Assembly (NCBI GenBank): GCA_026066175.1 | Contig: GCA_026066175.1_4721.1 | Direction: 5' to 3' (one strand) | Length of the DNA stretch: 64,000 bases | Source: a phage | Part shown: piece by piece, positions 1 through 64,000 of the stretch | How the letters are laid out: each line of letters begins with the position of its first letter | How positions within the stretch are numbered: position 1 is the first letter of the stretch | Notes under the pieces: model-generated | The model's database searches: none | What the model saw: the letters and a program-made list of their open reading frames with translations, nothing else | What the model was told of the DNA's origin: nothing | Position numbers and translations under genes: made by a program

Positions 1-29
1 TAACGAGCGGGTGTACATATCACTCCCTC

Positions 30-1175
30 TTATAGCGGTAACGTATCAAGCCATGCAGAAACCTTCAGGGCATCAACGTTCGGATATTTATTGCGTACAC
101 GTTCAACCAATAAACGCTTCACGTTGTCTTTTGTCAAGTCCCCACCTTTCTCGATAACGTTGTTAACAAAACTGTTCTTTAATAACGATTGGTTATTTTT
201 GGCATCGGTTTTAATCGACCAAATGAAACCTGGGTATAAAGCAGGAATAGAACGGAACGTTTTCGCTGCATCATCTTCCTTATCGCAACGGATTCGGATA
301 TGATCCCCTTTTTTCAATGAGGCAAGTTCCCGTTCCAAAACACGTACGATTTCATCGCCAACAAGACCATGCAATTTTATCGTCTTGTAGACATCGGCTT
401 TCTTGTTCTCAACGAACTCCCATTGGTCATTGAACGATTCGGTTAATGCGTATCGAAGATAACCTTTCGGACCTTCTTCTCCATGCGCAAGACGTCCGAA
501 CGAACCTCCCACCATGATACGCCCTTTCTGCGACTGTAAGTGAATATGCCCACTTACAATCCATCCTTGCGTTTTCTCCACCATCACGTTATACGCATCG
601 CTGCTATGCACACATGTTGCTTTTAACGCTTCGGGTGGTAGTTGATACTCAAACGCACCGTGCATCAGAATAAAGTCGGGCGATCCTTTCTCATCAATGA
701 GTTTGTTCACAGCTGCTAACGTCACGTCTGGGTCATGGCTGTAGTTATCAGGAAGATAAAGCACTTTCAACCCGAAGTCTTCATCGACCATGCAGAGATC
801 GTCATAGTAACGAACTTTCGCACCGATTTCCATGACTTCATTCTGTTCCACAAACCACTGGCTTTGCTTCTGATCGTGTAAGTTGGTGCCCTCAAGAAAG
901 ATCAACGTAATATCGTGTTTTCTTGCGTATCTTAACAGCCAGGTACCCCAGGCACGAACAGCAACCACATCGCTTGTTACAAAGGTCGTAATACGGTCGA
1001 AGACATCACCACTGAATGTAATCACGTCGAGTAACGCCGGGTCCTCTTTCGTGATGTAATAACGCAGCTGGCTAATCAGGTTTACCGTTGGCGTTTGACG
1101 ATGGATAAAATGAATATCCGATAAATTGATTCCTCGTAATACCCCAGGCGTTTTATTTCGGCTGAAGTCTCGCAT
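30..1175 (-). CDS. calcineurin-like metallophosphoesterase (possible SbcD/Mre11-type nuclease)
   Basis: 381-aa ORF with metallophosphoesterase motifs in canonical order: SDIHF (D-x-H), FSGDVFD (GD), EGTNLHD (GNH[DE]-like), LMHG, SGHIHL (GH-x-H). Start ATG overlaps the stop of the upstream ORF (TAATG). Confidence 0.6.
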   Translation of the reverse strand: MRDFSRNKTPGVLRGINLSDIHFIHRQTPTVNLISQLRYYITKEDPALLDVITFSGDVFDRITTFVTSDVVAVRAWGTWLLRYARKHDITLIFLEGTNLHDQKQSQWFVEQNEVMEIGAKVRYYDDLCMVDEDFGLKVLYLPDNYSHDPDVTLAAVNKLIDEKGSPDFILMHGAFEYQLPPEALKATCVHSSDAYNVMVEKTQGWIVSGHIHLQSQKGRIMVGGSFGRLAHGEEGPKGYLRYALTESFNDQWEFVENKKADVYKTIKLHGLVGDEIVRVLERELASLKKGDHIRIRCDKEDDAAKTFRSIPALYPGFIWSIKTDAKNNQSLLKNSFVNNVIEKGGDLTKDNVKRLLVERVRNKYPNVDALKVSAWLDTLPL

Positions 1176-1951
1176 TAGAATTCCTCTAAATCGTTGCTGC
1201 TGATCGTCCCGGTTGTCGACGGAATATTGCTACGACCTGCTGTTGTCGAAGCCGGTGCGGCCAGGTTCAGTCCGTTCAATAACCCACGCTCTTTTACCGT
1301 ACGACGTGAGCCGTCACGAACATCATAAAGAGGTACGTTATAATGGTCGAAAATCCGAAGCCATTGTACGTAATCCGCAACCACATGTTCTTTGCTCTCG
1401 TTCGGCGCAAAACGATCGAGTTGGTGGTCAACGTAAGCTTTTGCGCTTTCAGGATTGAAATTGTACTGTCGGCGGGCCTTGTCCACCATCGCAAGAAAAC
1501 AGGTGTTAGGGTCGCGGTTGATATACGAACGCGTTCTGATGAAAATCGCTGGGACCGTAAACAGAACCTTGTTGTTATTTCCATCAGCAACAATGTTAAC
1601 AGCACGGTGTGGCTGACCGGCGATTTTACACCAGTCGTGAACGATGGTACTATTACTCAACATCTCTGCGTATTCAGGGTCCTGCGAAAACATGCCTGCG
1701 AACGGATGCAGGAAATGTCTCACGAACAACGATTCAGGCAGGATGTTGGGACGCGTCATCTCCTGTAACCCTTTTCGTAGAAGCTCGCTGTTGTCGACTA
1801 ACTCCTGCCATATGTCCGGTCGTGTTTTCGGAATAGAAGGATCCTGAGCGCGGCGGATACGTTCTTCCTCGTTTACCACCACTACCCCAGCCGGATACCC
1901 TAGTAAATCCGTTCCTTCGTTAACGTTGCTGTTAGTTTGGCGCGCCTTCAT
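1175..1951 (-). CDS. hypothetical protein
   Basis: 258-aa ORF; AGGAGG Shine-Dalgarno just upstream of the ATG at 1951; stop overlaps the start of the downstream gene. Confidence 0.5.
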   Translation of the reverse strand: MKARQTNSNVNEGTDLLGYPAGVVVVNEEERIRRAQDPSIPKTRPDIWQELVDNSELLRKGLQEMTRPNILPESLFVRHFLHPFAGMFSQDPEYAEMLSNSTIVHDWCKIAGQPHRAVNIVADGNNNKVLFTVPAIFIRTRSYINRDPNTCFLAMVDKARRQYNFNPESAKAYVDHQLDRFAPNESKEHVVADYVQWLRIFDHYNVPLYDVRDGSRRTVKERGLLNGLNLAAPASTTAGRSNIPSTTGTISSNDLEEF

Positions 1952-2339
1952 TTACTTCCTCCTGCCATTTAACAAAGTTACCGCGTTCAGATCGCAAAAC
2001 ACCGCTTAAATCGTACGACATGCCTTTCTCTGTGACAATCCCTCCAATCTGGAGATCGACACGTTCCGTCGTTGAATCAATATACTTAACACGGACTTTT
2101 AGTTCCACGCGATCATAATACCGCATTAAATAGTCGTACAACATTCGATACGTCGCATCTTCTAATTTAGGTGCGCTGTATTGCGATGTTGCAATCAGGT
2201 ACGGTAATGAAACGATGGAACCTTGGTAACAATACGATTGGGAGTAGTTCGATATTGCAAAATTGGTCATGAGTCCATCTAGCTTCTTACCTGACGCTGT
2301 TAAAAAGCTTGATAGTCCTGGTAATGGATTCGACGCCAT
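1932..2339 (-). CDS. hypothetical protein (start trimmed from ORF 1932..2567)
   Basis: The first ~76 codons of the tracked ORF overlap gene 2353..2805 in another frame and look non-protein-like; internal ATG at 2339 is preceded by a GGAG SD. Confidence 0.4.
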   Translation of the reverse strand: MASNPLPGLSSFLTASGKKLDGLMTNFAISNYSQSYCYQGSIVSLPYLIATSQYSAPKLEDATYRMLYDYLMRYYDRVELKVRVKYIDSTTERVDLQIGGIVTEKGMSYDLSGVLRSERGNFVKWQEEVNEGAPN

Positions 2340-2352
2340 GAGGAACTCCTCG

Positions 2353-2805
2353 TTATTTTCGGTTGAGCGCTGCCAGCGTTTCGTAATCAGGCATGTGCCC
2401 CAATTGAAGATCAACAGGAACAGATGTTTGTGCCGCTGGTCCGTGGAATATTCGTTTATGCATATCGATATACCCGCATTCCAAACAAACAACATCAGCC
2501 AATTCCGACGGGTGATGTGGCGGGTCAATCCGTAAACGTTTATAATATTCCAACTGCCACCAGGCATGGAAATAGTTGTTGTATGCTGCTGACTTCTGGT
2601 TCGCGCATTTAAGTCCGTAAAGCACCCAAAGCTCAGCCATGAATTTCTTCATGTTTTCAATCGCGGGTACATCAGGTTTCATCACGGTAGAAATAAAAAG
2701 CAATGGTGAGTTATTATCACCAAAACAACCTTGTAGTGTATTACCAAAACGTTCAATATCCAGGCAAAGATACTCGCTTGATTTACCCTCAAAATGAACC
2801 GTCAT
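2353..2805 (-). CDS. hypothetical protein
   Basis: 150-aa ORF with ATG start and a weak GGAG-like SD. Confidence 0.45.
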   Translation of the reverse strand: MTVHFEGKSSEYLCLDIERFGNTLQGCFGDNNSPLLFISTVMKPDVPAIENMKKFMAELWVLYGLKCANQKSAAYNNYFHAWWQLEYYKRLRIDPPHHPSELADVVCLECGYIDMHKRIFHGPAAQTSVPVDLQLGHMPDYETLAALNRK

Positions 2806-2929
2806 CGATATCTCCCATTAAAAACGTTTTCTATTTCATAGAGTGCTGGAAATTCGTAGAAAATTACAAAAAGAAAAAGAAGGGCGCGGCCCCTCCCCAC
2901 CCGAGGGCAGGGAGAAACCGCAGATATCA

Positions 2930-3394
2930 TTAAACCAGCGCCGCGATAACGTCGTTGACGTTGCGACCGCGCAGCTCAGCCGCTAAGCGAATCACTTCAT
3001 CCAGGGAACGCGTTGTACGAATCTTGGCCACTTTCCAATTTTCAGGATACTGTTCGAAGTTCAGCAGCCAGGTCATGACTTTCGCTTGTTCCACACCGTT
3101 CAGCTTGATGGTCGTACGCGGATTGGCTTTAAACCACTTCTTGCTTAACTGTGCCATACGGCGAACAGGGTAAGCATAAGCGCGAGTCCAGTCTTTGGAC
3201 AGATTGTCGAGTAATTCACGATAGCTGCTGTCGTAGTCTTTGTTAATACGACGTAACAGCCAGTTGGCGGTCATCTGGTAGAGTTTATCGTCTTCACGTA
3301 AACGCATACCTGCCATCGCTAAATAAACAATAAGGCCCGCACCCATAATCAGAGACAGGATAAACAGAATTTGAGTTTCTTGAGCTAATGTCAT
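2930..3394 (-). CDS. small membrane protein (single N-terminal TM helix)
   Basis: Internal ATG at 3394 preceded by AGGA SD; N-terminal hydrophobic stretch ILFILSLIMGAGLIVYLAMAG. Confidence 0.45.
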   Translation of the reverse strand: MTLAQETQILFILSLIMGAGLIVYLAMAGMRLREDDKLYQMTANWLLRRINKDYDSSYRELLDNLSKDWTRAYAYPVRRMAQLSKKWFKANPRTTIKLNGVEQAKVMTWLLNFEQYPENWKVAKIRTTRSLDEVIRLAAELRGRNVNDVIAALV

Positions 3395-3521
3395 TTTACT
3401 ATCCTCGGATTTATTAGGATTTGATTTCCAATATAAGGACAACGCCTTATACAGTCGATTGATGTTGTACATCGCATCTGTGATGTATCACAGAAGTAAT
3501 ATAGCCGTGAAAATTATTGTA

Positions 3522-4322
3522 TTAACGTGTTCTCCTGTCACGATGGGTATATGACTGTAATCCGATGTCCATATGCGGTAACGTCAATGTTTGCCAGATC
3601 TGTTGTGCGTAGCGATCGAGTGTGTAGTCGTTGGTAACGCAGTCAACAGGTTCAATGAGATGCGTCGTATATTGACTTTTCTCTGAAAACGGATCAACGT
3701 TAGCAGTATCTCCTAGTCCGCTTTTCACCGTGAAAACAAGACGAGTAACCACCATCGCTTTACGTTGTTGCTCGTTATAACGAAGGCCACGATAAATCGC
3801 ATAGCTCGCGCCTTTCAGGCTTCGGGTATAACGAAGGTCAGATGTTGTCCCGCCAATTTGATGCAACATCCAGTCTAATGTATCCCGCCAGTATTTATCA
3901 TCCGTGTCAGGTACCTCGATACCGTAACGGGTGGGAAGCATATCCAGAAGCAGTTTGTAGAGTCCACGACGCAAGCCGTGTTCTTCTGTTTCTGATAACA
4001 TCTTTCCTCCAACATAACGAGAAATACGTGTTCGTAAATACGCACGAATAAACATGCACGTCATTACTGTTTTCGAGTGGCTGGTGATGTCTTCAAAAGT
4101 ATCAACACTGAAACTCGTTTCGATCAACCGTCCGTTAAAGTACAATGCAGCTACATACATCGCGCTACTGCTGTCTCGGTCGATGTTCAAACGACCGCAG
4201 ATATTGGCTGCGTCGTTCATGGTAAATTCGAGTTTGTCGTGTTCAATACGGTAGATAATATCTTCTTGGGTTGCCAGGCTCGCAATACGACGATAGCCTG
4301 GAGTAGTACGTTTAACGCTCAT
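3522..4322 (-). CDS. hypothetical protein
   Basis: Start placed at the ATG at 4322 (GAGGA SD 7 nt upstream) rather than the tracked ATG at 4361, which lies inside the conserved TTTATGCCGTC intergenic motif. Confidence 0.5.
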   Translation of the reverse strand: MSVKRTTPGYRRIASLATQEDIIYRIEHDKLEFTMNDAANICGRLNIDRDSSSAMYVAALYFNGRLIETSFSVDTFEDITSHSKTVMTCMFIRAYLRTRISRYVGGKMLSETEEHGLRRGLYKLLLDMLPTRYGIEVPDTDDKYWRDTLDWMLHQIGGTTSDLRYTRSLKGASYAIYRGLRYNEQQRKAMVVTRLVFTVKSGLGDTANVDPFSEKSQYTTHLIEPVDCVTNDYTLDRYAQQIWQTLTLPHMDIGLQSYTHRDRRTR

Positions 4323-4353
4323 AATGGTCCTCGATTTCAATTTTAGGATTACA

Positions 4354-4389
4354 GACGGCATAAACCCTCCCCGCGCTATGCAGGGAGGG
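4354..4389 (-). promoter_or_regulatory. GC-rich hairpin plus conserved TTTATGCCGTC motif (terminator / late-promoter-like composite)
   Basis: Minus strand reads hairpin CCCTCCC..GGGAGGG followed directly by TTTATGCCGTC, about 40 nt upstream of the gene start at 4322. Same composite recurs at about 12883, 39180 and 61262. Confidence 0.45.
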
Positions 4390-4412
4390 TAGCCATTGGT
4401 TGTCTTCGCCGG

Positions 4413-5051
4413 TTAGCCTAATTTACCTCCGGCGATGTTCGTGAAGTCTTCACCATCAGGGACCTGCAACAGAATACGTGCCATGTCCCAGTTGGTCAAT
4501 GTGATTGCTTTATCATCGATACTCAGTTCTGGTAGGTCGAGCTCATGATCATCGAACTCGTAGGAAATGCTCCATGTTTCATCAGTTTTAGGATCAGTTA
4601 TCAGCACACCGTCTGTTACACGCATGTAATCAGGGTGCAGCTCATTACTGAACGTGCTGAACGGATCGGTGTAACATTCAGCATAACCCTCGATCTGCTG
4701 ACGCTGTGCCTTCGTACGTAACTCAGGACACGCCATGATCAGCTGTCGGGAAATGCCGTTAGCCGCTCGGAAATCTTCCACGGTGATGCACGGCATCACC
4801 ACATCGTCATGGAAGATATTCTCCGACTGTCTCAACAAGGTCTTACGAAGTTCAGTATAGTTGATCTGATTGAACGTATCGAATGTTGCTAACGATTCCG
4901 CGTAAAAATGCTTTACGTGTTCGTTTGCGCCACCGAGACTGTTCATCAGCTTATGACCATACTCCATAAAGCTTTTATCGAGCCCAGTATTCATTTCTCC
5001 GAACCGTAGTGCACGATAGCTGTCTCGTCCACCTGTAAATATTTGCGCCAT
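4413..5051 (-). CDS. hypothetical protein
   Basis: 212-aa ORF; strong AAAGGAGG SD upstream of the ATG at 5051. Confidence 0.5.
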   Translation of the reverse strand: MAQIFTGGRDSYRALRFGEMNTGLDKSFMEYGHKLMNSLGGANEHVKHFYAESLATFDTFNQINYTELRKTLLRQSENIFHDDVVMPCITVEDFRAANGISRQLIMACPELRTKAQRQQIEGYAECYTDPFSTFSNELHPDYMRVTDGVLITDPKTDETWSISYEFDDHELDLPELSIDDKAITLTNWDMARILLQVPDGEDFTNIAGGKLG

Positions 5052-5066
5052 TACAGGCGTCCTCCT

Positions 5067-5304
5067 TTAGCATTGGTTATTGATTGCTTCTATTTCATCG
5101 ATATACGGTTCTACGTCATCGCCCTCCACGAATTCGTTGAACCAACAGTCAATCGTTGAGATAACCGGTGACTGATGTTCACATTTCTTAGATACCTTAA
5201 ACGGAACGTTGTTATCCATCATACCGAGTTCGGGTCGGAATCGCCCGAAATGTTTCGCAGTCCAAATGTCTGGGACGATATGGTTGTTCATAGCGTCTCC
5301 GTCG
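5067..5304 (-). CDS. RNAP beta-prime N-terminal subunit, exon 3 (starts inside the catalytic DFDGD motif)
   Basis: In-frame codons just upstream of tracked ORF 5067..5291 read C-GAC-GGA-GAC-GCT-ATG = (F)DGDAM, followed by MNNHIVP, matching bacterial beta-prime NADFDGDQMAVHVP. Boundary set after the G that follows the intron S element. Confidence 0.55.
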
Positions 5305-5683
5305 CTGTTTGTCGACTATATCTTCATCTTCATTGCGAAGAGACTCTCGTTTGGGTTTGTGTTTAACAAAGCCTACTCTACTCAACATCGCGTCTTTCGA
5401 TAGTCTGTGAGCACACATCTTAACGAATATTCGTGGGTTCCTACAGACAGGTGAATATTCTTGTTGAGATGCTTCGCTGCGGATTATTCCCGTCCTACCT
5501 CTTTTACCATACCCAGTTCATTACGCTGGCCCTCATCGATGTCACCATGATGAGTTGGTGTGTAGTCCGATTACAGAAACTTCCCGTCAATTAGAGAGTT
5601 TTAACTATGCTCCTGTTACCAGGAACCAGATCCCGACGGCATCAATAAATCAACGTAAGTTATTGATTTAATTGAAAAAACTG
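5305..5683 (-). mobile_element. group I intron B (td-like, ORF-less)
   Basis: Minus strand carries group I core elements in order: Q AATCCGCAGC (5490-5476), R TCACAGACTA (5410-5401), S GATATAGTC (5322-5314), ending in G at 5305. P3-like AACTCTCTAATTGACGGGAAG near 5615. Only about 9 nt separate S from the 3' splice site (short P9). Confidence 0.55.
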
Positions 5684-5696
5684 AAATCTGCATTAT
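5684..5696 (-). CDS. 13-nt micro-exon (AT-AAT-GCA-GAT-TT) encoding the NADF part of YNADFDGD
   Basis: Lies between intron A (ends in G at 5697) and intron B. Splicing exon1-microexon-exon3 gives in-frame ...MILKGS-Y-NADF-DGDAMNNHIVP..., recreating the universal YNADFDGD motif. Both upstream exons end in U as group I 5' splice sites require. Confidence 0.5.
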
Positions 5697-6059
5697 CTAA
5701 ACCTTCGATATGGTTCGCTACGCCATACCCGCACATACGTGCAGCTTACGTCTTTCACGTAAGAAGAGACTATATCTTTCACCCTCAGCTTTACCTGTTA
5801 GGGGCTCCCATTTCGGCGGTCGTTTGACCGGTGGTTTCCCACGCCGCTTGGCCCTAACGCCCGTAAGCGATAGTCGTTGAGCACATCTCCGTTCTGGAGA
5901 CTTCGCTGCGGATTCCCCAATCCTTACTGCTTTTACCGTACCTGAATGATTAGTTCAGCCCCATGCTCTGTTCCCAGGCATGGTTGGTGAGCAAGGCTCT
6001 AAGTAGGTTCCCGCTATTAGAGAGTTCCTCGTGATAGCATTACTGTGTCACTGGGCCTA
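5697..6059 (-). mobile_element. group I intron A (td-like, ORF-less)
   Basis: Minus strand core elements: GGAACTCTCTAATAGCGGGAACC (P3 region), GGTAAAAGCAGTAAGGATTGGGGAATCCGCAGC (Q, 5914-5905), TCAACGACTA (R, 5880-5871), GATATAGTC (S, 5776-5768), then P9 hairpins CTTACGTGAAAGACGTAAG and GCACGTATGTGC. No ORF of 60 aa or more in this stretch. Confidence 0.65.
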
Positions 6060-7305
6060 ATGACCCTTTCAAGATCATCACGCTTAACCCGATGGTATTA
6101 TCCTGCGGGTCGCGTTTAACCTTGGTGATTTCAAGACATTGGTTACTGCTACGGTCAAGTGATGGATTTCGAACAAAGCCACACACAATCCCATCGAACG
6201 GTGTATCAGCAATAAGCTCGTCATGCAGCTCGCTCATCATCGGATGATAATTGCGGACATGCTCTGCAACGAACGCACGGGCTGCTCTTGGTGAATAACC
6301 ACGATGGAATAACTTGGATTGGATATGTTCTTTATTGGTTAGTGTAAATGGTGCGTACGGAAAATGCAGATGATAATAACGATGGTTTGCTGTTATCGAA
6401 CTGATGACCGTACGTGTGGTGAATGGATGTAATGTACCTAATATGTTCTTACGTGTGATCCCTTTCTTCTTACCAATGAACTCATCGAAAATCGCCGAGT
6501 GATACTGCAACAGCTTCAATTGCACTTTCGCCATCCAGTTTTCTTTCTTTCTGGCGCTTAGTGGCGTGGTTGGATGATAGATGCTATTCAATGTTCCGAT
6601 GGCGTCTATCGCACCTTCCATTTTGCTGTCAGCGTAACGTCCTGTTGGCGTGTTCTCGATCACGAACATCATGGCTGCAGGAAAGCTGATGTACTGACTG
6701 AAGAATTTATCCCGATGAATACGGATGAATTCGCGTAGCGTATCAACCTTCTCCATGTTCTTCGGTCCACGTAGTGTTGGGCCTTTATACAAGATCTCCA
6801 TGATACGATCGAAGTTCTGTATAAAGCTATTTATACCGCGTCGTATTCCGAATACATCGAATTGCTGTTCCAGATAGTTCTTAAGTTCGATCGGTCGTTT
6901 TACGTTCGGACGGTAACTGGCATCAATGAGCCACGTCATCGTTTCAAAGCTTTTGATATTCAACTCGCTTGCCAGCACGAGATGGACCAACGGGTTAATG
7001 AACGCATCGATACCTTCCGGTACGCGCGCCCAGACCGTTGAACGAATCTCTTGTTCTGCTGGATAAGTGACAACCGTTTTACAGTTCGGGCACACCGTCC
7101 CTAATAACTCACCGCGATTATAGAAACCACAACCGCATTGCGGGGTGATATCCAAGGTATCGCTAGAGTAAACACGGGTGATGAAACTGTTTAATTTCTT
7201 CTTCTCTTCCACGACCTTCGTATCATAATCGTTCAACAATATCGGCGTAAAAGGAAGTTCTGCGAGCTGTCTATCGAAACTGACGATATCGAGCATGATG
7301 GCCAT
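6060..7305 (-). CDS. RNAP beta-prime N-terminal subunit, exon 1 (non-virion-RNAP-like)
   Basis: Zinc ribbon CGCG..x12..CPNC near the N-terminus. GKKKGITRKNILGTLHPFTTRTVISSI matches beta-prime [25 protein letters not shown]. Tracked ORF runs to a stop at 6040, but homology ends exactly where NADFDGD is expected; predicted 5' splice site is after U at 6060. AGGAG SD upstream of ATG 7305. Confidence 0.7.
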
Positions 7306-7337
7306 GGGGTATCTCCTGCAAATGAAAAAGAACGTTA

Positions 7338-7371
7338 GGACGTATAAGGGAGGGAGGTTGCCCTCCCTCCC
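7338..7371 (-). terminator. rho-independent-type hairpin downstream of the 632-aa gene, followed by a TTATACGTCC variant motif
   Basis: Perfect 10-bp stem GGGAGGGAGG / CCTCCCTCCC with a 4-nt loop (7348-7371); on the minus strand it is followed by TTATACGTCC and a T-rich stretch before the SD of gene 6060..7305. Confidence 0.5.
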
Positions 7372-7397
7372 GTCAGTTTACATCGAACGTTCTTCCA

Positions 7398-9296
7398 TTA
7401 GAACAGGTTGAATGCCCCGCCCATGCCGTTACCGCCCACATTCGGACGATCGTTACGTGCGTAGATGTTACCGCTGATGGTACCCAGACCACGAGCACGT
7501 GCTGCCATGTTACCACGAACAGCGGTACCTGCCAGATGCTGGATGTTCTCAGGACGGATGGTGAAGCCTGCTTCAGCAGCCGCTTCAATCAGTGCCTGCA
7601 GCGCCAGCGGATCGAAATCATAACGCATCGCCCAGCCAGTTTGTTCCCAGCTACCAGACAGAACGCGGTCGATGATTTCGTGACGAGCAACCACACGCTG
7701 AGACATCGACATATCGGTACGGTCGAAGCTGTCTTCCCAAGCTTCTACGGTATCCGGGTTAGTGATGTTCATCATGTACAGATCGTCCATATCACGAATA
7801 TCGTGACGGTTACCGTCCTGGTGGTTGTAGTGACCCAGCGGGATACGGTTACCGGTCGCGTAGACCAGCGGTGAGCCGTACGGATATTTCTTGCTGAAGC
7901 AACCCAGGGTAACATCATCGAACGCACGGAAGAGGGCTTTGTAGCCTTCGGAGTATTCCTGTACGTCCCCTTCAACATTACCCGAGAAGATCTTCTCAGC
8001 CGCCGGGATCATACGCAGCAGCCAGCTGTACTCACCTTCTTCTGGTACGTCGATAGAGATCAGCAGAGACGGATACAGAACCTGTTGCAGGAACTTGTAA
8101 ATCTGCTCGTTGGTTTGCGTAGACAGATCCAGCGGTGCAGTCACTTCAGGATCCAGCACCATCGCCAGAGCACCTGGGTTATGCGGACCAATACCACGAG
8201 CTGCGTTGCTGATTAAAGACTGCGCCCACGCCATGCCGCTGTTCAGCGTAGCGATGGTACCAATCAGACCCAGCACGAAGCTGTTCGGCGTGAACGCATC
8301 CAGTTCCAGCGGATACATGCTGGTCATTACGTAGCGCGGTTGGTACTGTACAGTTGGCGGTACCGGATAACCGTTAACCAGAACAGGACCTTGCTGGAAG
8401 GTCGGGTTCTGCGGGCTGTAGGTCAGATCGATATAACCGGTGGATGCAACCAGACGCTGCTGGCTATCGTAATCGCCCATCGCTTGACGGATGCGGTTAG
8501 AGATAGTTACAGTAATGTCGGAGCGTACCGGGTTACCCGCGATATCGCTATCCTGCATGCCGCTGGTGTTATACTGAACGCTACTGATCGGCTGATCGCT
8601 TGCCATCATACCCAGGTTGAACTGAGGCAGGCCCAGTCTGTCAGCAAAACGCATTTCGGTTGCCGTCTGGATCGCGTTATCCGCTGCGGAAAGCAGGGTG
8701 GTTGCCAGATGCGCAGATTCAGCAGTGATTTCATTGGTCACAACAGCCAGACCAGCGATACGTACCGTACCGTTAGCTTTACCACCGATAGCCGCATACA
8801 TCGCTGCCATGACTTCGTTGATGAACGTGCCGTTCAGGTTATCCACCCAAGTACATGGTACCAGGATGTTACCGTGAGGACCACGTTCTTCACGACGTGG
8901 CAGCGGAGCCAGGCCAGCAACCAGCGGAAGGACGTAACCGAAGAAGTGGTTATGATCACCCACTTTTACACCGCTCATCACAACCAGAGTCGGATACGGT
9001 ACGCTGTACTGATTCGGGTCAACCGCAACAAAGATGAAGTCGTCTTTGAACTGGGTATCTTCCAGATATTTCTCCATCAGACGACGGAGATTCAGTACCT
9101 GCTCGGAGCCGGTATTACGGCTGATACGACGGCTCAGTGTACGGTTAATCGTACGCATCGTATGAGTTACTTTAGGACGGTCAGCAAAATCTGCAGCGGT
9201 TTCGACCGCCTCGTTAGCATGCTGCGCCGTGCGGGTTTCAGCCACGCGGATGTCTACGTTATCGTTACCGTTATTGTTACGTACGTCTAAGCCCAT
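7398..9296 (-). CDS. abundant 632-aa protein; candidate phage-nucleus shell protein (chimallin)
   Basis: Size matches characterised chimallins; codon usage looks high-expression (CGT/GGT/CTG-rich). Own upstream promoter-like element and strong downstream hairpin. Lies immediately upstream of a beta-prime N-terminal gene, the arrangement I recall for phiKZ. No sequence comparison was possible. Confidence 0.45.
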   Translation of the reverse strand: MGLDVRNNNGNDNVDIRVAETRTAQHANEAVETAADFADRPKVTHTMRTINRTLSRRISRNTGSEQVLNLRRLMEKYLEDTQFKDDFIFVAVDPNQYSVPYPTLVVMSGVKVGDHNHFFGYVLPLVAGLAPLPRREERGPHGNILVPCTWVDNLNGTFINEVMAAMYAAIGGKANGTVRIAGLAVVTNEITAESAHLATTLLSAADNAIQTATEMRFADRLGLPQFNLGMMASDQPISSVQYNTSGMQDSDIAGNPVRSDITVTISNRIRQAMGDYDSQQRLVASTGYIDLTYSPQNPTFQQGPVLVNGYPVPPTVQYQPRYVMTSMYPLELDAFTPNSFVLGLIGTIATLNSGMAWAQSLISNAARGIGPHNPGALAMVLDPEVTAPLDLSTQTNEQIYKFLQQVLYPSLLISIDVPEEGEYSWLLRMIPAAEKIFSGNVEGDVQEYSEGYKALFRAFDDVTLGCFSKKYPYGSPLVYATGNRIPLGHYNHQDGNRHDIRDMDDLYMMNITNPDTVEAWEDSFDRTDMSMSQRVVARHEIIDRVLSGSWEQTGWAMRYDFDPLALQALIEAAAEAGFTIRPENIQHLAGTAVRGNMAARARGLGTISGNIYARNDRPNVGGNGMGGAFNLF

Positions 9297-9355
9297 TTGG
9301 GAATCCTCTTTTTCTTAACTTTTAAATGACGTCATTGAATCAGCTTTTTCTCGCT

Positions 9356-9437
9356 CATTCACCTAGGTAATATAACCCTGAAATTTTTTTCAATATTGGT
9401 GCAACCTTATTGAACGATATAAACCCCCAGGTGAATG
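9356..9437 (-). promoter_or_regulatory. conserved AT-rich promoter-like element (TATTGAAAAAAAT..TATATTACCT) flanked by a 12-nt inverted repeat
   Basis: Plus 9365-9395 AGGTAATATAACCCTGAAATTTTTTTCAATA is near-identical to elements at 38275-38305 and 62429-62459. Inverted repeat arms CATTCACCTAGG (9356-9367) and CCAGGTGAATG (9427-9437). About 60-70 nt upstream of the ATG at 9296. Confidence 0.45.
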
Positions 9438-9534
9438 CTGCCGAGAAGCAACATTCTATCTACATATAATCAGGATATGTCTGTAAACTTTTACTTCTCG
9501 TCATATCCGTTTACTATCTTCTTACGGAGTTCGT

Positions 9535-10629
9535 ATGTTTCGTGTTTTAAATAACCTCCCGCGAACATCATCGGGTGTGCAACCCATCCCTCAGAAAGAC
9601 TACCTAATACGCGAAGTTCAAAGAAACCTACAGACAATCCAGAACCACTATCAAGGTTTTACCTTCGCGGTTCAGAGCGATCACATCCTTGCATTGCTGC
9701 TCGCACAGCTCCCTATGAGATACGACATCTCAGTACAAACTTACTACGACATGATCGCTGACCTTACACCAGAATTGGGGAATCGCGTTAAGCTAACAAC
9801 AGCGCGATACGCGGGTAAGTTATTTAACGGTGCGTTCTATCCAGGATTGCATGAAGCGATCATCGCAACCAGCGAAAGCCGTCTTATATCGCGTGACGTT
9901 CTCGATAACTGGCGTAACTGGTCTCCGGTCAGAATCGTGACACACCCCTACGCGAATCTTCGTTATATCCCTCTGCATCAAAAGCCGGTTGAAGAAGGAC
10001 GGGGTTTTGCAGTTATCATGATCGATGTTCCTTTATTAGCATTGCAGTATCGCATGTGGTCATTGGTCATGGGTCACAACGTCGATGGTAAATGGGTGGT
10101 TAAAGAACCCGTTACAAGTTTCATTGCCAGTTTTCCTTTGGTCAATGCGTTATATACACACAACGACGTGGCTATCCGCAATCGTTGCTTATGGGTACCT
10201 CCGGCTAAGAATCCGCTCAAGTCACCGATTTACGTCAACGATCTGGATAACGTTTTCAGTCAAGTGGTGCTGACCGTCCAACATCAGCTATTACGAAGAA
10301 AACGTAGTTACACCGACATGTTGAAACAGATACCGAGTTTATACGAGGATCAATTTCAAGCAACACGCATGGGTTACACGATCGATCTTCGACAAACACG
10401 GTGGGCAAGGGATCTCGGATGTTTGTCTTTATGGCAACAGCTTGTTACCTTGCAAAACGTTTCAGAAAGCGTCGGCTTCAGTAGTCAAACCGATAACGAC
10501 TTATATCGTGCAGCCGATCGAAGTCTAAAAGAAGGGAACTGGGAATCGTCTCCTTTACCCGGTGATCTACGACGTGAGGTTACCGCACAGGTTGCTGATC
10601 TTTTAAAAATTCTTCCCGCTGGTGTATAA
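9535..10629 (+). CDS. hypothetical protein
   Basis: 364-aa ORF with GGAG SD; diverges from the 632-aa gene across a 238-bp intergenic region. Confidence 0.55.
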   Translation: MFRVLNNLPRTSSGVQPIPQKDYLIREVQRNLQTIQNHYQGFTFAVQSDHILALLLAQLPMRYDISVQTYYDMIADLTPELGNRVKLTTARYAGKLFNGAFYPGLHEAIIATSESRLISRDVLDNWRNWSPVRIVTHPYANLRYIPLHQKPVEEGRGFAVIMIDVPLLALQYRMWSLVMGHNVDGKWVVKEPVTSFIASFPLVNALYTHNDVAIRNRCLWVPPAKNPLKSPIYVNDLDNVFSQVVLTVQHQLLRRKRSYTDMLKQIPSLYEDQFQATRMGYTIDLRQTRWARDLGCLSLWQQLVTLQNVSESVGFSSQTDNDLYRAADRSLKEGNWESSPLPGDLRREVTAQVADLLKILPAGV

Positions 10630-10631
10630 TC

Positions 10632-10663
10632 CCCTCCTCCTTCCCTGATGGGTTGGAGGAGGG
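10632..10663. terminator. bidirectional terminator hairpin between convergent genes
   Basis: 9-bp stem CCCTCCTCC / GGAGGAGGG with a 14-nt loop; near-identical to the hairpin at 60128-60160. Confidence 0.5.
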
Positions 10664-10668
10664 TTATG

Positions 10669-12822
10669 TTACTCTGCGGTTTCTTTTTTCGGTTGGTAGC
10701 TTGCAGCGATATCTTGGGCTAACAGTGTGTTGTTTTTATTCGAAATGAAAATACCGTAACTTTCCATTAATGCGTAATACGAGCGAACGAGTGTAGAAAT
10801 CAATCGACGAATATCCATACCTTGGATGAAAATATCGGGAAGCCCAGAGGCTTCGATCACCGGTAATGGTATCGTTAAATTGCTTATCGTTTTCTTATCG
10901 TTACGTACAATCCAATCACGGAAACGTTGTTGTAACCCTTTATCCTCCCAGGAATCAATCCAATCATTAAGAAGCGTTTTGTTCTTCGTTGCCAATGGTA
11001 CACGAACCCCAACATAAGGCGGTTCAGGGCAATGGCCGTACGATTGCGCAAACACCTCTTCCCACATGTCGTACGACTGCTTGGTAACCGCAACATGGGG
11101 TTTTACTTTAACGCGTGTTAAGAAATCAGGATCGCCGCGTTTCATCGATTCCACGATTTCGTTTTCTAACGCGATGATATCATCAAGTACCAATCTGATA
11201 CTGATCTTCTCGTTACGTAACAGTTTATCCATGATACCGCACATCATGCGCTCAACACGTTGTACGATCATTTTTGGTGCTGATGCGTCACGCATAACGG
11301 GACCTTTCAATTCCAGTTTCGGCGGATTGATTGGAACCCCTTCACGCATGGTCATGTAACCGTAATAGTTTTTACCCATTGAAGTCAACGACAGAATCAA
11401 GAACATATACTCGTTCTTCATTTCCATCACGTACATATGCTCTTTCGCGACGCCGATATTACCCGAACACATTGCCATCAGATGAACCGTAATCTGCGTA
11501 ACCAGGTAGATAAGCGTATTCGCTAAGCGCGTTGAAATCGGATTGATCTCCATGTTGCCAAACCGCCACTGAACCCACTCCTGACAGGTAAATACCGTTG
11601 AGTCGGTATCAGACAACACACCCACTTCACGGATGGCTGACGGAAACGCATAAACACCAGCGGGTTGGTTCTCGGTACGCCAGAACGCCATAATCAGGTC
11701 AGCGTAACTCTGGATACGCTGCAACATTAACTTTGTCGTGGCTGCGGTGAGACGATAACCCAGTTCGTTGCCTTTTTCTAACGCAACGTAAATCGCTTCA
11801 CCATTTAAGAACTCGGTACACTGTGCTGTAATCCAGGCAACCGTGTTATTATCCATGGATGCAATAATGGCTTTCGCCTCTTCCATCGTTTCAACAGGTT
11901 CGGTGGCCAATTCACATAACGAATCAAGGAACCCACGAACAAACTCAGGGTTCAGTTCGCGTAACGAATACAAGTTGTTGCTATACATGTAACAAGCACG
12001 TTCCAACGGCGTTAAGCCGTTAATCAACTCCTGAATGACCAGTTCTTTTTCCGGGTCGAAAATATAGCGATGCAGGCATTTTGATACATTAGCCCAAACC
12101 TCTTCCGGTGTCGGGTAATGTAGCTGGTATTTTACCATCACCTGCTCAATGGCTTTACGGTCGCTGTTACGGACAATGCTTACGATATTTTCAATCGCGA
12201 TATCACAATCGTAATAATGAAAATTACCTGCCAGGAACCGTTCGTTATTCGCATTCGCTGAACCGGAAGCGCATCGGCATGTCGTGGTTAAACTCGGGTG
12301 TGCGATCGGGTTATAAAAAGGATTGAATTTAGATGCCTGTGTTCCCGACAAACTGTTGTTGTCTAACTTGGTATTGGTCTGTCGTTTATCATGCAGTTCC
12401 GCTTCGTCTTTACGTCCATGCGCTTGTGCAATAGACATCTGTTTCTTTTGTTTCTTACGCAGCTTACCGTTTTCAACCGCAAAGTCGCTTAACACGCTGG
12501 AACGTGTTTCACGTGGATAACAGTTCGCCCATACCGGGGTAATGATTAAATTATTTTCTTTGATATCGTTGATATACTGACTGAACTTAATAAGTTCTTT
12601 TTCGCGGTTCCCTTCTGTACGTTGTGTTAAAACAAGACAGTCGGGATCGACCATCCCATGTGCACCACCTGGCTTGATGGTATCAAGTACGAACCGTAAT
12701 GCTTCTTGTTGAGAAATACCACGCATGCGCATTAAGAACAGGGTATAATCCTGCACCGCTTCTTTGGTCATATCCAACGTACGACCGTATCCGTTTTCGT
12801 CGTAAAAGAACGGATTTTCCAT
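10669..12822 (-). CDS. large hypothetical protein with polymerase-like motifs (possible divergent family-B-type DNA polymerase domain)
   Basis: 717-aa ORF, GGAGG SD. Motifs in family-B order: YSNNLYSL (motif A-like), KLMLQRIQSYA (motif B-like), VLSDTDSTVF (YGDTDS-like motif C), GKNYY (KxY-like). Weak; no Walker motif. Confidence 0.35.
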   Translation of the reverse strand: MENPFFYDENGYGRTLDMTKEAVQDYTLFLMRMRGISQQEALRFVLDTIKPGGAHGMVDPDCLVLTQRTEGNREKELIKFSQYINDIKENNLIITPVWANCYPRETRSSVLSDFAVENGKLRKKQKKQMSIAQAHGRKDEAELHDKRQTNTKLDNNSLSGTQASKFNPFYNPIAHPSLTTTCRCASGSANANNERFLAGNFHYYDCDIAIENIVSIVRNSDRKAIEQVMVKYQLHYPTPEEVWANVSKCLHRYIFDPEKELVIQELINGLTPLERACYMYSNNLYSLRELNPEFVRGFLDSLCELATEPVETMEEAKAIIASMDNNTVAWITAQCTEFLNGEAIYVALEKGNELGYRLTAATTKLMLQRIQSYADLIMAFWRTENQPAGVYAFPSAIREVGVLSDTDSTVFTCQEWVQWRFGNMEINPISTRLANTLIYLVTQITVHLMAMCSGNIGVAKEHMYVMEMKNEYMFLILSLTSMGKNYYGYMTMREGVPINPPKLELKGPVMRDASAPKMIVQRVERMMCGIMDKLLRNEKISIRLVLDDIIALENEIVESMKRGDPDFLTRVKVKPHVAVTKQSYDMWEEVFAQSYGHCPEPPYVGVRVPLATKNKTLLNDWIDSWEDKGLQQRFRDWIVRNDKKTISNLTIPLPVIEASGLPDIFIQGMDIRRLISTLVRSYYALMESYGIFISNKNNTLLAQDIAASYQPKKETAE

Positions 12823-12882
12823 AAACCCTCCAAAAGTCGTGTAGCCTATCTACATCATCTCGTATATCTGTTAAAAAAGAAA

Positions 12883-12925
12883 GACGGCATAAAAAAGAAC
12901 CGATCCAGCCGAAGCCAGATCGGTT
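12883..12925 (-). terminator. rho-independent terminator plus conserved TTTATGCCGTC motif
   Basis: Minus strand reads AACCGATCTGGCTTCGGCTGGATCGGTT hairpin (8-bp stem), then CTTTTTTATGCCGTCTTTCTTTTTT, about 65 nt upstream of ATG 12822. Confidence 0.55.
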
Positions 12926-13131
12926 GAAAGGATATTAATAACAGGGAAATGAAAGTGTGACTGAAAGATATCGATGATGTTCGTGAAATAAGATCTCTCG
13001 TATACAGTGATGCCAGATCAGAGGGAGGTTGTAAACGAGAGACGGTTCACTAAAGGAGTAACAAACGCGAACCTATCTTATTTCACCGATGGCGCTAACC
13101 ACTCAAAATATATAGTGCTGTATGTAAAAGT

Positions 13132-13545
13132 TTACTGATTAATCAAGTCGTTAGCAACGATCTTGGTGTAGCCTGCTTGATTAAGAATCTGATTAATTTT
13201 TGTTACATCTGTCGCATCATCAATAACGATGCTGGGTTTATAAATCAACGTCTTGGTAACAACGATCGTACTCTCCTTAATCCAGGGAATCCCTAGGATC
13301 ACATACTCGCCATCAGCGGTGATGACCTCAACGTAGTTATATTTCGTTGGATCATTCGGAACGCTAGACGGAAGCCGGGAATAGATCTGCTGATGGATAG
13401 CGTCAACATCACGGCCGTTACGTACAGCGGTACGGTAGTTGTATACCGCACTAATTTCCACTCCGTTGAAGTTAACCCCAAGTTCTGAGGCGTACACATC
13501 AAAACTCACAACAGAGCCAATCTTTTCTAAATCAGAAGCTGGCAT
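13132..13545 (-). CDS. hypothetical protein
   Basis: 137-aa ORF at the head of a run of small, tightly packed minus-strand genes. Confidence 0.45.
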   Translation of the reverse strand: MPASDLEKIGSVVSFDVYASELGVNFNGVEISAVYNYRTAVRNGRDVDAIHQQIYSRLPSSVPNDPTKYNYVEVITADGEYVILGIPWIKESTIVVTKTLIYKPSIVIDDATDVTKINQILNQAGYTKIVANDLINQ

Positions 13546-13556
13546 AATAGCATCCT

Positions 13557-13955
13557 TTATTCAAAAATGTATTCGTATCCGAACGTTGTCGCTGACCAAA
13601 CTCGGATAGATGATAATGTTCCGCCACGATAAAACGTTTTTGTAAATTCCATATCCTGGACAACACGATAATAAACACGTGCGATGATACGTACAACGAG
13701 ATTTCGTGATAACGATCTCTCTTCGCAGTATTCGTCGATAAAGTCATCGTCGATATCCGATAAGACAACATCTGCGATTTCTTGCAGGAGATTCCTCATC
13801 AGCATCTGCTTTCCTTCGATACCCCATCCCGACAAACAGTAATCGTCTTCTGCCTGACTGTAGATGTCATAGACCGCCTGTTCAAGCAGTTGCTCAAGAT
13901 AGTGATCATCGCGTTTTATAACATGGCGACGGCGCTCAGAGGCGTATTTTTCCAT
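13557..13955 (-). CDS. hypothetical protein
   Basis: 132-aa ORF; short overlap with the upstream gene. Confidence 0.45.
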   Translation of the reverse strand: MEKYASERRRHVIKRDDHYLEQLLEQAVYDIYSQAEDDYCLSGWGIEGKQMLMRNLLQEIADVVLSDIDDDFIDEYCEERSLSRNLVVRIIARVYYRVVQDMEFTKTFYRGGTLSSIRVWSATTFGYEYIFE

Positions 13956-14398
13956 CCTGTGTTTCTCTTGTTAGGCGTATGTATTAACGACGCCACCGTC
14001 TTTTCTGGATCATCCCATAATGCGCGACGAAAACTGGACACCACCATAACGGTAGGATAGATCTGTACAACCTCCCAACCGTAACGATGTGCATTCGTCG
14101 TGCGCCCAACATTGAACAAACACAATTGATTCAAGAAACAGAGCTGCATCTTCGTAAACAATAGCGTGTCTTCACGTTTCACGTAACCGAGGATATAGGC
14201 GTTCTCGAACGCTTCACGTGCTAAGACAGGACGGTTAAGATAACGTAGCGACAACACCAACAACGCGGTGATACGCAACGGATCTTCGGGTCCTTTTAAA
14301 TCATTCAGCTCATTCTGCAACCAATCCGGAATCGCCACCGTTAGGCGATAGGTGTCTGTTCCACGATCAACCACATTTAATGTTGAAAAAGGCAACAT
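13916..14398 (-). CDS. hypothetical protein
   Basis: 160-aa ORF; short overlap with neighbours. Confidence 0.45.
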   Translation of the reverse strand: MLPFSTLNVVDRGTDTYRLTVAIPDWLQNELNDLKGPEDPLRITALLVLSLRYLNRPVLAREAFENAYILGYVKREDTLLFTKMQLCFLNQLCLFNVGRTTNAHRYGWEVVQIYPTVMVVSSFRRALWDDPEKTVASLIHTPNKRNTGWKNTPLSAVAML

Positions 14399-14879
14399 AC
14401 CCGTGAATTCCTTCTAACTCGAGGTCGTTCTCGTCGGTTTTCGGTAAAAGTCCGTTAGCTGTCAGCATCCTTGTCATCGCGCCATCGAAGCACGGGAAGA
14501 TAAGGTTAATAGTTTCATTAATCGCATCAACGTAGCTATACACCGCTTCGAAGTAATCGCCGTCATGATCGATACTCACCAGATCCTGGCATAGGTCTTC
14601 AGCAATCGTTTCATATACCGGCGGATACCACGAATGAAACGGTCGCTGCATACGTAACGACCAATACTCATACGTCGTATACTGAAGCACGTCATAGGCT
14701 GATACGTTAATGCGGTCAAAGAAAGCATACGTGTCCATGTGTTGGTACAACATCGCCAACACGGTTTCCAAACACACAGCTATCCGCACGCCATCATCTT
14801 TCCCGTTAAGGAAATTCGGTTTCTGCCGGTAACGCACGAATGCCGATGGCCTTGATTGTACTATTCCACCACCAACCAT
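14367..14879 (-). CDS. hypothetical protein (start trimmed to internal ATG)
   Basis: N-terminal 37 codons of tracked ORF 14367..14990 overlap the upstream gene and look non-protein-like; start moved to M38. Confidence 0.4.
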   Translation of the reverse strand: MVGGGIVQSRPSAFVRYRQKPNFLNGKDDGVRIAVCLETVLAMLYQHMDTYAFFDRINVSAYDVLQYTTYEYWSLRMQRPFHSWYPPVYETIAEDLCQDLVSIDHDGDYFEAVYSYVDAINETINLIFPCFDGAMTRMLTANGLLPKTDENDLELEGIHGYVAFFNIKCG

Positions 14880-15346
14880 AATGTCATACTCGTATCTAAC
14901 GTGAAATTGAAATGCCACCAATCTTCCACGCGTGGAATCCAGGTGCGGAGGATCTGATGAACCTCGCTTCGCATCACGGACAACCGACAACGGAAATCAA
15001 ACTTCTCATCACGACCATAGTCTTCATGCAGGAAAACCTCATCCAAAACAAACTCAAGTTGTGTATCGACATCACGACCCGAGATATTTCGTTTGTACAG
15101 ATACAGTTCGATCGTGTCATAAAGCAACGTATGGATATCGTAATTGCCATTCGGTGAGAAATAAGGTAAGCGTTCATCGAACATCAAAAACAGATATTCA
15201 CTGTAGTTTAAGAACGGGATGATGTACCGACGTCCTGTCTGTGGTGCGCGAATATGTATCGAAACCTGACCTGGACGCGGAATCGCCGACGGTTTAGCAT
15301 CGTCTCTCTGAAATTGCTCTAAAGATCGCAACAAAGGTGGCCGCAT
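14861..15346 (-). CDS. hypothetical protein (start uncertain)
   Basis: Tracked ORF 14861..15418; start trimmed to M25 to limit overlap with the upstream ORF. Confidence 0.35.
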   Translation of the reverse strand: MRPPLLRSLEQFQRDDAKPSAIPRPGQVSIHIRAPQTGRRYIIPFLNYSEYLFLMFDERLPYFSPNGNYDIHTLLYDTIELYLYKRNISGRDVDTQLEFVLDEVFLHEDYGRDEKFDFRCRLSVMRSEVHQILRTWIPRVEDWWHFNFTLDTSMTLWLVVE

Positions 15347-15725
15347 TGTAACTCTCCAACGCCCAATTGTAAGGCCCTTCCAACATGTGTTCCCATACGT
15401 GAATAAACTCACTACCAAAAACCGGTTCTAACGTCATCGTAAGATGCGTAAGTTCAGAAGCTGCAGCGTGATACGCGTCCACGTGTCTTTCCATCGAAGG
15501 TTCGTCTTCGTTGAAAATACGCTCGGTATCACCAGCACGTTCAATAAGTTCGGTAATGAGATCGATCCAAGTTTCGTGGCATGTCAGTGTTTCCTGTTCT
15601 CGACTTTGTATGCCGATGTCTGCGTGTACGCTGGACTCGAACCGGTCGAAAAGGACCCGAAGAACGTGCACCTTGTCGATGTATTTCACCGTTATCCAGG
15701 AAAGCGGTTGCCATCGACTCAACAT
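15294..15725 (-). CDS. hypothetical protein (start uncertain; long overlap with 15541..16518)
   Basis: Tracked ORF 15294..15923; the first ~60 codons are N/P-rich and look like out-of-frame translation. No convincing SD for any candidate ATG. Confidence 0.3.
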   Translation of the reverse strand: MLSRWQPLSWITVKYIDKVHVLRVLFDRFESSVHADIGIQSREQETLTCHETWIDLITELIERAGDTERIFNEDEPSMERHVDAYHAAASELTHLTMTLEPVFGSEFIHVWEHMLEGPYNWALESYNAATFVAIFRAISERRC

Positions 15726-16518
15726 CCATCCGGTGCTCGGGAACCCCAAACTCATATAGTACGGGTTGCACGGGGCCAAGGACGGAACGGCGTTGTTTGT
15801 AGCGTTCCTTAACGGCGAGGCCTTGTTTGACATAAATGGGTTCATTGGCGAGTTCTGCGGCTTTTCGTTTTGCGTGGGCCAATCGAAGTTCTTCCAATTG
15901 TCCAAGCCATTCAAATTGTTCATCTGTTAGCTCCTGGGGACGTTCAACAACCACGCCCGATGGGCAGACATTGATCGTAATGTTAATTGATGGCATCGCC
16001 ATCACTCGAGGATTACTATTACGTACACGGATAACATGTTCGGTTGCTGATTTACGATCAACGCAATATTCTGTCTCCTGAAACTCAAATGCTTTTAACG
16101 GTGCTGGTTTTGTTTGACGTTTTGGAACACGGCCAAGATCAACAATATAGGCATAATCGCACACACGTTCTATTCCGTAAATACGGTTATCCGACCAATT
16201 CTTACCAAACAGCTTGTTGTGATGATAAGACAAATATTCGGTTACCATACCCTGGACAACATCGAAGTCTTCTCGAAATTCAGGTTGGTACCAAATCGGG
16301 CCGAGAATATCTGCGAACGATTCATGACGATAGCGGCAATCATGCCGTGTCCAGGTCATCCTCTGATTAAGATCGAAATCAACCAGCAACTCAGTTAATT
16401 GCAGTTTTGCCTTCGGAGAAAGCTGGCGTTGATGATGCAAACTCAGGCAATCGATAAGCGGTAACGAAACCCACGACGCTAACGTATACAAATCGATCCT
16501 GGCTAATCTCTTGGTCAT
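15541..16518 (-). CDS. hypothetical protein (C-terminal ~40 aa Arg-rich, possibly read-through or frameshift)
   Basis: 325-aa ORF; protein-like to about residue 285, then an Arg-rich tail that overlaps the next ORF in another frame. Confidence 0.4.
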   Translation of the reverse strand: MTKRLARIDLYTLASWVSLPLIDCLSLHHQRQLSPKAKLQLTELLVDFDLNQRMTWTRHDCRYRHESFADILGPIWYQPEFREDFDVVQGMVTEYLSYHHNKLFGKNWSDNRIYGIERVCDYAYIVDLGRVPKRQTKPAPLKAFEFQETEYCVDRKSATEHVIRVRNSNPRVMAMPSINITINVCPSGVVVERPQELTDEQFEWLGQLEELRLAHAKRKAAELANEPIYVKQGLAVKERYKQRRSVLGPVQPVLYEFGVPEHRMDVESMATAFLDNGEIHRQGARSSGPFRPVRVQRTRRHRHTKSRTGNTDMPRNLDRSHYRTY

Positions 16519-16609
16519 ACTCTTTTCCTAAGTCCCCATTGTTTATACACACGATATCTGGGAATAGTTAAAATATACGGCGTAAAACGAAACAGGAGAG
16601 TTTCTCGCG

Positions 16610-16930
16610 TTATTTTCTTCCTCTTTTGATACAACCGATACCCCTCTCATTTAAAGCCTCCCAGGCGCGGTTTATTTCATCTTCGGTTGCTCGCGTATCT
16701 CGCGGAACCACCATCACGCAGTCTTCTATCGGCCAATGCGTAGGACGAGGAGCAGCAAATAAATCGTCCCATTCAAACGTCCATTTCTTCTTCGAACGGT
16801 TATAGTAAAGTGTGAGGTACGTACGCGTATACGCTGGGTAGCCTTGTAACACGGCGAAGTCTTTTCGATCTTGATGTGCTTGATTCCATTCGTTAAAACG
16901 GTTTCTTATTCTTGTCCACCATTTTCCCAT
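16610..16930 (-). CDS. hypothetical protein
   Basis: 106-aa ORF. Confidence 0.45.
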   Translation of the reverse strand: MGKWWTRIRNRFNEWNQAHQDRKDFAVLQGYPAYTRTYLTLYYNRSKKKWTFEWDDLFAAPRPTHWPIEDCVMVVPRDTRATEDEINRAWEALNERGIGCIKRGRK

Positions 16931-16987
16931 AAACTCTCCTACACGGCATAAAAGCCTGCCCCGAAGGACAGGCTCATCATGATACTT

Positions 16988-17185
16988 TTAACCTTCCATC
17001 TTCAATGAGGGATGGTTGACGATATGTGCATGTTTGGTTGGGTCATACGACTGATAAGGGAAATAGCCATGCCATTGACGGCCTTGACATTTCGTACACA
17101 GGAACTGACCATCACGGCGTTGATGCTCGTATGCCAATTCAGTGCTATCAACGTGACCGCAACGTTCGCAGATAAACAGCGACAT
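16988..17185 (-). CDS. small zinc-ribbon protein
   Basis: 65 aa with CERCGH...CTKCQG (two CxxC pairs); sits immediately downstream of the tubulin-like gene. Confidence 0.45.
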   Translation of the reverse strand: MSLFICERCGHVDSTELAYEHQRRDGQFLCTKCQGRQWHGYFPYQSYDPTKHAHIVNHPSLKMEG

Positions 17186-17201
17186 AGCGCATCTCCATGA
17201 A

Positions 17202-18182
17202 TTAGAAAAGCAAGAAACCGCTGTTCTTCGCTTCCGCTACGGTTTCATCACCCACCTTCGGTGCTTGTTGACGTGCGTTACGATGTTCAACAAAACGTTT
17301 TGCTTCGTCCGCGATTTGTTTGATAATACCCCCTAAACGATCGGTGCTTAATACGAACGATGTCGCTTCACGAATCGGGCTGCTTTCCGGCACAAAACCA
17401 TCACAGCTATAAATAGCATTAACACCCATGACTTTTGTTGCATCTTTCGGATACAACGTACAGAAAGCAATCGGGCTATCATGCTCTTTGGTCCACTCGT
17501 ATCCCATGAACGTGTTCAATTCGGTGATGGTCGGTTCCAAACCGGTAACACGAGGATGGTTTAAGAAGTTCTCCAGATCAGCGCTATCCAAGCGACGGTT
17601 CTCACCAGAGAACAACACACAGAGTTGGCTGATAACGATCTGGACATCCAGGTTAACGTCTTGCTCCGATTTCCCGTTTTCGCCATTCATGTGGTAGCTG
17701 ACAATCACAGGACGTTTCAACCCTTCTGCGGCTGCCATCAGTCCTTTGAACGTACGGTCAGCATTGATGGTCTGACGTTCATCGTCGAAGGAGGCAACGA
17801 TACAACAGACGACACGCTCACCGCGTTCCAGCAGGTTAGCGACCAGCGCAGGGCCTGCAACGGAACCCGAACCACCGCTTAAGCTGAAGACGACGATGTT
17901 GAATTTACCTGGCGTATGCTTATTAAGAATACCTGGGATTTGTGAGCAGATCAGTTCAGCATTCTCATCGCGTTTCTTACCGGAACCATCAAGCTCGCGG
18001 CCTGCTGCATCTTTAAAGATGTAAATGTGATCATCGTCCAGTGCGCTATCACGTAGGTTAGCACGGCTGGTATCAACATACGTCATGCTGTGTAATCCTT
18101 TCGCGACTTCGCCTTCAAATGCTGAGCCGATTTCGCCGCCACAACCACCAACCGCCCAAATATGTACTTGGTTCTCTTGCAT
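17202..18182 (-). CDS. phuZ: phage tubulin/FtsZ-like GTPase (PhuZ-like)
   Basis: 326 aa. N-terminal IWAVGGCGGEIG (tubulin/FtsZ T1 loop, cf. GVGGGGGNA) and FSLSGGSGSVAGP (tubulin signature GGGTGSG equivalent). Size typical of jumbo-phage PhuZ. Confidence 0.75.
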   Translation of the reverse strand: MQENQVHIWAVGGCGGEIGSAFEGEVAKGLHSMTYVDTSRANLRDSALDDDHIYIFKDAAGRELDGSGKKRDENAELICSQIPGILNKHTPGKFNIVVFSLSGGSGSVAGPALVANLLERGERVVCCIVASFDDERQTINADRTFKGLMAAAEGLKRPVIVSYHMNGENGKSEQDVNLDVQIVISQLCVLFSGENRRLDSADLENFLNHPRVTGLEPTITELNTFMGYEWTKEHDSPIAFCTLYPKDATKVMGVNAIYSCDGFVPESSPIREATSFVLSTDRLGGIIKQIADEAKRFVEHRNARQQAPKVGDETVAEAKNSGFLLF

Positions 18183-18246
18183 GTGAACTCCTAACTTGAT
18201 ATGTATTTAACGCACAATGAATCTTTCTTTACTAAAGGGGTGACCC

Positions 18247-19089
18247 ATGGGTGCTATTGACTACAGTGTCGATCGTATCTGCCGTACAATACCGGCAGAT
18301 ATTCTACAGTATTGCTATATCGATCGTTACGATTGGCGTAACCGCTATCCGCGTTCCGTTGAAGATATCATTACCGATTGGGTAATCCGTAAACGGGTTA
18401 TCGGAGACATCGATATCTACGGGGGGCTACAGACCGTTATTCCTCTTGATGATGCAGGCGTTACGATTGAAGAAGTCACCATTAACTGTTATGTTTTCCA
18501 TATTCCGCTGGAAGCGACACAAGGACGTTATATCACGTCAGCCTTGTCGATTATCTCTGGGAGCGTGAATAACTACGGAATCAACTATAACGGTCAATGG
18601 GGGGCGTTCAACCAAACCCAGTTCCAACGACAGCTTTGCGGATGGAACCCCGCAAGCAACGCATTGCAACAAGGGATGAATGCATTCGGTCCGGTGAACA
18701 TCCTCAGTACTGCTAACGTTGACATCATCGCACCTAACACCATCATGGTGAACAACGTCACACCGGTTCAATTCCCGTTGAGCTTACGCTGTTTCCTTGC
18801 CCATGATCCAGAACTAACCAACCTCAGCATGGAAGTCTGGAACGACTTTTACAAGCTCTGTTTATACGCCACACAAAGTGACATCTATAACAGAACCGTT
18901 ATTCGTCTCGATCGTGGTGTTACCGCACAAGGTCAAGAAGTCGGTGCATTCAAGGAATACATCGATCGCTTCGCTGATGCGGAAAACACCTACCAGGAAT
19001 TCCTGAACGAGACGTGGGCAGGCGTTGCTGCATGGAACGACCCACAAACGAAACGTCGGGCAATACGTCTGCAAACCGGTTACTTCTGA
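18247..19089 (+). CDS. hypothetical protein
   Basis: 280-aa ORF, AAAGGGG SD; lone plus-strand gene followed by a hairpin at about 19099-19128. Confidence 0.5.
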   Translation: MGAIDYSVDRICRTIPADILQYCYIDRYDWRNRYPRSVEDIITDWVIRKRVIGDIDIYGGLQTVIPLDDAGVTIEEVTINCYVFHIPLEATQGRYITSALSIISGSVNNYGINYNGQWGAFNQTQFQRQLCGWNPASNALQQGMNAFGPVNILSTANVDIIAPNTIMVNNVTPVQFPLSLRCFLAHDPELTNLSMEVWNDFYKLCLYATQSDIYNRTVIRLDRGVTAQGQEVGAFKEYIDRFADAENTYQEFLNETWAGVAAWNDPQTKRRAIRLQTGYF

Positions 19090-19590
19090 TTATCTGTGGT
19101 TCCCTCCCTCGGCGAGTTCGAGGGAGGTCTCAACAAAGCCAGCAGCAACACCACTCGCCGATATCTGTAAGGTATCGTTGAAGATAAGATCGTCAGGTAA
19201 ACAATCGAAGTAAATACCATATTGCGTGTTTGTCGTATTAATGATCAATGACGGCGTCGGTCGCGTTTTCTTAATGTCGGTGATATACAAACGTAAGAAC
19301 GTTTCACCGTCTTCGCTATCCGTAAAACGATACGCGTTACCAGAAAACTCGACACGTGGCGTAACGATAAACTGCACGCGATCGTCAGCCGGATGGATAT
19401 TTAGCCACCGTGCGATATCATCTGTGTTCACGTTGTGCATACTCAGCACGGTATACGCAAACAACGTAGCATGATGTTTGGAATAATGCAGTACATAAGC
19501 CGCATCTTTCTTTTTGTGAACCCCTTCAACGTATTCTATTGTCGTGTAGCCTGATTTATAAAGCTTTACTTGCGGTTTCTCATTCATCAT
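19090..19590 (-). CDS. hypothetical protein (start at internal ATG giving ATGA overlap)
   Basis: Tracked ORF 19090..19671; M28 start forms an ATGA overlap with the stop of the upstream gene. Confidence 0.4.
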   Translation of the reverse strand: MMNEKPQVKLYKSGYTTIEYVEGVHKKKDAAYVLHYSKHHATLFAYTVLSMHNVNTDDIARWLNIHPADDRVQFIVTPRVEFSGNAYRFTDSEDGETFLRLYITDIKKTRPTPSLIINTTNTQYGIYFDCLPDDLIFNDTLQISASGVAAGFVETSLELAEGGNHR

Positions 19591-19886
19591 AACAACCCTT
19601 CCCGTTTCATCGCAGAACGCATACTTGCGTAAAGCGCATTCTTCATTGCACCTGGACGTAACGGATAACAAATCTCATATCGACGTCCTTGTTTTACAGC
19701 GATCTTCCTTCCATTCAAAAACAACGTTCCATTATCCAGCAAGAGCTCACCTTGCAATACCATGAGCCCTGCCTTAACATGCCGTCCTTCTTCTTTGGTT
19801 AACACTTTGTAGCCGTGTTTATCCAATAACCACAACTCGTAAATACCGTGCGCAGCCTTCGGTGTTACTTTCTTTTTCGTCGTCAT
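19587..19886 (-). CDS. hypothetical protein
   Basis: 99-aa ORF. Confidence 0.4.
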   Translation of the reverse strand: MTTKKKVTPKAAHGIYELWLLDKHGYKVLTKEEGRHVKAGLMVLQGELLLDNGTLFLNGRKIAVKQGRRYEICYPLRPGAMKNALYASMRSAMKREGLL

Positions 19887-19898
19887 GATCGATACTCC

Positions 19899-20279
19899 TT
19901 AAACTCCTTGTCGGATCATCACCAACCGGAGCATATTGTATTCCAACGTGGCGCTTTCTAATTCGAATTCATATCGATACCAGAAATTCGGCTCCAATTG
20001 GTTTACAATACAACAACGCACCTCCGTTTGCACCTTCCTTGACAGCTCACGTAAGAAACGGGTTACCTCCGGTTTGAAGTAGTGCGCCAAACCTAACCGA
20101 TCGGAATAAAACAGGCCGCTGTCATTCGCAGCCTGCAGGATAACATATTCGACCATCAGATGACGTACATTCGGTTCAGGTACCGACGAACATAACGCAA
20201 GATCCAACACATCAACGATCGGACCAACGTACACGGCAGCACGGTATTCACGAATAACATCAACGTTATCCATGGCCAC
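19899..20279 (-). CDS. hypothetical protein
   Basis: 126-aa ORF. Confidence 0.45.
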   Translation of the reverse strand: MAMDNVDVIREYRAAVYVGPIVDVLDLALCSSVPEPNVRHLMVEYVILQAANDSGLFYSDRLGLAHYFKPEVTRFLRELSRKVQTEVRCCIVNQLEPNFWYRYEFELESATLEYNMLRLVMIRQGV

Positions 20280-20286
20280 CTACTGA

Positions 20287-21111
20287 TTAGTTGTTGCTTT
20301 CCGATAGGTTGATATAGTCAAACGCACGATCGCGTAAACAGGCATAACGAGGCAACGCGCTAAGGATAATCATCTTCAGCTGCATCGCAAGCGACATGCG
20401 TTCTTCCTCGGTCGCATCATCCCCCCATTTACCCGGTTTAACCTGGATGGGTTCCTGAGGATCCTGCGGAAAGATAAAACTCAACAGCAGGTAATCCGTG
20501 CGGAATTCCCATACCTCCCGTCCATCGCTATTGGTTTCTTTACGCAACGTGAACGGCTGACGCTCCGTGGTAGGATCCAACATCAGTGGACGACCACGAA
20601 CAACCTCAAGTTTACGTGGGCTGACGAACGTTGTTCGTTCTGGAAGATGCTTTTCAACCTCGTCGGTATCTAACAAGAACAAAATGATATCATCAAAATG
20701 CTCGGGTGCGAACGTGTGTATTGGCTCACCGTCGGTGTAGGAACAGATCGCCTGGAGTATGGGTGTTTTATCCGAGAAGCTCTGGCATGACCCGCGCGTG
20801 ATCGGTAAGGTATTCCAAAGATGTTCTGTAGACAACTCCACCGGCACCAACGGCTGATCATCGATGAACACCACGCAGGTCATCCCAACAGGAATATGTC
20901 CGTCGTTATTCGGTTCGAAGACCAAGCGAAGTTTACCGGTGATCAATGCTAACTCATCCGGCAGTAAACGATTCGCTGAACGCGCCAAACGGAATCCGGT
21001 TGCTTGGTGATATGGTTCGGGTTTATAACCACGGACAATAAGGGAAACCTCCGCAAGTTCGATGCTTACGAAGGCGTTTTTGATGTCCTTATTGTTCATC
21101 GTTAACGTCAT
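20287..21111 (-). CDS. hypothetical protein
   Basis: 274-aa ORF. Confidence 0.5.
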   Translation of the reverse strand: MTLTMNNKDIKNAFVSIELAEVSLIVRGYKPEPYHQATGFRLARSANRLLPDELALITGKLRLVFEPNNDGHIPVGMTCVVFIDDQPLVPVELSTEHLWNTLPITRGSCQSFSDKTPILQAICSYTDGEPIHTFAPEHFDDIILFLLDTDEVEKHLPERTTFVSPRKLEVVRGRPLMLDPTTERQPFTLRKETNSDGREVWEFRTDYLLLSFIFPQDPQEPIQVKPGKWGDDATEEERMSLAMQLKMIILSALPRYACLRDRAFDYINLSESNN

Positions 21112-22126
21112 TGTTCATTTTCTCCGTTGCAACAAATCGTTCAAGTTCATTCAGTAAACGTGCTTTTAACGTCGCATCCACGTCTGGTGCATGTTTATCA
21201 CGGTACCATTCTGTTCCGTTGTACTGTAAACTTACATGCCATGTGCCTAATGGACTATCTTCTGCCGCTGCGATGAAGTTCTTAACACCGGTTTTGGTTG
21301 GATACTCCATGATCGGCATGGCTTTATCTGGATCCATCAGCGTAAGATCCTGGAAGTTATAATCCAGAAGTGTCAACATGCGTTGCTTACGTAGTAACAC
21401 TCCGCATTGCAGGATGGTAAAATCGATTCCCCAGAAACGGAGTTTACCGCCCACGCCTATTGGCGTATGCCCACGATAAACCGCAAGATAGATTTCCCCT
21501 TTATCGGTTTCTTTGTTGTAGCCTGCGATGAACGCTGCGGTGATCAACGGCTGTTCGCCTTTCGCTAAAAAAGCAGGATGGCTACGATACAACCAATCGC
21601 TACGAATCAAATCGGTAACCTGACCTAAACGTGCGGTGGGTACCATCGTTGACCCTAAGGTTTCATCAACCGGGATCTGATAATACTCGAACAGAACCCC
21701 ATCGACTTCTTCGGTTGCATAAGGCGTACGCTCTGGATCGTTAAGTACCTTACGAAGTTTCTCATCGATTTCGTTTACACGATCGTCATGCGCTTTCTCA
21801 CGGCTTCCAACAACGAAAGCAACCAGATTGCGTACACTTACGAAGACGTCATCTTTTTCGGTCTCGGTAAGATCTTCCGCATCAGGCATCGTTGTCCAGT
21901 GCAAAGGACCTTCTACCACCTTAAGCCACTTATCTTCACGTTCAGGATAAACAAACGGTTTATGAACAGGAACATCCGTGTGTTGAACACGTAACAGTAA
22001 ATTGCATAACGGAGGTAATGTTTTCTCTAACGGTGGAACAATACCTGATGTAACAGCAATGACATAACGGTTAAGAACAAGAGAAGCGGAATAGGTAATG
22101 TTATCTAATCCTGGTAATTGATCCAT
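21089..22126 (-). CDS. hypothetical protein
   Basis: 345-aa ORF; first gene downstream of a 340-bp AT-rich ORF-free region. Confidence 0.5.
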   Translation of the reverse strand: MDQLPGLDNITYSASLVLNRYVIAVTSGIVPPLEKTLPPLCNLLLRVQHTDVPVHKPFVYPEREDKWLKVVEGPLHWTTMPDAEDLTETEKDDVFVSVRNLVAFVVGSREKAHDDRVNEIDEKLRKVLNDPERTPYATEEVDGVLFEYYQIPVDETLGSTMVPTARLGQVTDLIRSDWLYRSHPAFLAKGEQPLITAAFIAGYNKETDKGEIYLAVYRGHTPIGVGGKLRFWGIDFTILQCGVLLRKQRMLTLLDYNFQDLTLMDPDKAMPIMEYPTKTGVKNFIAAAEDSPLGTWHVSLQYNGTEWYRDKHAPDVDATLKARLLNELERFVATEKMNNDVNDEQ

Positions 22127-22463
22127 GATAGAAATCCTTATTGGTTTTGATCTGTTGTTTAATTAACATATTAAGTTTTAAAGAGGTTATGTTTTACGTC
22201 ATATTCGATGTTTGTATTGATGAATTAGAATACTTGTATTTTTAAGCGAGTATAATAATAGTAATAAACCTAAATTAATCTCTGTTACTTACTGTTCTAT
22301 CTAAAGATAGTAAACTGATATAATGCTCCCCACCACCCCATTCTCCCAAGTAATACTGGCCTACCGGCCCTCTCCTTTTTAGGGAGAGAGGTAAGCATTC
22401 AGTATTGCTCAAATGAATAAGCAAAGCTGTAGAGATTTACTGCCGCTTTACCTCTCTTATCTA

Positions 22464-22814
22464 TCAACACCCTATCTCTGCATAAACCTTCAATGCTTCG
22501 AATGCATCTCCCTTCTTTGTCATCGTCTTGTACAGACGTGATTGAGCAATGATTTTTACCCATTGCTTAGGATCATGAAAATTCACGTTTTCAAAATGAG
22601 GTGTGTGATCATCATTGAATTTGATGTACCCTAAAAGCAATCCGGTATGAGAACCTCGACGGAGTTCGATATGGGGTTTGAAGAAGATACGATTGTCTGG
22701 TGGATACCAGCTTACCGTGTAGTAATGGTTTCCCGAAACAACGATTTCATGAACCTGTTTTGTTTCGTCATCGATAACCGCGTTCACGCAAGGAATCATT
22801 AATTTTTGAAGCAT
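22464..22814 (-). CDS. hypothetical protein
   Basis: 116-aa ORF. Confidence 0.45.
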   Translation of the reverse strand: MLQKLMIPCVNAVIDDETKQVHEIVVSGNHYYTVSWYPPDNRIFFKPHIELRRGSHTGLLLGYIKFNDDHTPHFENVNFHDPKQWVKIIAQSRLYKTMTKKGDAFEALKVYAEIGC

Positions 22815-23398
22815 GGGACATAAACCTCCATCAACATCGCATAAAGCGCACCAAGCCCGTGTAGGACTCGGTTAGGGGCAAAGGTAGGTGTATAGCAGAC
22901 TTGTTCAGTGGGCGCTTGCTGACGCAGATCGAGAGGATCCCCGTTGATAAGCATTTGTAGAAGATCGGTGTCGTCCTGTAAGGTATCTTCATCGATATAC
23001 GCATCAACACAGAGCAGTCGATGTAACTGTTCGGGTTTAATTGAGATGCCGACAACCATGCAGTTGTTGTAGGTCGCGTTGTCCAGAAAGAAGTGAATAA
23101 CCCCTGCTTGCGGATCGCCGCTGTAATGCAGCCATTGAGTAAAACCCGCCGACATCATCCACAACGGGTTATGTTGCAATGCGCCGACAACACGGGTTTC
23201 GAATTCCAAACCGAACTTCTGGAAGATCGCGCCCATCTGGAAACGATCTTCATCCAAACGGTAACGGAAGATACAGGCATCAGAGCCTGTTGAGTTATCA
23301 TACACCGAAAGATACCCACGATGGATTTCCACGGTAACGTTGTTATCATTAAGCGTAGCGCTTGCGACGCCGTTAGCAAAGGTTGGTACAAAGCTCAT
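22799..23398 (-). CDS. hypothetical protein
   Basis: 199-aa ORF. Confidence 0.45.
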   Translation of the reverse strand: MSFVPTFANGVASATLNDNNVTVEIHRGYLSVYDNSTGSDACIFRYRLDEDRFQMGAIFQKFGLEFETRVVGALQHNPLWMMSAGFTQWLHYSGDPQAGVIHFFLDNATYNNCMVVGISIKPEQLHRLLCVDAYIDEDTLQDDTDLLQMLINGDPLDLRQQAPTEQVCYTPTFAPNRVLHGLGALYAMLMEVYVPCFKN

Positions 23399-23973
23399 CT
23401 TGTAATCCTTAATTTACCTGAATGAATGATTGTTGTTGGGTCGACGACGCGACCGTATTTCGCGTTACGTAGTACACGATGCCCAAAGAAGTCAGCGGTT
23501 TCTAACACAACCGTATAACAACCCAGTTGATGTTGGTGCCCCCAAAACCGCTCAATGGGAATCCAGCATGGTGTCATGCCTTTATGTCGCCAATCGGTAA
23601 CGCAACCAAATTCAGCAAACTGCTCAGTAAACCACTCGTCGATATCGGTATCCGTAAAGAGAAAGACATGATCTCTAACCAGATAAGCGAATCCAGGATA
23701 AAAAAGCTGCGGGTCGTCAGCGTCACGAAGATAGACACGAAGTTTATCTAACGTGCCCTCGATAACGATCGTATCGGGTAATCCTGGCGGTGTGAATCGA
23801 AGTTGGAAATTATCCTCGTTTGCTGAAGCGTTAACCAAATACCCCAATTGAAGAGGTCGATGCAATTCGAAGAGATTGAACGTTAGTGCATATTCGATAT
23901 ACTCTAATCCTATATTCATGTTTGACCTATGTGGTATGGATGACATTACGTTGCCTTCCGCGGATATAATCAT
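23395..23973 (-). CDS. hypothetical protein
   Basis: 192-aa ORF; ATGA-type overlap with the downstream gene; promoter-like element variant immediately upstream. Confidence 0.5.
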   Translation of the reverse strand: MIISAEGNVMSSIPHRSNMNIGLEYIEYALTFNLFELHRPLQLGYLVNASANEDNFQLRFTPPGLPDTIVIEGTLDKLRVYLRDADDPQLFYPGFAYLVRDHVFLFTDTDIDEWFTEQFAEFGCVTDWRHKGMTPCWIPIERFWGHQHQLGCYTVVLETADFFGHRVLRNAKYGRVVDPTTIIHSGKLRITR

Positions 23974-23974
23974 G

Positions 23975-24000
23975 AAGGTAATGTAGGTTTATTTTAATCT
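23975..24000 (-). promoter_or_regulatory. variant of the AT-rich promoter-like element (AAAATAAACCTACATTACCTTCATGAT on minus strand)
   Basis: Shares the GAAGGTAAT core and flanking ATCATGAAGG with the element at 62429-62459; sits in a divergent intergenic region. Confidence 0.35.
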
Positions 24001-24057
24001 CCATTTCGCGATGATATGACAGTCTTTATTACGTTTACCATCTGAGGGAGCATGCTC

Positions 24058-25296
24058 ATGTCTTCTATTTTACAGGTGTTTAATGCGCATGCGGAAGGCA
24101 TTGACATCGACGAGTATTTTGTTAATCAGGTTATCCGTTACGCAACACGCTTCCGTACGCAAGACCAAGAACACATGCGTTTTTTCGGTGGGGTTTTATT
24201 AGGCGTACAGAAAATCCGATTCACAACAAGACATAACGATATGTGGTTTTCCGACGTCTTGATGATGGATGAAGAAAGCTTACGACGCGATTTAAGTAAA
24301 CTGCCCTTTTACAACACGCAAACCAACCGTGTTGCGTCAAATGCGTTTAACCTTAGCTGCTGTTGGTTGCTTCATGCGATTTTCCACAGCAAACAGATCA
24401 AAAAAGAAAAGGTTCGTGAAGCCGGGATGCTTGCAGCAATGCAAGTCCTTCATTATAAATTCATTTGTGGCCTGGTGGCACGCCGTTATCCGTACAACGC
24501 TGATCCAGCGATTGCTATTAAGGCGTATGATGAGTTGACCCTCAAATCAGGCATCAAGCGCATGAACAGCTGGAACGAGTATATCGATGAACGCTGTAAT
24601 GCTATCATCGCACGTAATAGCACCCACTTCAGTCGTTGGTCGACCTTAGAACCGGATAGCGTTGCTGAGCGTTTCGTACGTGACGTGAATACCGGGATTC
24701 GTAAAGTAATCAACCGTATCACCGACACCTATTACGCGATGTATGAAGAAGGTAAGAAAATCGGCACGTCATCACAAACCGTAGAATTAGATGACGGTCT
24801 CGCTGTTCGCGACATTAAACGTAACGAAACCACCTACCGGCAATACCTGTTCGAAATCGCTTATGACCGAACAAGTTTCGTTAAACGCGAACTAATGGTG
24901 GTTATCCTCGACGTGCATCATACAACCAACCTCCTGTCTCTTGAACGCGCATTAAGCTATATCAGCGCTAATGTAGAACGTCCAACGAAAGACGGAAAAC
25001 AGGTCTCTCAAATGCTGCGGCTTGTAATGGAACATGCGATCGAATACATCATCTTGAATAAAGTCGATATGCGTGACTTAACGTTCTTATTCTACATGCG
25101 TAACGTCTACACGTCTAACCGTACCAGCAACCCGAAACTGTTAGAACTTCGTAAGATCGGCTCTGAAGTCATTAAGAAAGCAACCAACGCAAGAAACGAT
25201 GCTGAAGCAGCAGCAACCCGCACCGGGGTCTTTCTGTATATCCTGCTTCGTGTGTTTAGCCGTAATTACTATGTTCGTCGTGCGATGTCTCGGTAA
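24058..25296 (+). CDS. hypothetical protein
   Basis: Start placed at the second ATG (GAGGGA SD 8 nt upstream); about 412 aa. Confidence 0.5.
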   Translation: MSSILQVFNAHAEGIDIDEYFVNQVIRYATRFRTQDQEHMRFFGGVLLGVQKIRFTTRHNDMWFSDVLMMDEESLRRDLSKLPFYNTQTNRVASNAFNLSCCWLLHAIFHSKQIKKEKVREAGMLAAMQVLHYKFICGLVARRYPYNADPAIAIKAYDELTLKSGIKRMNSWNEYIDERCNAIIARNSTHFSRWSTLEPDSVAERFVRDVNTGIRKVINRITDTYYAMYEEGKKIGTSSQTVELDDGLAVRDIKRNETTYRQYLFEIAYDRTSFVKRELMVVILDVHHTTNLLSLERALSYISANVERPTKDGKQVSQMLRLVMEHAIEYIILNKVDMRDLTFLFYMRNVYTSNRTSNPKLLELRKIGSEVIKKATNARNDAEAAATRTGVFLYILLRVFSRNYYVRRAMSR

Positions 25297-25435
25297 AGTT
25301 TTACTGCTGTTGGTTATTATTTGAAGCATAGGGCTTCACCCAGGAGTACCATCCCTTTAAGCCATTTGTCCTCTCCTGGTTAACTGTCGTTCTCTCACAG
25401 TGCTCGACAGACCAAAAATGCTCAGGCCCCATAGT

Positions 25436-25464
25436 CCTCCTCTGGGAATGGAACCCAGAGGAGG
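25436..25464. terminator. bidirectional terminator hairpin
   Basis: 11-bp stem CCTCCTCTGGG / CCCAGAGGAGG with loop AATGGAA, between convergent genes. Confidence 0.5.
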
Positions 25465-25484
25465 CTATGTTTATTATGCTGTCT

Positions 25485-25793
25485 TTAAAACTCAATTCGA
25501 CCTTTTGTGGTAAATAATACACCTCTTTGCCAACAGAAAAGATCCTCCGATTGCGCACATACACGAATACCGGCATCGAACAAATGTTTTGTTCTGGCGC
25601 TTAAACAATCTGAATCTTCTACGTACAACAGAAGACGTTGACATTTATTCTGAATGCGTTCAACAAGAATGTTCTTATCGCTTAAAATAGAATGCGCGTT
25701 ATCCGTTAAGTTATCGTCTGTTTCCAGCTGTTTAACAAGTTTGATTAAAATACGTAATTGCTCGAGTGTGTCATGATCAAGTGAATCGCCCAT
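25485..25793 (-). CDS. small hypothetical protein (immediately downstream of the terminase large subunit)
   Basis: Start at M5 of tracked ORF 25485..25805 (GAGG SD 7 nt upstream). Confidence 0.4.
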   Translation of the reverse strand: MGDSLDHDTLEQLRILIKLVKQLETDDNLTDNAHSILSDKNILVERIQNKCQRLLLYVEDSDCLSARTKHLFDAGIRVCAQSEDLFCWQRGVLFTTKGRIEF

Positions 25794-25875
25794 GGCGTAC
25801 CTCAACGTTATACGTCGTTCGTATTATAATACTTAGACTCCCCATCGGAATTAACGGGGAGTCTGCAAATCGTGC

Positions 25876-28107
25876 TTAGAAAAAACCTCCCGGACGATAT
25901 TGTCCCATCGTCATCCACGCGTTACGAGAAATATTCCGTTCGTTTGAGGAGCGGCTTATTTGACGATACGTGTTCGCGCGTTCTTCCCTTGCTTTCGTGA
26001 TCATCGCGTCAATAGAAACAGACGCTGAATCCTCCCCACGTATCTTCCCTTTATACGTAAGAAGCTCTGCCTCCAAACGATCCAAAATGAGGCCGTTGGT
26101 TTCGGTTTTGAGCAGCTCATAGATTTCAGCAACACGTTGACGTAACTTCGCCTGCTGTTGGTTCAGATACGCTTCGTAGGGGTCTATTTCACCGGTCACC
26201 GATGCCGGTAAACGACTCATGACTTTAAGGGGATCGATACCATAATGGATCTGTTTCTTAGCACGCTTAATGAACCACATCGCCAACATCCACGCAAAGG
26301 TCATGTCGTCGTGCATTCCATCCTGGTGGTCGACACGTCCGTCTTTAATCACCAAGCCGAGAATCTCAGAACACAGCATCTTGTCGCGTAATTGTCCACG
26401 CGTTTCTACAATACCTTCCATCAAGATGTCGGAATATAATTCCATACGTTTGCGCGCATCCGTGGTGAAACCCAGATGCTTCTTACGTTGTGCGTACCAG
26501 CTTTCATCACGCATGCTTAACGGTAATTTCAAGTCTTCAAACATCGCCGGGTTGTCAGCATGTCTGTCCACAATGGTGTTATAGACACGTTTGAATACAT
26601 CGATACCCGCTTGTCTTAGGAACTCCTCGATCGCGTCTAACAGCATAATCGCACTGCTTTTACGTTCAGGAATCAACGTCACATTTTTATATCGCATCAG
26701 GAAGTTCGCTATCCAGCGCGCAAATGAAAGCAAGCTTAACTTATTAAAACGACCTGTCGCCACAACCTCTGCTGTTTCCACGTCAACCATGACCAGACCG
26801 ATAGCATCTCGACCAATCGCATCACTGGTATCCAAACCCGCAACCACCTTATTGTTCTGCATGTAGGTTTCGATCTGACCTCGAGGGATATACCAGTTAA
26901 CGCAGTAGCCTTCAGGTGAAATCTCAATGTGGTCGATTTCACGTTGTCCCGCCATGATCATTTCAACCATCTCAGCGGTTAACGGGCTTTCTGCTGAACC
27001 GTTGGTCCAGATGTTCATGTAGTCGCGGTCTTTCTGGAGTTTGTCACCTTCCGTTTCGTTCATGGTTTTCGCTAACCATTCATCACTGAATCCCAGCTGG
27101 GCATGGTTCCATTGCGCACCAATCCTGACGGTCGCCTTGCTAAGTTCGCACGGTACATTGTTCAATACCGTTTGATGTAAATGTTTTTCGTTACGGCAAT
27201 CAAAGAAACTTTCAGAGAACGGCGCTGAACGCATGAAAACTTCATACGCCCATTTTCCTTCACGTTTATCCAATTCCCCAGCCGTTGTTGTGTAGATGAT
27301 ACTGGTTAAGTCACCGTTACTTAACGCTTCATCACGTGCCGCACCCATCGCACCGATACCGGCAGGAACAATGATTTCAATGTATTTCGTAAACGCGGTT
27401 TCGTCGCTATGGAATATCGGGGTGGTTAGACCACGGCCGATGTTCGTGGCTTGTTTCTTATCCGAACGCGGAATCTTCACCGAAAGCTTGTTCTTAAAAC
27501 GTGTGTAGGTGACGTTTTCTTTGTTCGATGAGTCACGGCTATCCAGCGTCCAGAGATACGCCGGTAACAGATCACGGATACTACGCACGTCTTCTACTGT
27601 TTTCGTACGCGCATCACCGTCTTTTGTTAGCTGGATGACTTCGGTGTTACGACTGCGTACATACGTCAGATAGCAAAACAAACCTAACATGGTCATGGAT
27701 TTACCAGTCTGACGTATCTGTATCTGATACCAGTTCGTTCGTGTGAATATCCCCCACAGCATCGGAATATTACCGCGGTTAGCACGGAATGAGATTTTGT
27801 TGTCACCCGCTTTTGCTGGGACACGCATCACTTCACGGAAGAAGTACCATGGATTGAGGTAACATTCTGCACTGATCATCTGAATCTGTTCAGACGTCAA
27901 ATTCGGCGCATGAGGATCCACACCAATCAATCTTGGATTCAACAACGCCATGAAGAACGCGGAGTTACGAACGCCGAATTCACGACGGTATAAAATCGCT
28001 AAATCACGCCAACTTGTGTTTGTTGTTTCCCAGTGCGGAACCGCTTGAGGAAAATAATCCCAATCCTCCTCAAACAGAATGATTTTCTTCGGATCAACAA
28101 TCGACAT
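25876..28107 (-). CDS. terL: terminase large subunit (TerL)
   Basis: 743 aa. Walker A-like IQIRQTGKSMT, Walker B / catalytic carboxylate PIFHSDETAF, and C-terminal RNase H-like nuclease acidic residues (VAGLDTSDAIG, GMHDDMTFAW). GGAGGAG SD. Confidence 0.75.
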   Translation of the reverse strand: MSIVDPKKIILFEEDWDYFPQAVPHWETTNTSWRDLAILYRREFGVRNSAFFMALLNPRLIGVDPHAPNLTSEQIQMISAECYLNPWYFFREVMRVPAKAGDNKISFRANRGNIPMLWGIFTRTNWYQIQIRQTGKSMTMLGLFCYLTYVRSRNTEVIQLTKDGDARTKTVEDVRSIRDLLPAYLWTLDSRDSSNKENVTYTRFKNKLSVKIPRSDKKQATNIGRGLTTPIFHSDETAFTKYIEIIVPAGIGAMGAARDEALSNGDLTSIIYTTTAGELDKREGKWAYEVFMRSAPFSESFFDCRNEKHLHQTVLNNVPCELSKATVRIGAQWNHAQLGFSDEWLAKTMNETEGDKLQKDRDYMNIWTNGSAESPLTAEMVEMIMAGQREIDHIEISPEGYCVNWYIPRGQIETYMQNNKVVAGLDTSDAIGRDAIGLVMVDVETAEVVATGRFNKLSLLSFARWIANFLMRYKNVTLIPERKSSAIMLLDAIEEFLRQAGIDVFKRVYNTIVDRHADNPAMFEDLKLPLSMRDESWYAQRKKHLGFTTDARKRMELYSDILMEGIVETRGQLRDKMLCSEILGLVIKDGRVDHQDGMHDDMTFAWMLAMWFIKRAKKQIHYGIDPLKVMSRLPASVTGEIDPYEAYLNQQQAKLRQRVAEIYELLKTETNGLILDRLEAELLTYKGKIRGEDSASVSIDAMITKAREERANTYRQISRSSNERNISRNAWMTMGQYRPGGFF

Positions 28108-28122
28108 ATAAACTCCTCCGAT

Positions 28123-28143
28123 GGAGGGTGCCGAGCACCCTCC
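28123..28143 (-). terminator. hairpin in the TerL 5' leader / terminator of the upstream gene
   Basis: 9-bp stem GGAGGGTGC / GCACCCTCC with loop CGA, directly upstream of the TerL SD. Confidence 0.4.
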
Positions 28144-28157
28144 ATCGTTGTATTACC

Positions 28158-29897
28158 TTATGCGACTTTACTAATAACGACGGCAGTGATACCGAGATGG
28201 AGGTCAACGCCGTTCTGTACTTTAATCCAGCGGATATACAGGTTAGCGTTATCCTGTCCCGTACCACCTGGGACGTTATTGTTCTTATTCCATTGTGAGA
28301 TTTCGAAACGTTTCTGCACGTTAGGGCCAACCATGATTTCAAAGTGGGTTGGTTCTGGTGCTTTCGATTCCGTCTTCTCAAGATAAAGCGGATGGGTTGA
28401 GTAGTAAAGCTGATTCAACCATTCACCCAGGTCTGAGTGTTTGTTCGTCAAGTCAACGTACGCGTTACCGGCAACGTCGTAAGAGAACAACGCTTTCGTA
28501 TTACGGCCGTATACATCCGTTGTTGTTGGGGTGGTCTGCGAACTGAAGGTAACTGTCCAGTAATCACCGGATGTTGCCGAACCGGCTTGCAGCAACGTCA
28601 TGCGAATCGTCTGTGTATGACGTACACGTTTGTAAACGGTAGGGTCGACTTCATCCAGCCAGATGTTGTACGCAAACTCTTGAGGTTGTCCGTATTTCTT
28701 CGGACTGAACTCAGGACTGTTCAACGCTAATTGGACTTTGTCGGTGACGTTGTAATACCGTTCACGGTCAACGTTATACAGCCAGAACACCAGCTCGTAA
28801 CCCACAGCGTCAGATACCCATTGCGGATAACAGAACAGCTTAACGCTATACGCGCCCTTCGCTTCTTTCGAAACGACGGTGTATGGAACACTGATGTGTT
28901 TCACTGCACCTGGTAATGCGTAGGAGGTATCTTCATCATCATCCAGGTAGTAGTGCAGCGCCAGTGGGTGTTTGCTGTTAATGACCTGAGACGTGAAGAC
29001 GTTAAGACCATCCAACACAACCTTGTTCCCGGTAACAGGCCAGTACTTGATAGAACCGTCGCTGTACGTGACTTCTGCCTGAAGGTCGACGGAGTCCAAG
29101 TTGACGTTGATTGGTAGCTCAAGGAGTTTGGAATCGCTGCTGCTAAGCCAGGTCGATTTCAGTCGTACTCCGTCTTCCAGGATGTACTTAATACCTTGGT
29201 CTGGTGTACGGACATAATCAGTAATACGAACGATCATGCGTTTCATCGACAACGGTTGTGGACCATCACCGTAACCGACCACCATCACTTGTTCGAAGTC
29301 TTCTACAGGTTTAATGCAGTAGCCTTCACGGGGTGCCCAGATGGCTTTGTTCGTTCCGTCTTTATAAGCGATAAGCTGACAGGGAATAAAATCGCTGATC
29401 TTATTACCGCTATTGTCATACATCGCACTGATGATTTCGCCGTTAGCGCTGATATCAGAACCACGGAAGACCGCAATACGTCGAATATCCGAACCGTGTA
29501 GATGGAAACGACGGTCAATGTTCATCGTTGCTGGAATGGTGTTCGTATTAATCAATACCCGCCAGGTATCGTACGACCAGGTTGGATCGATCCCTTCAAA
29601 GGTCGTTGTTTCATCACCTTGACCATCGAAGGGTGCTGACAATTGACCGATGAGCTTAAGGGTACTCAGTTTCGTTCTGTCATCAACAGCGATAACCCGG
29701 TACACCGCGTTGGTGTCCCAGTCTTCAACTTTATCATCCACGTTGGGAACATAAAGCTTCCAGTCTTCTTCAACACCATTGTAGATCTCTTTATACGCAT
29801 ATGTGGTATAGCGTCTGTCGAGATCCTGAATAGCGAGTTTATCCGGATGCTGTTGTGCGTAAAGCACCGGATTGGTAATCTCTCTTCCCATTATCAC
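28158..29897 (-). CDS. hypothetical protein (probable virion/morphogenesis protein)
   Basis: 579 aa; ATGA overlap with the upstream 864-aa gene; same operon as TerL. Confidence 0.5.
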   Translation of the reverse strand: MIMGREITNPVLYAQQHPDKLAIQDLDRRYTTYAYKEIYNGVEEDWKLYVPNVDDKVEDWDTNAVYRVIAVDDRTKLSTLKLIGQLSAPFDGQGDETTTFEGIDPTWSYDTWRVLINTNTIPATMNIDRRFHLHGSDIRRIAVFRGSDISANGEIISAMYDNSGNKISDFIPCQLIAYKDGTNKAIWAPREGYCIKPVEDFEQVMVVGYGDGPQPLSMKRMIVRITDYVRTPDQGIKYILEDGVRLKSTWLSSSDSKLLELPINVNLDSVDLQAEVTYSDGSIKYWPVTGNKVVLDGLNVFTSQVINSKHPLALHYYLDDDEDTSYALPGAVKHISVPYTVVSKEAKGAYSVKLFCYPQWVSDAVGYELVFWLYNVDRERYYNVTDKVQLALNSPEFSPKKYGQPQEFAYNIWLDEVDPTVYKRVRHTQTIRMTLLQAGSATSGDYWTVTFSSQTTPTTTDVYGRNTKALFSYDVAGNAYVDLTNKHSDLGEWLNQLYYSTHPLYLEKTESKAPEPTHFEIMVGPNVQKRFEISQWNKNNNVPGGTGQDNANLYIRWIKVQNGVDLHLGITAVVISKVA

Positions 29898-32488
29898 TCA
29901 CCTTTGATTGTGTAAAACTTCGTGAAGTCCACGCGATCTTTCAAGAACTCACGACTGACACGTTCTAAGAACCGCAACTGTTTAACTGTTACTTCAAGCG
30001 GTCTCCAACTGTCGTGTGGATGAATAGAAACCATCCGCCAATCGTAATTGCGTAACGCAGGATCGTAATCATAGAACCATTTATACGGTTTCATGAAGTC
30101 CATCAACTTAACGTCCTGCATATCGGGATCGGGATCGATAACACCGTTGATAAGATCGTACGTTACCGCCATCAGCGTTGGACTGATCAGCTGATATTTG
30201 TTTTCGATCGTGACCGGCGTATCGTACTTCACGCGAGGGAAATACAATGACATATAGTCTTCAACGCGTTTGTCGGTTTCAAGACTTTTGTCGCGTAGAT
30301 AATACGTGTCTGTGTTCACGAGACCACGGATAGGGGCAATAACATGGTAAATCGCATAAGGCACCCCATCGTTGACTTTGATGTCGGCAGGGTATTGCGT
30401 GTCCTCTGCGGTAACCACTTCGCTACGATCGTAAATACGTCCACCAACCACAATACGAACAACATGGTCGTCACGAACATTAAACACGTCGTCGTAAGAA
30501 AGCTGATTATGCATCGTCCAACCGGTATCGTAAACGGTTTCACCGGTTAAGTCCGTACGTGGGAAACCGGTGCATCTCACGGTAACCGTGTGCGTGTTCC
30601 CTTCACTGAAATACCGTTTCGCGTTGATCATGATCGTTGGCCATTTTACGATATAATCGATATCGCGTACCAAGCTGTAGCTTTTGGTTGCTCGCTCGTC
30701 ACCTAACCATACTTCGATTTGACCAGGTTCGAAAGGCAGCGGATATTCAACATCAATACCCGTCGTAACATCCAACCATACGGTGTGGTTACGATGTTGT
30801 ATTGTGGTCTTATACGCTAAGAAGTAGGTGTCGAACAATACCAACCCGGTTTGTTTTCTTCCATCCAACGACCACTTAATCACACCGCTCTCTTCCGTTA
30901 CCACTGAAGCATCGTCGGTAACATCCTTCCATGTGTTTGCGACAGGTTGTCCGTTACGAAGATTGACGCTATAGCAACGATAGCTTGCCCATTCACGAAC
31001 AGGTACGTCGGCAACACCCTTCACGTAATCAAGCGTTCTTCCGCCGACGCCTGAACGACCCTCAACATACGACGTTGTTGGGTATTGCGGATAGAAATAG
31101 CGTCCAGCAGGATGTTGGGTAATCCCTAATAAAAGACCGCTACTGTCATATTCGAAGAACGTTGCGTTTGCACGCAGCCCCCACGGGACTTCAGCAGCCG
31201 GTGTACCCATATCGTCGGTAACACGTTGTGGGCTATCCGCAACCAGTTTCGCCATCGCGTTATACCCGTAAGCAGAAGTCACCATGTCGATCGTGATATT
31301 GCTTTCCTTATTACGCATGATGCGTGTATAATTGCTGGCTTCAAGTGTGCGTGCAAAGAACTCGGGTATATTCGCGTTCTGTTCTAACATCGCACCGACA
31401 ATGACATCGTCAGGAAGTTTATACAACTCGTGGATGCGATTATGCTCGAAGGTCAAATGCGTTTTCAAGCCGCTATCACGGACAATAACTTCCAACGTTA
31501 AATCGCGAAGTGATTCAGCACCATCAGCACGTTCAACGAAATAGCTGACGTAATCAACAGGAATCCCGTAATCACGATGCGTAAGCATGCGGATACTATT
31601 TTCCTGGTTGGTGTGGTAGTAACGTCCTTTTCCGTTAGGGCCTTTCACGTAAATATCGACATCATCACGATACTGAATCTTAATATCTTTCTCATCTTTC
31701 GGTGGATGAATCAGATACTTCACTTTCTTGTCCAGATCGCTGTTATACGTTTTAAGGTCTTCGACACGGAAACTGTAACGATGGACAACCGTACCGTCGT
31801 AAACGACCTGAATGCTATCACCGATCTTAAAACTTGACGGCGGGATATCTTCAACCGCTTCACCGTTGATGCTACAATGCGTCCAACCGATTCCGGTTTC
31901 CTGGATCTTTTTACGCCATGCGTATAGCTGACGTTGCCACTGCAGAACCTGTGTGGAACTCGTCACGATACCGCCCAGGATATGCACTTCACGACCCGTC
32001 GGTTTTGTATACGCTGGATAACCTTCAGCGAAGTCTGCGTTGAGATAGGTACGCCAGTAATAATCACCAACGCCAAGATCGGCGATATTCGGTTGATCCA
32101 GTACGCAGATCAACATCGTTTCATTTTCCAGGTTACCGGTCCACGTCAGTGTTAACGGGAATTCTTTACCGTCTTCGGTATAGATGTTGTAATAAGACCC
32201 TTTCACTTCGCAGAACTTGCTCAGTTCTCGCCACCATAACCGACCCGCCCCGACATTAAAATCCTCCCCCATATGGCGTCCGATAACAAACACATGGAAC
32301 GTATTCGTATCGTCAGGAAGATTGAAGGTTCGATGCCATGCGGTAAAATTTTTTACAGCGCCGGTTTTTCCGGTGATACGACGCATCTTGATACGATGCT
32401 GGTTGTCCATTAACGGACGGCAGTTCACGTTCAGCGCAGCATGATTGATCAAGTATTGCGCGGTAGGATTAGAAGCGTTCAACACCAC
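29894..32488 (-). CDS. hypothetical 864-aa protein (portal-size virion protein candidate)
   Basis: GTG start with GGAGG SD. Size and position next to TerL are compatible with a jumbo-phage portal, but no motif evidence. Confidence 0.45.
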   Translation of the reverse strand: MVLNASNPTAQYLINHAALNVNCRPLMDNQHRIKMRRITGKTGAVKNFTAWHRTFNLPDDTNTFHVFVIGRHMGEDFNVGAGRLWWRELSKFCEVKGSYYNIYTEDGKEFPLTLTWTGNLENETMLICVLDQPNIADLGVGDYYWRTYLNADFAEGYPAYTKPTGREVHILGGIVTSSTQVLQWQRQLYAWRKKIQETGIGWTHCSINGEAVEDIPPSSFKIGDSIQVVYDGTVVHRYSFRVEDLKTYNSDLDKKVKYLIHPPKDEKDIKIQYRDDVDIYVKGPNGKGRYYHTNQENSIRMLTHRDYGIPVDYVSYFVERADGAESLRDLTLEVIVRDSGLKTHLTFEHNRIHELYKLPDDVIVGAMLEQNANIPEFFARTLEASNYTRIMRNKESNITIDMVTSAYGYNAMAKLVADSPQRVTDDMGTPAAEVPWGLRANATFFEYDSSGLLLGITQHPAGRYFYPQYPTTSYVEGRSGVGGRTLDYVKGVADVPVREWASYRCYSVNLRNGQPVANTWKDVTDDASVVTEESGVIKWSLDGRKQTGLVLFDTYFLAYKTTIQHRNHTVWLDVTTGIDVEYPLPFEPGQIEVWLGDERATKSYSLVRDIDYIVKWPTIMINAKRYFSEGNTHTVTVRCTGFPRTDLTGETVYDTGWTMHNQLSYDDVFNVRDDHVVRIVVGGRIYDRSEVVTAEDTQYPADIKVNDGVPYAIYHVIAPIRGLVNTDTYYLRDKSLETDKRVEDYMSLYFPRVKYDTPVTIENKYQLISPTLMAVTYDLINGVIDPDPDMQDVKLMDFMKPYKWFYDYDPALRNYDWRMVSIHPHDSWRPLEVTVKQLRFLERVSREFLKDRVDFTKFYTIKGE

Positions 32489-33416
32489 GGCATGCCTCCA
32501 AGAGGTATTTCATATTGGCTTGGAAATCATTGACGTCACGCGCCATGCGACGCTGATCCGCCATGAGACGAGCCAACACGGTATCACGATAACCACGGTC
32601 GTGGTCAGCAGAAGAGCATAAAAGGATAAATGTTGGCGGATGCTCTAAAGCGATCCCGGCAACTTCTTTACTGTATCCCCCAACCCAACTGTAGGCGGTA
32701 ATCTCAAACAACAGCGCTTGCGTTAACGTGTTCAAACGTGGGCTGATATTGCTTTCTTTTAATGCGGTAACAAAAGCCGCCATGTTAGGGATAAAGCCCA
32801 GGTTCTCGGTAACGATTCCGATGCTCGCAAAGTCGTAACGAAGCGTTGTCTGGATGGTACGTACCATCGTGAGTCTTTCATTATTTGTAAGGCTATCTTT
32901 AAATAAGCAAAGATAGTACCACGCTGTTATGATGGCAACATCACGACGCTGTTGGAGATCCAAACCTAAACGTTGAGTAATTTGTCCGCTGATCCAATCG
33001 CAGAAGACACGCATCGGGATAGGACCAAGACGTTCAAAAGGGCGTGTGCCCAAGGATTCCCATCCTACCTGAAGATACGCACGTGATTGAAGAAAGTTAT
33101 ATTCACGTTCGTTAACGACGGTAGTACGCGATCCTGGGCGTGAAGTGTCGGTTGGTGTGCGAGCATAGGCACGCTGGTCGATGACGACGCGTTGTCCATC
33201 CATCACCGTTTTAATCACCAGCGGATGACCGAAGGAAGGAATATCGTCTAACGTGTTTTTGTTACCGATAACTTCTAAGACGGGGGTGTTTACACCATTT
33301 TCTTCTCCGGGTGCGCTTAACAACCCACCGACATAAGCAACCTCGATGGCGGTGCGAATACGGTCAATCCCTTTGAGTTTTGTTCCAACAGTTGTGTCGT
33401 AAGGAGAGATGAACAT
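32469..33416 (-). CDS. hypothetical protein
   Basis: Start trimmed to the first ATG (AAGGA SD); about 315 aa. Confidence 0.45.
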   Translation of the reverse strand: MFISPYDTTVGTKLKGIDRIRTAIEVAYVGGLLSAPGEENGVNTPVLEVIGNKNTLDDIPSFGHPLVIKTVMDGQRVVIDQRAYARTPTDTSRPGSRTTVVNEREYNFLQSRAYLQVGWESLGTRPFERLGPIPMRVFCDWISGQITQRLGLDLQQRRDVAIITAWYYLCLFKDSLTNNERLTMVRTIQTTLRYDFASIGIVTENLGFIPNMAAFVTALKESNISPRLNTLTQALLFEITAYSWVGGYSKEVAGIALEHPPTFILLCSSADHDRGYRDTVLARLMADQRRMARDVNDFQANMKYLLEACRGVERF

Positions 33417-33477
33417 AGATAATTCCTTTATTACGGCATAGTAAGAAAACGGGTTACGCACACAGATTTAAGCATAA

Positions 33478-33489
33478 TGGTAATATTTT
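33478..33489 (-). promoter_or_regulatory. variant ATATTACC promoter-like core
   Basis: Minus strand AAAATATTACCATTATG in the divergent intergenic region 33417-33561. Confidence 0.3.
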
Positions 33490-33561
33490 ACGTAATGCCT
33501 ATGACATTGTGTCACGTGTGCAATTATGTCATACAATTTCCTTAATTTAAGGAGAGTTATA

Positions 33562-35640
33562 ATGAGGCTCAAAAACAGTACGCCTCGCGCGATTTTCACG
33601 GGCTTTAAAGAGGGTCTCACTACGGATCCGGTAACCGCCCCTGAGATCACGCCCATTCACCTCCCGTATGTATACATTCAGGGTGGTCGTGGTAAAGAGG
33701 ATACCTTGCTTTTAACAGGGGACGCCCTGTCCACCGTTTACGGTGACGAAATGTTGAATTACCGTAGTAAGTATGCTTCTCCTGCAACACTGATTGCACG
33801 TCAAGCGGCTTCAACCGGTAGCGCAATTTTCACCAAACGTTTGGTATCACCCGATGCAAAATACGCACGTATTCGTATCGGCGTAGAAGTGGTTGACGAT
33901 GTTCTTCCGGTATGGCAACGTAACCCCGACGGCTCCTATAAAAAGGATCAGGACGGTAACCGTATTCAGGATGCAGACAAGACCACAAACAAAGTTAAAA
34001 TGCGTTGGGTCGTTAACCACGACAAAGACGCTGACTCACCGCATGAATTCGGTAAAGATGAGGTCACTATCGGATCAATGACCGCAACCGCGGACGACGC
34101 GCAGAGTAACTACTATCCGATTCTGGATGGCCTGGTAAGCTGGCGTGGTGAGGAAGGCAACAATATCGGTCTGCGTTTAGAAGCGCCTACCGCATTGAGC
34201 AGCAATCCGACCCGCACCGACATCATCGAACGCATCGGTGCATTCCTGTATCGCATTCAGTTCGTTGAACGTAAATCGGCACGTACTGCGCCAACTGTCG
34301 TTCGCACCATCAGCGGTATGGAACAAGAAACGTTCGCATTGCAGACAGGTGTTATTCACCCGGACGACGAAACCGATCTGTCCTTTGATAAAGTCGTTGT
34401 TGATGCCTACGAGTACAATGAAACGGGGAATACCCCGATCTTTGCACCGATGGATCAACTTCACATTTATCAGAAGAATATCGACGAGCTGACTAAGCGT
34501 CTGTATGATGCTGAGAAAGCGGAAGCCGGAAACCATCTGCTGACCGACGTGGAATTCGTTGAAGGTCAGATGAACATCCTTACCGGTGTTGACTACAACG
34601 GTATTCCGTACTACGCGGTGGAAGTCCTGGATGCGGACGAAGGCGGCGTTATCTTTGATGGTAGCAGCACCTTCTACGCGATCGACGGCAGCGATGGCAC
34701 CGTTGACTGGGATACCTTCGATGCGTTAGCGCAACAGCAGTTCGCGTCGTTCGGTAACATGGGTGAAGACCTGGAAGACATGGCGTATTATCCGTTCTCT
34801 ATCGTGTACGACATTGGTTACAAAGTCGATACGAAGAAAGCAATGGCTAACGTCTTGTCCCTGCGTCCAGACGTCATGATTATTGCGTCAACCCATACCT
34901 GGAAAGGTGTGGAACTGAACGTCGACGAAGAAAGCTCCATGGGTGCAATGCTGCGTAACTATTATCGCCTGCATCCAGAAAGCGTGCTTTATAACACCCC
35001 AGCGTGTCGTGCTGCTGTGTTCATGCAGTACGGTGAAAGCATCGAAGCGCCGAGCTTAGGTAAAGTTCCATTAACCATGGAAGTGGCTAACAAGCTGGCA
35101 ACCTACATGGGTGCTTCCGATGGTGTTATTCGTGGAACCCGCATCGATAACAACCCTGGTAACGTTGTCACAACGATGCGTAAAATCAACAAGACGTATC
35201 GTAACGCAACGGTTCGTGATCGTGATTGGGAAAACGGTTTGAACTATGTTCAGACTTATAACCGTAATTCCAACTTCTTCCCGGCGTGGGGCACGATCTA
35301 CAACAACGACCGTTCGGTATGGCGTTCGTTGATCAACGTGATCATCGGTTGCGATCTGACTCGCGTATGCTATCGTCTCTGGGCAGAAACCACCGGTACA
35401 ACAGGAATGGATGAAACCCTGTTCCTGAAACTGATGGGCGAACGCTTCCTGGAATACACCACGGGTCGTTATAACGACCACGTGACCGTTAAGGGACGTT
35501 TCTACCTGGATAAAGAAGACGGTTATAACGGCTTCAGCTATCATGGTGATATTAGCCTGATCGGTGATCCGGGTATGACCGTGGGTACGTTTACCATCAC
35601 CGGGCTGCGTCGTAACACCGAAGCAGCTGAAGCGGCGTAA
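33562..35640 (+). CDS. major virion structural protein; candidate tail sheath
   Basis: 692 aa, strong AAGGAGAG SD, high-expression codon usage; followed 15 nt later by a 296-aa gene and then a terminator. Size and gene order match a myovirus sheath/tube pair. Assignment by size and context only. Confidence 0.4.
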   Translation: MRLKNSTPRAIFTGFKEGLTTDPVTAPEITPIHLPYVYIQGGRGKEDTLLLTGDALSTVYGDEMLNYRSKYASPATLIARQAASTGSAIFTKRLVSPDAKYARIRIGVEVVDDVLPVWQRNPDGSYKKDQDGNRIQDADKTTNKVKMRWVVNHDKDADSPHEFGKDEVTIGSMTATADDAQSNYYPILDGLVSWRGEEGNNIGLRLEAPTALSSNPTRTDIIERIGAFLYRIQFVERKSARTAPTVVRTISGMEQETFALQTGVIHPDDETDLSFDKVVVDAYEYNETGNTPIFAPMDQLHIYQKNIDELTKRLYDAEKAEAGNHLLTDVEFVEGQMNILTGVDYNGIPYYAVEVLDADEGGVIFDGSSTFYAIDGSDGTVDWDTFDALAQQQFASFGNMGEDLEDMAYYPFSIVYDIGYKVDTKKAMANVLSLRPDVMIIASTHTWKGVELNVDEESSMGAMLRNYYRLHPESVLYNTPACRAAVFMQYGESIEAPSLGKVPLTMEVANKLATYMGASDGVIRGTRIDNNPGNVVTTMRKINKTYRNATVRDRDWENGLNYVQTYNRNSNFFPAWGTIYNNDRSVWRSLINVIIGCDLTRVCYRLWAETTGTTGMDETLFLKLMGERFLEYTTGRYNDHVTVKGRFYLDKEDGYNGFSYHGDISLIGDPGMTVGTFTITGLRRNTEAAEAA

Positions 35641-35655
35641 TGAGAGGAGTCCATA

Positions 35656-36546
35656 ATGCGTCCTGATAATACCCTACTCGGTGAACAGGGTGTTGGTGCT
35701 CTTAGCAACGCGGCTATGGTCGATATTCGTGCAGGTGCCCAAAACGGGTACATCAGCAATATCGGTACGTACGTTGCTAACGCCAACTACATTCCGAACC
35801 AAATGTTCTGCCTCCTGCTGGAGGCACCACGTGGTTTCAACTACCTGCCTAACCCGGATGTCCAGATCGGCTATCTGAAAGCGCTGGTAGAAGAAGTTGC
35901 GCATTCGATTACCGGTCTGCAACGTGGACTGGAAGTTGAATTCGTTAGCGTCCCGGTTTCTGGTTCCGGTGAAATCCAGGAAGAAGTCTCTGACGTTAAA
36001 CGTCCTCGCTCTAACCCGACCTTCGGGATCTATGAGAAAGAAGGCCGTTCTGTCAGCTACTTCCTGGAGCAATGGATCACGTATCTGTTGATGGATCCGG
36101 ATGCCAAGTATCCGATGCTGTCGTCTATCGTATCCACTGGTGGTCCAACCGACCTGCTGGCGGATTATCGTAGCGCAACAATGCTGTTCGTTGAGCCAGA
36201 CCGTCAACACAAGAAAGTGGTTAACGCCTGGCTGTGCACGAACATGATGCCTCACGGTACCGGTGACTGGACATCACGTCGTAACAAGAACGATGCGCCA
36301 AACGTGGTAGAATTGAGCATTCAGTTCACCGCGTTAACACAGACCAACTACGGCGTGCGTGCTTTTGCACAACGTCTGCTGGATAAGATGAACCTGCTTA
36401 AAGTGAACCCGGATTTCCGTCCGGCATACTTAAGCGACATCGATCCGGCTGTTGCTGCACAGAAGGTGGGTTACACCTTCGACTTTGATAACAACGATAC
36501 CTTCGAGGTACCGAGCGCTTATCAAAACGTAACACCTCGCGTGTAA
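35656..36546 (+). CDS. virion structural protein; candidate tail tube
   Basis: 296 aa, GAGGAG SD, directly downstream of the candidate sheath gene. Confidence 0.35.
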   Translation: MRPDNTLLGEQGVGALSNAAMVDIRAGAQNGYISNIGTYVANANYIPNQMFCLLLEAPRGFNYLPNPDVQIGYLKALVEEVAHSITGLQRGLEVEFVSVPVSGSGEIQEEVSDVKRPRSNPTFGIYEKEGRSVSYFLEQWITYLLMDPDAKYPMLSSIVSTGGPTDLLADYRSATMLFVEPDRQHKKVVNAWLCTNMMPHGTGDWTSRRNKNDAPNVVELSIQFTALTQTNYGVRAFAQRLLDKMNLLKVNPDFRPAYLSDIDPAVAAQKVGYTFDFDNNDTFEVPSAYQNVTPRV

Positions 36547-36565
36547 CGTAAAAAAAAAACATATT

Positions 36566-36600
36566 ACATCCTCCTTCCCCGGCCTGATGGCTAGGGAAGG
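36566..36600. terminator. bidirectional terminator hairpin
   Basis: Stem ATCCTCCTTCCC / GGGAAGGAGGAT preceded by a T/A-run, between convergent genes. Confidence 0.5.
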
Positions 36601-36615
36601 AGGATTATGGTTTAT

Positions 36616-37155
36616 TTACTGTTGGTTCTTAGCTTCACGAATGAAAATGACATCAGGGTATTCTTGGGATTCAATGAATTCAGGATTACGATAACGACGA
36701 ATATGACGCATTGTCGTACAAGCAAGTTTGTAAAGATGTTCCTCCTCACGTTGTGTTAATAACATCAGTTGCGCGTCTGGAATCACGAATGGGAGTCTTT
36801 CATTCACGTATTCCCGAAGGTCATCGAGATCATCGTGATGAATGCCCTCTGAGAGCTTATATAACGCTTCCAGCAATTCTAATCCACCGAACTGGTAACT
36901 TCCTATTGTCGTCTTAAACAATGCGCCAGAACGCGTGGTGGATGCTCTATCGGCGACATCGTATTGTTCTAACATATATCCGTAGACCATGCTACGTCGA
37001 TCCAGTGTATCCGTAACGAGATTACGCCACCGTTCCAGTCTTTCGAGCGCTTTGTCGATAGAGTAAACGATCATGCCATGTTCATCCAACTCTTCCGCAA
37101 TACCCAATAGTTCATTGTTGTTAGGTTTTGCTGCACCGATAAGAAAAACACTCAT
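36616..37155 (-). CDS. hypothetical protein
   Basis: 179-aa ORF. Confidence 0.5.
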   Translation of the reverse strand: MSVFLIGAAKPNNNELLGIAEELDEHGMIVYSIDKALERLERWRNLVTDTLDRRSMVYGYMLEQYDVADRASTTRSGALFKTTIGSYQFGGLELLEALYKLSEGIHHDDLDDLREYVNERLPFVIPDAQLMLLTQREEEHLYKLACTTMRHIRRYRNPEFIESQEYPDVIFIREAKNQQ

Positions 37156-37568
37156 TACTCAAACTCCTTATTCCAAAACTCGATTAATGAATCGAGCTGT
37201 TCCTTACTGGTTATCTCACCTCCCCTAACAAAATGAAATCGTTCCTGAATGGCGATCTTTTCAAGGATATCGGTAAGCAAATGACGGTGACAGAAATTTC
37301 CTGCAGGACAATAACACCCTAACACCACAACAGGATGGGAGAATAAAACCAACCATTCCGGTGTATGATCAACAAAGCTTTTGCGCATAAGCGCGTAGTA
37401 GCCTGTGGTATATTCATCCTCGGTTAACGTTTTTGATTTGATTCCTGTAACAAGTTCCCATGAAGGTGCGAAGAGTGGGTTACCTGTTTTCACCGTCGTG
37501 TCCAGTAGGAACGCTCGTGTGTCTGAAAGCCAACGATGTTTGGCTAATTGAAGGGTGTATAAAAACAC
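37155..37568 (-). CDS. hypothetical protein
   Basis: 137-aa ORF; start/stop overlap with the downstream gene. Confidence 0.5.
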   Translation of the reverse strand: MFLYTLQLAKHRWLSDTRAFLLDTTVKTGNPLFAPSWELVTGIKSKTLTEDEYTTGYYALMRKSFVDHTPEWLVLFSHPVVVLGCYCPAGNFCHRHLLTDILEKIAIQERFHFVRGGEITSKEQLDSLIEFWNKEFE

Positions 37569-37673
37569 AGCGCTAACCCCAAAGGATAAAAATAAAACCT
37601 TGACATAACCACCACCGCAACCCCATACAGGGCTACGGTGGGGTTTATACAGAGAGACGAGTTAAATTACAAA

Positions 37674-38153
37674 TTAGCCTTTCAGCAGCTCAGCTGCATA
37701 TGCACTGATGTTATCGCGAATATGCTTAACCTGAGTTGTTGGGAAGGATTTCTTATACGCGGTAGTCAGACGTCCGTAAACCTGTTTCTTCTCGTTAGAG
37801 CCGAAACCAACTTCAGCGCTACGTTGAACGGTTGCTGATACAACGTCTTTACCCAGCGGCAGCGTAACAGAAACAACGTCAACCTGCTTGTTGTCTGCCA
37901 TGAACTGCGCACCAACGCGACCCACTGCCAGGCCATGAGCCAGACCGATGTCTGTTGTCAGTTTCTGTGCTTTTTCCAGGATTTCTTTTTCTTCTGGTGT
38001 TACCAGCGTACCAATGAAATCACTGCCCAGCTTCTGGCTACCTGATTCGTCCAGTTTGAGACCAGCAGCGATTTTATCAGAAAGAGCCTGAACTTCCGGA
38101 CGTACGTTAGAAGTGGTTTCAGTCGCTACGGTGGTTTCTACTGCTTCAGACAT
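37674..38153 (-). CDS. small abundant hydrophilic protein (function unknown)
   Basis: Start at M12 (GGAG SD), about 159 aa. High-expression codon usage; own promoter-like element upstream and a hairpin plus T-run downstream (37608-37650). Confidence 0.5.
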   Translation of the reverse strand: MSEAVETTVATETTSNVRPEVQALSDKIAAGLKLDESGSQKLGSDFIGTLVTPEEKEILEKAQKLTTDIGLAHGLAVGRVGAQFMADNKQVDVVSVTLPLGKDVVSATVQRSAEVGFGSNEKKQVYGRLTTAYKKSFPTTQVKHIRDNISAYAAELLKG

Positions 38154-38274
38154 GTTAGTACTCCAATTAGTTTTTCGATCGATCAAAAGGATAAAATCAG
38201 AAGATTCTTTTCTTCATAGGGAAAACACAAGTCGGTTAAGGTTTACTTCTCAAACTCCTTGCGTTCTATCAGTT

Positions 38275-38305
38275 AGGTAATATAGACCTCAACTTTTTTC
38301 CAATA
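38275..38305 (-). promoter_or_regulatory. conserved AT-rich promoter-like element
   Basis: Plus AGGTAATATAGACCTCAACTTTTTTCCAATA (minus TATTGGAAAAAAGTTGAGGTCTATATTACCT). Overlaps the last codons of gene 38289..39086 and lies about 120 nt upstream of gene 37674..38153. No plus-strand gene is downstream, which fixes its orientation as minus. Confidence 0.45.
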
Positions 38306-39086
38306 ATGCCGCAACGGAACGGGCGAATCGGATAACCTTGTAGTTGCGTGTCTGTGTGACATCTTCCCCATCGCTGTCCTCTTCGGACGGATCTTCCCAC
38401 GTGAACTCTTGTTCCTCCGCTTTCTGGAGGTAACGATACAACTGCACCATACTGCGGGCTGTCGGAGAGATCGCTTGAAGTTCAGTTAAGTCATCTTCCG
38501 TCAACAACACGTGCGGTGAACGCAGCGGTTCCATCGTGGTATTGCATAACAGACGAATCAGAAGATCCACGCATGGAATAATCGAACCTGGTGACGCGAT
38601 TTCAGGATGCAGCGTATACTGCCAATATACAGTGTTGTAATACGTCAATACCGCAGGTAACGACGGGTGTTCCATTACACGTGCGATTTGCTGTCTTACG
38701 ATTGATGCGCGATCATTCAGAACATCAAGCGTGATCTGTTGTGGTTCCATCACCGCCATTGAAATGCCGTATGCGTCAGCCACGCCCAGGATTTCATGAA
38801 GGGACTGATGTTCTTCTTCAACAGATGTTGTTCCAACGGCTTTACGTCCAGCCAGCTCAATAAGCATGGGTGTAACGGTCTCTTTAACCGCGTTAAAAGA
38901 AGCCTGGTAAGCATGCTTGTGGAGATACAACGTCCAGGCTAATGCACGTTCTGCCGTATGCAGAAGATCAACATAAGACAGATCTTGATAACAAGGTCCG
39001 TATACGCTTACGGCAAGCTTGGTGGCTTTCTCGGATGCAGCCATAATAGCATCCGGTGATTTAGGCATATCGCGTTCTTCTTGCAT
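38289..39086 (-). CDS. hypothetical protein
   Basis: 265-aa ORF. Confidence 0.5.
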   Translation of the reverse strand: MQEERDMPKSPDAIMAASEKATKLAVSVYGPCYQDLSYVDLLHTAERALAWTLYLHKHAYQASFNAVKETVTPMLIELAGRKAVGTTSVEEEHQSLHEILGVADAYGISMAVMEPQQITLDVLNDRASIVRQQIARVMEHPSLPAVLTYYNTVYWQYTLHPEIASPGSIIPCVDLLIRLLCNTTMEPLRSPHVLLTEDDLTELQAISPTARSMVQLYRYLQKAEEQEFTWEDPSEEDSDGEDVTQTRNYKVIRFARSVAALLEKS

Positions 39087-39179
39087 CTTTTTAATTCCTA
39101 CTCAACAAAAGGTTCGTGTTCGACATCACGTGTCATGTATCCGTAGAATAATGAGTCCTGGTAAGCTTTTACATCAAAA

Positions 39180-39225
39180 GACGGCATAAAAAGTACCTCC
39201 TCACCCACAAGGGGCAAGGAGGTTC
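39180..39225 (-). promoter_or_regulatory. hairpin plus TTTATGCCGTC motif
   Basis: Minus strand ACCTCCTTGCCCCTTGTGGGTGAGGAGGT hairpin followed by ACTTTTTATGCCGTCTTTTG, about 100 nt upstream of ATG 39086. Confidence 0.45.
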
Positions 39226-39370
39226 GTCCATCACGACGGAAGGACGTTATGTGACGCGGTGTCCATAACGGCCCTGGTAGCAGGCATTAAAGATAACAAA
39301 AAGGATGTAAGTTGAGCTAAACCACCTAAATACGGTAACGATGACTTCCGTACACAATATACTGCAACAC

Positions 39371-40180
39371 TTACCACTGGTTAAAGCTACCCGCTTTAAC
39401 GACATCGCAACGCAGATGGTTACGTAACTGATCCAGGAAGACAACCGGGCTATCGCCGGATAGCATGGTCAGGGCATGTTGTCCACCGGAACGAACAACC
39501 AGCTCATCAACCATCGGTGCGGTAATCGGAAGATCGTACGCATCCATGATGGCTTTAGCTTCCTGTTCGAGGTCTTTCTGGAAGCCTTCCATCGTTGGAG
39601 AGTCGTATTTGGTTGCAAACTCGATCCCCGGTAAGTTGACATAATCGTACGTCATAACGCGGGTCATTACACGACGTCGCTCATGTTGCCAAATCTGAGG
39701 ATCGGTTAACGCGCGTACTGAAAAACACACGTTCACCAACGGCGTTTCAAAGTCTTTACGTAACGCATCACCATACGGACCACAAGGAATAACATCCCCC
39801 ATCACCATCACGACAGGACGACCACGACGGTCGCGTCCTGATTCCTCTAACCAAATCTTAGAAAAGCAATGGCTTACCTTGGTTTCTTCGATTCGTAATG
39901 CACGCTGTAAAAAACTGGTTGCATCCTGACCAACTTCTGGTTTCGGATGACCGTACTCACCTTTCAATGAACGGTTACGTGCATTCGTTTGCAATAAGCT
40001 GTTTTCTAAGAACAGCGGTTTCGAACGTTCAAGTTCGTAATATTCTTCGGTATTGTTAAAGCAGTTAAATCCGCCTATGACACAGGTGTAGGCACCGTCG
40101 GCGTTAGGACGGATAATGCCTTTCTTATTTACACCAAGATAACTGGTGCAAACAAGATTACTAATTGGTGGTTGCATCAT
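39371..40180 (-). CDS. hypothetical protein
   Basis: 269-aa ORF. Confidence 0.5.
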   Translation of the reverse strand: MMQPPISNLVCTSYLGVNKKGIIRPNADGAYTCVIGGFNCFNNTEEYYELERSKPLFLENSLLQTNARNRSLKGEYGHPKPEVGQDATSFLQRALRIEETKVSHCFSKIWLEESGRDRRGRPVVMVMGDVIPCGPYGDALRKDFETPLVNVCFSVRALTDPQIWQHERRRVMTRVMTYDYVNLPGIEFATKYDSPTMEGFQKDLEQEAKAIMDAYDLPITAPMVDELVVRSGGQHALTMLSGDSPVVFLDQLRNHLRCDVVKAGSFNQW

Positions 40181-40213
40181 AACCCCTTAATAAGCAACTA
40201 AATGAAAACACGA

Positions 40214-40945
40214 TTACCACGCATACGATCCAGCGCTTTGATGTCCTAAAAGGACCAACGCATCATCTTTAGCAGCCAGGTATTTATCCATTGTAATTTT
40301 CGTTACCGACACATTGGAAAAATCCATAACCCCCAACCGATGATCGTAATGGTTAATTTGCATTCGGTAATACCCTTTCTTTACAACCAGGAACTCACCT
40401 TGACGCAACCATAACGGAACATCATCGACTTCCGCATGAATGTAGAACACAGGACACTCTGTCGATACGGAGCTGTCTTTTCCGTCTTTGTCCTTGATCT
40501 TACCCTTGGGTATAGCCGCAATAAAACATTCACCGATACGTTTGGTGTGGTAACCTTCCGGGTATCGTGGGTCGTGAAATAACCAATGTTCGTCACTGAT
40601 ATCAACATCGGATAACAGCGTACGATGAGGACGTAATGCAAGATCGAACGGAACCCGATAGATGACATACCCACCTAACCAGTGCGCGAGATTACCCCCA
40701 GAGTAGTACTGCTTAATGGCGGTGCTGTAGCCGTATATGCAACCCATCAGACTGCTGGATACACAAATCCGTGGAAACGAACCATCCTCCATCCTCAAGG
40801 TACGCTGAGGAATACGAGGTGTCATCGTTGTCAATTCGGTATCGGTGCTGATGTGTAATAAGCCGAACGGTAACGTTCTGCTGGGTACCCACGCACAGCG
40901 TTCCATAATCGCTCTTGGGACAATTGTCTCGATAGTCGATAACAT
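40214..40945 (-). CDS. hypothetical protein
   Basis: 243-aa ORF. Confidence 0.5.
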   Translation of the reverse strand: MLSTIETIVPRAIMERCAWVPSRTLPFGLLHISTDTELTTMTPRIPQRTLRMEDGSFPRICVSSSLMGCIYGYSTAIKQYYSGGNLAHWLGGYVIYRVPFDLALRPHRTLLSDVDISDEHWLFHDPRYPEGYHTKRIGECFIAAIPKGKIKDKDGKDSSVSTECPVFYIHAEVDDVPLWLRQGEFLVVKKGYYRMQINHYDHRLGVMDFSNVSVTKITMDKYLAAKDDALVLLGHQSAGSYAW

Positions 40946-40946
40946 A

Positions 40947-41657
40947 TTACCCCCTCAGAATCGCTTCTGTTTCGCTGATCGTATCCGCAGGATAAACCAA
41001 ACTACTGTCGATGGCGTTATTGACATAACCACCCATTAAGTTGGTGATGGTGTTTGTACCGCTATCGATGATGTTTCGTAATCCGATATCGATGGCTTTT
41101 AACGTGCTGCGTTCCTCATCCGAAAGCAAACGCCATGCCCGACGACGGTCGTTGGGATCACGCGTGGTGATAGACGCCAGAACAGAATAAATGCTGCTGT
41201 CTGCGTTCAGCTTAACTCCGGCTAATTTTGCAGAGGTATACAACAACTGGTATTTCTCTTTCTCGGTATACCACCATGGTACCTTACCGAGTGTGTAGAT
41301 CTCGTTATACATCAACCAAGGAAAAGAGTTGCGCATAACAACATCGGTCGATACCAACACGGTATCACCTGGAAGAAAGACAAATTCATAAAACGGTTGA
41401 CCATCCATGGTAATCTCACGGATGTCGGACGGGTCGATATGGAGCTGGGTCAATGCGTGGCTGACACCATACTGACCATCAGGAAGAAGAATCGGGCAGC
41501 ATGCACATACCCGGTTCTCGCTCCCGATGATAGATAAACCCAATCCTTCGTAACGGACGGGTGTCAGAATTGAACACCCGCCTCGTGTCACAACGGATTT
41601 ATCTTCTTGTATGTCCCAGTCCGCCAGTACCGCAGCACCGTTGCGGACAAGCGCCAT
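40947..41657 (-). CDS. hypothetical protein
   Basis: 236-aa ORF. Confidence 0.5.
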   Translation of the reverse strand: MALVRNGAAVLADWDIQEDKSVVTRGGCSILTPVRYEGLGLSIIGSENRVCACCPILLPDGQYGVSHALTQLHIDPSDIREITMDGQPFYEFVFLPGDTVLVSTDVVMRNSFPWLMYNEIYTLGKVPWWYTEKEKYQLLYTSAKLAGVKLNADSSIYSVLASITTRDPNDRRRAWRLLSDEERSTLKAIDIGLRNIIDSGTNTITNLMGGYVNNAIDSSLVYPADTISETEAILRG

Positions 41658-43178
41658 TTACACCTCGCTAATCTGAATAACGTAAAGCTGCTGGGCCACG
41701 TAATCGGTGGTCAGATGCATCGTTGCGATCGTTGCCGCTTCGAAAACGGTAAGCTCGGGACGTTCGCGCATGATCAAATCGATTTCATCGATCAAACGGT
41801 TAACGCCCTGGGCGTCTTCATGATGCATGACTTTGACGTATAGCGTACGGAAGTATTGCTGGAAATTAGCCACGTCGGTATCGGTCAGATTAGCCACTTC
41901 ACCGCGTACGATTTCCAACACTTTCTTACGGGTGTCTTCATCGAGGTCTACCGTAATCAAATCAGCAAATACACCCTGCAGCGCCAACGCGTATGCGCGT
42001 AAGCGGTTTGCAGCTTGCTGGCTGGCTTTCATGTTAATGTAGTTACGATAGTGCTGCATGAAGCCTGCACCGTTCGCTAACAGTTCATCTTTGCTTATGA
42101 GTTCACGTTCCAACAGAACCGCTGCGGTTAATGCTTCTGGTGAACCACCTTCTTGCAGATAACTCATGTAGACATCGGCGTTAACGAAGATCGTCATCGT
42201 TGATGCATCTTCGGCACGTTGAATCTGAGATGCGGATGGCGCAGAAAGAATCAGTTCACCACGCTCCATACGCAGGATACGATCACGACCAATACGTGCC
42301 ATCCCGTTGATCGCTGCACTACGGGCCTGTTGCATCTTCGCACGATAGTTCTCGAGCATCATGTCGTTACCGTCCTGGATATCTTCCAGTAGGTTAACCG
42401 CCCACATATAGCAGAGGAAAGCCGGGGTTGCAGCGGCACGTGAACCCTGGAAGGCGACGTTGTCGCTATCCGGATACGCGATCAGGAAAACGTTGTTGGT
42501 AGCGGATGCCGAACCACGGAAGAAATGGTTGTAAATATCTTCCAGTGCTTGATCGCTCATTCCTTCGGTTGCTTGCTGGACGAAACGGTCCAGGTTTTCA
42601 TTACCGGTATACAACAAAGTGCGGAGTTTGTCGCCGGTGATATAGGCCAGCTTCTCGGTTGGGGTAAACTCATTGTTAACATCGATCAGGCCGTTAAGGT
42701 TATACTCACCCACCAACGCCTGATATTCTTCAGAGTTATAAAACTCAGGATAGTAACTCAAACTTACTGTCGGGATCAGTTTAGGTGCCAGGATGATCGC
42801 GTCGATGCGTTTTTCCAGTTCCGGGTACAAGGCACGGCATTTCGGCAGGATGGTATTACGCGCCAGCTCTTTGGCATACACCACCTTTTCCACCACGTCT
42901 TGAACTGCGGTCTGTAAAACTTCATCATGAATATAAACCTCGCGTTCGCCAGCAGGTCGTACGACACCGTCCTCGGTTTCATCAAGGGTTTCAGCGACCA
43001 CCACACGCTCAGCACTCAGCTGTACTAATGCATCAGCATCTTCTGGCGGTTGGTTCCAATGCATAGTTTCACAAACCGCAGCAAGCGGGGTACCTGGAAT
43101 TGCTGCAACGATCTGGTTGCGTTTAATAAACCCTTCAACGATCGGCTCAACGGCATAAACGGTTTTATTGGTAATCAT
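41658..43178 (-). CDS. hypothetical protein
   Basis: 506-aa ORF; no RNAP motifs recognised despite lying in the RNAP operon. Confidence 0.5.
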   Translation of the reverse strand: MITNKTVYAVEPIVEGFIKRNQIVAAIPGTPLAAVCETMHWNQPPEDADALVQLSAERVVVAETLDETEDGVVRPAGEREVYIHDEVLQTAVQDVVEKVVYAKELARNTILPKCRALYPELEKRIDAIILAPKLIPTVSLSYYPEFYNSEEYQALVGEYNLNGLIDVNNEFTPTEKLAYITGDKLRTLLYTGNENLDRFVQQATEGMSDQALEDIYNHFFRGSASATNNVFLIAYPDSDNVAFQGSRAAATPAFLCYMWAVNLLEDIQDGNDMMLENYRAKMQQARSAAINGMARIGRDRILRMERGELILSAPSASQIQRAEDASTMTIFVNADVYMSYLQEGGSPEALTAAVLLERELISKDELLANGAGFMQHYRNYINMKASQQAANRLRAYALALQGVFADLITVDLDEDTRKKVLEIVRGEVANLTDTDVANFQQYFRTLYVKVMHHEDAQGVNRLIDEIDLIMRERPELTVFEAATIATMHLTTDYVAQQLYVIQISEV

Positions 43179-43411
43179 TACTGCGCTCCCTCCAACGCGT
43201 TGTTACGTACCGGCTCTTTGGTTTCCAGACGGCTGTTCAAGCGCGCAGCAACCGCATCTTCCAATCCCAACGGCATAACCTTTTTATTCACATCAGGATC
43301 CGCTGCATCGTTACCGACGGTCTGACGGACGACCTCAGCAACCAACGTTACCGCGTTCGTCAGCGCAACAAAGCTCGCTGCCCGAGCCGTATTAAGTTGT
43401 TCTTGGTTCAT
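43178..43411 (-). CDS. small hypothetical protein
   Basis: 77-aa ORF filling the gap between two larger genes. Confidence 0.35.
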   Translation of the reverse strand: MNQEQLNTARAASFVALTNAVTLVAEVVRQTVGNDAADPDVNKKVMPLGLEDAVAARLNSRLETKEPVRNNALEGAQ

Positions 43412-43471
43412 TCACTTTTCCTTTACCACGTTCAGCGAAATAAATGAGCAGGGGCATAACGCCCCTTGCTC

Positions 43472-44602
43472 TTATTTGGCTTCATTAAAATAAATATCAA
43501 CGGCACGTTCCGTTGCGTAGAGAAGACCCAGATTCACGGTCCCTACCACTTCCGGTGAACCGATGATACGGTTAGCGATACTGGTGCCACTGAAGATAGC
43601 ATCAAGGGTGTGCCCGTCTTCGGTTTTGTTCACACCATGACCCACGGAAGAGACAACGGATTTCGCCTGTGCGGCGAAGGTACCTTTATCCCCCATTCCC
43701 GCACCAAGGTCGTAACGCATGAAAATACGGATCGCGATCTGGTTCTCACCTAACGGATTACCGTCTATTCTCACGTTACTGTTATTGATGCGTCCCGTTG
43801 TTGCTTCGTTGAGTTTCAGTTCCTTAACACGTTTAGCTCGCGCCTTATCAGCGTCACCCACAAGTGCTGCCATGGTTTCGCTCATGTCTTCAATCTGAGC
43901 GCGGTACAACACATCGATCTGTACGACTTCACCATGCACGTCAGCGCGTGGGTTATACTGACTCATACGGCGTAACGCTTCAACCGCTTCCTGACTTTCA
44001 TCGCTCAGATCGGTTGCAATAGGTTCTTCCAGTGTTGCCAGGATCGTCCGAGGTTCAACATGATCGCCGATTTTCACCAAACCACGAATGTTGAGATGAG
44101 CGTCAACAATGAGCGTACGGCTCTTAATCGATGGGGTTACGAGACGATCGGCAAGATTGTCGAAGATATACGAACTGTCCTCGTGCGTTTCTGGAATATC
44201 CAGAATACCAACCAGAGACAACACGCCTGCGCGCCAAACAACCTGACCTGGGTTCCACCAATCCCGTTTAAAATAAAGACGATGGAAAACCACTACATCC
44301 TGGTCCTTAACGCGATCCCCGACTTTATAATCGGTAATGAGATCGTGAGGATAATACTTACCTGGTCCTTTCCCGATTATCGTACCGAGTTGGAAAACCT
44401 CTTCCCCTAATTCTGGATCGTCGTATTGTATCGTAAGCGCTGTTTTGGTGACCTTCTTCACAACACCATCGCCTTGAGCAGCTGCTGCGAAGAGTTTACC
44501 AACACGATGCGCGATAACAGTCTCGCCACCAGTGCGCCATGGTTGTACGTCGTAACCTTCAGCGGCTATCATGCGGTTGTGTTGGATGCCTATAAACACC
44601 AA
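43472..44602 (-). CDS. RNAP beta subunit, middle segment (probable exon 2 of an intron-split beta gene)
   Basis: [28 protein letters not shown] matches beta [35 protein letters not shown]...[21 protein letters not shown] matches beta GRHGNKGVIS...[22 protein letters not shown]. The tracked ORF begins at a TTG, not ATG, consistent with an internal exon. Confidence 0.6.
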   Translation of the reverse strand: [376 protein letters not shown]

Positions 44603-46273
44603 TCTCTTGGGCGAATTTAGTTCTTATTCAGTATTAACATACCGTTACCGAAATAAGACTGAGATTAGATTGTTCAGATAAGGTCGTTAATCTTATCCCG
44701 GAGGTGATGATAGGCACATCACCTCCCGCTTACGTTCTCACGCAAGAGCAGACTATATCACATCTCGTTTCAAACGGTGCTTCTTCAGCACCTCAACGAG
44801 AGTTCACTTCTTCCCAGCGCATCCAGCGCCATTCTCTTATCCAAGGAGAATGCCTCACTCGAGGGGTACAGGGGGATGAATCCCTTAGTCGTTGAACCGT
44901 CACCCTAGAACGTTTCACAACGATCCTTAGGCGATTGGCTGCGGATTACCCTTGGCCTGCGGACCACGAACTTTTGTCGCGGTCAACTCTTCATTTTTAA
45001 AGCCTGCTTCACGAGCAATACGTCTCGCTTCTCGCACGTCTAACGTTTCCGTTTCCGCTTTGGCTGAAGGCAGCATTGGGCGTCCCCGCAATTCAATGAA
45101 TCTCGTCCATACGTCACCGTATAAACGGACCCGCTCTTTGTAAACAGAATAGTAGATATAACGTTTTCCGTCAGGAAATTTAGTCATTCCATCCGACTTT
45201 AAACGGTAATTGAGTAACGTAGTAGATATACCCATTTCTTCAGCGCAATCGACGGCCGAAAGGTACAACAGAGGTACATCATTTTCAGGAATGACGACAA
45301 TAGCACGTTTGTTGGTTGTCTTCTCCAACTCCAGGATACTATCTTCGACTTCTCGCCATGGCGTCTCATCAGTAACCCACTTAACTTGATAACAACCATT
45401 AACGACAGGTTGGTTCTTGTCGTTAACGTACATCGACGCAGTGGATAACTTAACACCAATGTGATTCGCGAATTCAGTCAATGATTCGAAAAGATGAATC
45501 TCTTTTGTTATCGTTGACCTTGCAATCACACCCTTACTTCCCGTATCCGTCAACGTTGCTAACTCGTATTTGGTGGGAATACGCCATGGTTCATCGCCGT
45601 AATCTTTGCGGTACTGCTTACGTTCAGGAAACGCTCGCTGTTTGCCTCTATAGACACGATGATGAATGAAGTCGATATTCACACCAAGATCGCGTGCCGC
45701 TTCCGTCATGGATGGATATCTGGTTACAACACCGGTATCAACATCACGAACCTGAATAGGTTTACCGTAGGCAGCAATTGAACGTTTACGCATGTTCATA
45801 ATGCGAGCATGCTGATTGTTCTCTTTCTGCGTAACCCATTCAAGATTGTCATTCTCGGCGTTACCGTCGGGATCAAGGTAGTTATTAAGTCTGTTGCCGT
45901 CCTTGTGGTTCACATGGAGCAAATGCGCATCATCGATGTTACGGAACGTTAACATTAGAAGCCTGTGCATGGAACGGTAAACCAATGTTCCATCGTGACC
46001 TCGAAACGAATAACGATAATACCCAGCAATGATGGTGGGCAAATATTCAAACTTCGATTCCTTGTTACGCAATGTTCCATCTATGGATATCTCCAGGAAC
46101 GGGAATTCCGGTACGGTCTTAAATACCTTCTCACTCATTGACTATATTCCTCTTGTGCAGTGAAACTAACTACACTTTCGTAATATAGCCTTAATTCTGT
46201 TTACATTGAAGCCTTAATCATCTCTATCAGCAGCAGGTACTGCAAGTGCTGATGTACTCATTATTGACGAGCT
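44603..46273 (-). mobile_element. group I intron (td-like) carrying an HNH homing endonuclease ORF; boundaries approximate
   Basis: Minus-strand core elements 3' of the HNH ORF: Q GGGTAATCCGCAGCC (overlapping the last HNH codons, about 44950-44937), R GGTTCAACGACTAAGGG (about 44899-44883), S GATATAGTC (about 44760-44752), then P9-like hairpins. Beta homology in the upstream ORF ends at ...SVYGETKPYDEKTDG. Confidence 0.55.
44927..46138 (-). CDS. HNH homing endonuclease (intron-encoded)
   Basis: 403 aa; HNH motif HVNHKDGNRLNNYLDPDGNAENDNLEWVTQKENNQHA; basic C-terminal DNA-binding-like region; lies between two beta segments. Confidence 0.8.
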   Translation of the reverse strand: MSEKVFKTVPEFPFLEISIDGTLRNKESKFEYLPTIIAGYYRYSFRGHDGTLVYRSMHRLLMLTFRNIDDAHLLHVNHKDGNRLNNYLDPDGNAENDNLEWVTQKENNQHARIMNMRKRSIAAYGKPIQVRDVDTGVVTRYPSMTEAARDLGVNIDFIHHRVYRGKQRAFPERKQYRKDYGDEPWRIPTKYELATLTDTGSKGVIARSTITKEIHLFESLTEFANHIGVKLSTASMYVNDKNQPVVNGCYQVKWVTDETPWREVEDSILELEKTTNKRAIVVIPENDVPLLYLSAVDCAEEMGISTTLLNYRLKSDGMTKFPDGKRYIYYSVYKERVRLYGDVWTRFIELRGRPMLPSAKAETETLDVREARRIAREAGFKNEELTATKVRGPQAKGNPQPIA

Positions 46274-49200
46274 ACCATCCGTTTTCTCGTCGTAGGGTTT
46301 CGTTTCACCGTATACAGACACAATGTTTGCGTTAGGTGCGAGGTAAGCAGAAATACCTACGTCCCCACTATCCTTCGTACCTTCGGATACAACACCAATG
46401 TCCGACTTGTCGTACTCACGATCGCGTGCGCGTCGAAGCGATGTTTTCGAACGACCCCCGATACCGGTCATCGTTGCTTCTTCACCCTGCTTGATATCCA
46501 GCATCGGGTTGGTTTCATCGATGACGATAGAAGCACTGTCGTCAAGGATTTGGTTCCAAACGCTCACCGGACTGATTGAGATCTTCTGTCGGTTGCCTTG
46601 GCTGCTGTTCTCGTTTTGACGAATAGCACCAACCAGATCCTTATACACCAACTCAGCGAACTTATCGTACGTTTTGAAGCGCTGGTAGTTCACGTCGTTC
46701 GTGTTAGGTGCCCAATCGTCCAGAAGCAGTTCAACCGCACGTAATAACAACATGGCGAAATCAGTCGGTTCGCCCATGTTCTGTAATAACGTACGACTTA
46801 CCGGGTCGACGAAAAGACGCTCCATGAGTTCAAGTTCGCGAAGATGACGAACCTTAAGACCTGCACCATCGACAACGTTAAAATAGATATCCCGATTGTC
46901 GAAAGCACCTCGAGCGTAACCAATGTAGTTACGGTATTCGTTGAATCCGCCTAACAACAATGTCGTCATTCGATCATCTTTACTGAAGATCAAACTTTCA
47001 TCGTCGAAGCTCACCGCGAATTCATCCGATGCTAATCCCATACGAGAACCACGAGGTACCGTACGGTAGTTCGCTTTAAGATGTTCTAATAACGGTGTAA
47101 GACCACCTAAGTAACTTAACACAACACCAACCGGAATACGTACGCCCATGAACTCAAGGTCAGCGGCTTCGATGGGCATCTTCGCGGCATTGATACCGAA
47201 GAAATCAGGGAACGTTCCAACCGGCGTTGGGGTTTGATTCGGTTCGTAAACGTATAACTGATTCTGACCATCCACCGCCAGGAATTCGCCGTTGGTGTTT
47301 TTGGCGAACGTTAAGAATCCACCCGCCAGCTGTTCGGTGAATAAATCTTCACCGATGTGTTCCGGCAACGTTTTGATATCGAGGCGTATGTCCCAATCCG
47401 CAAATTGGATTTGGGTGTAGTTACGTGCAAGCACCGCGAAGTAATACGGAACTTTGACAGACGGATCAAAGACGTTACCACGTTTTAAGGTGGTTAAGGG
47501 CGAGGTTTTATCGTAATACATCGCTGTGAGTTGACGTGTTAACCAACGACCAGCATTATTAACCACGCGTTCTGAACGCTTAACGAACACCTTACCGTAG
47601 GCGGTACTCAACGCAACTTCGGATGACGATACCTTTCTGATTGGTTTATCGACACGTTGTTTACGCATTCGATATTTAATGCCGTTAACGACATAAATGC
47701 CGTCCTTACGAACCTTCGGTAACATCACCGGGAACGTGGTCGGAACACCGCCTACCGGAGCCAGCTTGATCGTGATGACCTGGTAATCACCCATCACGTC
47801 AACAACATCTTCAACTTTATATCCGGTAACAGGATAGCCCGCTTGCTGCACCGCCACAACGGCTGCTGCGATGTCCTTTTGCATGACATGTTCGACGTAG
47901 TGTTTATCCCATACGGCAAGCGTCGATTTGCACAAGCTCTTATCAACGATAACGTCCGCTTCCGGCATCACCTTCTCAGGTGCTAATTTCGCGGCTTTTG
48001 GTTTAACCTCAACGTATTCAGCAAGCGTGAGTCCAGAACCGTCAGGTGCTTCAATTTCATGAATCGCGTCAGCGTTACGCATCGCTGCTTTATATTGAAC
48101 GCCGCTTAATTGACCAGCATCCGCGAGGTCGCTTGCACGTACCAGCACTGCATCGGATAACGACTGAATATATTCACCGTGCGTTTTCGGTAACGTTGCC
48201 GCATCGAAGACATCAACTTTTTCTTCCGGCATGTCATCGTTGACAACCTCAAAGAGATCATCGGTGATGTCTTGATCTTCGTCCGGTTGAAAATCGGGCT
48301 GAACTTCAACGCCAGGGACTTCACGAACATCTTCAAACGCACGTTCAACAACCGCGTTCCATGCTTCAGCGTCGTCATCTTCATCCGATCCTCCGATCAA
48401 CTCGCTTTCCAGTTCATCGGGGTCAAGAACGGTATCAAGGTCCTCACCGTTAGGAAGCACGACATCACGTTCATCGTACTCCGCATCGGGACTGTCTGCG
48501 AGAATATCACGCTCTTGACGAAGAACCTGCTCCTCTTCTTGTTTCTGTTCTTCTTCATTGGCGCTCTGCGACCACAGACGGGTTACCGCCATCATCCAAC
48601 GACGCTGGAACGTTTCAAGCGTTGTCTTATCAAGTTCCTCGCCTTCCTTCGCTAAACCCGAACGCCATTCTTCCATTAAACCAAGATTCAGAGTAAAGAA
48701 ATAGACGCCGTCCGTAAATACAACGTTAAGCTTATCCAGCGAAGCACGGTCCAATGATACCATCGTGCTGTTCTCACGATCGACACCTAACCAACGGAAG
48801 AAGTCAAAGAACGACAGCTCCTCGGAGGTGGCAAAATTCATGAGGTTATTACGGGTTGGGGCTTGTTGTGTCGTACGCATCAACGATATCTTCGGTAACG
48901 TCGACGGGATACGGAATAACAAGAACTGCTGACGGTCGCTTTGTTGGGCGATCTCGTTTGCTTGCGTCCAAATCGTTTTACGCACGTTGAACCATTCATC
49001 ATACCAACGGGTCAGTGTCGGACGATAGATGTACATGTGGTTAAGATGCGCATAGTTAGCCACGATCTGGGCGTTGATGTTCTTCTCAACCTTGCTAAGA
49101 TCGGTGACCAAACGAAAACGACGATGCGATGCACGGTAATCCAGTTTCGCACGCGGTAGCTGGAATCGCTGATCGCGTCGAGGTGCGCCTTGCTTGGTTG

Positions 49201-49423
49201 CAAGATCATCCGCGAATGATATCCAAAGCTGGGCGCTTTCTTTGCTCAGCATGTATTCGTTTTCAGGAGGACCGATTAACGAAGGATCGGTTGCTGTATA
49301 ATGATAAACCGCATAACGCGGCAGCTGCAAAAGCTGCACCAAACGCAATCTAGGTGATAATAACTCTTGATAACGTCGTACACCGAATTGTCTGTAGTAA
49401 TCAAGGTATTTAAGTTTTGCCAT
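46214..49423 (-). CDS. RNAP beta subunit, N-terminal segment (virion-RNAP-like set); last ~20 codons may be intronic read-through
   Basis: 1069 aa. C-terminal TGIGGRSKTSLRRARDREYD...EGTKDSGDVGISAYLAPNANIVSVYGETKPY matches beta LGPGGLTRERAGFEVRDVH...[30 protein letters not shown]. Start is translationally coupled to the upstream beta-prime gene. Confidence 0.6.
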   Translation of the reverse strand: MAKLKYLDYYRQFGVRRYQELLSPRLRLVQLLQLPRYAVYHYTATDPSLIGPPENEYMLSKESAQLWISFADDLATKQGAPRRDQRFQLPRAKLDYRASHRRFRLVTDLSKVEKNINAQIVANYAHLNHMYIYRPTLTRWYDEWFNVRKTIWTQANEIAQQSDRQQFLLFRIPSTLPKISLMRTTQQAPTRNNLMNFATSEELSFFDFFRWLGVDRENSTMVSLDRASLDKLNVVFTDGVYFFTLNLGLMEEWRSGLAKEGEELDKTTLETFQRRWMMAVTRLWSQSANEEEQKQEEEQVLRQERDILADSPDAEYDERDVVLPNGEDLDTVLDPDELESELIGGSDEDDDAEAWNAVVERAFEDVREVPGVEVQPDFQPDEDQDITDDLFEVVNDDMPEEKVDVFDAATLPKTHGEYIQSLSDAVLVRASDLADAGQLSGVQYKAAMRNADAIHEIEAPDGSGLTLAEYVEVKPKAAKLAPEKVMPEADVIVDKSLCKSTLAVWDKHYVEHVMQKDIAAAVVAVQQAGYPVTGYKVEDVVDVMGDYQVITIKLAPVGGVPTTFPVMLPKVRKDGIYVVNGIKYRMRKQRVDKPIRKVSSSEVALSTAYGKVFVKRSERVVNNAGRWLTRQLTAMYYDKTSPLTTLKRGNVFDPSVKVPYYFAVLARNYTQIQFADWDIRLDIKTLPEHIGEDLFTEQLAGGFLTFAKNTNGEFLAVDGQNQLYVYEPNQTPTPVGTFPDFFGINAAKMPIEAADLEFMGVRIPVGVVLSYLGGLTPLLEHLKANYRTVPRGSRMGLASDEFAVSFDDESLIFSKDDRMTTLLLGGFNEYRNYIGYARGAFDNRDIYFNVVDGAGLKVRHLRELELMERLFVDPVSRTLLQNMGEPTDFAMLLLRAVELLLDDWAPNTNDVNYQRFKTYDKFAELVYKDLVGAIRQNENSSQGNRQKISISPVSVWNQILDDSASIVIDETNPMLDIKQGEEATMTGIGGRSKTSLRRARDREYDKSDIGVVSEGTKDSGDVGISAYLAPNANIVSVYGETKPYDEKTDGSSSIMSTSALAVPAADRDD

Positions 49424-49426
49424 GAG

Positions 49427-51106
49427 TTAGGCTCCACGAGGTCCCGTTAAGTTGCGTAATAGGAACGCAACCGTATCGTAACCAATATCAATGTTGAATT
49501 TATTTTTACCGCTTACCCAGAAAGCACGCTTCTTGTGCGAGTTGGTAATTTCGTCGATGGCTTCCATGGAATAAAGAACGTTAACAGAGACCGTATCACC
49601 GTCGAAATCGGCCCCGAGCCCGGCGAGAAACACTTGGCCGACTTGGGTCGTTTCTACGAACGATGCTTTTAATGACCAATCTGGGTATTCCCACGCCATA
49701 TAACGATAGCCTTCCATCGGTTGCCAGCTATCGTCGAGTTCTATTCTCGGTTTTGTATTAACCGTCGTTCTCACATAGCAAGTTAACGGTATAACTGACT
49801 GCATCCCGGATACCGGATAACGTGTAACCATCGCACCGAGTTTATTCCAAAGATGGTAACCACTCAGATAAATCAACTCGCAATAGGTAATTGGGTGAAC
49901 ATTCGCACCAGGTTTGTTAAGCATCTCTGGTGGTAATTCACTCATACCACGGAACAGCCGGAATGAGTTGTTGTTCACATAGACCAAACAGAGATAGCGA
50001 CCATTCACCATGATAGGTTCGTTACGTACACCAGGATCGCTTAGGGTGTTTAATAAACGTTCGATGCCGTCCCAGGTTGTAAAGTCATCGATGGTATCTG
50101 GGTCTAGCGTGACACGTTCACGTTCCATCGTTTCGGTATCGATAAGCTCAGCTTCAGTAACATCGCGAACAAAGATTTCTTGTAATATCCCTGTACGTAA
50201 CGCATGTTGCGTTATCGGAAGGGCTGCTTTGCTCATCTGGTATAGGCCGAGCTGTACAGACGTACACGATGTTTGGTTTGGAGAGCCAAGAACTTCGGTC
50301 GTTGGAATAACTGCTGAAATAACGTTACGGGTTGAGTTCCAAACACGACGTGAACCGAACTTACCTTGGAAGATCCCTTTCTTACCCTGGAACATATCCA
50401 ACAGCAATGCGTAGATATCATTGAAGGTTCTTTGCAGGCTCCAGCGCTGTCCGTCGTAGACAGGATCGTTGTAGTCCTTTAACCCATCGGGAACGGTATT
50501 GGAGATAGCAAGGAAACGACGATAAAGCTCCGTGATTTCTTGTTCGCTTTCATACCCGCCTTCTTTTACTTCTATTTCACGAAGACCAGCAGGTAACACC
50601 AATAAATGACGGGTCATCGCTTTGAACATGTTTTCTTCGACAACTTTAATACGCAGTTCTCGTTGCGCTGAACCTGTTGAAACGAACATGATCTCCGCAA
50701 CGTGTTGTGCGAAGAAACCGTAGCCGGTTTGTCCCGTTAACGCATCAGCGGCAACGAAATCACGTTGTTCTGGATCCCATCGCGCATAAGCTTTACCGGA
50801 CATGATATCGCCATAAAGGTGTTTCAATCGAATAAGGCGATCGTAAATGACCGGATGCAAGATTTCCACTTTACACTCGATGACCGCAAAGCGGCGATCA
50901 CGATCTTCGCTTCCCGCGCTCCCAAAAATGGTGTACGAATAAAAACCATCGTCATGGAAATTACCCGTGCTCGGGTCGCGGATACTCATGCTGGTAATCT
51001 TAGGAAGGAAACGCAACTGCTGCTTATCAAGATGCAGTATACTGATATTGAACGGCTCTCTGACTTTAGCCATGGATGCACTCCTTAAATAAGGCGGCGG
51101 TATCAT
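49427..51106 (-). CDS. RNAP beta-prime N-terminal fragment with catalytic DFDGD motif (virion-RNAP-like set)
   Basis: 559 aa. FQGKKGIFQGKFGSRRVWNSTRNVISAVIP (beta-prime lid/rudder region) and LAGLGADFDGDTVSVNVLYSMEA (NADFDGD Mg-binding motif). My line count puts the start ATG 1 nt off the tracked coordinate; tracked coordinates are used. Confidence 0.8.
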   Translation of the reverse strand: MIPPPYLRSASMAKVREPFNISILHLDKQQLRFLPKITSMSIRDPSTGNFHDDGFYSYTIFGSAGSEDRDRRFAVIECKVEILHPVIYDRLIRLKHLYGDIMSGKAYARWDPEQRDFVAADALTGQTGYGFFAQHVAEIMFVSTGSAQRELRIKVVEENMFKAMTRHLLVLPAGLREIEVKEGGYESEQEITELYRRFLAISNTVPDGLKDYNDPVYDGQRWSLQRTFNDIYALLLDMFQGKKGIFQGKFGSRRVWNSTRNVISAVIPTTEVLGSPNQTSCTSVQLGLYQMSKAALPITQHALRTGILQEIFVRDVTEAELIDTETMERERVTLDPDTIDDFTTWDGIERLLNTLSDPGVRNEPIMVNGRYLCLVYVNNNSFRLFRGMSELPPEMLNKPGANVHPITYCELIYLSGYHLWNKLGAMVTRYPVSGMQSVIPLTCYVRTTVNTKPRIELDDSWQPMEGYRYMAWEYPDWSLKASFVETTQVGQVFLAGLGADFDGDTVSVNVLYSMEAIDEITNSHKKRAFWVSGKNKFNIDIGYDTVAFLLRNLTGPRGA

Positions 51107-51246
51107 CTGAACACATGAGAGACGTAATGGGTGAAGCCATCACCCATCGCTTCCCTGCTTGATGCGAGGAAGGTATTAAATTACGTACCTGTTCGACAGC
51201 ATCGAACAGGCGATGTATGAAGCTATGCTTCAATTTGGAGGTATAC

Positions 51247-54200
51247 ATGGTAGATAAAACCCGTGTTGAGGGTGATGATAATTGGGATAACTGGGATGAT
51301 GACTTCTCCCTGGATCTCGATTTTAACGAACCCAAAGACGATCGTAAACCGATAACACGCTTTGCGGTAGGCGCGGTTAAAGGTGCTGCTGAGGATCTTA
51401 CTTCCTACGAAAGAATGAAGGAGATCGCCAGAAACGCATTACCTAAGGGTTATAGCGACGGTATGGATCTTATCGATTCCGCCGTCGGATCCACGAAGGA
51501 ACTATACAATGAAGCCGTTCGTGACATTCTTCCGAAGGTACAAAGCTCAAAACGGTTAGCCGCACAACTGACGAAAAAATACCGTGCGAGCATGCCCGAT
51601 TTCTCGAAGAAAATCATCGAGCGTTGGGAGCAGGAAGCCAAGGAAGAAGACGAACGTAAGCAGGCGGAAGCCGATCTCAAACAACGCATGGCGAATGCAG
51701 GTGATGAAGAAATCGCTCGCAAGGTCGCTGAAGCGTTAGGCGAAGCGGCTAACCAGAACGCGGATCAGTTTGCGGAACAACAAGCAAAAGAAAGTATCCG
51801 TGACGATATTGCTGATAAACGTTATAATGTCACCAACAAACAGATGAGCGCGATGCAGGAAGGCATCGCCAAGATGGTTGGTTTCAATAACGAATTCGCC
51901 GCACGCTATATGCGTAAAAGCCTGGAACTGAAATACCGTTCTTTGGCGATACAACGCGCGAGTTTCGATCAGCATAAAAAGTTAGCCGAAGTCTATATCG
52001 GTTTATTACAGAACATCCAAAAGAACACAGCTTTACCGGATGCGGCTAAAGCAAAAATGTCGGAAGAATTTCGTCGTACGGCGTACCAACGTTTCTTTGG
52101 TAACGCATTGAATGCGATGAGTTCTTTCGAGAACCGTTTCTTTGCTGATGTTAAGAAAAACCTTGCAACCAATGCACTGGGTGCGTTAAAAGGTGTTGCG
52201 TCTGGTGCGCACGACGCCCTCTCTGGTTTAAACGAAGCACGTGACTCGATGTCCATGATGGACGGCATGGGGTCAGAAGGCGATATTAAGGAAATGCAAG
52301 GGAAGATGTTGGGTCAGTTAATCGGCTCAACCGTTGCACCATGGATGGCTAATAAAGGCATGACGGCATTGCGGGATTTAGCAAAACGCCATCCTAACGC
52401 TAAATTCGCCAACGCGTTAAAAGCGGTCGATCAAGGCGGTGAAGCTGCCGCTTATACAACGCGTAACGTCGGGAAACTGCTGCAAGAAGATATTCGTAAA
52501 AACGAATTCAACCTCAGCGATCCTTTCTACAAACAGTTCCTCCGTGGAGCTGGACGTTGGGCCTTCAATCTGGACGGCGGTCGTAACTTCCGTGTAATGA
52601 ACGACACCGCAGAGACATTAGCCGAACAAACGTCTTTCGATGGTTTAACCTATCGTAGCATCAACGAGGTCATTCCTGGATTTCTTGCTCGGATACTGAA
52701 AAGCACTGAAGGTATCCGTACCGGTGAAAGCGATCCTGATTACGAGGTCTATGATGGCATCAGTGGGCAATTCGTTGCTCAGCGTACCCGCGAGCAAGGC
52801 GTAACCGACACGCTCTTTAACAAACGCTCGTTCGGTTATTACGCCGGTCGTTTTAATGAAGTTATCTCGGTTATCGATCCTGATAAACAGCTGTCAGAAA
52901 AGGCAAGGAAAGCCTTGGCTAAACAGCTGGCACGCGACAGCGATGCGAACATGGCTTTCGATCCTGCTCGATATACCGACGAAAGTAACTTTGATCGCAG
53001 CATCGATAGAGACGCCATTAAAGAACTTTCTGCGTATTTCAAAGATCGTTACGGTATTCGTGATGATGTTGATGATGAAGGTAACCGTCAGCAGGTTATT
53101 GAAAACCGTGGGCAGTACTACACGGAACGTAACCGCGCTGACCTGCGGTACGGTAATCTGAAATCATTACAGCCGGATATCCAACGCAACCTTAACCTTC
53201 TGAAGCGTACCGGTGATATTCAATACCTGGAACGTATCGGGATCGTAACAAGAAACAGCGATGGCAGTTATTCGGTTAATCACGATCGTTACTTCTCTGA
53301 AATCGATCGATACATCGACCGACCGGAATATGCTGACCGCGGCGATGTTAACACGCGACTCAGTGCCCAACAGACCAGGGCGTTAGCGTTAGGCTATCGT
53401 GATGACGTTGCATCAAACACTGACGTACAAAATCGTGCGTTACCAAACCTTGATCGAACAACGGTCGGGACGGTAAACATCGATGAGAACATCGGGTACG
53501 AGAAATGGTGGAACGACGCGGGTGTTATCACCACATCGCTTGAAGACCAAAATCGCGCATGGCAAGAACTCTATCTTGAAGCGCTTCAGGAAGCTTCACA
53601 TCAGCGTGAAACAATGCTGGAACTTCTGAAAGCGATCTCAGAAAAAGAATGGGGTGGTAACGGCATTGGACTCCAGGGCGAACCTGGCGGGGAAGAAAGT
53701 GATGATCGCTCTATGTTAAGTCGGATCTCCGACTTAACACTGGGTAAAGCCGGTAGCTATGCCTGGAAAGGTGCGAAAGGGGCTACCAAGTTCGGATGGA
53801 AATGGGGTCGAAAAGCGGCAACATGGGGCGCGAAACGTACATGGGGAAGCTTCGTAAACTCAGCGCGTCGAATTATCAACTTCAACCGTTTTGTGTTTGG
53901 CGCATTATCTAAGGTCGATCAAGTTCCGTTTGACATTTACGTTAAAGGTGAAGATCGTCCACGTATCTTAGCTGCGAAACTTCGTCAAGGTCTTTATTTC
54001 GATGAAGCCACCGGCAAAGCCGTCAAACGGATGAAGGATATTAAAGGTCCGTTAGTTGATGCTGATGGCAATATCGTCATCAGCGCTGAAGATATCGAGA
54101 AGGGCTTGATTACGCGTGCTGGACGCGCCTTCGAAAACTCCGGTTTGAAAGCATGGGCACGTGAAGGTATTAACGGTATCACCACGGTCTTAAGTTTACC

Positions 54201-57200
54201 AAGACTTTTAAAGCGTGGTGCTACGGAGCTGTACAAGCATTTCGATAAAACACCTGATGTATACGTGGCCGGTGAATCCACCCCACGTTTGCTTTCTCTG
54301 GTGATGGCAGCTGGCGGTTATTTCCGTAAGTCCGATGGGAAAGTCATCAAGCATCTGGAAGACATCGACGGTGATGTGGTTGACGCACAAGGAAACGTCA
54401 TCCTGACCCACGCTGATATGCAGAAAGGGTTGGTCGATAAATACGGTAAGAAGATACGTCGCCTGAAAGAAAAGCTGATCAACTTCGGTGTGAAAGCTTT
54501 CACCTTACCGTTAACCTTATTGCGTAAGACAAAAGACATCCTGAAGAATCTCCCCACGAAAGCCATGAACGGGTTGCGTCGTATGGGCCTGAACTTCCGT
54601 TTACCGGAAGAGGTGCTTATCGGTACAACCGCAGGCATGGTGGATCGTCTTGACGCTATTTATCAGCTTCTTGATAAACGCATGCCGGGTGGAGATAAGG
54701 ATTATCGTGATTGGAACGGTGACGGTGTCCGTGAAGGATCGCTTGAAGATCTGAAACGTAAACGCGCTGAGAAAGAAGGAGAAAAAGGAGAAGGTACAGG
54801 TAAAGGATCCGGGAAAGGAGAAGAGAAGGAGAAGAAAAAAGGAATTCTTGGGAGCCTTTTCGACATGCTTGGTGACACCGCACTTGGTAAACGTTTAATG
54901 GCGAGTCCGCTTGGAAAGATTCTGGGTGGCCTTGGATCCATTCTCAGTGGTGGTGCATCATTAACGGGGTTACTCGGGAAAGGTTTGCTTAAAGGCTCAG
55001 GCGCACTCCTCAGAGGGGGTTTAAGTGCTGCGGGTTGGTTAGGGCGCGGTGCTCTGATGGCGGGCGGTGCTGCGCTTAATGCGGTAGGAGGATTATCCGG
55101 GCTTGGTGCTGCGCTTATCTCCCCGGTTGGGTTAGCGATTGCCGGTGGGGCATTAGCGGTATACGTAGGCTGGAAGATCTATCAGCATTATGCTGAGAAA
55201 CCTGACCCGATGCAGAAGCTTCGTCTTATTGCATACGGTGCAAAAGGGGATGACAAGGACTTCAACAAGAAGTTATTACAAACTGAAACCTACCTTACCG
55301 ACCATGTGGTCATGACGGGAGATACCATCGGATTCAATCCAAAAGCGGATTCTGAAAAGATTCTTGAAATCTGGGAACTGTCATTGGAAGATACCGACCG
55401 GATGAATGAATGGAAGCGCTGGTATCTGCATCGCTTTATCCCCGTTTTCGCTCGTGCGTATAAGCTCTGGAAAGAGCATATGCCGGACGAGAAGAAGTAC
55501 ATGGAGATGGACGACTACCCCAACGGTGAGAACAAGGTCAAATGGTCGGAAGCCTTCATCTGGCCATCGGACAGTCCAGACAGCCCGTACTATGTTGAAG
55601 CTAACCCGTTAGGTTCGGCTGGCGCAACGTTATACATCGCAGGGCAAGATGTTAAAAAGCTCATGGAGAGCCAACTGGAAGTCATCAGGAAAGAATATCA
55701 AAACCAGATCAAGAAATACACGCACGATGAAGCGATTAAAGACTGGTCGAAGATGTCTGACGCTCAGCGTAAATCTGTTGCACCTAACGCGTTACGTGGT
55801 CAGAAAGCCTCTTTACGTTTCAACGACAAACGTTATAACAGTGCGGGTGTTAAAGGTCGTCAGAAACTGGACGCTACCGCGGTTGTTGAAAGCGTGGATC
55901 GTCGCGGTAAGAAATGGATGGCCGGTGGGTATATTGATGAACTTACCAGTTTGCGTATCCGTGCGTATGGGTTAGAGGTTCCGCTGTTAAGCCAAATCAA
56001 GGTATTGATGGAACTGGAAGACGCGGTTGAACCTGGCGTTGTTGCTGAAGGTAAAGGCGTCAAATACGGCGGTAATCTCGCGGAGCTGTATAAGAAGTTC
56101 GCGTCTAAGTTCGGTCGGGATGTCAACGGCAAACAAGACCAGAACATCTGGTTCGCCTGGATGAACAACCGTTTCTTGCCGGTCTTCTTAACGTACTATC
56201 AGCAAGTTGGCGAGATGGGCGGACAAGGGCTGTTATCAGATGTTGTACAGAATCTGAAAGACAGCCAGCGTTGGGAAATCGGTGAGGCGTTGGTTGCTGC
56301 GCAATACAAGGATGAGAAGGGTGCGCTACAGCCGGTATGGTCGTGGAACAGTTGTGGTTTCTCTGGCACCAAAGCAAACATGTCCAGCAGTTCAACCAAG
56401 AGCCAACTCGATCTGTTAAAAGAATACGCAGATAAAGAGAAGGTTCGTGAGAAGAACGCTGAAGCATCGCAGGAGGATGAAGATAAATTATCGAAAATCC
56501 AAGAGCAGTTGATGAAGCAAGCGGGATATGAGAAGAAGGACGGTGTTTGGCAGAAGAAATCACGTATCACGGGTGGGATGAGCAACGCGGAGGCGAACTA
56601 CAATCCGAACCGTAACGAGGTTGGCAGAAGTAGCTTTACTGCTTCAGCAACCTCCAGCGCAGGTTTGGGTAGTGGTGGACCGGATATCACCGGGTTACCG
56701 AACATGGGACTGAAGAAACCCGCATCAGGTCCTGGTCCAGAAGCGGGTCGTCGTGCGGCAATTAAATCAGCGGTGAAGCACGGTATTACCGATCCGATGG
56801 AAATGGCGATGTTCTTATCGAACCTCGAACATGAATCCGGTAACTACAGGTATGTCCGCGAACTTAACTACACAAAACCCGAAAGTCTGAAGAAAGCGTT
56901 CAACCGGAAATTCAGGGATGAACAAGACGCTGCGCAGACCATCAGCATGGGTCCAGAGGCTGTATTCGAACGTGTTTATGGCATGCGTAAGGACCTGGGA
57001 AATACCCAGAAAGGTGACGGAGCGAAATATCTGGGGCGTAGTTATATCCAGGTTACAGGCAAAGCCAACTACGCACGATTGTCGAAGATCCTGAATAAAG
57101 ATCTGGTTAGCGATCCATCGTATTTGGAAACCCCAGAAGGTGCAGCCGAAGGGAGTGTTGCATGGTGGCTTAACAGGGGTAACGTATTACGTGATCCTGC

Positions 57201-57918
57201 AAAGCGTGGCGATGTGCGCCAGGTTCGTTATCTGGTTAACGGAGGATATAATGGGCTACGCGATGTTGAGCAACGTTCAGCGTATTGGATTCAAGCTGCT
57301 AAAAGCGGCACGTTGAAGAAAATGATGGATGAGGTTGCGGGTGCAACCTCGGACGATCAAGCTGAAGGTCCGTCTACCGCCAGCCAAGTGAAGAACGAGG
57401 AGGCGCAAGAAACCAACAGCACGCCAACGTCAAGCAACGATCCGCAAGCACCGACGGCGACCACGACGCCTGAAGTCAAACCATCAGCGGCCTCCGGCAC
57501 TGCACCCGCACCCGGAACGGCAACACCGACACCAGGAAGTTTCGATACCGCAAAAGCTGCTGCTGGACAACCAGCATCAACACCAGCACCTAGCGATTTA
57601 CCGTCAAACCCTGGTGCAAATCGAGGAATTTCAGTTCCAAATACACCCGCGCAGGTTGCGCAGTCCGCAACACAAACATCGGCAGCAAGTGAAAACTTCT
57701 ACGGTAGTGCAGGTGAGATTCTTCGTCAGCAGTTGACCGTGCAACAAAACATCGAGAAGAACACCGGTAAGACCAACGAACTTATCTCAGAATTGATCCA
57801 GGCTGTTAAAGGGTCAACGATCGGTAAAGGTTCGACAGGATCTTCTCAACAACAGACGATGTCGCTACCTAATCGTCCGCAAGGGATCTCTCCAACACGG
57901 ACAAGGTACGCGCAGTAG
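51247..57918 (+). CDS. giant virion-associated protein with C-terminal GH19-type lysozyme domain (phiKZ gp181-like structural lysin)
   Basis: Start at the second ATG (TTTGGAGG SD); about 2223 aa. Lysozyme signatures FLSNLEHESGNY (catalytic Glu context) and LGRSYIQVTGKANY (GH19 signature 2-like) at about 56760-57200. Gly/Ala/Leu-rich hydrophobic segment at about 54840-55190. Two tandem ~108-aa internal repeats at about 53940-54450. Ser/Thr/Pro/Ala-rich C-terminal tail. Confidence 0.7.
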   Translation: MVDKTRVEGDDNWDNWDDDFSLDLDFNEPKDDRKPITRFAVGAVKGAAEDLTSYERMKEIARNALPKGYSDGMDLIDSAVGSTKELYNEAVRDILPKVQSSKRLAAQLTKKYRASMPDFSKKIIERWEQEAKEEDERKQAEADLKQRMANAGDEEIARKVAEALGEAANQNADQFAEQQAKESIRDDIADKRYNVTNKQMSAMQEGIAKMVGFNNEFAARYMRKSLELKYRSLAIQRASFDQHKKLAEVYIGLLQNIQKNTALPDAAKAKMSEEFRRTAYQRFFGNALNAMSSFENRFFADVKKNLATNALGALKGVASGAHDALSGLNEARDSMSMMDGMGSEGDIKEMQGKMLGQLIGSTVAPWMANKGMTALRDLAKRHPNAKFANALKAVDQGGEAAAYTTRNVGKLLQEDIRKNEFNLSDPFYKQFLRGAGRWAFNLDGGRNFRVMNDTAETLAEQTSFDGLTYRSINEVIPGFLARILKSTEGIRTGESDPDYEVYDGISGQFVAQRTREQGVTDTLFNKRSFGYYAGRFNEVISVIDPDKQLSEKARKALAKQLARDSDANMAFDPARYTDESNFDRSIDRDAIKELSAYFKDRYGIRDDVDDEGNRQQVIENRGQYYTERNRADLRYGNLKSLQPDIQRNLNLLKRTGDIQYLERIGIVTRNSDGSYSVNHDRYFSEIDRYIDRPEYADRGDVNTRLSAQQTRALALGYRDDVASNTDVQNRALPNLDRTTVGTVNIDENIGYEKWWNDAGVITTSLEDQNRAWQELYLEALQEASHQRETMLELLKAISEKEWGGNGIGLQGEPGGEESDDRSMLSRISDLTLGKAGSYAWKGAKGATKFGWKWGRKAATWGAKRTWGSFVNSARRIINFNRFVFGALSKVDQVPFDIYVKGEDRPRILAAKLRQGLYFDEATGKAVKRMKDIKGPLVDADGNIVISAEDIEKGLITRAGRAFENSGLKAWAREGINGITTVLSLPRLLKRGATELYKHFDKTPDVYVAGESTPRLLSLVMAAGGYFRKSDGKVIKHLEDIDGDVVDAQGNVILTHADMQKGLVDKYGKKIRRLKEKLINFGVKAFTLPLTLLRKTKDILKNLPTKAMNGLRRMGLNFRLPEEVLIGTTAGMVDRLDAIYQLLDKRMPGGDKDYRDWNGDGVREGSLEDLKRKRAEKEGEKGEGTGKGSGKGEEKEKKKGILGSLFDMLGDTALGKRLMASPLGKILGGLGSILSGGASLTGLLGKGLLKGSGALLRGGLSAAGWLGRGALMAGGAALNAVGGLSGLGAALISPVGLAIAGGALAVYVGWKIYQHYAEKPDPMQKLRLIAYGAKGDDKDFNKKLLQTETYLTDHVVMTGDTIGFNPKADSEKILEIWELSLEDTDRMNEWKRWYLHRFIPVFARAYKLWKEHMPDEKKYMEMDDYPNGENKVKWSEAFIWPSDSPDSPYYVEANPLGSAGATLYIAGQDVKKLMESQLEVIRKEYQNQIKKYTHDEAIKDWSKMSDAQRKSVAPNALRGQKASLRFNDKRYNSAGVKGRQKLDATAVVESVDRRGKKWMAGGYIDELTSLRIRAYGLEVPLLSQIKVLMELEDAVEPGVVAEGKGVKYGGNLAELYKKFASKFGRDVNGKQDQNIWFAWMNNRFLPVFLTYYQQVGEMGGQGLLSDVVQNLKDSQRWEIGEALVAAQYKDEKGALQPVWSWNSCGFSGTKANMSSSSTKSQLDLLKEYADKEKVREKNAEASQEDEDKLSKIQEQLMKQAGYEKKDGVWQKKSRITGGMSNAEANYNPNRNEVGRSSFTASATSSAGLGSGGPDITGLPNMGLKKPASGPGPEAGRRAAIKSAVKHGITDPMEMAMFLSNLEHESGNYRYVRELNYTKPESLKKAFNRKFRDEQDAAQTISMGPEAVFERVYGMRKDLGNTQKGDGAKYLGRSYIQVTGKANYARLSKILNKDLVSDPSYLETPEGAAEGSVAWWLNRGNVLRDPAKRGDVRQVRYLVNGGYNGLRDVEQRSAYWIQAAKSGTLKKMMDEVAGATSDDQAEGPSTASQVKNEEAQETNSTPTSSNDPQAPTATTTPEVKPSAASGTAPAPGTATPTPGSFDTAKAAAGQPASTPAPSDLPSNPGANRGISVPNTPAQVAQSATQTSAASENFYGSAGEILRQQLTVQQNIEKNTGKTNELISELIQAVKGSTIGKGSTGSSQQQTMSLPNRPQGISPTRTRYAQ

Positions 57919-57924
57919 TCATTA

Positions 57925-57947
57925 GTTCGGGGTGGGGAATCCCCACC
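57925..57947 (+). terminator. hairpin after the giant gene (terminator/attenuator)
   Basis: 9-bp stem GGGGTGGGG / CCCCACCCC with loop AAT; only a short T-tract follows, then the SD of the next gene. Confidence 0.35.
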
Positions 57948-57968
57948 CCCCTTCTTGAGGAATGGTAC

Positions 57969-60110
57969 ATGGGTATTCTTGTTCAAAACGCCCTCATCAC
58001 AAAACAAGCCTTTTTATTACCCGGTGACAGCAGCACGCTTAGTGCTGACATGATTAAAGCGAGACATACACCCTATTCCTACGATAACGTCGATGATACA
58101 ACACTGGGTGGGAACTGGGTACTTAACCCGCCACCGCAATATACGAAATTTGCTGATATCAAAGAACGACGGCGTGCAGTTATGCCTGGATCAACAGGTA
58201 TGGGACGTGGGTACAGTGAAAGCATCAACAGCTTTAAAGAAGTTGTTACATTACGATTCGGTAAACCACGTTTTACAGGTGCGAGTATCTTCTTTACTGA
58301 TTTCTACGACGCCGATGTTGCGGTCACCGTGAAAACCGGTCGTGACCCAGGTATTCTTTATTACGCCGCCAAAGCGTATACCACCGTGCTTTCTTATCTC
58401 ACACCGTTACCTTATATCTACATGCTGGGTCGTATCGGCCGATACTTCATGGGCAAACCAACCAGTCAGTACTACTATCAAGTACCGACCATGCATGTAT
58501 ACTGGTCCTCGTTCCAGACGTTGGTTAACCAAGCAGCAATAAACATGGGTATCGTTGCGGGGATGGGTAAGGACAAAGGGTATGTCGAGGAAGGCGGTAC
58601 CGTACTCCACCAATTCTCGATTGGTGGTCAGGATGTTGAAGAATTCATCAACTACGCTTCTAAAACGCTCCCAGGCATTTATAAGAAAGGCGGTGGGATC
58701 GATATCTATCAAATTGCAACACGTCGCCAACGCATACAGAACGCATGGGTTCGACGTATTCAATCCATGATGGAGAACGATTACGCGTCTTACGAGGAAT
58801 TCTGGAACGATCTTGATAAACGACTCGATAGCGGAGCATTTCCATCGGACGTTACCGGCCGTACGCTAACACAGTACCTTGCTGATACACAGAAGTCTGC
58901 CGTTTACAGTGCTGCAGCAGGTGATAACAAACAGACGATGGACGACCTGTTATTCGGCAGGGCTTCCTACAGCAACAAAGATGCTGATGCTAACTTCAAT
59001 ATCTCTGCTGCCACCTCCGACGGCGGTACGTCAGCACAAAGTCAGGGTACGACAGCTAACGTCGGTAATTCAACATCGGGGACAACGCAAGCTTCAACCG
59101 CAGCATCAACGGCTGGAGGTGCGAACGTACAGAGCAAAGGCATCGGGCAAACGAATGCGGCTGAAGAAGCGACGTTCCTTGATCTGATGGATGCCGAACT
59201 GGCCGATGGTGCTCAGTTTATCAGTTTTCGGGTCGATTCTGTAACCAGTGTAACCGAAACATTCTCAAACAGCGCTTCGGAAAGTTCAATCGCACAAACG
59301 ATGAACAGCAAAGCGCAGGCGAACATCGAACGACGTTTTACGTTGTCTGGCGGTCAAACCGGCTGGGCTATGCTGGACGCGGCGATAAAGGGTGTGTCGG
59401 ATACCATCAACGGTGCTATTTCAGGAATGGGTTTGGATGGTATCTTTGGTGCCTTCATGGGTTCTGGCTTCGCAGACATTCCAAAGTTCTATTCTGGGTC
59501 ATCGGTAAGCCTTCCACGTGCAGATCTGACAATGGAATTACGTTCCTGGAGTGGAGATCGTTGGTCGATCTTTACGAACCTCATGGTACCGCTTTTAGCG
59601 ATCCTTGCAGGCGGTTTACCGCAGTCTACCGGTAAATCGTCTTACGGGATGCCATTCATGTGCGAGTGTTATATTCCTGGTAAGGTCCAGATTAAAATGG
59701 GTCTTATTGATAATATCACAGTTACACGCCATGTCGGGAACGTGCCGTCAACACGTGAACGCTTACCGTTAGGTATTGATGTCAGTTTCAGTGTGTATGA
59801 CCTGTCGTCGATCGTTGCAATGCCGATCACCACCACAGCAGCATCATTAGCAAAATTGGATCCTCGTGGCTTCTTAAGTGATCTTCTTGCTGATGATACG
59901 CCGCTGAACAACTATCTTGCTGTGTTATCGGCGTTGACGCTTACCGAACAGGTTTACATGATCCCAGATTTAAGTCGTCGTATGCATAAGACCATGGCTG
60001 ATATCGATAGTTTCTGGAGCAAAGGTAATTTTGCTAACTGGTTATCGGACACCATGCCTGGCAGGATAGCATCAGGGCTGTTATGGAAACGTACCGAACG
60101 ACCGTTCTGA
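57969..60110 (+). CDS. hypothetical virion-associated protein
   Basis: 713 aa, GAGG SD. Ser/Thr/Gly-rich linker and a Gly-rich hydrophobic segment (GAISGMGLDGIFGAFMGSGF); co-transcribed with the giant lysin-domain gene. Confidence 0.5.
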   Translation: MGILVQNALITKQAFLLPGDSSTLSADMIKARHTPYSYDNVDDTTLGGNWVLNPPPQYTKFADIKERRRAVMPGSTGMGRGYSESINSFKEVVTLRFGKPRFTGASIFFTDFYDADVAVTVKTGRDPGILYYAAKAYTTVLSYLTPLPYIYMLGRIGRYFMGKPTSQYYYQVPTMHVYWSSFQTLVNQAAINMGIVAGMGKDKGYVEEGGTVLHQFSIGGQDVEEFINYASKTLPGIYKKGGGIDIYQIATRRQRIQNAWVRRIQSMMENDYASYEEFWNDLDKRLDSGAFPSDVTGRTLTQYLADTQKSAVYSAAAGDNKQTMDDLLFGRASYSNKDADANFNISAATSDGGTSAQSQGTTANVGNSTSGTTQASTAASTAGGANVQSKGIGQTNAAEEATFLDLMDAELADGAQFISFRVDSVTSVTETFSNSASESSIAQTMNSKAQANIERRFTLSGGQTGWAMLDAAIKGVSDTINGAISGMGLDGIFGAFMGSGFADIPKFYSGSSVSLPRADLTMELRSWSGDRWSIFTNLMVPLLAILAGGLPQSTGKSSYGMPFMCECYIPGKVQIKMGLIDNITVTRHVGNVPSTRERLPLGIDVSFSVYDLSSIVAMPITTTAASLAKLDPRGFLSDLLADDTPLNNYLAVLSALTLTEQVYMIPDLSRRMHKTMADIDSFWSKGNFANWLSDTMPGRIASGLLWKRTERPF

Positions 60111-60127
60111 TATTCGCTGCATAGAGC

Positions 60128-60160
60128 CCTCCTCCTTCCCTTCCGGGTTGGAGGAGGGCT
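60128..60160. terminator. bidirectional terminator hairpin (same repeat family as 10632-10663)
   Basis: Stem GCCCTCCTCC / GGAGGAGGGC with loop TTCCCTTCCGGGTT. Confidence 0.5.
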
Positions 60161-60164
60161 TATG

Positions 60165-61232
60165 TTAACCTAACGTCACCGTCGGTAAATCAGGATAAAG
60201 TTTCTTCAAGCCTGCCATCGTGGTGGTAGTTGTATAATTCTTACCCATCACAGCAAGAGATGCGTATTTCCTACTGCGGGAGAAAAGAGAATAGAACCCA
60301 CTGGATGTTTCCATCCACATCGTGAGACGTTCTGCATCCTTACCGTGATAGTTCGTTTTACCCCATCCCGGTTTAAACGCATCAGCAAAATCAATTAAAC
60401 GTGACGCTTCAGCGTCGTATTCTTTAAGGGTGATGTACGACGGTATACGGTAGTTGCGAAATAGCAAAGTGATGAGTTCAGGGACCACACTACGTGCGCG
60501 TTCAGCCGTAATGAGTTCGGTAATAACGGCAGCTGTACGGAAATCACCGTTCTGACCAACGCTACTTAATGACTCTGCTAAAGTGGTTGCCATCGCCACT
60601 TTATCTTCCGCTGATCCTGAATCATACAAACTACGCACGTCGATATAGTTGCCCGCTAATGCAGCTTGACGAATCAACGACGTAACAACAGTTTGGTTCG
60701 TCTTGTAGTCGTTATAGCTGAACGACGTACGTTCCTTTCCTTGGTCAGAAAGATACTTATCAACGATCGTAGACAGTTTGTAATACTCATCGCCAGACAT
60801 CAGACTGTCGAGAAGTTTTACATTACCCTCTTTATCGATAAGCTTCCCTAGCGCACCATTAGACTGTTGGTTGATGGTGCTGTAAATCTGATCTTTGACT
60901 TGCGATAAGATGTTATCCGTTGATGTGATATTCAAGCCGGTAACATCTTTGATCTTATTCATTAACGCGTTTTCATTCAGCGAGATTTTACCGCCGCTGA
61001 TGTCAATAAAGGAGTTAAGATCGCTGATGGAAATCAGGTTTCCTGTTAACGCCGATAATGTACTGTTGATGCTATTCGTAATACTGCTACGAAAACTGGT
61101 TAATGCGTCTGCTGCTGAAACAGCGGTACCGCTAACCGCTTTAAGGAGCGTATCACGCCCGGTTGAAAAATCGCTGGTGATGGTTTTGATCTTGGACGTA
61201 TCTATACTCGGCAGTTTGTCGTAAAGACTCAT
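60165..61232 (-). CDS. hypothetical protein
   Basis: Start at M18 of the tracked ORF (AGGAGG SD); about 355 aa. Confidence 0.5.
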   Translation of the reverse strand: MSLYDKLPSIDTSKIKTITSDFSTGRDTLLKAVSGTAVSAADALTSFRSSITNSINSTLSALTGNLISISDLNSFIDISGGKISLNENALMNKIKDVTGLNITSTDNILSQVKDQIYSTINQQSNGALGKLIDKEGNVKLLDSLMSGDEYYKLSTIVDKYLSDQGKERTSFSYNDYKTNQTVVTSLIRQAALAGNYIDVRSLYDSGSAEDKVAMATTLAESLSSVGQNGDFRTAAVITELITAERARSVVPELITLLFRNYRIPSYITLKEYDAEASRLIDFADAFKPGWGKTNYHGKDAERLTMWMETSSGFYSLFSRSRKYASLAVMGKNYTTTTTMAGLKKLYPDLPTVTLG

Positions 61233-61261
61233 CACGTCCTCCTGAAAAAGAAAAAAGAAAT

Positions 61262-61296
61262 ACGGCATAAAGCCTACCCACACAATGGTGGGTAGG
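61262..61296 (-). promoter_or_regulatory. terminator hairpin plus TTTATGCCGTA motif
   Basis: Minus strand 11-bp-stem hairpin AGCCTACCCAC / GTGGGTAGGCT followed by TTTATGCCGTATTTCTTTTTT, about 26 nt upstream of ATG 61232. Confidence 0.5.
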
Positions 61297-61314
61297 CTAA
61301 GATCAACATCGATG

Positions 61315-61827
61315 TTAAACTTCTTCGTTTTCTGAACCTAATGATTCAGCATCTGGATCGTCAACAGGAACGGTTGCATCAAAATACCGCTTCGTATGCG
61401 TGGTTGTGTACCCTACGCTATCCGTAATGGAAATCGTAAACGTCACTTCCCTTGCACGTATTAAACGCAACTTGTTCATGAAGTTCCGAAAAGGCATGGA
61501 TCCACGATTCAACTCCTTGATGACGTTTCCTCGAATGCTGGAAATGTCTTTATTCGTTTTATCGGGATGCCGTTTCTTCACGTCACGCATATGTCGGGTG
61601 ATATACGAATTGAGCTGATTTGCGCCGATCCCTCTCTCCGTATAAATCTGCAACAAGAACTCCGTCAGGAAATCCTGTCTACCCGTAGGCGTCCAGAAGT
61701 TGTTACCGTGGTTATAGTTAGTCGCTCGTCCTCGATTACTTTGAGGATTTTCATCATCGCTTTCGTCACGACGCTTAAGCGGATTAATGCGTGCGCGAAA
61801 AGAGACTTCGTTATATTTATCTATCAT
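61315..61827 (-). CDS. hypothetical protein (start uncertain)
   Basis: Tracked ORF 61315..61872 begins at a TTG; first ATG at 61827; basic protein. Confidence 0.4.
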   Translation of the reverse strand: MIDKYNEVSFRARINPLKRRDESDDENPQSNRGRATNYNHGNNFWTPTGRQDFLTEFLLQIYTERGIGANQLNSYITRHMRDVKKRHPDKTNKDISSIRGNVIKELNRGSMPFRNFMNKLRLIRAREVTFTISITDSVGYTTTHTKRYFDATVPVDDPDAESLGSENEEV

Positions 61828-62339
61828 AGTACACCAGTGTATTGACTGAGTGCGAAGGTTAGGAGTTCGCAACAGTCTCTCGCTAGTTTCCTTGTTTTGC
61901 GTAATCCATAAGCCGCATCCAAATCGTCACGTTCCGCCAGCGCGTCTAACCACGTCGCAAGTATGCGTCCATACTCGATAACGTCACGCATGAGAACGTC
62001 GAACTGGATAACACGACCATCGGCATCAGCAAGCCAACGATTGAATGTAATTTGTGGTGCTAATATTGCATAGGTTCTCTCCTCTAATGTTATTATGTTT
62101 ATGTTGCCTTCGTTATCGAACGCTTGATGCCAACGGCGTAGGTCAAGCATCAACGACTCAGCATCCATATACCACAACGGTAAATACGTTTTACGTGCAA
62201 CACGTATATCGTAGATGTTGTGAACCCAGGACGTTGTTTTATAGAGCAACAAGAGTTCGTTTAACCGTTGCCTATCATCTTGAAACGTCTTCCTTTTATA
62301 ACGTTGGAAAGCACGCCTCAAGAAAAAGCGATGTAACAT
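61824..62339 (-). CDS. hypothetical protein
   Basis: 171-aa ORF; the AT-rich promoter-like element lies about 90 nt upstream. Confidence 0.5.
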   Translation of the reverse strand: MLHRFFLRRAFQRYKRKTFQDDRQRLNELLLLYKTTSWVHNIYDIRVARKTYLPLWYMDAESLMLDLRRWHQAFDNEGNINIITLEERTYAILAPQITFNRWLADADGRVIQFDVLMRDVIEYGRILATWLDALAERDDLDAAYGLRKTRKLARDCCELLTFALSQYTGVL

Positions 62340-62428
62340 GGCATCACCTATGTATCATTCTTGCAGGTATCAATGATACCGTCACAAGAAGGTAACGTTT
62401 TACGTCGCCTCCATGACTGTTATCATGA

Positions 62429-62459
62429 AGGTAATATAGTCCTGATATTTTTTTCAATA
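62429..62459 (-). promoter_or_regulatory. conserved AT-rich promoter-like element
   Basis: Plus AGGTAATATAGTCCTGATATTTTTTTCAATA (minus TATTGAAAAAAATATCAGGACTATATTACCT), in the divergent intergenic region 62340-62473. Confidence 0.45.
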
Positions 62460-62473
62460 CGGAGAATAGAATA

Positions 62474-63088
62474 ATGAGCGAATACGGTGTTGTCCCCGTA
62501 GATGATGAACCGCAAGAGGCACCCGATAAATTCGAGGTCCGTCTCGATGAAACTCGTAACATCCGTCAACGATTTATTCAGCGTCTTGAAATGCTGTTAG
62601 ATAGCGAATTCAAGGAATTTGAGCATAATCCCGGTGCGGATAATAAAGCCATCGTTGACGTAGAAAACGTCGACCGAATCGGGAAACTATTGCTGAAATC
62701 GTTGGGTGATAATGATAAAGTCGACTTAACGCTGAAACGCATTAGTGCTGACCAGGCCATGAACGACAGCGCATTGAAAACGGCGCAGGCCCTAACCGAA
62801 ACCATGCTGCGCCGCTTAGGTCAGATGGATCAACATCCTCTCGCAGCAGGGGCTGTTTATGATGGCGAAGTCGTGCAACCGGTTACACCGGAAGAGCGCG
62901 ATCGTCGACTTGGTTTTGCGTCGTTGGAAGAATTCGACAGCAAAGAGTTTTCACCGGGTATTCTCATCCAGGGACGTGTTGAAGAAACCAGCGATGCTTT
63001 TTACGCTAGAATGGCTCAACTGACGGCGTCGGTTCGTGAAGAGGTGTCTCAGCAGATGACTGCTGAGGACGCACGCGAGGGGGAATAA
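62474..63088 (+). CDS. acidic hypothetical protein
   Basis: 204 aa, GGAG SD, Glu/Asp-rich. Confidence 0.5.
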   Translation: MSEYGVVPVDDEPQEAPDKFEVRLDETRNIRQRFIQRLEMLLDSEFKEFEHNPGADNKAIVDVENVDRIGKLLLKSLGDNDKVDLTLKRISADQAMNDSALKTAQALTETMLRRLGQMDQHPLAAGAVYDGEVVQPVTPEERDRRLGFASLEEFDSKEFSPGILIQGRVEETSDAFYARMAQLTASVREEVSQQMTAEDAREGE

Positions 63089-63782
63089 AATAACTGAACC
63101 ATTTTATTCCAAAGAACCGCATGAACATCACGGGTGCGTTAGAAAGTTCAATCGCTTCGTAAAGTTGATCGTAAGCCAGATCGGAGTCAGGAATGGTTTC
63201 GCTGATCCGTCTGGCTACCACCAATACGTTACAAATCGGATTATCTTCCAACAGCATTTGATTCGGGAGATGCCAACGTTTGAAATCGTAAAAGAACATC
63301 GCGTTATACGTTTTACGGATTTCTGCGGGATGCATCGTCGCCGGATGACGGTAGATAATCTCGACGATATCTTGCGCACCGAGATACTGTTGAATACCCT
63401 CTTTTAACGCAACAGCTGCATCACCGACAAACTCAAACGGGTATGTGTTGACATGAACCGAAAAATCCGGCGATGCGATACCGGTTAATCGATCCTTCAT
63501 GTAATCCGCAACCACATAACACAACCGCCACATTAACTCCGTAGGAATGCATTTATCGAGAATGGTTTCGTCGATATTTGCTAACGCGTCCTTAAACTCC
63601 TCGTAAGTATAAGTAACGCCCGCCTGTTTCTCAGGTTCCAGGTTATAGGGCCTGTAATGCCATTTCTTTCCCCACTTCCTGATCGCTTCTGGATCCAACG
63701 TTGTCGCTACTGCCATCTCAATGTCGAGCAGCGCTTCGAGTTCGACATAAACCGTAACATACGCTGCGCTTTCAATCATCAT
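63006..63782 (-). CDS. hypothetical protein
   Basis: Tracked ORF starts at a GTG; first ATG at 63782, coupled to the upstream stop (TGATG) with a GGAGAG SD. The 3' end overlaps the convergent plus gene by about 83 nt. Confidence 0.45.
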   Translation of the reverse strand: MMIESAAYVTVYVELEALLDIEMAVATTLDPEAIRKWGKKWHYRPYNLEPEKQAGVTYTYEEFKDALANIDETILDKCIPTELMWRLCYVVADYMKDRLTGIASPDFSVHVNTYPFEFVGDAAVALKEGIQQYLGAQDIVEIIYRHPATMHPAEIRKTYNAMFFYDFKRWHLPNQMLLEDNPICNVLVVARRISETIPDSDLAYDQLYEAIELSNAPVMFMRFFGIKWFSYFIPPRVRPQQSSAETPLHEPTPSVEPF

Positions 63783-64000
63783 CACTCTCCAGTATTACCC
63801 GTTAGCATCTGCGCGTCAGGCGACGTTGCCATTTTCTTCTCGTACTCTTTGGTTTGTTTGAAGACCAACTCACCGATTTCTTCCAGTTCTTCAACGGTGA
63901 CGGTATGCAAATAGAGTAGCGGAATAATCCAGGTGTTCGCATTAAGCATGTCGCGGATATCATCAACGGATGGGAGTTCGGTAAAGAACTGTTCATCAAC
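63782..64000 (-). CDS. hypothetical protein, partial (C-terminal 72 codons; gene continues beyond the window)
   Basis: Frame translating ...VDEQFFTELPSVDDIRDMLNANTWIIPLLYLHTVTVEELEEIGELVFKQTKEYEKKMATSPDAQMLTGNTGE-stop is open to the window edge; stop TGA overlaps the downstream ATG. Confidence 0.45.
   Translation of the reverse strand, partial: VDEQFFTELPSVDDIRDMLNANTWIIPLLYLHTVTVEELEEIGELVFKQTKEYEKKMATSPDAQMLTGNTGE

Follow-up and report, generated by a model that had tools for sequence, protein, structure and literature searches.

Probable phiKZ-type transcription terminators, GC-rich hairpins with a conserved TTATG-containing tail, in a Goslar-like jumbo phage of Escherichia coli

The stretch of phage DNA analysed here (64,000 nucleotides of contig GCA_026066175.1_4721.1; referred to as the window) encodes the nuclear shell protein, PhuZ, and phage RNA polymerase subunits, and is syntenic with the genome of its close relative Goslar, an E. 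coli jumbo phage (chimallivirus), at 87.9% nucleotide identity. The window phage is Goslar-like, with E. coli as the host, and belongs to the genus Goslarvirus; a literature search for transcriptome or transcript-end data on Goslar or the window phage found none. A preliminary description of this DNA had reported four minus-strand copies of a GC-rich hairpin followed by TTTATGCCGT, together with a TTATACGTCC variant, and all of them were present where it had placed them, with hairpin energies of -16.5 to -23.3 kcal/mol. The distance to the next start codon, given there as 25-100 nt, was measured as ~37, 66, 99, and 34 nt, in close agreement. A further copy of the exact type (16941-16975) and looser copies (37598-37641, 43435-43471, and four bidirectional hairpins at convergent gene ends) were added to that list. 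The candidate terminators (T1 to T8 and the bidirectional forms) and the sites related to them were as follows.

T1, 4353..4390, minus strand: putative terminator, hairpin 4364-4390 (ACCCTCCCTGCATAGCGCGGGGAGGGT) and tail TTTATGCCGTCT, between the homologues of Goslar gp184 and gp183; -22.1 kcal/mol on the sense strand and -18.1 on the antisense strand; the gene actually begins at ~4322, and the ORF start called at the motif ATG (4361-4359) is false.
T2, 7338..7371, minus strand: putative terminator, hairpin 7348-7371 (GGGAGGGAGGGCAACCTCCCTCCC) and variant tail TTATACGTCC, immediately following the gene for the nuclear shell protein (chimallin; 7398..9296) and preceding a gene for an RNA polymerase subunit.
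T3, 12882..12925, minus strand: putative terminator, hairpin 12898-12925, spacer CTTT, and tail TTTATGCCGTCT, upstream of the DNA polymerase gene (10669..12822); the sole copy with a canonical T-run; Goslar orthologue annotated as a terminator (176545-176568).
T4, 16941..16975, minus strand: putative terminator, hairpin 16952-16975 and TTTATGCCGTGT, 12 nt from tail to RBS and ATG (ATG at 16930); Goslar orthologue annotated as a terminator (180588-180607).
T5, 37598..37641, minus strand: putative terminator, loose variant, hairpin 37612-37641 and TGGTTATGTCAAGG; three G·U pairs, -23.3 kcal/mol on the sense strand against -13.5 on the antisense strand.
T6, 39179..39223, minus strand: putative terminator, hairpin 39195-39223, spacer ACTT, and tail TTTATGCCGTCT, 3′ of the head maturation protease gene.
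T7, 61260..61298, minus strand: putative terminator, hairpin 61271-61298 and TTTATGCCGTAT (tail ...CCGTAT); start codon at 61232, 34 nt downstream.
T8, 43435..43471, minus strand: putative terminator, hairpin 43446-43471 and ATTTATTTCGC, the K=T form of TTATKYYG; Goslar orthologue annotated as a terminator (207198-207223).
10622..10672, both strands: putative bidirectional terminator between convergent genes, hairpin 10632-10663 (no G·U pairs, stability about equal on both strands), with TTATGTTAC (+) and GATTATACAC (-).
25427..25484, both strands: putative bidirectional terminator, hairpin 25436-25464, with CTATGTTTATTATGCTGTCT (+) and ACTATGGGG (-); no plus-strand gene downstream.
36550..36615, both strands: putative bidirectional terminator, hairpin 36568-36605, with TATGGTTTAT (+) and GTAATATGTTTTTTTTTT (-).
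60115..60170, both strands: putative bidirectional terminator, hairpin 60125-60160, with TATGTTAACC (+) and CTATGCAGCG (-).
33433..33440, minus strand: hairpin-less TATGCCGT in a divergent gap; a virion structural gene starts 17 nt downstream.
2867..2922, minus strand: comparison hairpin (2885-2922, -29.7 kcal/mol) with the plain T-rich tail CCCTTCTTTTTCTTTTTG and no TTATG.

TATGCCGT occurred eight times in the window, always on the minus strand, against 2.1 expected. Five of these eight copies lay directly 3′ of a hairpin of -16.5 kcal/mol or stronger, and only ~17 hairpins of at least that strength were found on the minus strand in 64 kb; by our own rough binomial estimate, the probability of such a coincidence was ~1e-12, and chance does not explain the association between hairpin and tail. 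In Goslar, TTTATGCC was the top enriched 8-mer of sense-oriented intergenic DNA (six sense, no antisense, and no coding occurrences). When 22 Goslar sites were aligned with MAFFT, the stems were out of register and RNAalifold gave no pairs; no covariance model was built, and the scans for the composite were energy-based and regex-based instead. Membership of a known RNA family was rejected, the Rfam matches being group I introns only.

TATG was found in T1, T3-T7, and seven of the eight convergent-gap tails, and was missing from T2 (TATA), T8 (TTATT), and the minus-strand tail at 10622-10631 (TATA), although the tetranucleotide is too short to be diagnostic. At the fourth position, Goslar-type tails had G far more often than any other base; TATA tails were present at 7338-7347 in the window and at 113373, 170951, and 186055 in Goslar. 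Tails were identical between the window and Goslar at all orthologous sites compared, with one exception: the final base listed for site 1 (window CCGT, Goslar CCGC). Loops and some stem positions differed. CCCTCC.../...GGAGGG arms characterized T1, T6, the four bidirectional hairpins, and most Goslar sites; T2 had the arms in reversed order (GGGAGGGAGGG/CCTCCCTCCC), and T3, T4, and T7 had other GC-rich stems. The remark that an ORF call had mistaken the motif ATG for a start codon was correct, ORF 3522..4361 beginning at this ATG, and the Goslar record contains three genes (ends 49772, 117666, and 166924) with an annotated start 1 nt past the motif T.

The placement of the composite was examined across the Goslar genome. 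It was found on 18 of 32 convergent-gap strands versus one of 40 divergent-gap strands (Fisher 1.6e-7) and, in tandem gaps, on 33 of 104 sense versus six of 104 antisense strands (1.7e-6); furthermore, 20 of 22 intergenic copies of TATGC[CT]G were directly 3′ of a hairpin. The window gave a similar picture: 8/8 convergent, 2/12 divergent (both weak), 11/21 tandem sense, and 2/21 tandem antisense, and all four convergent hairpins had a TATG/TATA tail on each strand. The composite thus tracks gene 3′ ends, not gene starts, across the Goslar genome. The terminator half of the preliminary description was borne out, since the hairpins stood just after stop codons and the Goslar record labels three of the orthologous hairpins putative terminators.

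Five of the eight unidirectional TTAT-tail hairpins, as well as the comparison hairpin at 2885-2922, contained 1-5 G·U pairs each, and these one-way hairpins were 4-11 kcal/mol more stable on the sense strand. On the other hand, stability was about equal on both strands for the remaining three unidirectional hairpins and for the four bidirectional hairpins, the latter without strand-biased G·U pairs. Since G·U pairs favour the transcribed strand, this bias points to a function of the hairpins at the RNA level. A DNA-level role (a cruciform aiding promoter opening) was rejected, G·U pairs making most one-way hairpins strand-specific.

By mapping the 3′ ends of transcripts, ONT-cappable-seq of phiKZ revealed a motif common to 61 mapped terminators, BCCYCCCCHWWDGGGRRGGBYTTATKYYGT, which consists of a stem-loop followed by TTATKYYGT (Putzeys et al. 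2024, PMC10914365). A closely similar motif (motif A) is found at 59 terminators of 201phi2-1, eight tested terminators of which halt transcription in a reporter assay (PMC11512511). TTATGCCGT was an exact fit to the phiKZ tail, and TTATKYYGT fitted all five main copies in the window (4355, 12884, 16943, 39181, and 61262), plus 25474(+); TTATACGTC, TTATGTCAA, and TTATTTCGC were variants that departed from it. The 3′ half of the consensus, GGBYTTATKYYGT, matched two copies exactly and a third with one mismatch. The full 30-nt consensus had no match in the window at three or fewer mismatches; its fixed 8-4-7 stem-loop geometry does not suit the longer hairpins here, and only some window stems had CCCTCCC/GGGAGGG arms. 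Related tails were found elsewhere: the module GGCCCTCCCTTCGGGGAGGGCTTTATGTTGT after the major capsid gene in phiKZ-like phages, TTATGCTGT and TTTATGTTGT in PA7, and TTATGCCGTC in Erwinia phage Ea35-70. SPN3US and Vibrio phage pir03 have plain T-rich tails. In the searchable literature, we found no report of the motif for the genus Goslarvirus; a search for the string TATATTAC gave no relevant match, and one for TTATGCCGT matched only a PCR primer for Klebsiella jumbo phage Miami.

Judged from the sequence, we consider it probable (about 0.8) that these units are phiKZ-type, sequence-conserved transcription terminators of the factor-independent type, in a chimallivirus with its own multisubunit RNA polymerases. 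What was observed directly is how the units are built, where they lie across the genome, their strand specificity, and that they match the published motif. A GC-rich hairpin would form in the nascent RNA, its 5′ arm usually rich in C/U and its 3′ arm in G/A, with the lineage-conserved tail UUAU-G-CC-GU (TTATKYYGT in phiKZ) after it in place of a long U-run, and the polymerase would halt and release inside this tail. Where genes converge, a single symmetric hairpin, flanked on each strand by a TATG/TATA tail, would serve transcription from both sides. We infer that RNA 3′ ends lie at these sites in the window phage, and that the tail is a pause/release element. The units looked promoter-like because the short spacers of tandem arrays put each terminator just upstream of the next gene. 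A canonical intrinsic-terminator test (at least five T in the eight nucleotides after the hairpin; scan of 1-20000) flagged 12898-12925, as the only composite, and 2885-2922; T1, T2, and T4 failed, as did most copies, because only UUUAU precedes the G/C-rich sequence.

The preliminary description had argued that ATGCCGTC is not needed for termination and hence marks a promoter. This step was not supported: the published phiKZ terminator motif already includes the tail (PMC10914365), TTATGCCGT fits it, and the 'extra' ATGCCGT therefore belongs to the known terminator; moreover, the units were placed at convergent ends and were all but missing from divergent gaps. A promoter reading nevertheless had to be weighed, in which every unit combines a terminator with a late promoter and the non-virion RNA polymerase starts at the G of TATG (stop-restart), perhaps only at some sites and alongside termination. 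Late promoters of phiKZ depend on an essential TATG core, with G as +1, that is recognised by this polymerase (PMC4666361, PMC12809450), so that the likeness to these promoters noted previously is literally true as far as the tetranucleotide goes. It does not extend further: the reference late promoter P119L (tgctatattgcTATGtagacag) has neither hairpin nor KYYGT, and several tails read TATA, T is permitted at the fourth position in the phiKZ terminator consensus (PMC10914365), and single substitutions in TATG strongly lower transcription in phiKZ (PMC4666361). The predominance of G at this position speaks for a start site, as does the requirement in phiKZ for undefined sequence downstream of TATG, for which the extended TATGCCGT could be an optimised start region; at T4, moreover, the 12 nt between tail and RBS/ATG leave no space for another promoter. 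However, the genome-wide motif scan, run on Goslar, gave enrichment at gene ends (18/32 convergent versus 1/40 divergent strands), and near absence from divergent gaps counts against a promoter because promoters must lie there. At all four convergent gaps of the window, both strands bear the composite with no co-oriented gene downstream; a DNA polymerase gene and the gene of an RNA polymerase subunit, neither of them a typical late gene, are among those downstream of other copies; and the ONT-cappable-seq papers give promoters upstream of terminators and no starts at terminator tails. The hairpin-less TATGCCGT at 33433..33440, conserved in Goslar, was the only copy positioned like a promoter, but it was not kept in the same gap, upstream of the virion gene beside the tail sheath gene, in Ea35-70, PA7, or SPN3US. 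We regard the fused arrangement as unlikely.

A related conjecture, to which we give slightly less credence, is that TATG in the tail is captured during elongation by the pocket of the non-virion polymerase that reads non-template TATG, resulting in a sequence-specific pause that replaces the U-tract, maybe with restart at the same G. If true, one short element would mark both transcript starts and ends in nucleus-forming phages. No positive evidence for a new coupled terminator-promoter device was found here, and an extra promoter or pause role of TATG, though conceivable, is unsupported by these data.

It was judged quite improbable that the units are RNA 3′-end processing or stability elements, in which a host or phage endonuclease cleaves within the single-stranded UUAUGCCGU tail or the transcript is trimmed back to a hairpin that protects the mRNA upstream. 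Mapped 3′ ends cannot tell termination from processing and the published papers do not separate them, the U-tract is weak by bacterial standards, and a single-stranded tail conserved across phages of different hosts resembles a protein recognition site. On the other hand, hairpin plus short tail is the geometry of intrinsic terminators, no candidate nuclease is known, and 201phi2-1 terminators bearing the related motif block a downstream reporter in uninfected P. chlororaphis at least as effectively as lambda T0 (PMC11512511), which fits termination by a generic polymerase. It is highly improbable that the units are small palindromic repeats (REP/MITE-like) spread through intergenic DNA with no specific role in transcription: although some bidirectional cassettes were nearly identical over ~45 nt (27780, 72024, 93479, and 134620 in Goslar; 10632-10663 and 60125-60160 in the window), stem sequence and length vary widely while the tail and the orientation to genes are kept, placement in tandem gaps is sense-strand-specific, and the same architecture recurs with other stem sequences in phages of other genera.

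If the units are terminators, the motif would reliably mark where transcription units end in phages like Goslar and Erwinia Ea35-70. It also reveals wrong start codons where gene callers choose the motif ATG. The 9-nt tail is common to Pseudomonas, Erwinia, and E. coli phages, among which the shared proteins tested were only ~25-40% identical; its retention over this distance suggests recognition by some conserved component of these phages, the phage RNA polymerases being the most plausible candidate. How these enzymes terminate has received very little study, and a 2026 review of jumbo phages makes no mention of terminators.

The terminator kind appears to be the one already known from phiKZ-type nucleus-forming jumbo phages, here found in a Goslar-like E. 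coli phage. The units share with the phiKZ and 201phi2-1 motifs a GC-rich stem-loop, often CCCTCCC.../...GGGAGGG, followed by TTAT and K-YY-GT, sites after stop codons with bidirectional forms between convergent genes, and occurrence in nucleus-forming jumbo phages that encode multisubunit RNA polymerases of their own. They differ in host (E. coli) and genus (Goslarvirus), in stems and loops that are longer and more varied, and in a more uniform tail (TTATGCCGT or TTATGCTGT) with G strongly preferred. The phiKZ late promoter shares the TATG tetranucleotide with most tails (PMC4666361, PMC12809450); unlike the window composites, late promoters of the P119L kind lack both a hairpin upstream and a conserved sequence downstream, and the composite is distributed as terminators are and has TATA variants. 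Bacterial intrinsic (Rho-independent) terminators resemble the units in their stable GC-rich hairpin, short U-containing stretch, and location 3′ of genes, but not in the conserved, specific non-U tail or in the enzymes, which are phage-encoded polymerases and not that of the host. The class II termination signal of T7 RNA polymerase, ATCTGTT, offers a precedent in which a phage polymerase terminates at a defined short sequence and not at a U-run. A similar CTGTT, perhaps by coincidence, is present in tails such as TATGCTGTT; T7 polymerase is an unrelated single-subunit enzyme, and the class II signal acts without a hairpin.

Escherichia phage vB_EcoM_Goslar was the sole megablast match to window 38000-46000 (87.9% identity); the large terminase protein was 99% identical between the two, and the gene order of the window approximately followed Goslar from 163.6 to 228 kb. 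The shared stretch encodes the nuclear shell protein, PhuZ tubulin, DNA polymerase, tail sheath, terminase and several phage RNA polymerase subunits. From this gene content and synteny, the source of the window is therefore a nucleus-forming jumbo phage (chimallivirus), and, by analogy with phiKZ, transcription would be carried out by its own two multisubunit RNA polymerases. In a promoter scan, sigma-70-type matches were not enriched (27 versus 33.6 expected).

All copies in the preliminary description, a GC-rich hairpin followed by a TTATG-type tail, were found on the minus strand. TATGCCGT occurred eight times, always on the minus strand (2.1 expected), and TTTATGCCGTCT with up to two mismatches 12 times (5.4 expected), a number reached by none of the shuffles. 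The tail was directly preceded by a hairpin (-16.5 to -22 kcal/mol) in five of the eight exact TATGCCGT copies, including one at 16941-16975 previously overlooked. The copy at 33433 (-), immediately upstream of a virion gene, had no hairpin, nor had two in coding DNA: 43150-43157 (-), at the start region of gene 41658..43178, and 43270-43277 (-), within 43178..43411 and kept in Goslar at 206988. These two are probably due to chance or codon usage. The composite is a genuine, strongly non-random feature of the window.

Composite units of the window, with the handles used below
T1: 4353..4390, minus
T2: 7338..7371, minus
T3: 12882..12925, minus
T4: 16941..16975, minus
T5: 37598..37641, minus
T6: 39179..39223, minus
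T7: 61260..61298, minus
T8: 43435..43471, minus

In the full Goslar genome, assembled with its 247 annotated genes, TTTATGCC was the top enriched 8-mer of sense-oriented intergenic DNA (six sense, no antisense and no coding occurrences). TAT[GA]C had a strong hairpin no more than 7 nt away in 39 of 96 intergenic versus 38 of 666 coding cases, and 20 of 22 intergenic TATGC[CT]G were directly 3' of a hairpin. This enrichment and adjacency therefore establish the unit as a real composite: a hairpin, a spacer of 0-6 nt, mainly T, and TATGC(C/T)G(T).

A promoter tail is expected at gene starts and a terminator tail at gene ends.

Gap strands carrying the composite
Convergent (behind a stop codon, with no gene in that orientation following): Goslar 18/32; window 8/8
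Divergent (before starts only): Goslar 1/40; window 2/12, both weak
Tandem, sense strand: Goslar 33/104; window 11/21
Tandem, antisense strand: Goslar 6/104; window 2/21

Both contrasts were significant in Goslar (Fisher test: convergent versus divergent, 1.6e-7; sense versus antisense in tandem gaps, 1.7e-6), and a TATG or TATA tail was present on both strands at all four convergent hairpins of the window.

Convergent (bidirectional) hairpins of the window
10632-10663, both strands
25436-25464, both strands
36568-36605, both strands
60125-60160, both strands

The placement of the composite is that expected of a terminator. The preliminary description had proposed a coupled terminator and promoter, likening the embedded TATG to the late-promoter motif of phiKZ-like phages. 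TATG is indeed the essential core of phiKZ late promoters, with G as +1 (PMC4666361), but the unit tracks gene ends, as the convergent and divergent strands of Goslar show. A dual role, in which the terminator tail would double as a TATG late promoter, is unsupported and improbable: the phiKZ reference promoter P119L (tgctatattgcTATGtagacag) has neither hairpin nor KYYGT; several tails read TATA, and the phiKZ terminator consensus permits T there; single-base changes in TATG severely weaken the promoter in phiKZ (PMC4666361); a DNA polymerase gene and one for an RNA polymerase subunit are among those downstream of units; transcriptome papers place terminators downstream of promoters and report no starts at terminator tails (PMC11512511); and the hairpin-less copy at 33433, in a promoter-like position, is kept in Goslar but not in Ea35-70 or PA7.

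Unusually long gaps lie upstream of T6 (39087-39370 (-), 284 nt) and T3 (12823-13131 (-), 309 nt). In the former, a TATG (CCGTTATGGACACC) stands about 80 nt upstream of the T6 hairpin, a layout recalling phiKZ and 201phi2-1, in which short 5'-UTR RNAs stop at terminators (PMC10914365, PMC11512511). Small RNAs might arise here.

Six one-way hairpins (T1, T3-T6 and a T-rich hairpin at 2885-2922) contained 1-5 sense-strand G·U pairs, and their sense fold was 4-11 kcal/mol more stable because these pairs turn into A·C mismatches on the opposite strand. G·U pairs were absent from T2, T7 and T8; the four bidirectional hairpins had no strand-biased ones, and both strands folded about equally well. 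The strand bias argues for a function in the transcript and against one at the DNA level, for instance a cruciform aiding promoter opening. The T-rich hairpin at 2885-2922 (with its tail, 2867-2922 (-)) was the strongest of the window (-29.7 kcal/mol, five G·U pairs); its tail is plain and T-rich, without TTATG, and a single genome thus carries two kinds of tail. Most composite copies failed a canonical U-tract test, as expected from a TTAT-type tail.

Several convergent gene ends share a bidirectional terminator cassette of about 45 nt in nearly the same sequence (CCCTCCTCC..GGG..GGAGGAGGG, flanked by TTATG). Copies are at 10632-10663 and 60125-60160 in the window, and at 27780, 72024, 93479, 134620 and the genome ends (27 / 237279) in Goslar; the copy at the extreme ends of the Goslar record has a poly-A run after it. 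This suggests that whole cassettes were duplicated or gene-converted.

The earlier remark about a start codon wrongly placed on the motif ATG was borne out for window ORF 3522..4361, and the same start error occurred three times in Goslar (NC_048170.1): gp047 (end 49772), gp111 (end 117666) and gp183 (end 166924). Better starts with ribosome-binding sites lay 20-40 nt downstream, and the starts at the tail ATG are probably mis-called. Separately, TATATTAC occurred five times in the window (2.0 expected), each time on the gene strand.

Positions of TATATTAC
3496-3503, minus
9367-9374, minus
38277-38284, minus
46180-46187, minus
62431-62438, minus

Four stood in intergenic gaps a short way ahead of genes, one of which is the nuclear shell gene. 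The fifth (46180) was inside an intron insert, where it precedes the ORF of that insert. This octamer also lies upstream of PHIKZ121 in a phiKZ-like phage, and it looks like an early, virion-polymerase promoter core.

This insert, of about 1.6 kb (44603-46213 (-)), splits an RNA polymerase beta-like gene whose Goslar counterpart, gp207, is one uninterrupted ORF of 1448 aa. Its ORF (44927..46138, 403 aa) was 27% identical to Goslar gp206; the Goslar intron with gp206, between gp207 and gp205, is absent from the window, so that the two close phages differ in intron presence here. Two adjacent intron-like segments lie downstream of RNA polymerase subunit gene 6040..7305, where Goslar has one annotated intron and the HNH endonuclease gene gp186; the window lacks this endonuclease ORF.

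Intron-related features of the window
46214..49423, beta-like gene exon 1, residues 1-1069
43472..44602, beta-like gene exon 2, residues 1073-1448
44729-45152, group I intron in the insert (Rfam RF00028, 51.4 bits)
5305-5674, minus, group I intron-like segment (49.1 bits)
5746-6083, minus, group I intron-like segment (27.9 bits)

In phiKZ, 133 termination sites were mapped by ONT-cappable-seq (Putzeys et al. 2024, PMC10914365); in 201phi2-1, a motif that "strongly resembles" the phiKZ terminator motif was found at 59 of 132 termination sites, and eight terminators tested with a reporter were active (PMC11512511). TTATGCCGT fits TTATKYYGT, the tail of the phiKZ consensus, at every position, and GGBYTTATKYYGT matched two window copies exactly. 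The rigid 30-mer consensus had no match in the window because stems and loops are longer here, which makes the element a lineage variant within the phiKZ terminator kind and not a copy. A published end-closing PCR primer of Klebsiella jumbo phage Miami is TTTATGCCGTCTCCCCCTCT (PMC7844079), and the same tail sequence is therefore also present in that phage. The phiKZ-like phage fnug has the same module after its major capsid gene (GGCCCTCCCTTCGGGGAGGGCTTTATGTTGT), PA7 has TTATGCTGT and TTTATGTTGT tails, and the TTATGCCGTC tails of Erwinia phage Ea35-70 are identical to those of the window, whereas plain T-rich tails take their place in SPN3US and Vibrio phage pir03. The composite is a new lineage member of a class of terminators known from earlier work on phiKZ-type phages.

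Follow-up and report, generated by a model that had tools for sequence, protein, structure and literature searches.

How can a phage gene for an RNA polymerase subunit function when its open reading frame stops short of the catalytic loop? The question arises at one locus in a 64,000-nucleotide stretch of DNA, here called the window, whose source is a Goslar-like nucleus-forming jumbo phage. A sequence-only reading had pointed out that the ORF 7305..6040 on the minus strand ends prematurely, and it does so after 421 aa (...VMILKGSLGPVTQ*); in the stretch that follows, 6040-5292, no ORF of at least 100 aa is found. The same reading proposed that two tandem group I introns split YNADFDGD and that splicing restores the frame, and covariance matches, P1 and P10 pairings, covariation and alleles with and without the introns all agree with it. 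We consider it very likely that the YNADFDGD codons of this beta-prime gene are interrupted by a tandem pair of group I introns with a 13-nt micro-exon between them, and are spliced in frame. The parts of the locus are:

Positions 7398 to 9296, minus strand: ORF of the chimallin (nuclear shell) gene, directly upstream of the beta-prime gene.
Positions 6063 to 7305, minus strand: exon 1, 1243 nt, ending ...AAA GGG T, identified by its ORF and its homology to phiKZ gp55.
Positions 5697 to 6062, minus strand: intron 1 ("alpha"), 366 nt, group I, td-like, ORF-less, starting CAUUAGGCCC and ending UUUAG.
Positions 5684 to 5696, minus strand: micro-exon AUAAUGCAGAUUU, 13 nt, supplying (Y)NADF.
Positions 5305 to 5683, minus strand: intron 2 ("beta"), 379 nt, group I, no ORF and no P9, starting CAGUUUUUUC and ending ACAAACAG.
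Positions 5067 to 5304, minus strand: exon 3, 238 nt including the stop, C GAC GGA GAC GCT ATG ... TAA, encoding (F)DGDAMNNH... to the C-terminus.

The gene (7305..5067, minus strand) is orthologous to phiKZ gp55 and encodes the N-terminal beta-prime subunit of the non-virion RNA polymerase (nvRNAP). Orthology with phiKZ gp54-gp55 is fixed by the chimallin gene (ORF 9296..7398) directly upstream, an order common to Goslar, RAY and PhiPA3; its Goslar counterpart is annotated "nuclear shell protein", and in related loci the same gene carries Pfam Chimallin_Phikzvirus. Splicing in silico yields a 497-aa protein, ...ILKG-YNADFDGD-AMNNH, with the peptide ILKGYNADFDGDAMNNH across the junctions. Homology to the gp55 family extends over its full length and takes in the Zn-binding cysteines and the NADFDGD loop (in a 5-sequence alignment, C57, C59, C72, C75 and NADFDG do not vary). 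When the spliced product was compared with jumbo-phage beta-prime, as the earlier reading had suggested, phmmer aligned it to phiKZ gp55 (PDB 7OGP_A) over residues 21-476 with an E value of 8e-75 and no gap at either junction. The exon 3 product aligns ungapped to the phiKZ gp55 residues after DFDGD, the whole protein is colinear with uninterrupted homologs in RAY, Eowyn and PhiPA3, and the contiguous 497-aa form carries the Pfam annotation RNA_pol_Rpb1_2.

Public pipelines annotate exactly the two ORFs as separate hypothetical proteins. Accordingly, the gene might be read as a decaying pseudogene, or as the source of unspliced 421-aa and 74-aa polypeptides, the introns being relics and catalysis coming from another polymerase set; the lack of endonuclease genes in both introns would fit, as would a second beta-prime-like ORF in the window (51106..49427) with an intact GADFDGD. 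This is extremely unlikely. The exons differ from those of Goslar by 115 synonymous and 7 non-synonymous codons (exon 1 is 99% identical in amino acids and 92% in nucleotides), and are therefore under strong purifying selection, while compensatory changes maintain the intron helices and the micro-exon codons are conserved in every intron configuration. A search of the window for a separate supplier of NADFDGD, which the earlier reading had named as an outcome that would count against it, returned 51106..49427. This ORF is a full, very divergent paralog belonging to the other polymerase set and no complementing fragment; its local match to the beta-prime gene covers 26 residues only, so it cannot replace a gp55-type subunit. 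In phiKZ the catalytic DFDGD of the nvRNAP is provided by gp55 itself (PMC8287921), and Goslar is a viable laboratory phage with the same kind of interruption.

That both interruptions are group I introns was assessed from the catalytic core, a covariance model and comparative folding. As first noticed by eye, the Q, R and S boxes occur on the coding strand once in each proposed intron:

Positions 5768 to 5914, minus strand: catalytic core of alpha, with P4 3' strand/Q box, P6, P7 5' strand/R box, P7.1-P7.2, P3 3' strand, P8 and P7 3' strand/S box.
Positions 5314 to 5485, minus strand: catalytic core of beta, with the Q, R and S boxes and, between them, the P6 extension, P7.1, P7.2, P3 3' strand and P8.
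Positions 5914-5905 (alpha) and 5485-5476 (beta), minus strand: Q box AATCCGCAGC, one per intron.
Positions 5880-5871 (alpha, TCAACGACTA) and 5410-5401 (beta, TCACAGACTA), minus strand: R box, one per intron.
Positions 5776-5768 (alpha) and 5322-5314 (beta), minus strand: S box GATATAGTC, one per intron.

This occurrence is far above chance (expected matches per 64 kb, 0.11, 0.51 and 0.53), and a third intron, near 45 kb, accounts for the sole other co-located set of boxes in the window. The core helices P3-P8, with the guanosine-binding helix P7 and the P3/P7 pseudoknot, can be drawn for both introns without a non-canonical pair in the window sequence. Rfam Intron_gpI (RF00028) matches beta at 5674..5305 with 49.1 bits (E 1.8e-9 for the whole window, 3.7e-11 locally) and alpha at 6083..5746 with 27.9 bits (E 0.0043 and 8.7e-5, respectively), both on the coding strand and over the full model length. 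The covariance search thus bears out the introns in kind, but both scores fall under the curated gathering score of 50 bits, beta just below and alpha far below. For this reason neither intron is reported by a default Rfam scan, whose only match is the unrelated third intron, and a scan by E value is needed. Large insertions in P5, P6 and P7.1-7.2 account for the near-miss of beta and the low score of alpha.

Hand-built structures comprise 106 pairs for alpha (99.8% paired cells in 6 genomes, 4 pairs doubly compensated) and 117 pairs for beta (99.4% paired across 6 genomes, 4 double compensatory pairs). Partners slid out of register gave 32-41%, a control that favours the structures because they derive from the window sequence. 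Since the genomes compared are only 3-8% divergent, most pairs never vary; P4, P6 and P7 are among these and are uninformative for covariation. Minimum-free-energy z-scores from single-sequence folding were unremarkable (-1.85 and -1.36) and were not used as support. The two introns show a global identity of about 63%, a value inflated by lenient alignment. Their features resemble those of the T4 td intron (subgroup IA2): exon GGGU followed by an ...AGGCC... guide, Q/R/S boxes, and additional helices separating P7 from P3'. In SIOphi-like Bacillus phages (Bastillevirinae), unannotated intron regions show 70-76% local similarity. Both td and the Bastillevirinae introns differ in host gene, insertion sites and peripheral helices, and likeness to td is meant by features and not as a formal subgroup. 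When intron-specific patterns were scanned in IMG/VR, these introns were found in Goslar-like contigs only.

Each intron carries its own pairings with the flanking exons, found both by an unbiased scan and by RNAalifold:

Positions 6063 to 6066, minus strand: 5' strand of alpha P1, exon GGGU, whose U6063 contributes the splice-site U.G wobble.
Positions 6058 to 6062, minus strand: alpha P10 guide CAUUA, pairing with micro-exon UAAUG (5695-5691).
Positions 6053 to 6056, minus strand: alpha internal guide GCCC (P1 3' strand), pairing with exon GGGU.
Positions 6031 to 6051, minus strand: alpha P2 hairpin GUGA...UCAC, containing GUGAC, the guide proposed in the sequence-only reading.
Positions 5627 to 5639, minus strand: beta guide, in which CCGUCG (5639-5634) pairs with exon 3 CGACGG as P10 and GGAUCUG (5633-5627) pairs with micro-exon CAGAUUU as P1.

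In both introns P1 thus places a U.G wobble opposite an internal guide, and a terminal G (omega-G) is combined with a P10 to the 3' exon. The alpha P1 hairpin GGGU/GCCC (U6063.G6056) is 4 bp only; it was predicted independently by RNAalifold and is invariant in 6 genomes. Its P10 consists of 5 Watson-Crick pairs kept in 6/6 aligned alpha-bearing genomes. For beta, P1 has 7 bp (U5684.G5633 wobble) and P10 has 6 bp, reaching 8 bp in locus L010 and in Goslar. The Goslar homolog pairs exon CCGACUU with guide GAGUCGG, which amounts to two double compensatory changes and one single change relative to the window.

The splice junctions had been placed correctly with one exception. The micro-exon ATAATGCAGATTT at 5696-5684 and the start of exon 3, CGACGGAGACGCTATG, at 5304 are as first described, and a U precedes each 5' junction, with G as the last base of each intron (G5697 and G5305). 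The first 5' splice site had been assigned to U6060, with intron 1 beginning at 6059, exon 1 ending ...GGGUCAU, GUGAC as guide and a 498-aa product, ILKGS-YNADFDGD. In the window GUCAU can indeed pair with GUGAC over 5 bp, and the frame is kept. Nevertheless, U6060 is a very improbable splice site. It leaves alpha without a P10, and its guide is not conserved: 2 bp remain in L010, where, as in L014 and L016, GUGA covaries with UCAC as P2 (GUGA/UCAC to GUAA/UUAC, a G-C pair becoming A-U). Neither Goslar nor L009 nor any aligned homolog has the extra Ser, which would be an insertion beside the catalytic loop. Moreover, different introns begin directly after GGGT in L017 and L024, two loci that offer no in-frame U 3 nt further on, so that a site 3 nt downstream is impossible there. 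U6063 (AAAGGGU|CAUUAGGCCC) is hence the supported site, and the product carries no Ser between ILKG and YNADFDGD. In cDNA, a 6060 junction would give GGGTCATATAAT and AAAGGGTCATATAATGCA, whereas AAAGGGTATAATGCA would speak against it.

Alleles without each intron define the junctions to the base. Among 21 related loci parsed, in eight intron configurations, the motif codons are restored in 21/21, and a 497-aa product results in 18/18 loci whose sequence includes the gene start; L009, L010 and L020 encode an identical protein from different intron sets. Alpha is absent from Goslar, L009 and L015, and beta from L017, L015, L009 and L031. The end of exon 1 follows from the intron-less alleles GGTTATAAT (Goslar) and GGATACAAC (L009), and the micro-exon runs on directly from exon 1 in Goslar and L009 and directly into exon 3 in L017. 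A twintron, with nested introns and no exon between them, was rejected on the same grounds, as the 13 nt are coding and contiguous with exon 1 or 3 in alleles lacking a single intron. The exact two-intron layout of the window is shared by at least five independent public assemblies. Stacking of up to three introns per gene leaves micro-exons of 26, 18, 13 and 11 nt (11 nt in L024); the window allele is without the third intron. Goslar-like phages harbour at least four intron lineages at five or more sites (T^AY, GCN^GAY, GAY^TTY, TT^Y and GCN^ATG), and other chimallivirus genera add two more, N^A and G^D. Interrupted genes were sampled among the roughly 300 chimallivirus records. We considered whether window intron 1 is the second Goslar intron moved to a new site; pairwise similarity is patchy, confined to the 5' AGGCCC box and about 80 nt at the 3' end, and the two were left as related, distinct lineages.

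The spacing of the two introns (13 nt between 366 and 379 nt) corresponds to tandem group I introns with a short internal exon of the Twort orf142 type. Nucleotides 2-6 of the micro-exon are the target of alpha P10 and nucleotides 7-13 the 5' strand of beta P1, so that splice-site identity elements take 12/13 bases (five and seven) without overlap. Thirteen nucleotides offer little room for two ribozymes to dock simultaneously, and exon skipping is known from Twort (23-nt exon), Coxiella 23S rRNA (34-nt), the SIOphi DNA polymerase and engineered Tetrahymena pairs (PMC10136302, PMC11878797). The ribozymes could therefore act as one unit and remove 6062-5305 with the micro-exon, as an obligatory or regulated event like that of Twort orf142. 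We judge this highly improbable. The product would be frame-shifted, end ...ILKGSTETL* and lack the active site, so it cannot be the functional outcome. In addition, alpha and beta differ in guides and peripheral helices, a difference that suppresses skipping in engineered pairs (PMC10136302), and a cDNA-like Goslar contig keeps its micro-exon.

That contig, Logan SRR32224763_123, matches Goslar with 100% identity across 4,767 nt and lacks exactly the 1440-nt beta and 355-nt gamma introns of Goslar while retaining the 13-nt micro-exon; one of the two missing introns is the homolog of window intron 2. It looks like assembled cDNA of spliced mRNA, and in principle could be DNA of an intron-less derivative. 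In a collection of 15 billion proteins the joined 497-aa CDS came from two Logan contigs only, where the ORF is contiguous. The window's own spliced protein is absent from that collection. For phiKZ, ONT transcriptomics did not detect splicing of the predicted RNAP-gene introns (PMC10914365). A purified spliced phiKZ protein exists (PDB 7OGP, named PHIKZ055 + PHIKZ056.1).

Taken together, the anatomy, pairings, covariation, intron-plus and intron-minus alleles and product homology support a model in which the precursor transcript would carry two independent autocatalytic introns, alpha and beta, 13 nt apart in the Y-N-A-D-F|D-G-D codons. Self-splicing itself, with its order and efficiency, is inferred. 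Each ribozyme would use its own guide (GCCC/GGGU and CAUUA/UAAUG for alpha; GGAUCUG/CAGAUUU and CCGUCG/CGACGG for beta), and either could be removed first. Transesterification initiated by guanosine at each U|N, with ligation behind each terminal G, would join exon 1, micro-exon and exon 3, and the mature mRNA would encode the 497-aa subunit with its Mg-binding NADFDGD loop intact.

No endonuclease ORF was found in the window introns, and neither contains an ORF above 40 aa. Both are probably ORF-less descendants of mobile introns whose endonuclease-bearing forms persist in relatives. The sole intron of L017 is alpha with an HNH-type ORF of roughly 1 kb in the P1 loop (323 aa; HNH_3 and I-HmuI NUMOD-like matches are weak and below cut-off), and Goslar beta holds a 336-aa ORF with HNH_3 and NUMOD1 matches inside P9. 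In this phage group the 27 nt coding for the active site are probably a homing hot spot. It is possible, though speculative, that this Y-N-A-D-F-D-G-D-A stretch is a contested homing site at which stacked introns act as immunity in co-infection competition. A resident intron would destroy the target of rival intron endonucleases, so stacking may not be neutral, and the phage nucleus, by separating transcription from translation, may make dense intron packing tolerable.

Single introns in this motif and short exons between group I introns (Twort, 23 nt) are already known. The phiKZ gp55/gp56 intron lies in the same orthologous gene by chimallin and in the same NADFDGD codons; it differs in being a single intron at N^A, of another sequence lineage and without a micro-exon. 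Introns are listed in phiKZ gp55, with gp56 as the intron endonuclease (PMC11512511, PMC10914365), and the phiKZ-like phage U1B reads CCT AAT / intron / GCG GAT TTT GAC GGC GAT (Rfam 80.4 bits). The early impression that the locus is unusual consequently stands for the tandem arrangement and the micro-exon size, but not for an intron in the motif itself, as phiKZ-type phages have N^ADFDGD. Goslar (vB_EcoM_Goslar, Goslar_00185-00188, GenBank MK327938) is a further parallel, with 92% nucleotide identity and a beta homolog at the same TT^C site, annotated "Intron_gpI" and followed by an HNH/NUMOD1 endonuclease gene; window beta is 92% identical to this intron. Unlike the window, Goslar lacks intron 1, has the endonuclease ORF within beta P9, and carries another intron without annotation (gamma, 355 nt) after GCT^ATG. 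Its 13-nt micro-exon is consequently not that of the window but CGACGGTGACGCT, encoding DGDA. Neither this micro-exon nor a joined CDS is annotated in its record.

Twort orf142 (three group I introns) and Coxiella burnetii 23S rRNA are natural tandem introns around a very short exon, both of whose splice sites are defined by the neighbouring ribozymes (PMC10136302). Their exons are 23 and 34 nt, as opposed to 13 nt in the window and 11 nt in L024, and their host genes encode no polymerase active site; in Twort, introns 2 and 3 are IA2 copies of nearly the same sequence, whereas window alpha and beta are distinct. In PhiPA3 gp210, likewise a chimallivirus RNAP gene, a group I intron with an HNH endonuclease has invaded catalytic-site codons, and Birkholz et al. 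2024 showed that endonucleases of this kind are at work when co-infecting jumbo phages compete (PMC11620839). That gene encodes a virion RNAP beta subunit and has one intron with its endonuclease present, while the window pair is ORF-less. In fungal and protist mitochondrial genes such as cox1, exons of less than about 4 codons between self-splicing group I/II introns "occur regularly" and defeat standard annotation (PMC10352661); these are organellar, often maturase-dependent and not viral. The literature searched contained no comparable mini-exon between self-splicing introns in a phage or an RNAP active site, and its full text no description of the tandem or triple arrangement, the 11-13-nt exons, the Goslar micro-exon or tandem introns in jumbo-phage RNAP genes. 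If the model is true, the 26-, 18-, 13- and 11-nt micro-exons would be the shortest natural exons between group I introns outside organelles in that literature.

Annotation is affected: the Goslar GenBank and RefSeq records list the catalytic subunit of an essential phage polymerase as two or three "hypothetical proteins", exon 3 stands apart as a 74-79-aa "hypothetical protein" in public records, and the same split recurs across public assemblies of Enterobacteriaceae and metagenomes, well over a hundred in number. With 12 of its bases shared by one P10 and the next P1, the 13-nt exon (11 nt in L024) offers a natural minimal test case for how adjacent group I ribozymes avoid exon skipping, so far addressed mainly with engineered Tetrahymena pairs. 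Eight intron configurations among exons less than 10% different likewise form a natural system for the homing cycle, from invasion through endonuclease loss to intron loss, and for endonuclease-mediated competition of nucleus-forming phages, in a tractable host, E. coli. Elsewhere in the window, pieces of a neighbouring beta-like gene gave no match in Pfam and PDB sequence searches and were identified via tblastn. In its RNAP beta gene, at 46216-44612, the window contains an intron with an HNH ORF analogous to that of PhiPA3 gp210.

Between 5000 and 7400 the window is 92% identical to the nucleus-forming jumbo phage Escherichia phage vB_EcoM_Goslar (Goslar), and the exons of the polymerase gene described here differ from those of Goslar by 115 synonymous and 7 non-synonymous codons. 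The chimallin gene (9296..7398) sits directly upstream of ORF 7305..6040 (-), an order that is the same in Goslar, RAY, PhiPA3 and the window. The ORF product is a homolog of phiKZ gp55; in the non-virion RNA polymerase of phiKZ, this protein is the N-terminal beta-prime subunit and supplies the catalytic DFDGD (PMC8287921). A sequence-only reading of the window had claimed that the ORF stops where NADFDGD is expected and that the next ~750 nt are free of ORFs. Both observations were borne out: the ORF ends ...ILKGSLGPVTQ-stop, immediately ahead of the NADFDGD position in homologs, and an ORF scan of the window detected no substantial ORF across the ~750 nt behind the stop. Past this gap, a 74-79-aa frame picks up at DGDAMNNH. 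A perfect G+C-rich hairpin (GGGAGGGAGGGCAACCTCCCTCCC, 7345-7375 (-)) separates the stop codon of chimallin from the start of the polymerase gene and resembles a terminator or attenuator; a cDNA-like contig of Goslar continues through the equivalent site.

Each half of the gap contains the three group I core boxes once, in the correct order and on the coding strand, in agreement with the two cores proposed from sequence; the chance expectation is 0.1-0.5 matches per window. A covariance search with Rfam Intron_gpI, which had been suggested as a check, matched both halves end to end, at 5674..5305 (49.1 bits, whole-window E 1.8e-9) and 6083..5746 (27.9 bits, whole-window E 0.0043). Because both scores lie below the gathering score of 50, a default Rfam scan misses both introns. 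Elsewhere in the window, a lone GATATAGTC box at 20311-20319 (+), lacking Q or R boxes and an Rfam match, is probably due to chance.

Splice junctions were located by a scan in which the guide G pairs with the 5' exon (P1) and the bases just upstream of this G pair with the 3' exon (P10). For the second intron (beta), P1 comprises 7 bp between GGAUCUG (5633-5627) and micro-exon CAGAUUU, with U5684.G at the junction, and P10 comprises 6 bp between CGACGG of exon 3 and CCGUCG (5639-5634). The Goslar beta P1 (guide GAGUCGG, exon CCGACUU) differs from that of the window by two double compensatory changes and one single change. For the first intron (alpha), the best solution of the scan pairs GCCC (6056-6053) with exon GGGU, including U6063.G, and P10 is formed by micro-exon UAAUG and CAUUA (6062-6058). 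The alpha P1 hairpin was recovered independently by RNAalifold.

Exons and introns of the polymerase gene, with revised junctions
7305-6063, (-), exon 1, ending AAAGGGT
6062-5697, (-), intron 1 (alpha), 366 nt
5696-5684, (-), micro-exon ATAATGCAGATTT, 13 nt
5683-5305, (-), intron 2 (beta), 379 nt
5304-5067, (-), exon 3, starting CGACGG

The conceptual spliced product is 497 aa long. Within the micro-exon, nt 2-6 are the target of alpha P10 and nt 7-13 form the beta P1 strand; since the two recognition sites do not overlap, recognition by each intron is independent of prior splicing of the other. The sequence-only interpretation is right save for a 3-nt shift of one junction: in-frame restoration of the motif by two introns and a 13-nt micro-exon stands, while the first 5' splice site follows U6063 and not U6060. 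The downstream junction (GGGTCAT/ATAAT, guide GUGAC) was rejected. It lacks a P10, and its guide is not preserved in the related locus L010; GUGA and UCAC covary as the two strands of helix P2; and the extra Ser that this junction places before YNADFDGD is found in none of the homologs compared.

The secondary structures were drawn in full (106 pairs in alpha, 117 in beta). They include P10, the P3/P7 pseudoknot and, between P7 and P3', additional helices of the kind usual in IA-type phage introns. In alignments of six genomes that each carry both introns, 99.8% (alpha) and 99.4% (beta) of paired cells held standard pairs, compared with 32-41% in a control with partners slid by 1-3 columns; these counts apply to structures taken from the window sequence and to closely related genomes. 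Changes on both sides were observed at four pairs in alpha and four in beta, with one or a few broken cells each, and the catalytic helices P4, P6 and P7 were invariant across the six genomes. Single-sequence folding energies of the two introns were unremarkable.

Related loci were drawn from IMG/VR, metagenomes and isolate assemblies. An automated parse, in which a degenerate coding consensus was restored by removing 250-1900-nt insertions ending in G with no other requirement, resolved 21 loci into eight intron configurations, some of which include a further intron lineage (gamma).

Intron configurations at the polymerase locus (L numbers, related loci; ^, insertion point)
Alpha with HNH-type ORF, alone: L017; no internal exon
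Gamma at GCN^GAY, alone: L015, L018; no internal exon
Gamma + gamma: L009; internal exon of 18 nt
Beta with HNH/NUMOD1 ORF + gamma: Goslar; internal exon of 13 nt, CGACGGTGACGCT
Alpha + beta: window, L026, L028, L029, L030, L032; internal exon of 13 nt
Alpha + gamma: L031; internal exon of 26 nt
Alpha + beta + gamma: L010, L014, L016, L019/L033, L020; two internal exons of 13 nt
Other ORF-bearing intron at T^AY + new intron at GAY^TTY: L024; internal exon of 11 nt

Alleles without alpha and alleles without beta exist, and each junction of the window is thus fixed to the base. These natural intron-plus and intron-minus alleles are the strongest evidence for the two-intron reading. The product is 497 aa in 18/18 loci that include the gene start. 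L009, L010 and L020 yield an identical protein despite different intron sets, and the conceptual spliced protein is identical in the window and L032 (GCA_027262755.1). The E. coli assemblies GCA_027262755.1 and GCA_041342935.1 both include a phage with the layout of the window.

L024 (GCA_021016215.1, a Shigella sonnei assembly; 4244-5982) carries, at T^AY, an intron of 1379 nt that contains an ORF and, at the new site GAY^TTY, one of 349 nt (Rfam 23.5 and 56.6 bits, respectively); its 11-nt micro-exon, ATAACGCAGAT, is the shortest among the loci examined. The gamma introns (Goslar 5805-6159; L009 5252-5601 and 5620-5976) give a partial Rfam match of 16.7 bits and a P1 of only 3 bp, and in one L009 copy the 5' splice site follows C, not U (GAUGCC/AGAGCC). 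Paralogous gamma copies occupy two sites, AAYGCU^ and GAYGCU^. Because both 5' exons end in ACGCU or similar, this suggests that one gamma lineage re-targeted a near-repeat inside the motif. Synonymous codon choice near the motif follows intron type in the related loci (CTTGAAAGGGT/ATAATGCAGATTT in alpha alleles, CCTTAAGGGATACAAYGCT/GACTTTGAC in alleles with gamma at the second site, CCTCAAAGGTTATAATGCCGACTT in Goslar), as expected from co-conversion of flanking exons during homing. Goslar-like contigs of ~235-248 kb occur in metagenomes and in many isolate assemblies, with labels including E. coli O157, Salmonella Enteritidis, Salmonella Corvallis, Shigella sonnei, Shigella flexneri and Enterobacter hormaechei.

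A public protein collection contains a protein that matches exactly the one expected from splicing in Goslar, on one Logan contig (SRR32224763_123; 8,818 bp) with a contiguous 497-aa gene at 219-1712. Over 4,767 aligned nt this contig matches Goslar at 100% identity; precisely the Goslar introns of 1440 nt and 355 nt are missing from it, and the 13-nt micro-exon CGACGGTGACGCT is kept. The simplest reading of this sequence is an assembled spliced transcript, which would support, in vivo, the inclusion of the micro-exon as well as both beta-intron junctions; it bears on Goslar's beta, the homolog of intron 2 in the window, and not on alpha. Another Logan contig (SRR17070135_424875) has a contiguous 497-aa gene at 84-1577; with 97-99% identity to several relatives, it may represent either cDNA or a genuinely intron-less allele. 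Beyond these two contigs, no intron-less allele was found among the related loci examined.

The most likely mechanism is a pair of independent self-splicing reactions, each initiated by guanosine, that would join the three exons. Exon skipping, whose product would read ...ILKGSTETL-stop, can only be a by-product at most. Experiments on engineered tandem introns showed that distinct guide sequences suppress skipping (PMC10136302), and alpha and beta of the window likewise have distinct guides. Alpha and beta of the window are ORF-less and derive from mobile introns. The L017 endonuclease ORF is placed in the alpha P1 loop, where the window has CAUUAG alone; that of Goslar beta is placed within a 14-bp P9 stem, and beta of the window is entirely without this stem. 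Homing endonucleases evolve through a cycle of invasion, endonuclease loss and intron loss, and the ORF-less and ORF-bearing forms fit such a cycle.

Introns interrupting this same gene within its NADFDGD codons are already known from phiKZ-type phages (PMC11512511, PMC10914365). We confirmed an intron at N^ADFDGD in the phiKZ-like phage U1B (Rfam 80.4 bits), and PDB naming (7OGP_A, PHIKZ055 + PHIKZ056.1) agrees with an interrupted phiKZ gene. An intron also occupies N^A in Serratia phage KpGz_1, and one lies at G^D in Erwinia phage pEa_SNUABM_54. The Goslar record annotates one Intron_gpI and an endonuclease, without the second intron, the micro-exon or a joined CDS. Tandem group I introns flank short exons in Twort orf142 (23 nt) and Coxiella 23S rRNA (34 nt) (PMC10136302), compared with 13 nt in the window, and mitochondrial mini-exons of <4 codons are routine (PMC10352661). 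In the literature, covered incompletely, neither tandem or triple group I introns in jumbo-phage polymerase genes nor 11-13-nt exons in phage were found described. The finding is real and varies known kinds rather than being categorically new; the case is striking and experimentally tractable, and its annotation in public data is systematically wrong.

A third group I intron (~46216-44612; Rfam 51.4 bits at 45152-44729) splits an 'RNA polymerase beta subunit' gene of the window (43472-49423 (-)).

Exons of the beta-subunit gene
49423-46217 and 44611-43472, (-), flanking the third intron

This intron carries a 403-aa HNH/NUMOD1/I-TevI-type endonuclease ORF (46138-44927) and is inserted directly behind ...AADRDD, resembling in its place the PhiPA3 gp210 intron, described as inserted behind two conserved aspartates (PMC11620839). 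The Goslar ortholog, gp207, is uninterrupted (AVDRDD-GKRL), and no Goslar match to the intron itself was found. In its 3' tail (~44671-44702), 32 nt are 100% identical to T-even phage records (40 records in total), in one of them at the thymidylate synthase (td) intron locus. Directly upstream of the split beta gene, a 559-aa ORF (49427-51106 (-)) encodes another beta-prime-like subunit, highly diverged, whose GADFDGD (49612-49598) is uninterrupted. Its similarity to the gp55-type protein is limited to a local match of 26 residues, and it presumably belongs to the other (virion-type) polymerase set.

Follow-up and report, generated by a model that had tools for sequence, protein, structure and literature searches.

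Does a phage contig that carries RNA polymerase (RNAP) genes, a gene for a tubulin-like GTPase and a gene for a large protein of 632 residues encode the machinery of a phage nucleus? The question was raised by the first-pass annotation of the stretch of phage DNA analysed here (64,000 nucleotides, referred to as the window), which named a candidate chimallin, a PhuZ tubulin and two RNAP sets. Collinearity with the E. coli jumbo phage Goslar (Escherichia phage vB_EcoM_Goslar) extends over the entire window, with ~82-91% nucleotide identity, and gene order and orientation are shared throughout. All window ORFs save the HNH gene inside an intron have Goslar orthologues (53-99.6% aa identity), and the DNA polymerase, terminase, sheath and RNAP genes are among them. 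This nucleotide identity places the window phage in a separate species. The window is almost certainly part of the genome of a species-level relative of Goslar, in the genus Goslarvirus of the nucleus-forming 'Chimalliviridae', and encodes nucleus genes. Gene identities, sequence motifs, the promoter motif, introns and orthology were established in the window phage itself (Table 1).

The ORFs named in the first-pass annotation were recovered at the same coordinates, and all are on the minus strand except the lysin-domain gene. The layout had been described as compressed within about 50 kb; this is merely the usual arrangement in Goslar. Other nucleus-associated genes are absent within the window; in Goslar, ChmC and the homologues of PhiPA3 gp63 and gp64 are located just upstream of the position corresponding to the window start. 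A DNA polymerase gene falls inside the interval singled out by the first-pass annotation and was not mentioned there.

Table 1. Features of the window; coordinates refer to the window except in the first row.
Feature	Position	Strand	Evidence or remark
Goslar counterpart of the window	NC_048170.1, ~162.6-228.3 kb		
Non-virion RNAP beta'-N, exon 3; begins C GAC GGA GAC = DGD	5067..5304	-	spliced product matches 7ogp
Group I intron B, 379 nt, ORF-less; splits the F codon of NADF|DGD	5305..5683	-	RF00028 49.1 bits, E 4e-11 (local search), below gathering score 50
Micro-exon ATAATGCAGATTT, 13 nt, codons Y-N-A-D-F	5684..5696	-	between introns A and B
Group I intron A, 366 nt, ORF-less	5697..6062	-	RF00028 27.9 bits, E 9.4e-5 (local search), below gathering score 50
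Non-virion RNAP beta'-N, exon 1 (phiKZ gp55 homologue)	6063..7305	-	phrog_2987 9.7e-114; 99% aa identity to Goslar gp247
chmA, chimallin, major phage-nucleus shell protein, 632 aa	7398..9296	-	PF25677, phrog_4795, PDB 7SQT
phiKZ-type early-promoter-like motif (TTGAAAAAAATTTCAGGGTTATATTACCT)	9360..9392	-	71 nt upstream of chmA ATG
Divergent family B DNA polymerase	10669..12822	-	Pfam PF20286 675 bits; phrog_2927 1.7e-205
phuZ, phage tubulin/FtsZ-like GTPase, 326 aa	17202..18182	-	phrog_4733, PDB 9PM9, 3ZBP
Virion RNAP beta-like, exon 2; begins PKRLVF...	43472..44611 (ORF 43472..44602)	-	phrog_3148 positions 1055-1422, 1.4e-118
Group I intron in virion beta, 1605 nt	44612..46216	-	RF00028 51.4 bits, at/above gathering score 50
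Putative HNH homing-endonuclease ORF inside the virion beta intron	44927..46138	-	phrog_59 2.6e-38; NUMOD1; I-HmuI-like domains
Virion RNAP beta-like, exon 1 (phiKZ gp178 homologue); ends ...DRDD	46217..49423 (ORF 46214..49423)	-	phrog_3148 1.4e-289
Virion RNAP beta'-N-like, 559 aa (phiKZ gp180 homologue by synteny)	49427..51106	-	phrog_2986 1e-179; uninterrupted
Virion/tail protein, 2233 aa, C-terminal lysozyme-type domain, phiKZ gp181-like	51217..57918	+	phrog_3201 2.3e-298

The 632-aa protein is a chimallin (ChmA). It matches the Pfam model PF25677 with 90.7 bits (cut-off 27) over residues 21-596 and phrog_4795, annotated as 'nuclear shell protein', with an E-value of 1.6e-53, and it aligns with the cryo-EM structure of Goslar chimallin (PDB 7SQT) across residues 1-632 with E=0. 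The chimallins of PhiPA3 (8fne, 1.6e-20) and 201phi2-1 (7sqq, 9e-11) are also matched. For ChmA and PhuZ alike, the family matches far exceed what chance would give. Identity to Goslar chimallin YP_009820873.1 is 93.5% at the amino acid level over the full length. The first-pass annotation had based the chimallin call on nothing but size, expression signals and synteny and had proposed an HMM search against chimallin families as the check; the Pfam score above the cut-off, the 7SQT alignment and the 93.5% identity all bear the call out. Large size and strong expression signals in a jumbo phage would also suit a structural protein of the capsid or of another part of the virion, and a weak PHROG match to 'virion structural protein' was seen for the adjacent gene (9535..10629). 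However, the sole Pfam and PHROG matches of ChmA itself are to chimallin or nuclear shell protein; a match to a capsid or virion family, which the first-pass annotation had named as speaking against its call, was not found. Moreover, the Goslar protein to which it is so similar has a solved shell lattice (PMC9365700). A virion identity, to which we give practically no credence, was rejected on the matches to PF25677, phrog_4795 and 7SQT.

Goslar chimallin, gp189, builds the shell, with structures 7SQT-7SQV, and its lattice was solved both in situ and in vitro (PMC9365700). Protomers are linked into the lattice by the segments NTS, CTS1 and CTS2 (PMC9365700). In the window ChmA, the NTS-equivalent segment falls within residues 41-81, where there is no difference from Goslar, and the last 58 residues (575-632) have five substitutions and no indel. 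Judged by this conservation, the three lattice-linking tail segments appear to be present. Codon differences from Goslar amount to 119 synonymous and 40 non-synonymous in chmA, and to 88 synonymous and 7 non-synonymous in the PhuZ gene; these ratios indicate purifying selection. A DNA-enclosing shell in infected cells was demonstrated for Goslar (PMC9365700, PMC9891218, PMC10541120), and at 93.5% identity the window-phage ChmA would be expected to form one as well. In Goslar, plaquing drops by a factor of at least 10^4 when ChmA is knocked down, while the early vesicle continues to yield chmA mRNA (PMC10541120). By analogy with experiments on Goslar proteins that are 94-98% identical to those of the window, shell formation, the PhuZ vortex and essentiality are likely to hold for the window phage.

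The expression signals that had been noted at chmA were found to consist of an AAGAGGA ribosome-binding site, which precedes the ATG, and, before it, the TTGAAAAAAATTTCAGGGTTATATTACCT motif. This motif matches the published promoter consensus of phiKZ and 201phi2-1 (PMC7058600). Ahead of chmA it is 100% conserved in Goslar and in two IMG/VR relatives, and is hence identical in four genomes including the window. In the window, TATATTAC occurs five times, each time in an intergenic stretch of the minus strand, with a minus-strand ORF following 24-92 nt downstream. The TTGAAAAAAATTTCAGGGTTATATTACCT motif probably functions as a promoter.

PhuZ was likewise correctly recognized in the first-pass annotation. 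The protein matches phrog_4733 'tubulin PhuZ' (2.1e-68, residues 1-323 of 326) and the structure of Goslar PhuZ (gp201; PDB 9PM9, 6.5e-217), to which it is 97.9% identical with 7 substitutions in 326 residues; the generic Pfam Tubulin model gives 30.2 bits, just below its cut-off of 33. PhuZ of 201phi2-1 (3r4v) is matched with 6e-15. The GGSGS glycine box (residues 102-106) and the catalytic D202 are both kept. Goslar PhuZ makes a vortex, and its D202A mutant halts nucleus rotation (PMC9891218). The 97.9% identity suggests that the window PhuZ forms GTP-dependent filaments around the phage nucleus in the same manner. An alternative in which these filaments centre the nucleus by means of a bipolar spindle like that of phiKZ and 201phi2-1 was considered, since the spindle is the arrangement reported for Pseudomonas chimalliviruses (PMC9891218) and the determinant of spindle versus vortex is not known (PMC12908238). 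Yet none of the 7 substitutions relative to Goslar is in the last 28 residues, phiKZ PhuZ (3ZBP) aligns only distantly (E 2.6e-29), and the window phage has the genus and host group of Goslar. A spindle is therefore unlikely, and a rotating vortex of the Goslar type is the preferred arrangement.

For the RNAP genes, the reference arrangement is that of phiKZ, in which gp54 (chimallin) adjoins gp55 (non-virion beta'-N) and the virion RNAP genes are beside a large lysin protein in the gp178-gp181 block. The virion subunits are gp178 and gp180, the lysin protein is gp181, and PhuZ is gp39. Synteny with both neighbourhoods, which the first-pass annotation had pointed out, was found in the window. 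Its placing of a beta'-N gene directly after chmA stands as far as the adjacency is concerned, for ORF 6040..7305(-) starts 93 nt downstream of chmA in the direction of transcription; but this 421-aa ORF covers exon 1 only. Exon 1, the micro-exon and exon 3 joined together read ...SVMILKGYNADFDGDAMNNH, and the residues over this segment are as in the Goslar exon sequences. The spliced product of 497 aa matches PDB 7OGP chain A (phiKZ gp55/56.1) with E 1.5e-73 and is collinear with it through DFDGD; it also matches AR9 beta' (7s01, 2e-13).

The second beta'-N paralogue, which belongs to the virion RNAP, does contain the literal GADFDGD string reported for it, and matches phrog_2986. It has weak matches to AR9 beta' (9.5e-4) and to bacterial beta' chains. 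In pairwise comparison the two beta'-N paralogues have only motif islands in common, and the beta' DFDGD motif is found in the beta'-N-like subunit of both enzymes. The Goslar virion beta' gene is interrupted within DFDGD, at GAT|TTC, by an intron with gp206, whereas the window gene is intact. The beta fragments reported beside the 2233-aa lysin-domain protein are exons of one gene; both ORFs match the same profile, phrog_3148. Exon 1 covers its positions 2-1050 of 1424 and is 95.7% identical to Goslar gp207 at the amino acid level; the two exons joined encode 1448 aa with no internal stop, which is the length of gp207. The 2233-aa protein has a phrog_181 endolysin domain at residues 1848-2056 and 87.7% aa identity to Goslar gp204. 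Pfam models gave no match to RNAP subunits. Of RNAP genes, the window has two for the virion enzyme and one for the non-virion enzyme, and it has no complete subunit set for either polymerase; in Goslar, a further annotated RNAP subunit, gp196, is beyond the window end. With only these three genes, the claim of two paralogous RNAP sets is partly true: parts of each set are present, complete sets are not.

The introns interrupting the polymerase genes had gone unnoticed in the first-pass annotation. Exon 1 of the non-virion beta'-N gene ends at U (...AAA GGG T). Intron A, which ends in G, is a precise insertion relative to Goslar, where it is absent, and was found with 92% identity in IMGVR_UViG_3300045988_173921. 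Intron B is 91% identical to an intron annotated in Goslar; the Goslar copy holds the HNH gene gp186, whereas the window copy is ORF-less. A possible 7-bp P1, pairing CAGAUUU with GGAUCUG and having U.G at the splice site, was read from its sequence. The Goslar annotation lists the stretch equivalent to exon 3 as a hypothetical protein of its own, the 79-aa gp185. The presumed boundaries of the 1605-nt intron in virion beta, a gene without intron in Goslar, were set by requiring that the joined exons run in frame and collinear with Goslar and that the rule of U closing the 5' exon and G closing the intron be obeyed. In each of the three cases, U is the last nucleotide before the intron and G the last one within it, and taking the intron out restores the frame exactly. 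The predicted spliced products, ...KGYNADFDGDAMNNH and ...DRDDPKRLVF, are collinear with Goslar and phiKZ.

These features point to group I splicing of the window introns. We weighed this against the possibility that the genes are unspliced, having been split permanently by homing-endonuclease insertion, and that the pieces act as separate polypeptides. Split subunits, as N- and C-terminal halves, are normal in phiKZ-type RNAPs; a TTG three codons past the junction might serve as start of ORF 43472..44602; introns A and B score under the Rfam gathering threshold (27.9 and 49.1 versus 50); and no unique P1 guide sequence was identified in the 1.6-kb intron. Against these points, the group I core found in the 1.6-kb insert does reach the gathering score, and all three inserts have the same U and G boundaries with exact frame restoration. 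The NADFDGD motif of the non-virion beta' is restored only once both introns are removed and is destroyed in the unspliced gene, whose 13-nt micro-exon is not expressible alone. In relatives, the same sites are ORF-less or empty with identical boundaries. Finally, gp55 and gp56.1 are fused into a single chain in the solved phiKZ structure, and their genes flank the HNH gene gp56. Permanently split genes are thus very unlikely, and splicing is the reading we adopt.

The ORF inside the virion beta intron has its own TATATTAC motif at 46180. Pfam NUMOD1 matches it with 34.4 bits (cut-off 22.8), and HNH_3 gives 17.3 bits, under the cut-off of 24.8. Its best match by E-value in the phage collection is PhiPA3 gp210 (36% identity, 5e-46), an intron-encoded HNH homing endonuclease (Birkholz et al., Science 2024; PMC11620839). 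As with gp210, the window ORF is carried by a group I intron in the homologous virion RNAP beta gene, directly after two conserved aspartates (DRDD|P), although the two endonucleases are only 36% identical and the phages differ in genus and host. Modules, similarity and insertion site all agree in indicating a gp210-like, I-HmuI-like homing endonuclease.

The four Goslar-like genomes (window, Goslar and two metagenomic ones) each have a different intron combination over six sites, with exact boundaries. Goslar has introns B (with gp186) and C in non-virion beta' and the HNH intron (gp206) in virion beta'; the window has introns A and ORF-less B in non-virion beta' and its HNH intron in virion beta. 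The 26 nt encoding Y-NADFDGD-A of non-virion beta' contain four alternative group I insertion sites, of which up to three are occupied in one genome, giving two 13-nt micro-exons. The virion beta' D|FDGD and virion beta DD| sites were each seen with an HNH intron, with an HNH-less intron, and empty. The introns with their HNH endonuclease are an ordinary selfish or competitive element known in the phage family, and the mosaic is a modest side result. It is an even bet that Goslar-like phages are in ongoing 'intron warfare' at the catalytic codons of both RNAPs, with the gp210-like endonuclease of the window used in co-infection against intron-less relatives such as Goslar.

The following course of infection is proposed. 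Virion RNAP would be injected with the DNA and would start early transcription from TATATTAC-type promoters, including that of chmA. Through the tail segments at its two termini, ChmA would self-assemble into a square lattice, which would enclose the replicating phage DNA and keep host nucleases out. PhuZ with GTP would form filaments that wrap and rotate the nucleus compartment. Inside it, the non-virion RNAP, with its beta'-N gene just downstream of chmA, would carry out middle and late transcription. At catalytic-motif codons, the polymerase genes also carry predicted self-splicing group I introns, one of which contains the gp210-like HNH gene.

The chimallin, PhuZ and RNAP finding is already known biology, as near-identical Goslar versions have been studied in detail. 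With phiKZ, 201phi2-1 and PhiPA3 the window has in common the kinds of protein, the local synteny (chimallin with beta'-N, virion RNAP with lysin protein) and the TATATTAC-type promoters, and in phiKZ the non-virion beta' is also interrupted near DFDGD. In contrast to these similarities, the chimallin is only ~24% identical over the aligned part to those of the phiKZ group, and PhuZ is distant. The window phage has an enterobacterial host, unlike phiKZ, 201phi2-1 and PhiPA3, and PhuZ of the Goslar type forms a vortex and not a spindle as in the phiKZ group (PMC9891218).

The 632-residue protein proposed as chimallin in the first-pass annotation matches chimallin families only. Its sole Pfam match is PF25677 'Phikzvirus chimallin' (90.7 bits, cut-off 27), and its sole PHROG match is phrog_4795 'nuclear shell protein' (1.6e-53). 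Over its full length, the protein aligns with the cryo-EM structure of chimallin (ChmA) from Escherichia phage vB_EcoM_Goslar (PDB 7SQT), a close relative, and is 93.5% identical to the solved structure, with 41 differences and one additional residue in 632. Residues 41-81, including the segment equivalent to the tetramer-locking N-terminal tail, are the same as in Goslar, while the C-terminal tails carry five substitutions. The substitutions are clustered, with eight in the first 40 residues, five in 213-220, and six in 437-448. At the codon level, the chmA differences comprise 119 synonymous and 40 non-synonymous ones.

The assignment of the tubulin-like GTPase to PhuZ was also confirmed (phrog_4733 'tubulin PhuZ', 2.1e-68). 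Seven of the protein's 326 residues are changed relative to Goslar PhuZ; the same seven separate it from PDB 9PM9, which is therefore Goslar PhuZ. The GGSGS box and D202 are kept, and the phuZ codon differences are 88 synonymous and 7 non-synonymous. The Goslar shell consists mainly of chimallin gp189, which assembles into an 11.5-nm square lattice (PMC9365700). Knock-down of ChmA reduces plaquing by a factor of at least 10^4 and halts infection at the early vesicle, in which chmA mRNA is still produced by the injected virion polymerase (PMC10541120). Goslar PhuZ gp201 forms a vortex rotating the nucleus, and D202A stops the rotation (PMC9891218). By analogy, the same ChmA/PhuZ mechanism would operate in the window phage.

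All ORFs named in the first-pass annotation were recovered at their positions, on the minus strand except the lysin-domain gene, and its overall interpretation is supported. The layout, which it had described as compressed, is the normal Goslar arrangement without special compression: the entire window aligns collinearly, at 82-91% identity, with Goslar ~162.6-228.3 kb, and every ORF but one HNH gene has a Goslar orthologue (53-99.6% amino acid identity). This collinearity, identity range, and near-complete orthology indicate that the window phage is a separate species in the same genus as Goslar. The chimallin gene is 90.5% identical to that of Goslar at the DNA level, its sole match in the phage collection searched. 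Among searches for the same phage, an identical chimallin was found only in a 31-kb Logan contig (run SRR22175737), and complete E. coli genomes gave no match. No relative was found among GTDB representative genomes; IMG/VR holds two further ones. By drawing on contigs concealed within bacterial assemblies, a 2025 survey had already raised the number of Goslarvirus genomes from 1 to 237, in 38 species (PMC12768965). Absent from the window are ChmC and the block adjoining it, which comprises homologues of PhiPA3 gp63 and gp64; on the Goslar map, all of these are located just upstream of the window start. ChmB, reported absent from Goslar, was not found in the window either, and a tRNA scan of the window detected no tRNA genes. 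A divergent family B DNA polymerase lies inside the interval of the first-pass call. Most diverged from Goslar are two small overlapping ORFs with no functional annotation, against the typical 90-99% amino acid identity.

Coordinates of features in the window and, where indicated, in Goslar
Feature	Position	Strand	Remark
Small ORF	1932..2567	-	76% aa identity to Goslar
Small ORF	2353..2805	-	53% aa identity to Goslar
Non-virion beta'-N ORF, 421 aa	6040..7305	-	directly downstream of chmA
Exon 1	7305..6063	-
Intron A	6062..5697	-	ORF-less
Micro-exon	5696..5684	-	13 nt, ATAATGCAGATTT
Intron B	5683..5305	-	ORF-less
Exon 3	5304..5067	-
RF00028 match	5305..5674		49.1 bits
RF00028 match	5746..6083		27.9 bits
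Chimallin, 632 aa	7398..9296	-
Family B DNA polymerase	10669..12822
PhuZ, 326 aa	17202..18182	-
Virion beta, second ORF, 376 aa	43472..44602	-	last 370 positions of the 1069-aa ORF's profile
Virion beta intron, 1605 nt	46216..44612	-	group I core, 51.4 bits
HNH ORF, 403 aa	44927..46138	-	within the 1605-nt intron
Virion beta, first ORF, 1069 aa	46214..49423	-
Virion beta'-N, 559 aa	49427..51106	-	uninterrupted in window
Lysin-domain protein, 2233 aa	51217..57918	+	endolysin domain, residues 1848-2056
TATATTAC copies	3496..3503, 9367..9374, 38277..38284, 46180..46187, 62431..62438	-
Goslar gp185	5623..5862		numbering of the compared NC_048170.1 stretch
Goslar gp247	7640..8911		numbering of the compared NC_048170.1 stretch

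The chmA start codon is preceded by the ribosome-binding site AAGAGGA, and TTGAAAAAAATTTCAGGGTTATATTACCT lies 71 nt upstream of the gene. The core TATATTAC corresponds to the promoter core published for phiKZ, and the longer motif is similar to the consensus of 201phi2-1 (PMC7058600). Five copies occur in the window, all intergenic and 24-92 nt upstream of an ORF on the same strand; the longer consensus TTG(A/G)AAAAAAnnTnAGGnnTATATTACCT is present at three. The count is only mildly enriched (2.0 expected; 4 of 100 shuffles reach 5), so that it is from the placement of the copies that we infer promoter function. The chmA copy lies in a 50-nt stretch that Goslar and both IMG/VR relatives share without change, with variable flanks. 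The copy at 46180 is inside an intron, 42 nt upstream of the HNH ORF, which suggests that the endonuclease may be transcribed on its own and early.

Of the two RNA polymerase sets claimed by the first-pass annotation, parts of both polymerases are in the window, but the complete sets are not; the introns in the polymerase genes had been missed. The subunits were identified by PHROG and PDB sequence searches, as Pfam gave no matches to them. The 421-, 559-, and 1069-residue proteins each match a PHROG of their own, all three annotated 'RNA polymerase beta subunit' (E 1e-113 to 1e-289). The 421-residue non-virion beta'-N ORF ends before any DFDGD, so the catalytic motif is absent from the ORF alone. 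Downstream are two matches to the group I intron family RF00028. Exon/intron boundaries were set by comparison with Goslar and by requiring a U at the end of the 5' exon and a G at the end of the intron. Both introns, A and B, fall within the codons for Y-NADFDGD. The predicted joined product of 497 residues reads ...SVMILKGYNADFDGDAMNNH and has the residues of the Goslar exons across this segment; its alignment to phiKZ gp55/56.1 in PDB 7OGP (E 1.5e-73) extends across the motif. For intron A, the junction GGGT|...TTTAG|AT satisfies both the U/G rule and the loop length and gives the Goslar residues across the junction. Alternative junctions giving LKGLDNADF, IEGLDNADF, or ILDNADF were rejected, as they either violated the rule or yielded a loop of another length than in phiKZ and Goslar. 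For intron B, a 7-bp P1 can be drawn between CAGAUUU and GGAUCUG, in which the splice site falls at a U.G pair. The first-placed helices of the Rfam alignments are unlikely to be true P1 helices.

In Goslar, intron B holds the HNH gene gp186 and is followed by a 13-nt micro-exon (CGACGGTGACGCT) and then by intron C, which the window lacks. Because these introns are not joined, the public annotation of the Goslar gene is truncated before the catalytic motif. In RefSeq (NC_048170.1), gp247 ends inside an intron at ...NADFSFFN*, no feature marks the 13-nt DGD micro-exon (about 168213), and what our alignment identifies as the last exon has its own entry, 'hypothetical protein gp185'.

The virion beta gene, unbroken in Goslar (gp207, 1448 aa), is interrupted after ...DRDD in the window. 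Removal of the 1605-nt insert restores the 1448-residue frame, and the intron-less Goslar site reads GACCGTGACGAT|GGAAAACGT. A search for the guide sequence (P1) of this intron returned seven equally weak candidates; hence, its ends rest on Goslar collinearity. The HNH protein has its best E-value match in PhiPA3 gp210 (36% identity, 5e-46), an intron endonuclease that nicks the homologous phiKZ gene gp178 and gives PhiPA3 a competitive edge, and whose intron is described directly after two conserved aspartates (PMC11620839). The window intron occupies the same site, right after the conserved DD. The virion beta'-N protein contains the literal GADFDGD motif, as had been noted; in Goslar, an intron with gp206 interrupts its gene within DFDGD, at GAT|TTC. 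Pairwise BLASTP of the two beta'-N proteins gives only two collinear motif islands, and their proposed paralogy rests on common homology to beta'. The N-terminal part of the 2233-residue lysin-domain protein is tail-fibre-type.

As a side result, six sites in three polymerase genes carry a different intron combination in each of the four Goslar-like genomes. In IMGVR_UViG_3300045988_173921, as little as 26 nt of coding sequence is interrupted by three introns, leaving two 13-nt micro-exons. The fourth insertion site of IMGVR_UViG_3300011560_000001 is after GCT of N-A, and its virion beta HNH intron is 99% identical to that of the window. Both virion-polymerase sites are seen with an endonuclease gene, without it, and empty, as homing-endonuclease turnover predicts. 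The mosaic merits a modest note.

Intron occupancy of the polymerase genes
Genome	Non-virion beta'	Virion beta'	Virion beta
Window	A, B (neither with an ORF)	empty	intron with HNH
Goslar	B (HNH gene gp186), C	intron with HNH (gp206)	empty
IMGVR_UViG_3300045988_173921	A, B, C	ORF-less intron	ORF-less intron
IMGVR_UViG_3300011560_000001	fourth-site intron, C	empty	intron with HNH

The finding as stated matters little, adding one more genome to a genus in which shell protein, tubulin, and early infection steps have been characterised by structural and genetic work. It shows that a chimallin call made by size and synteny from raw sequence can be right, exposes a truncation in how the Goslar non-virion beta' gene is publicly annotated, and documents natural variation compatible with function (41 substitutions in ChmA, 7 in PhuZ). 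The intron mosaic provides a ready-made E. coli system to test homing-endonuclease-mediated competition in nucleus-forming phages, and fits the published idea that intron endonucleases are weapons between co-infecting chimalliviruses. The nucleus system itself is not new, having been characterised well in a phage with 94-98% identical proteins.
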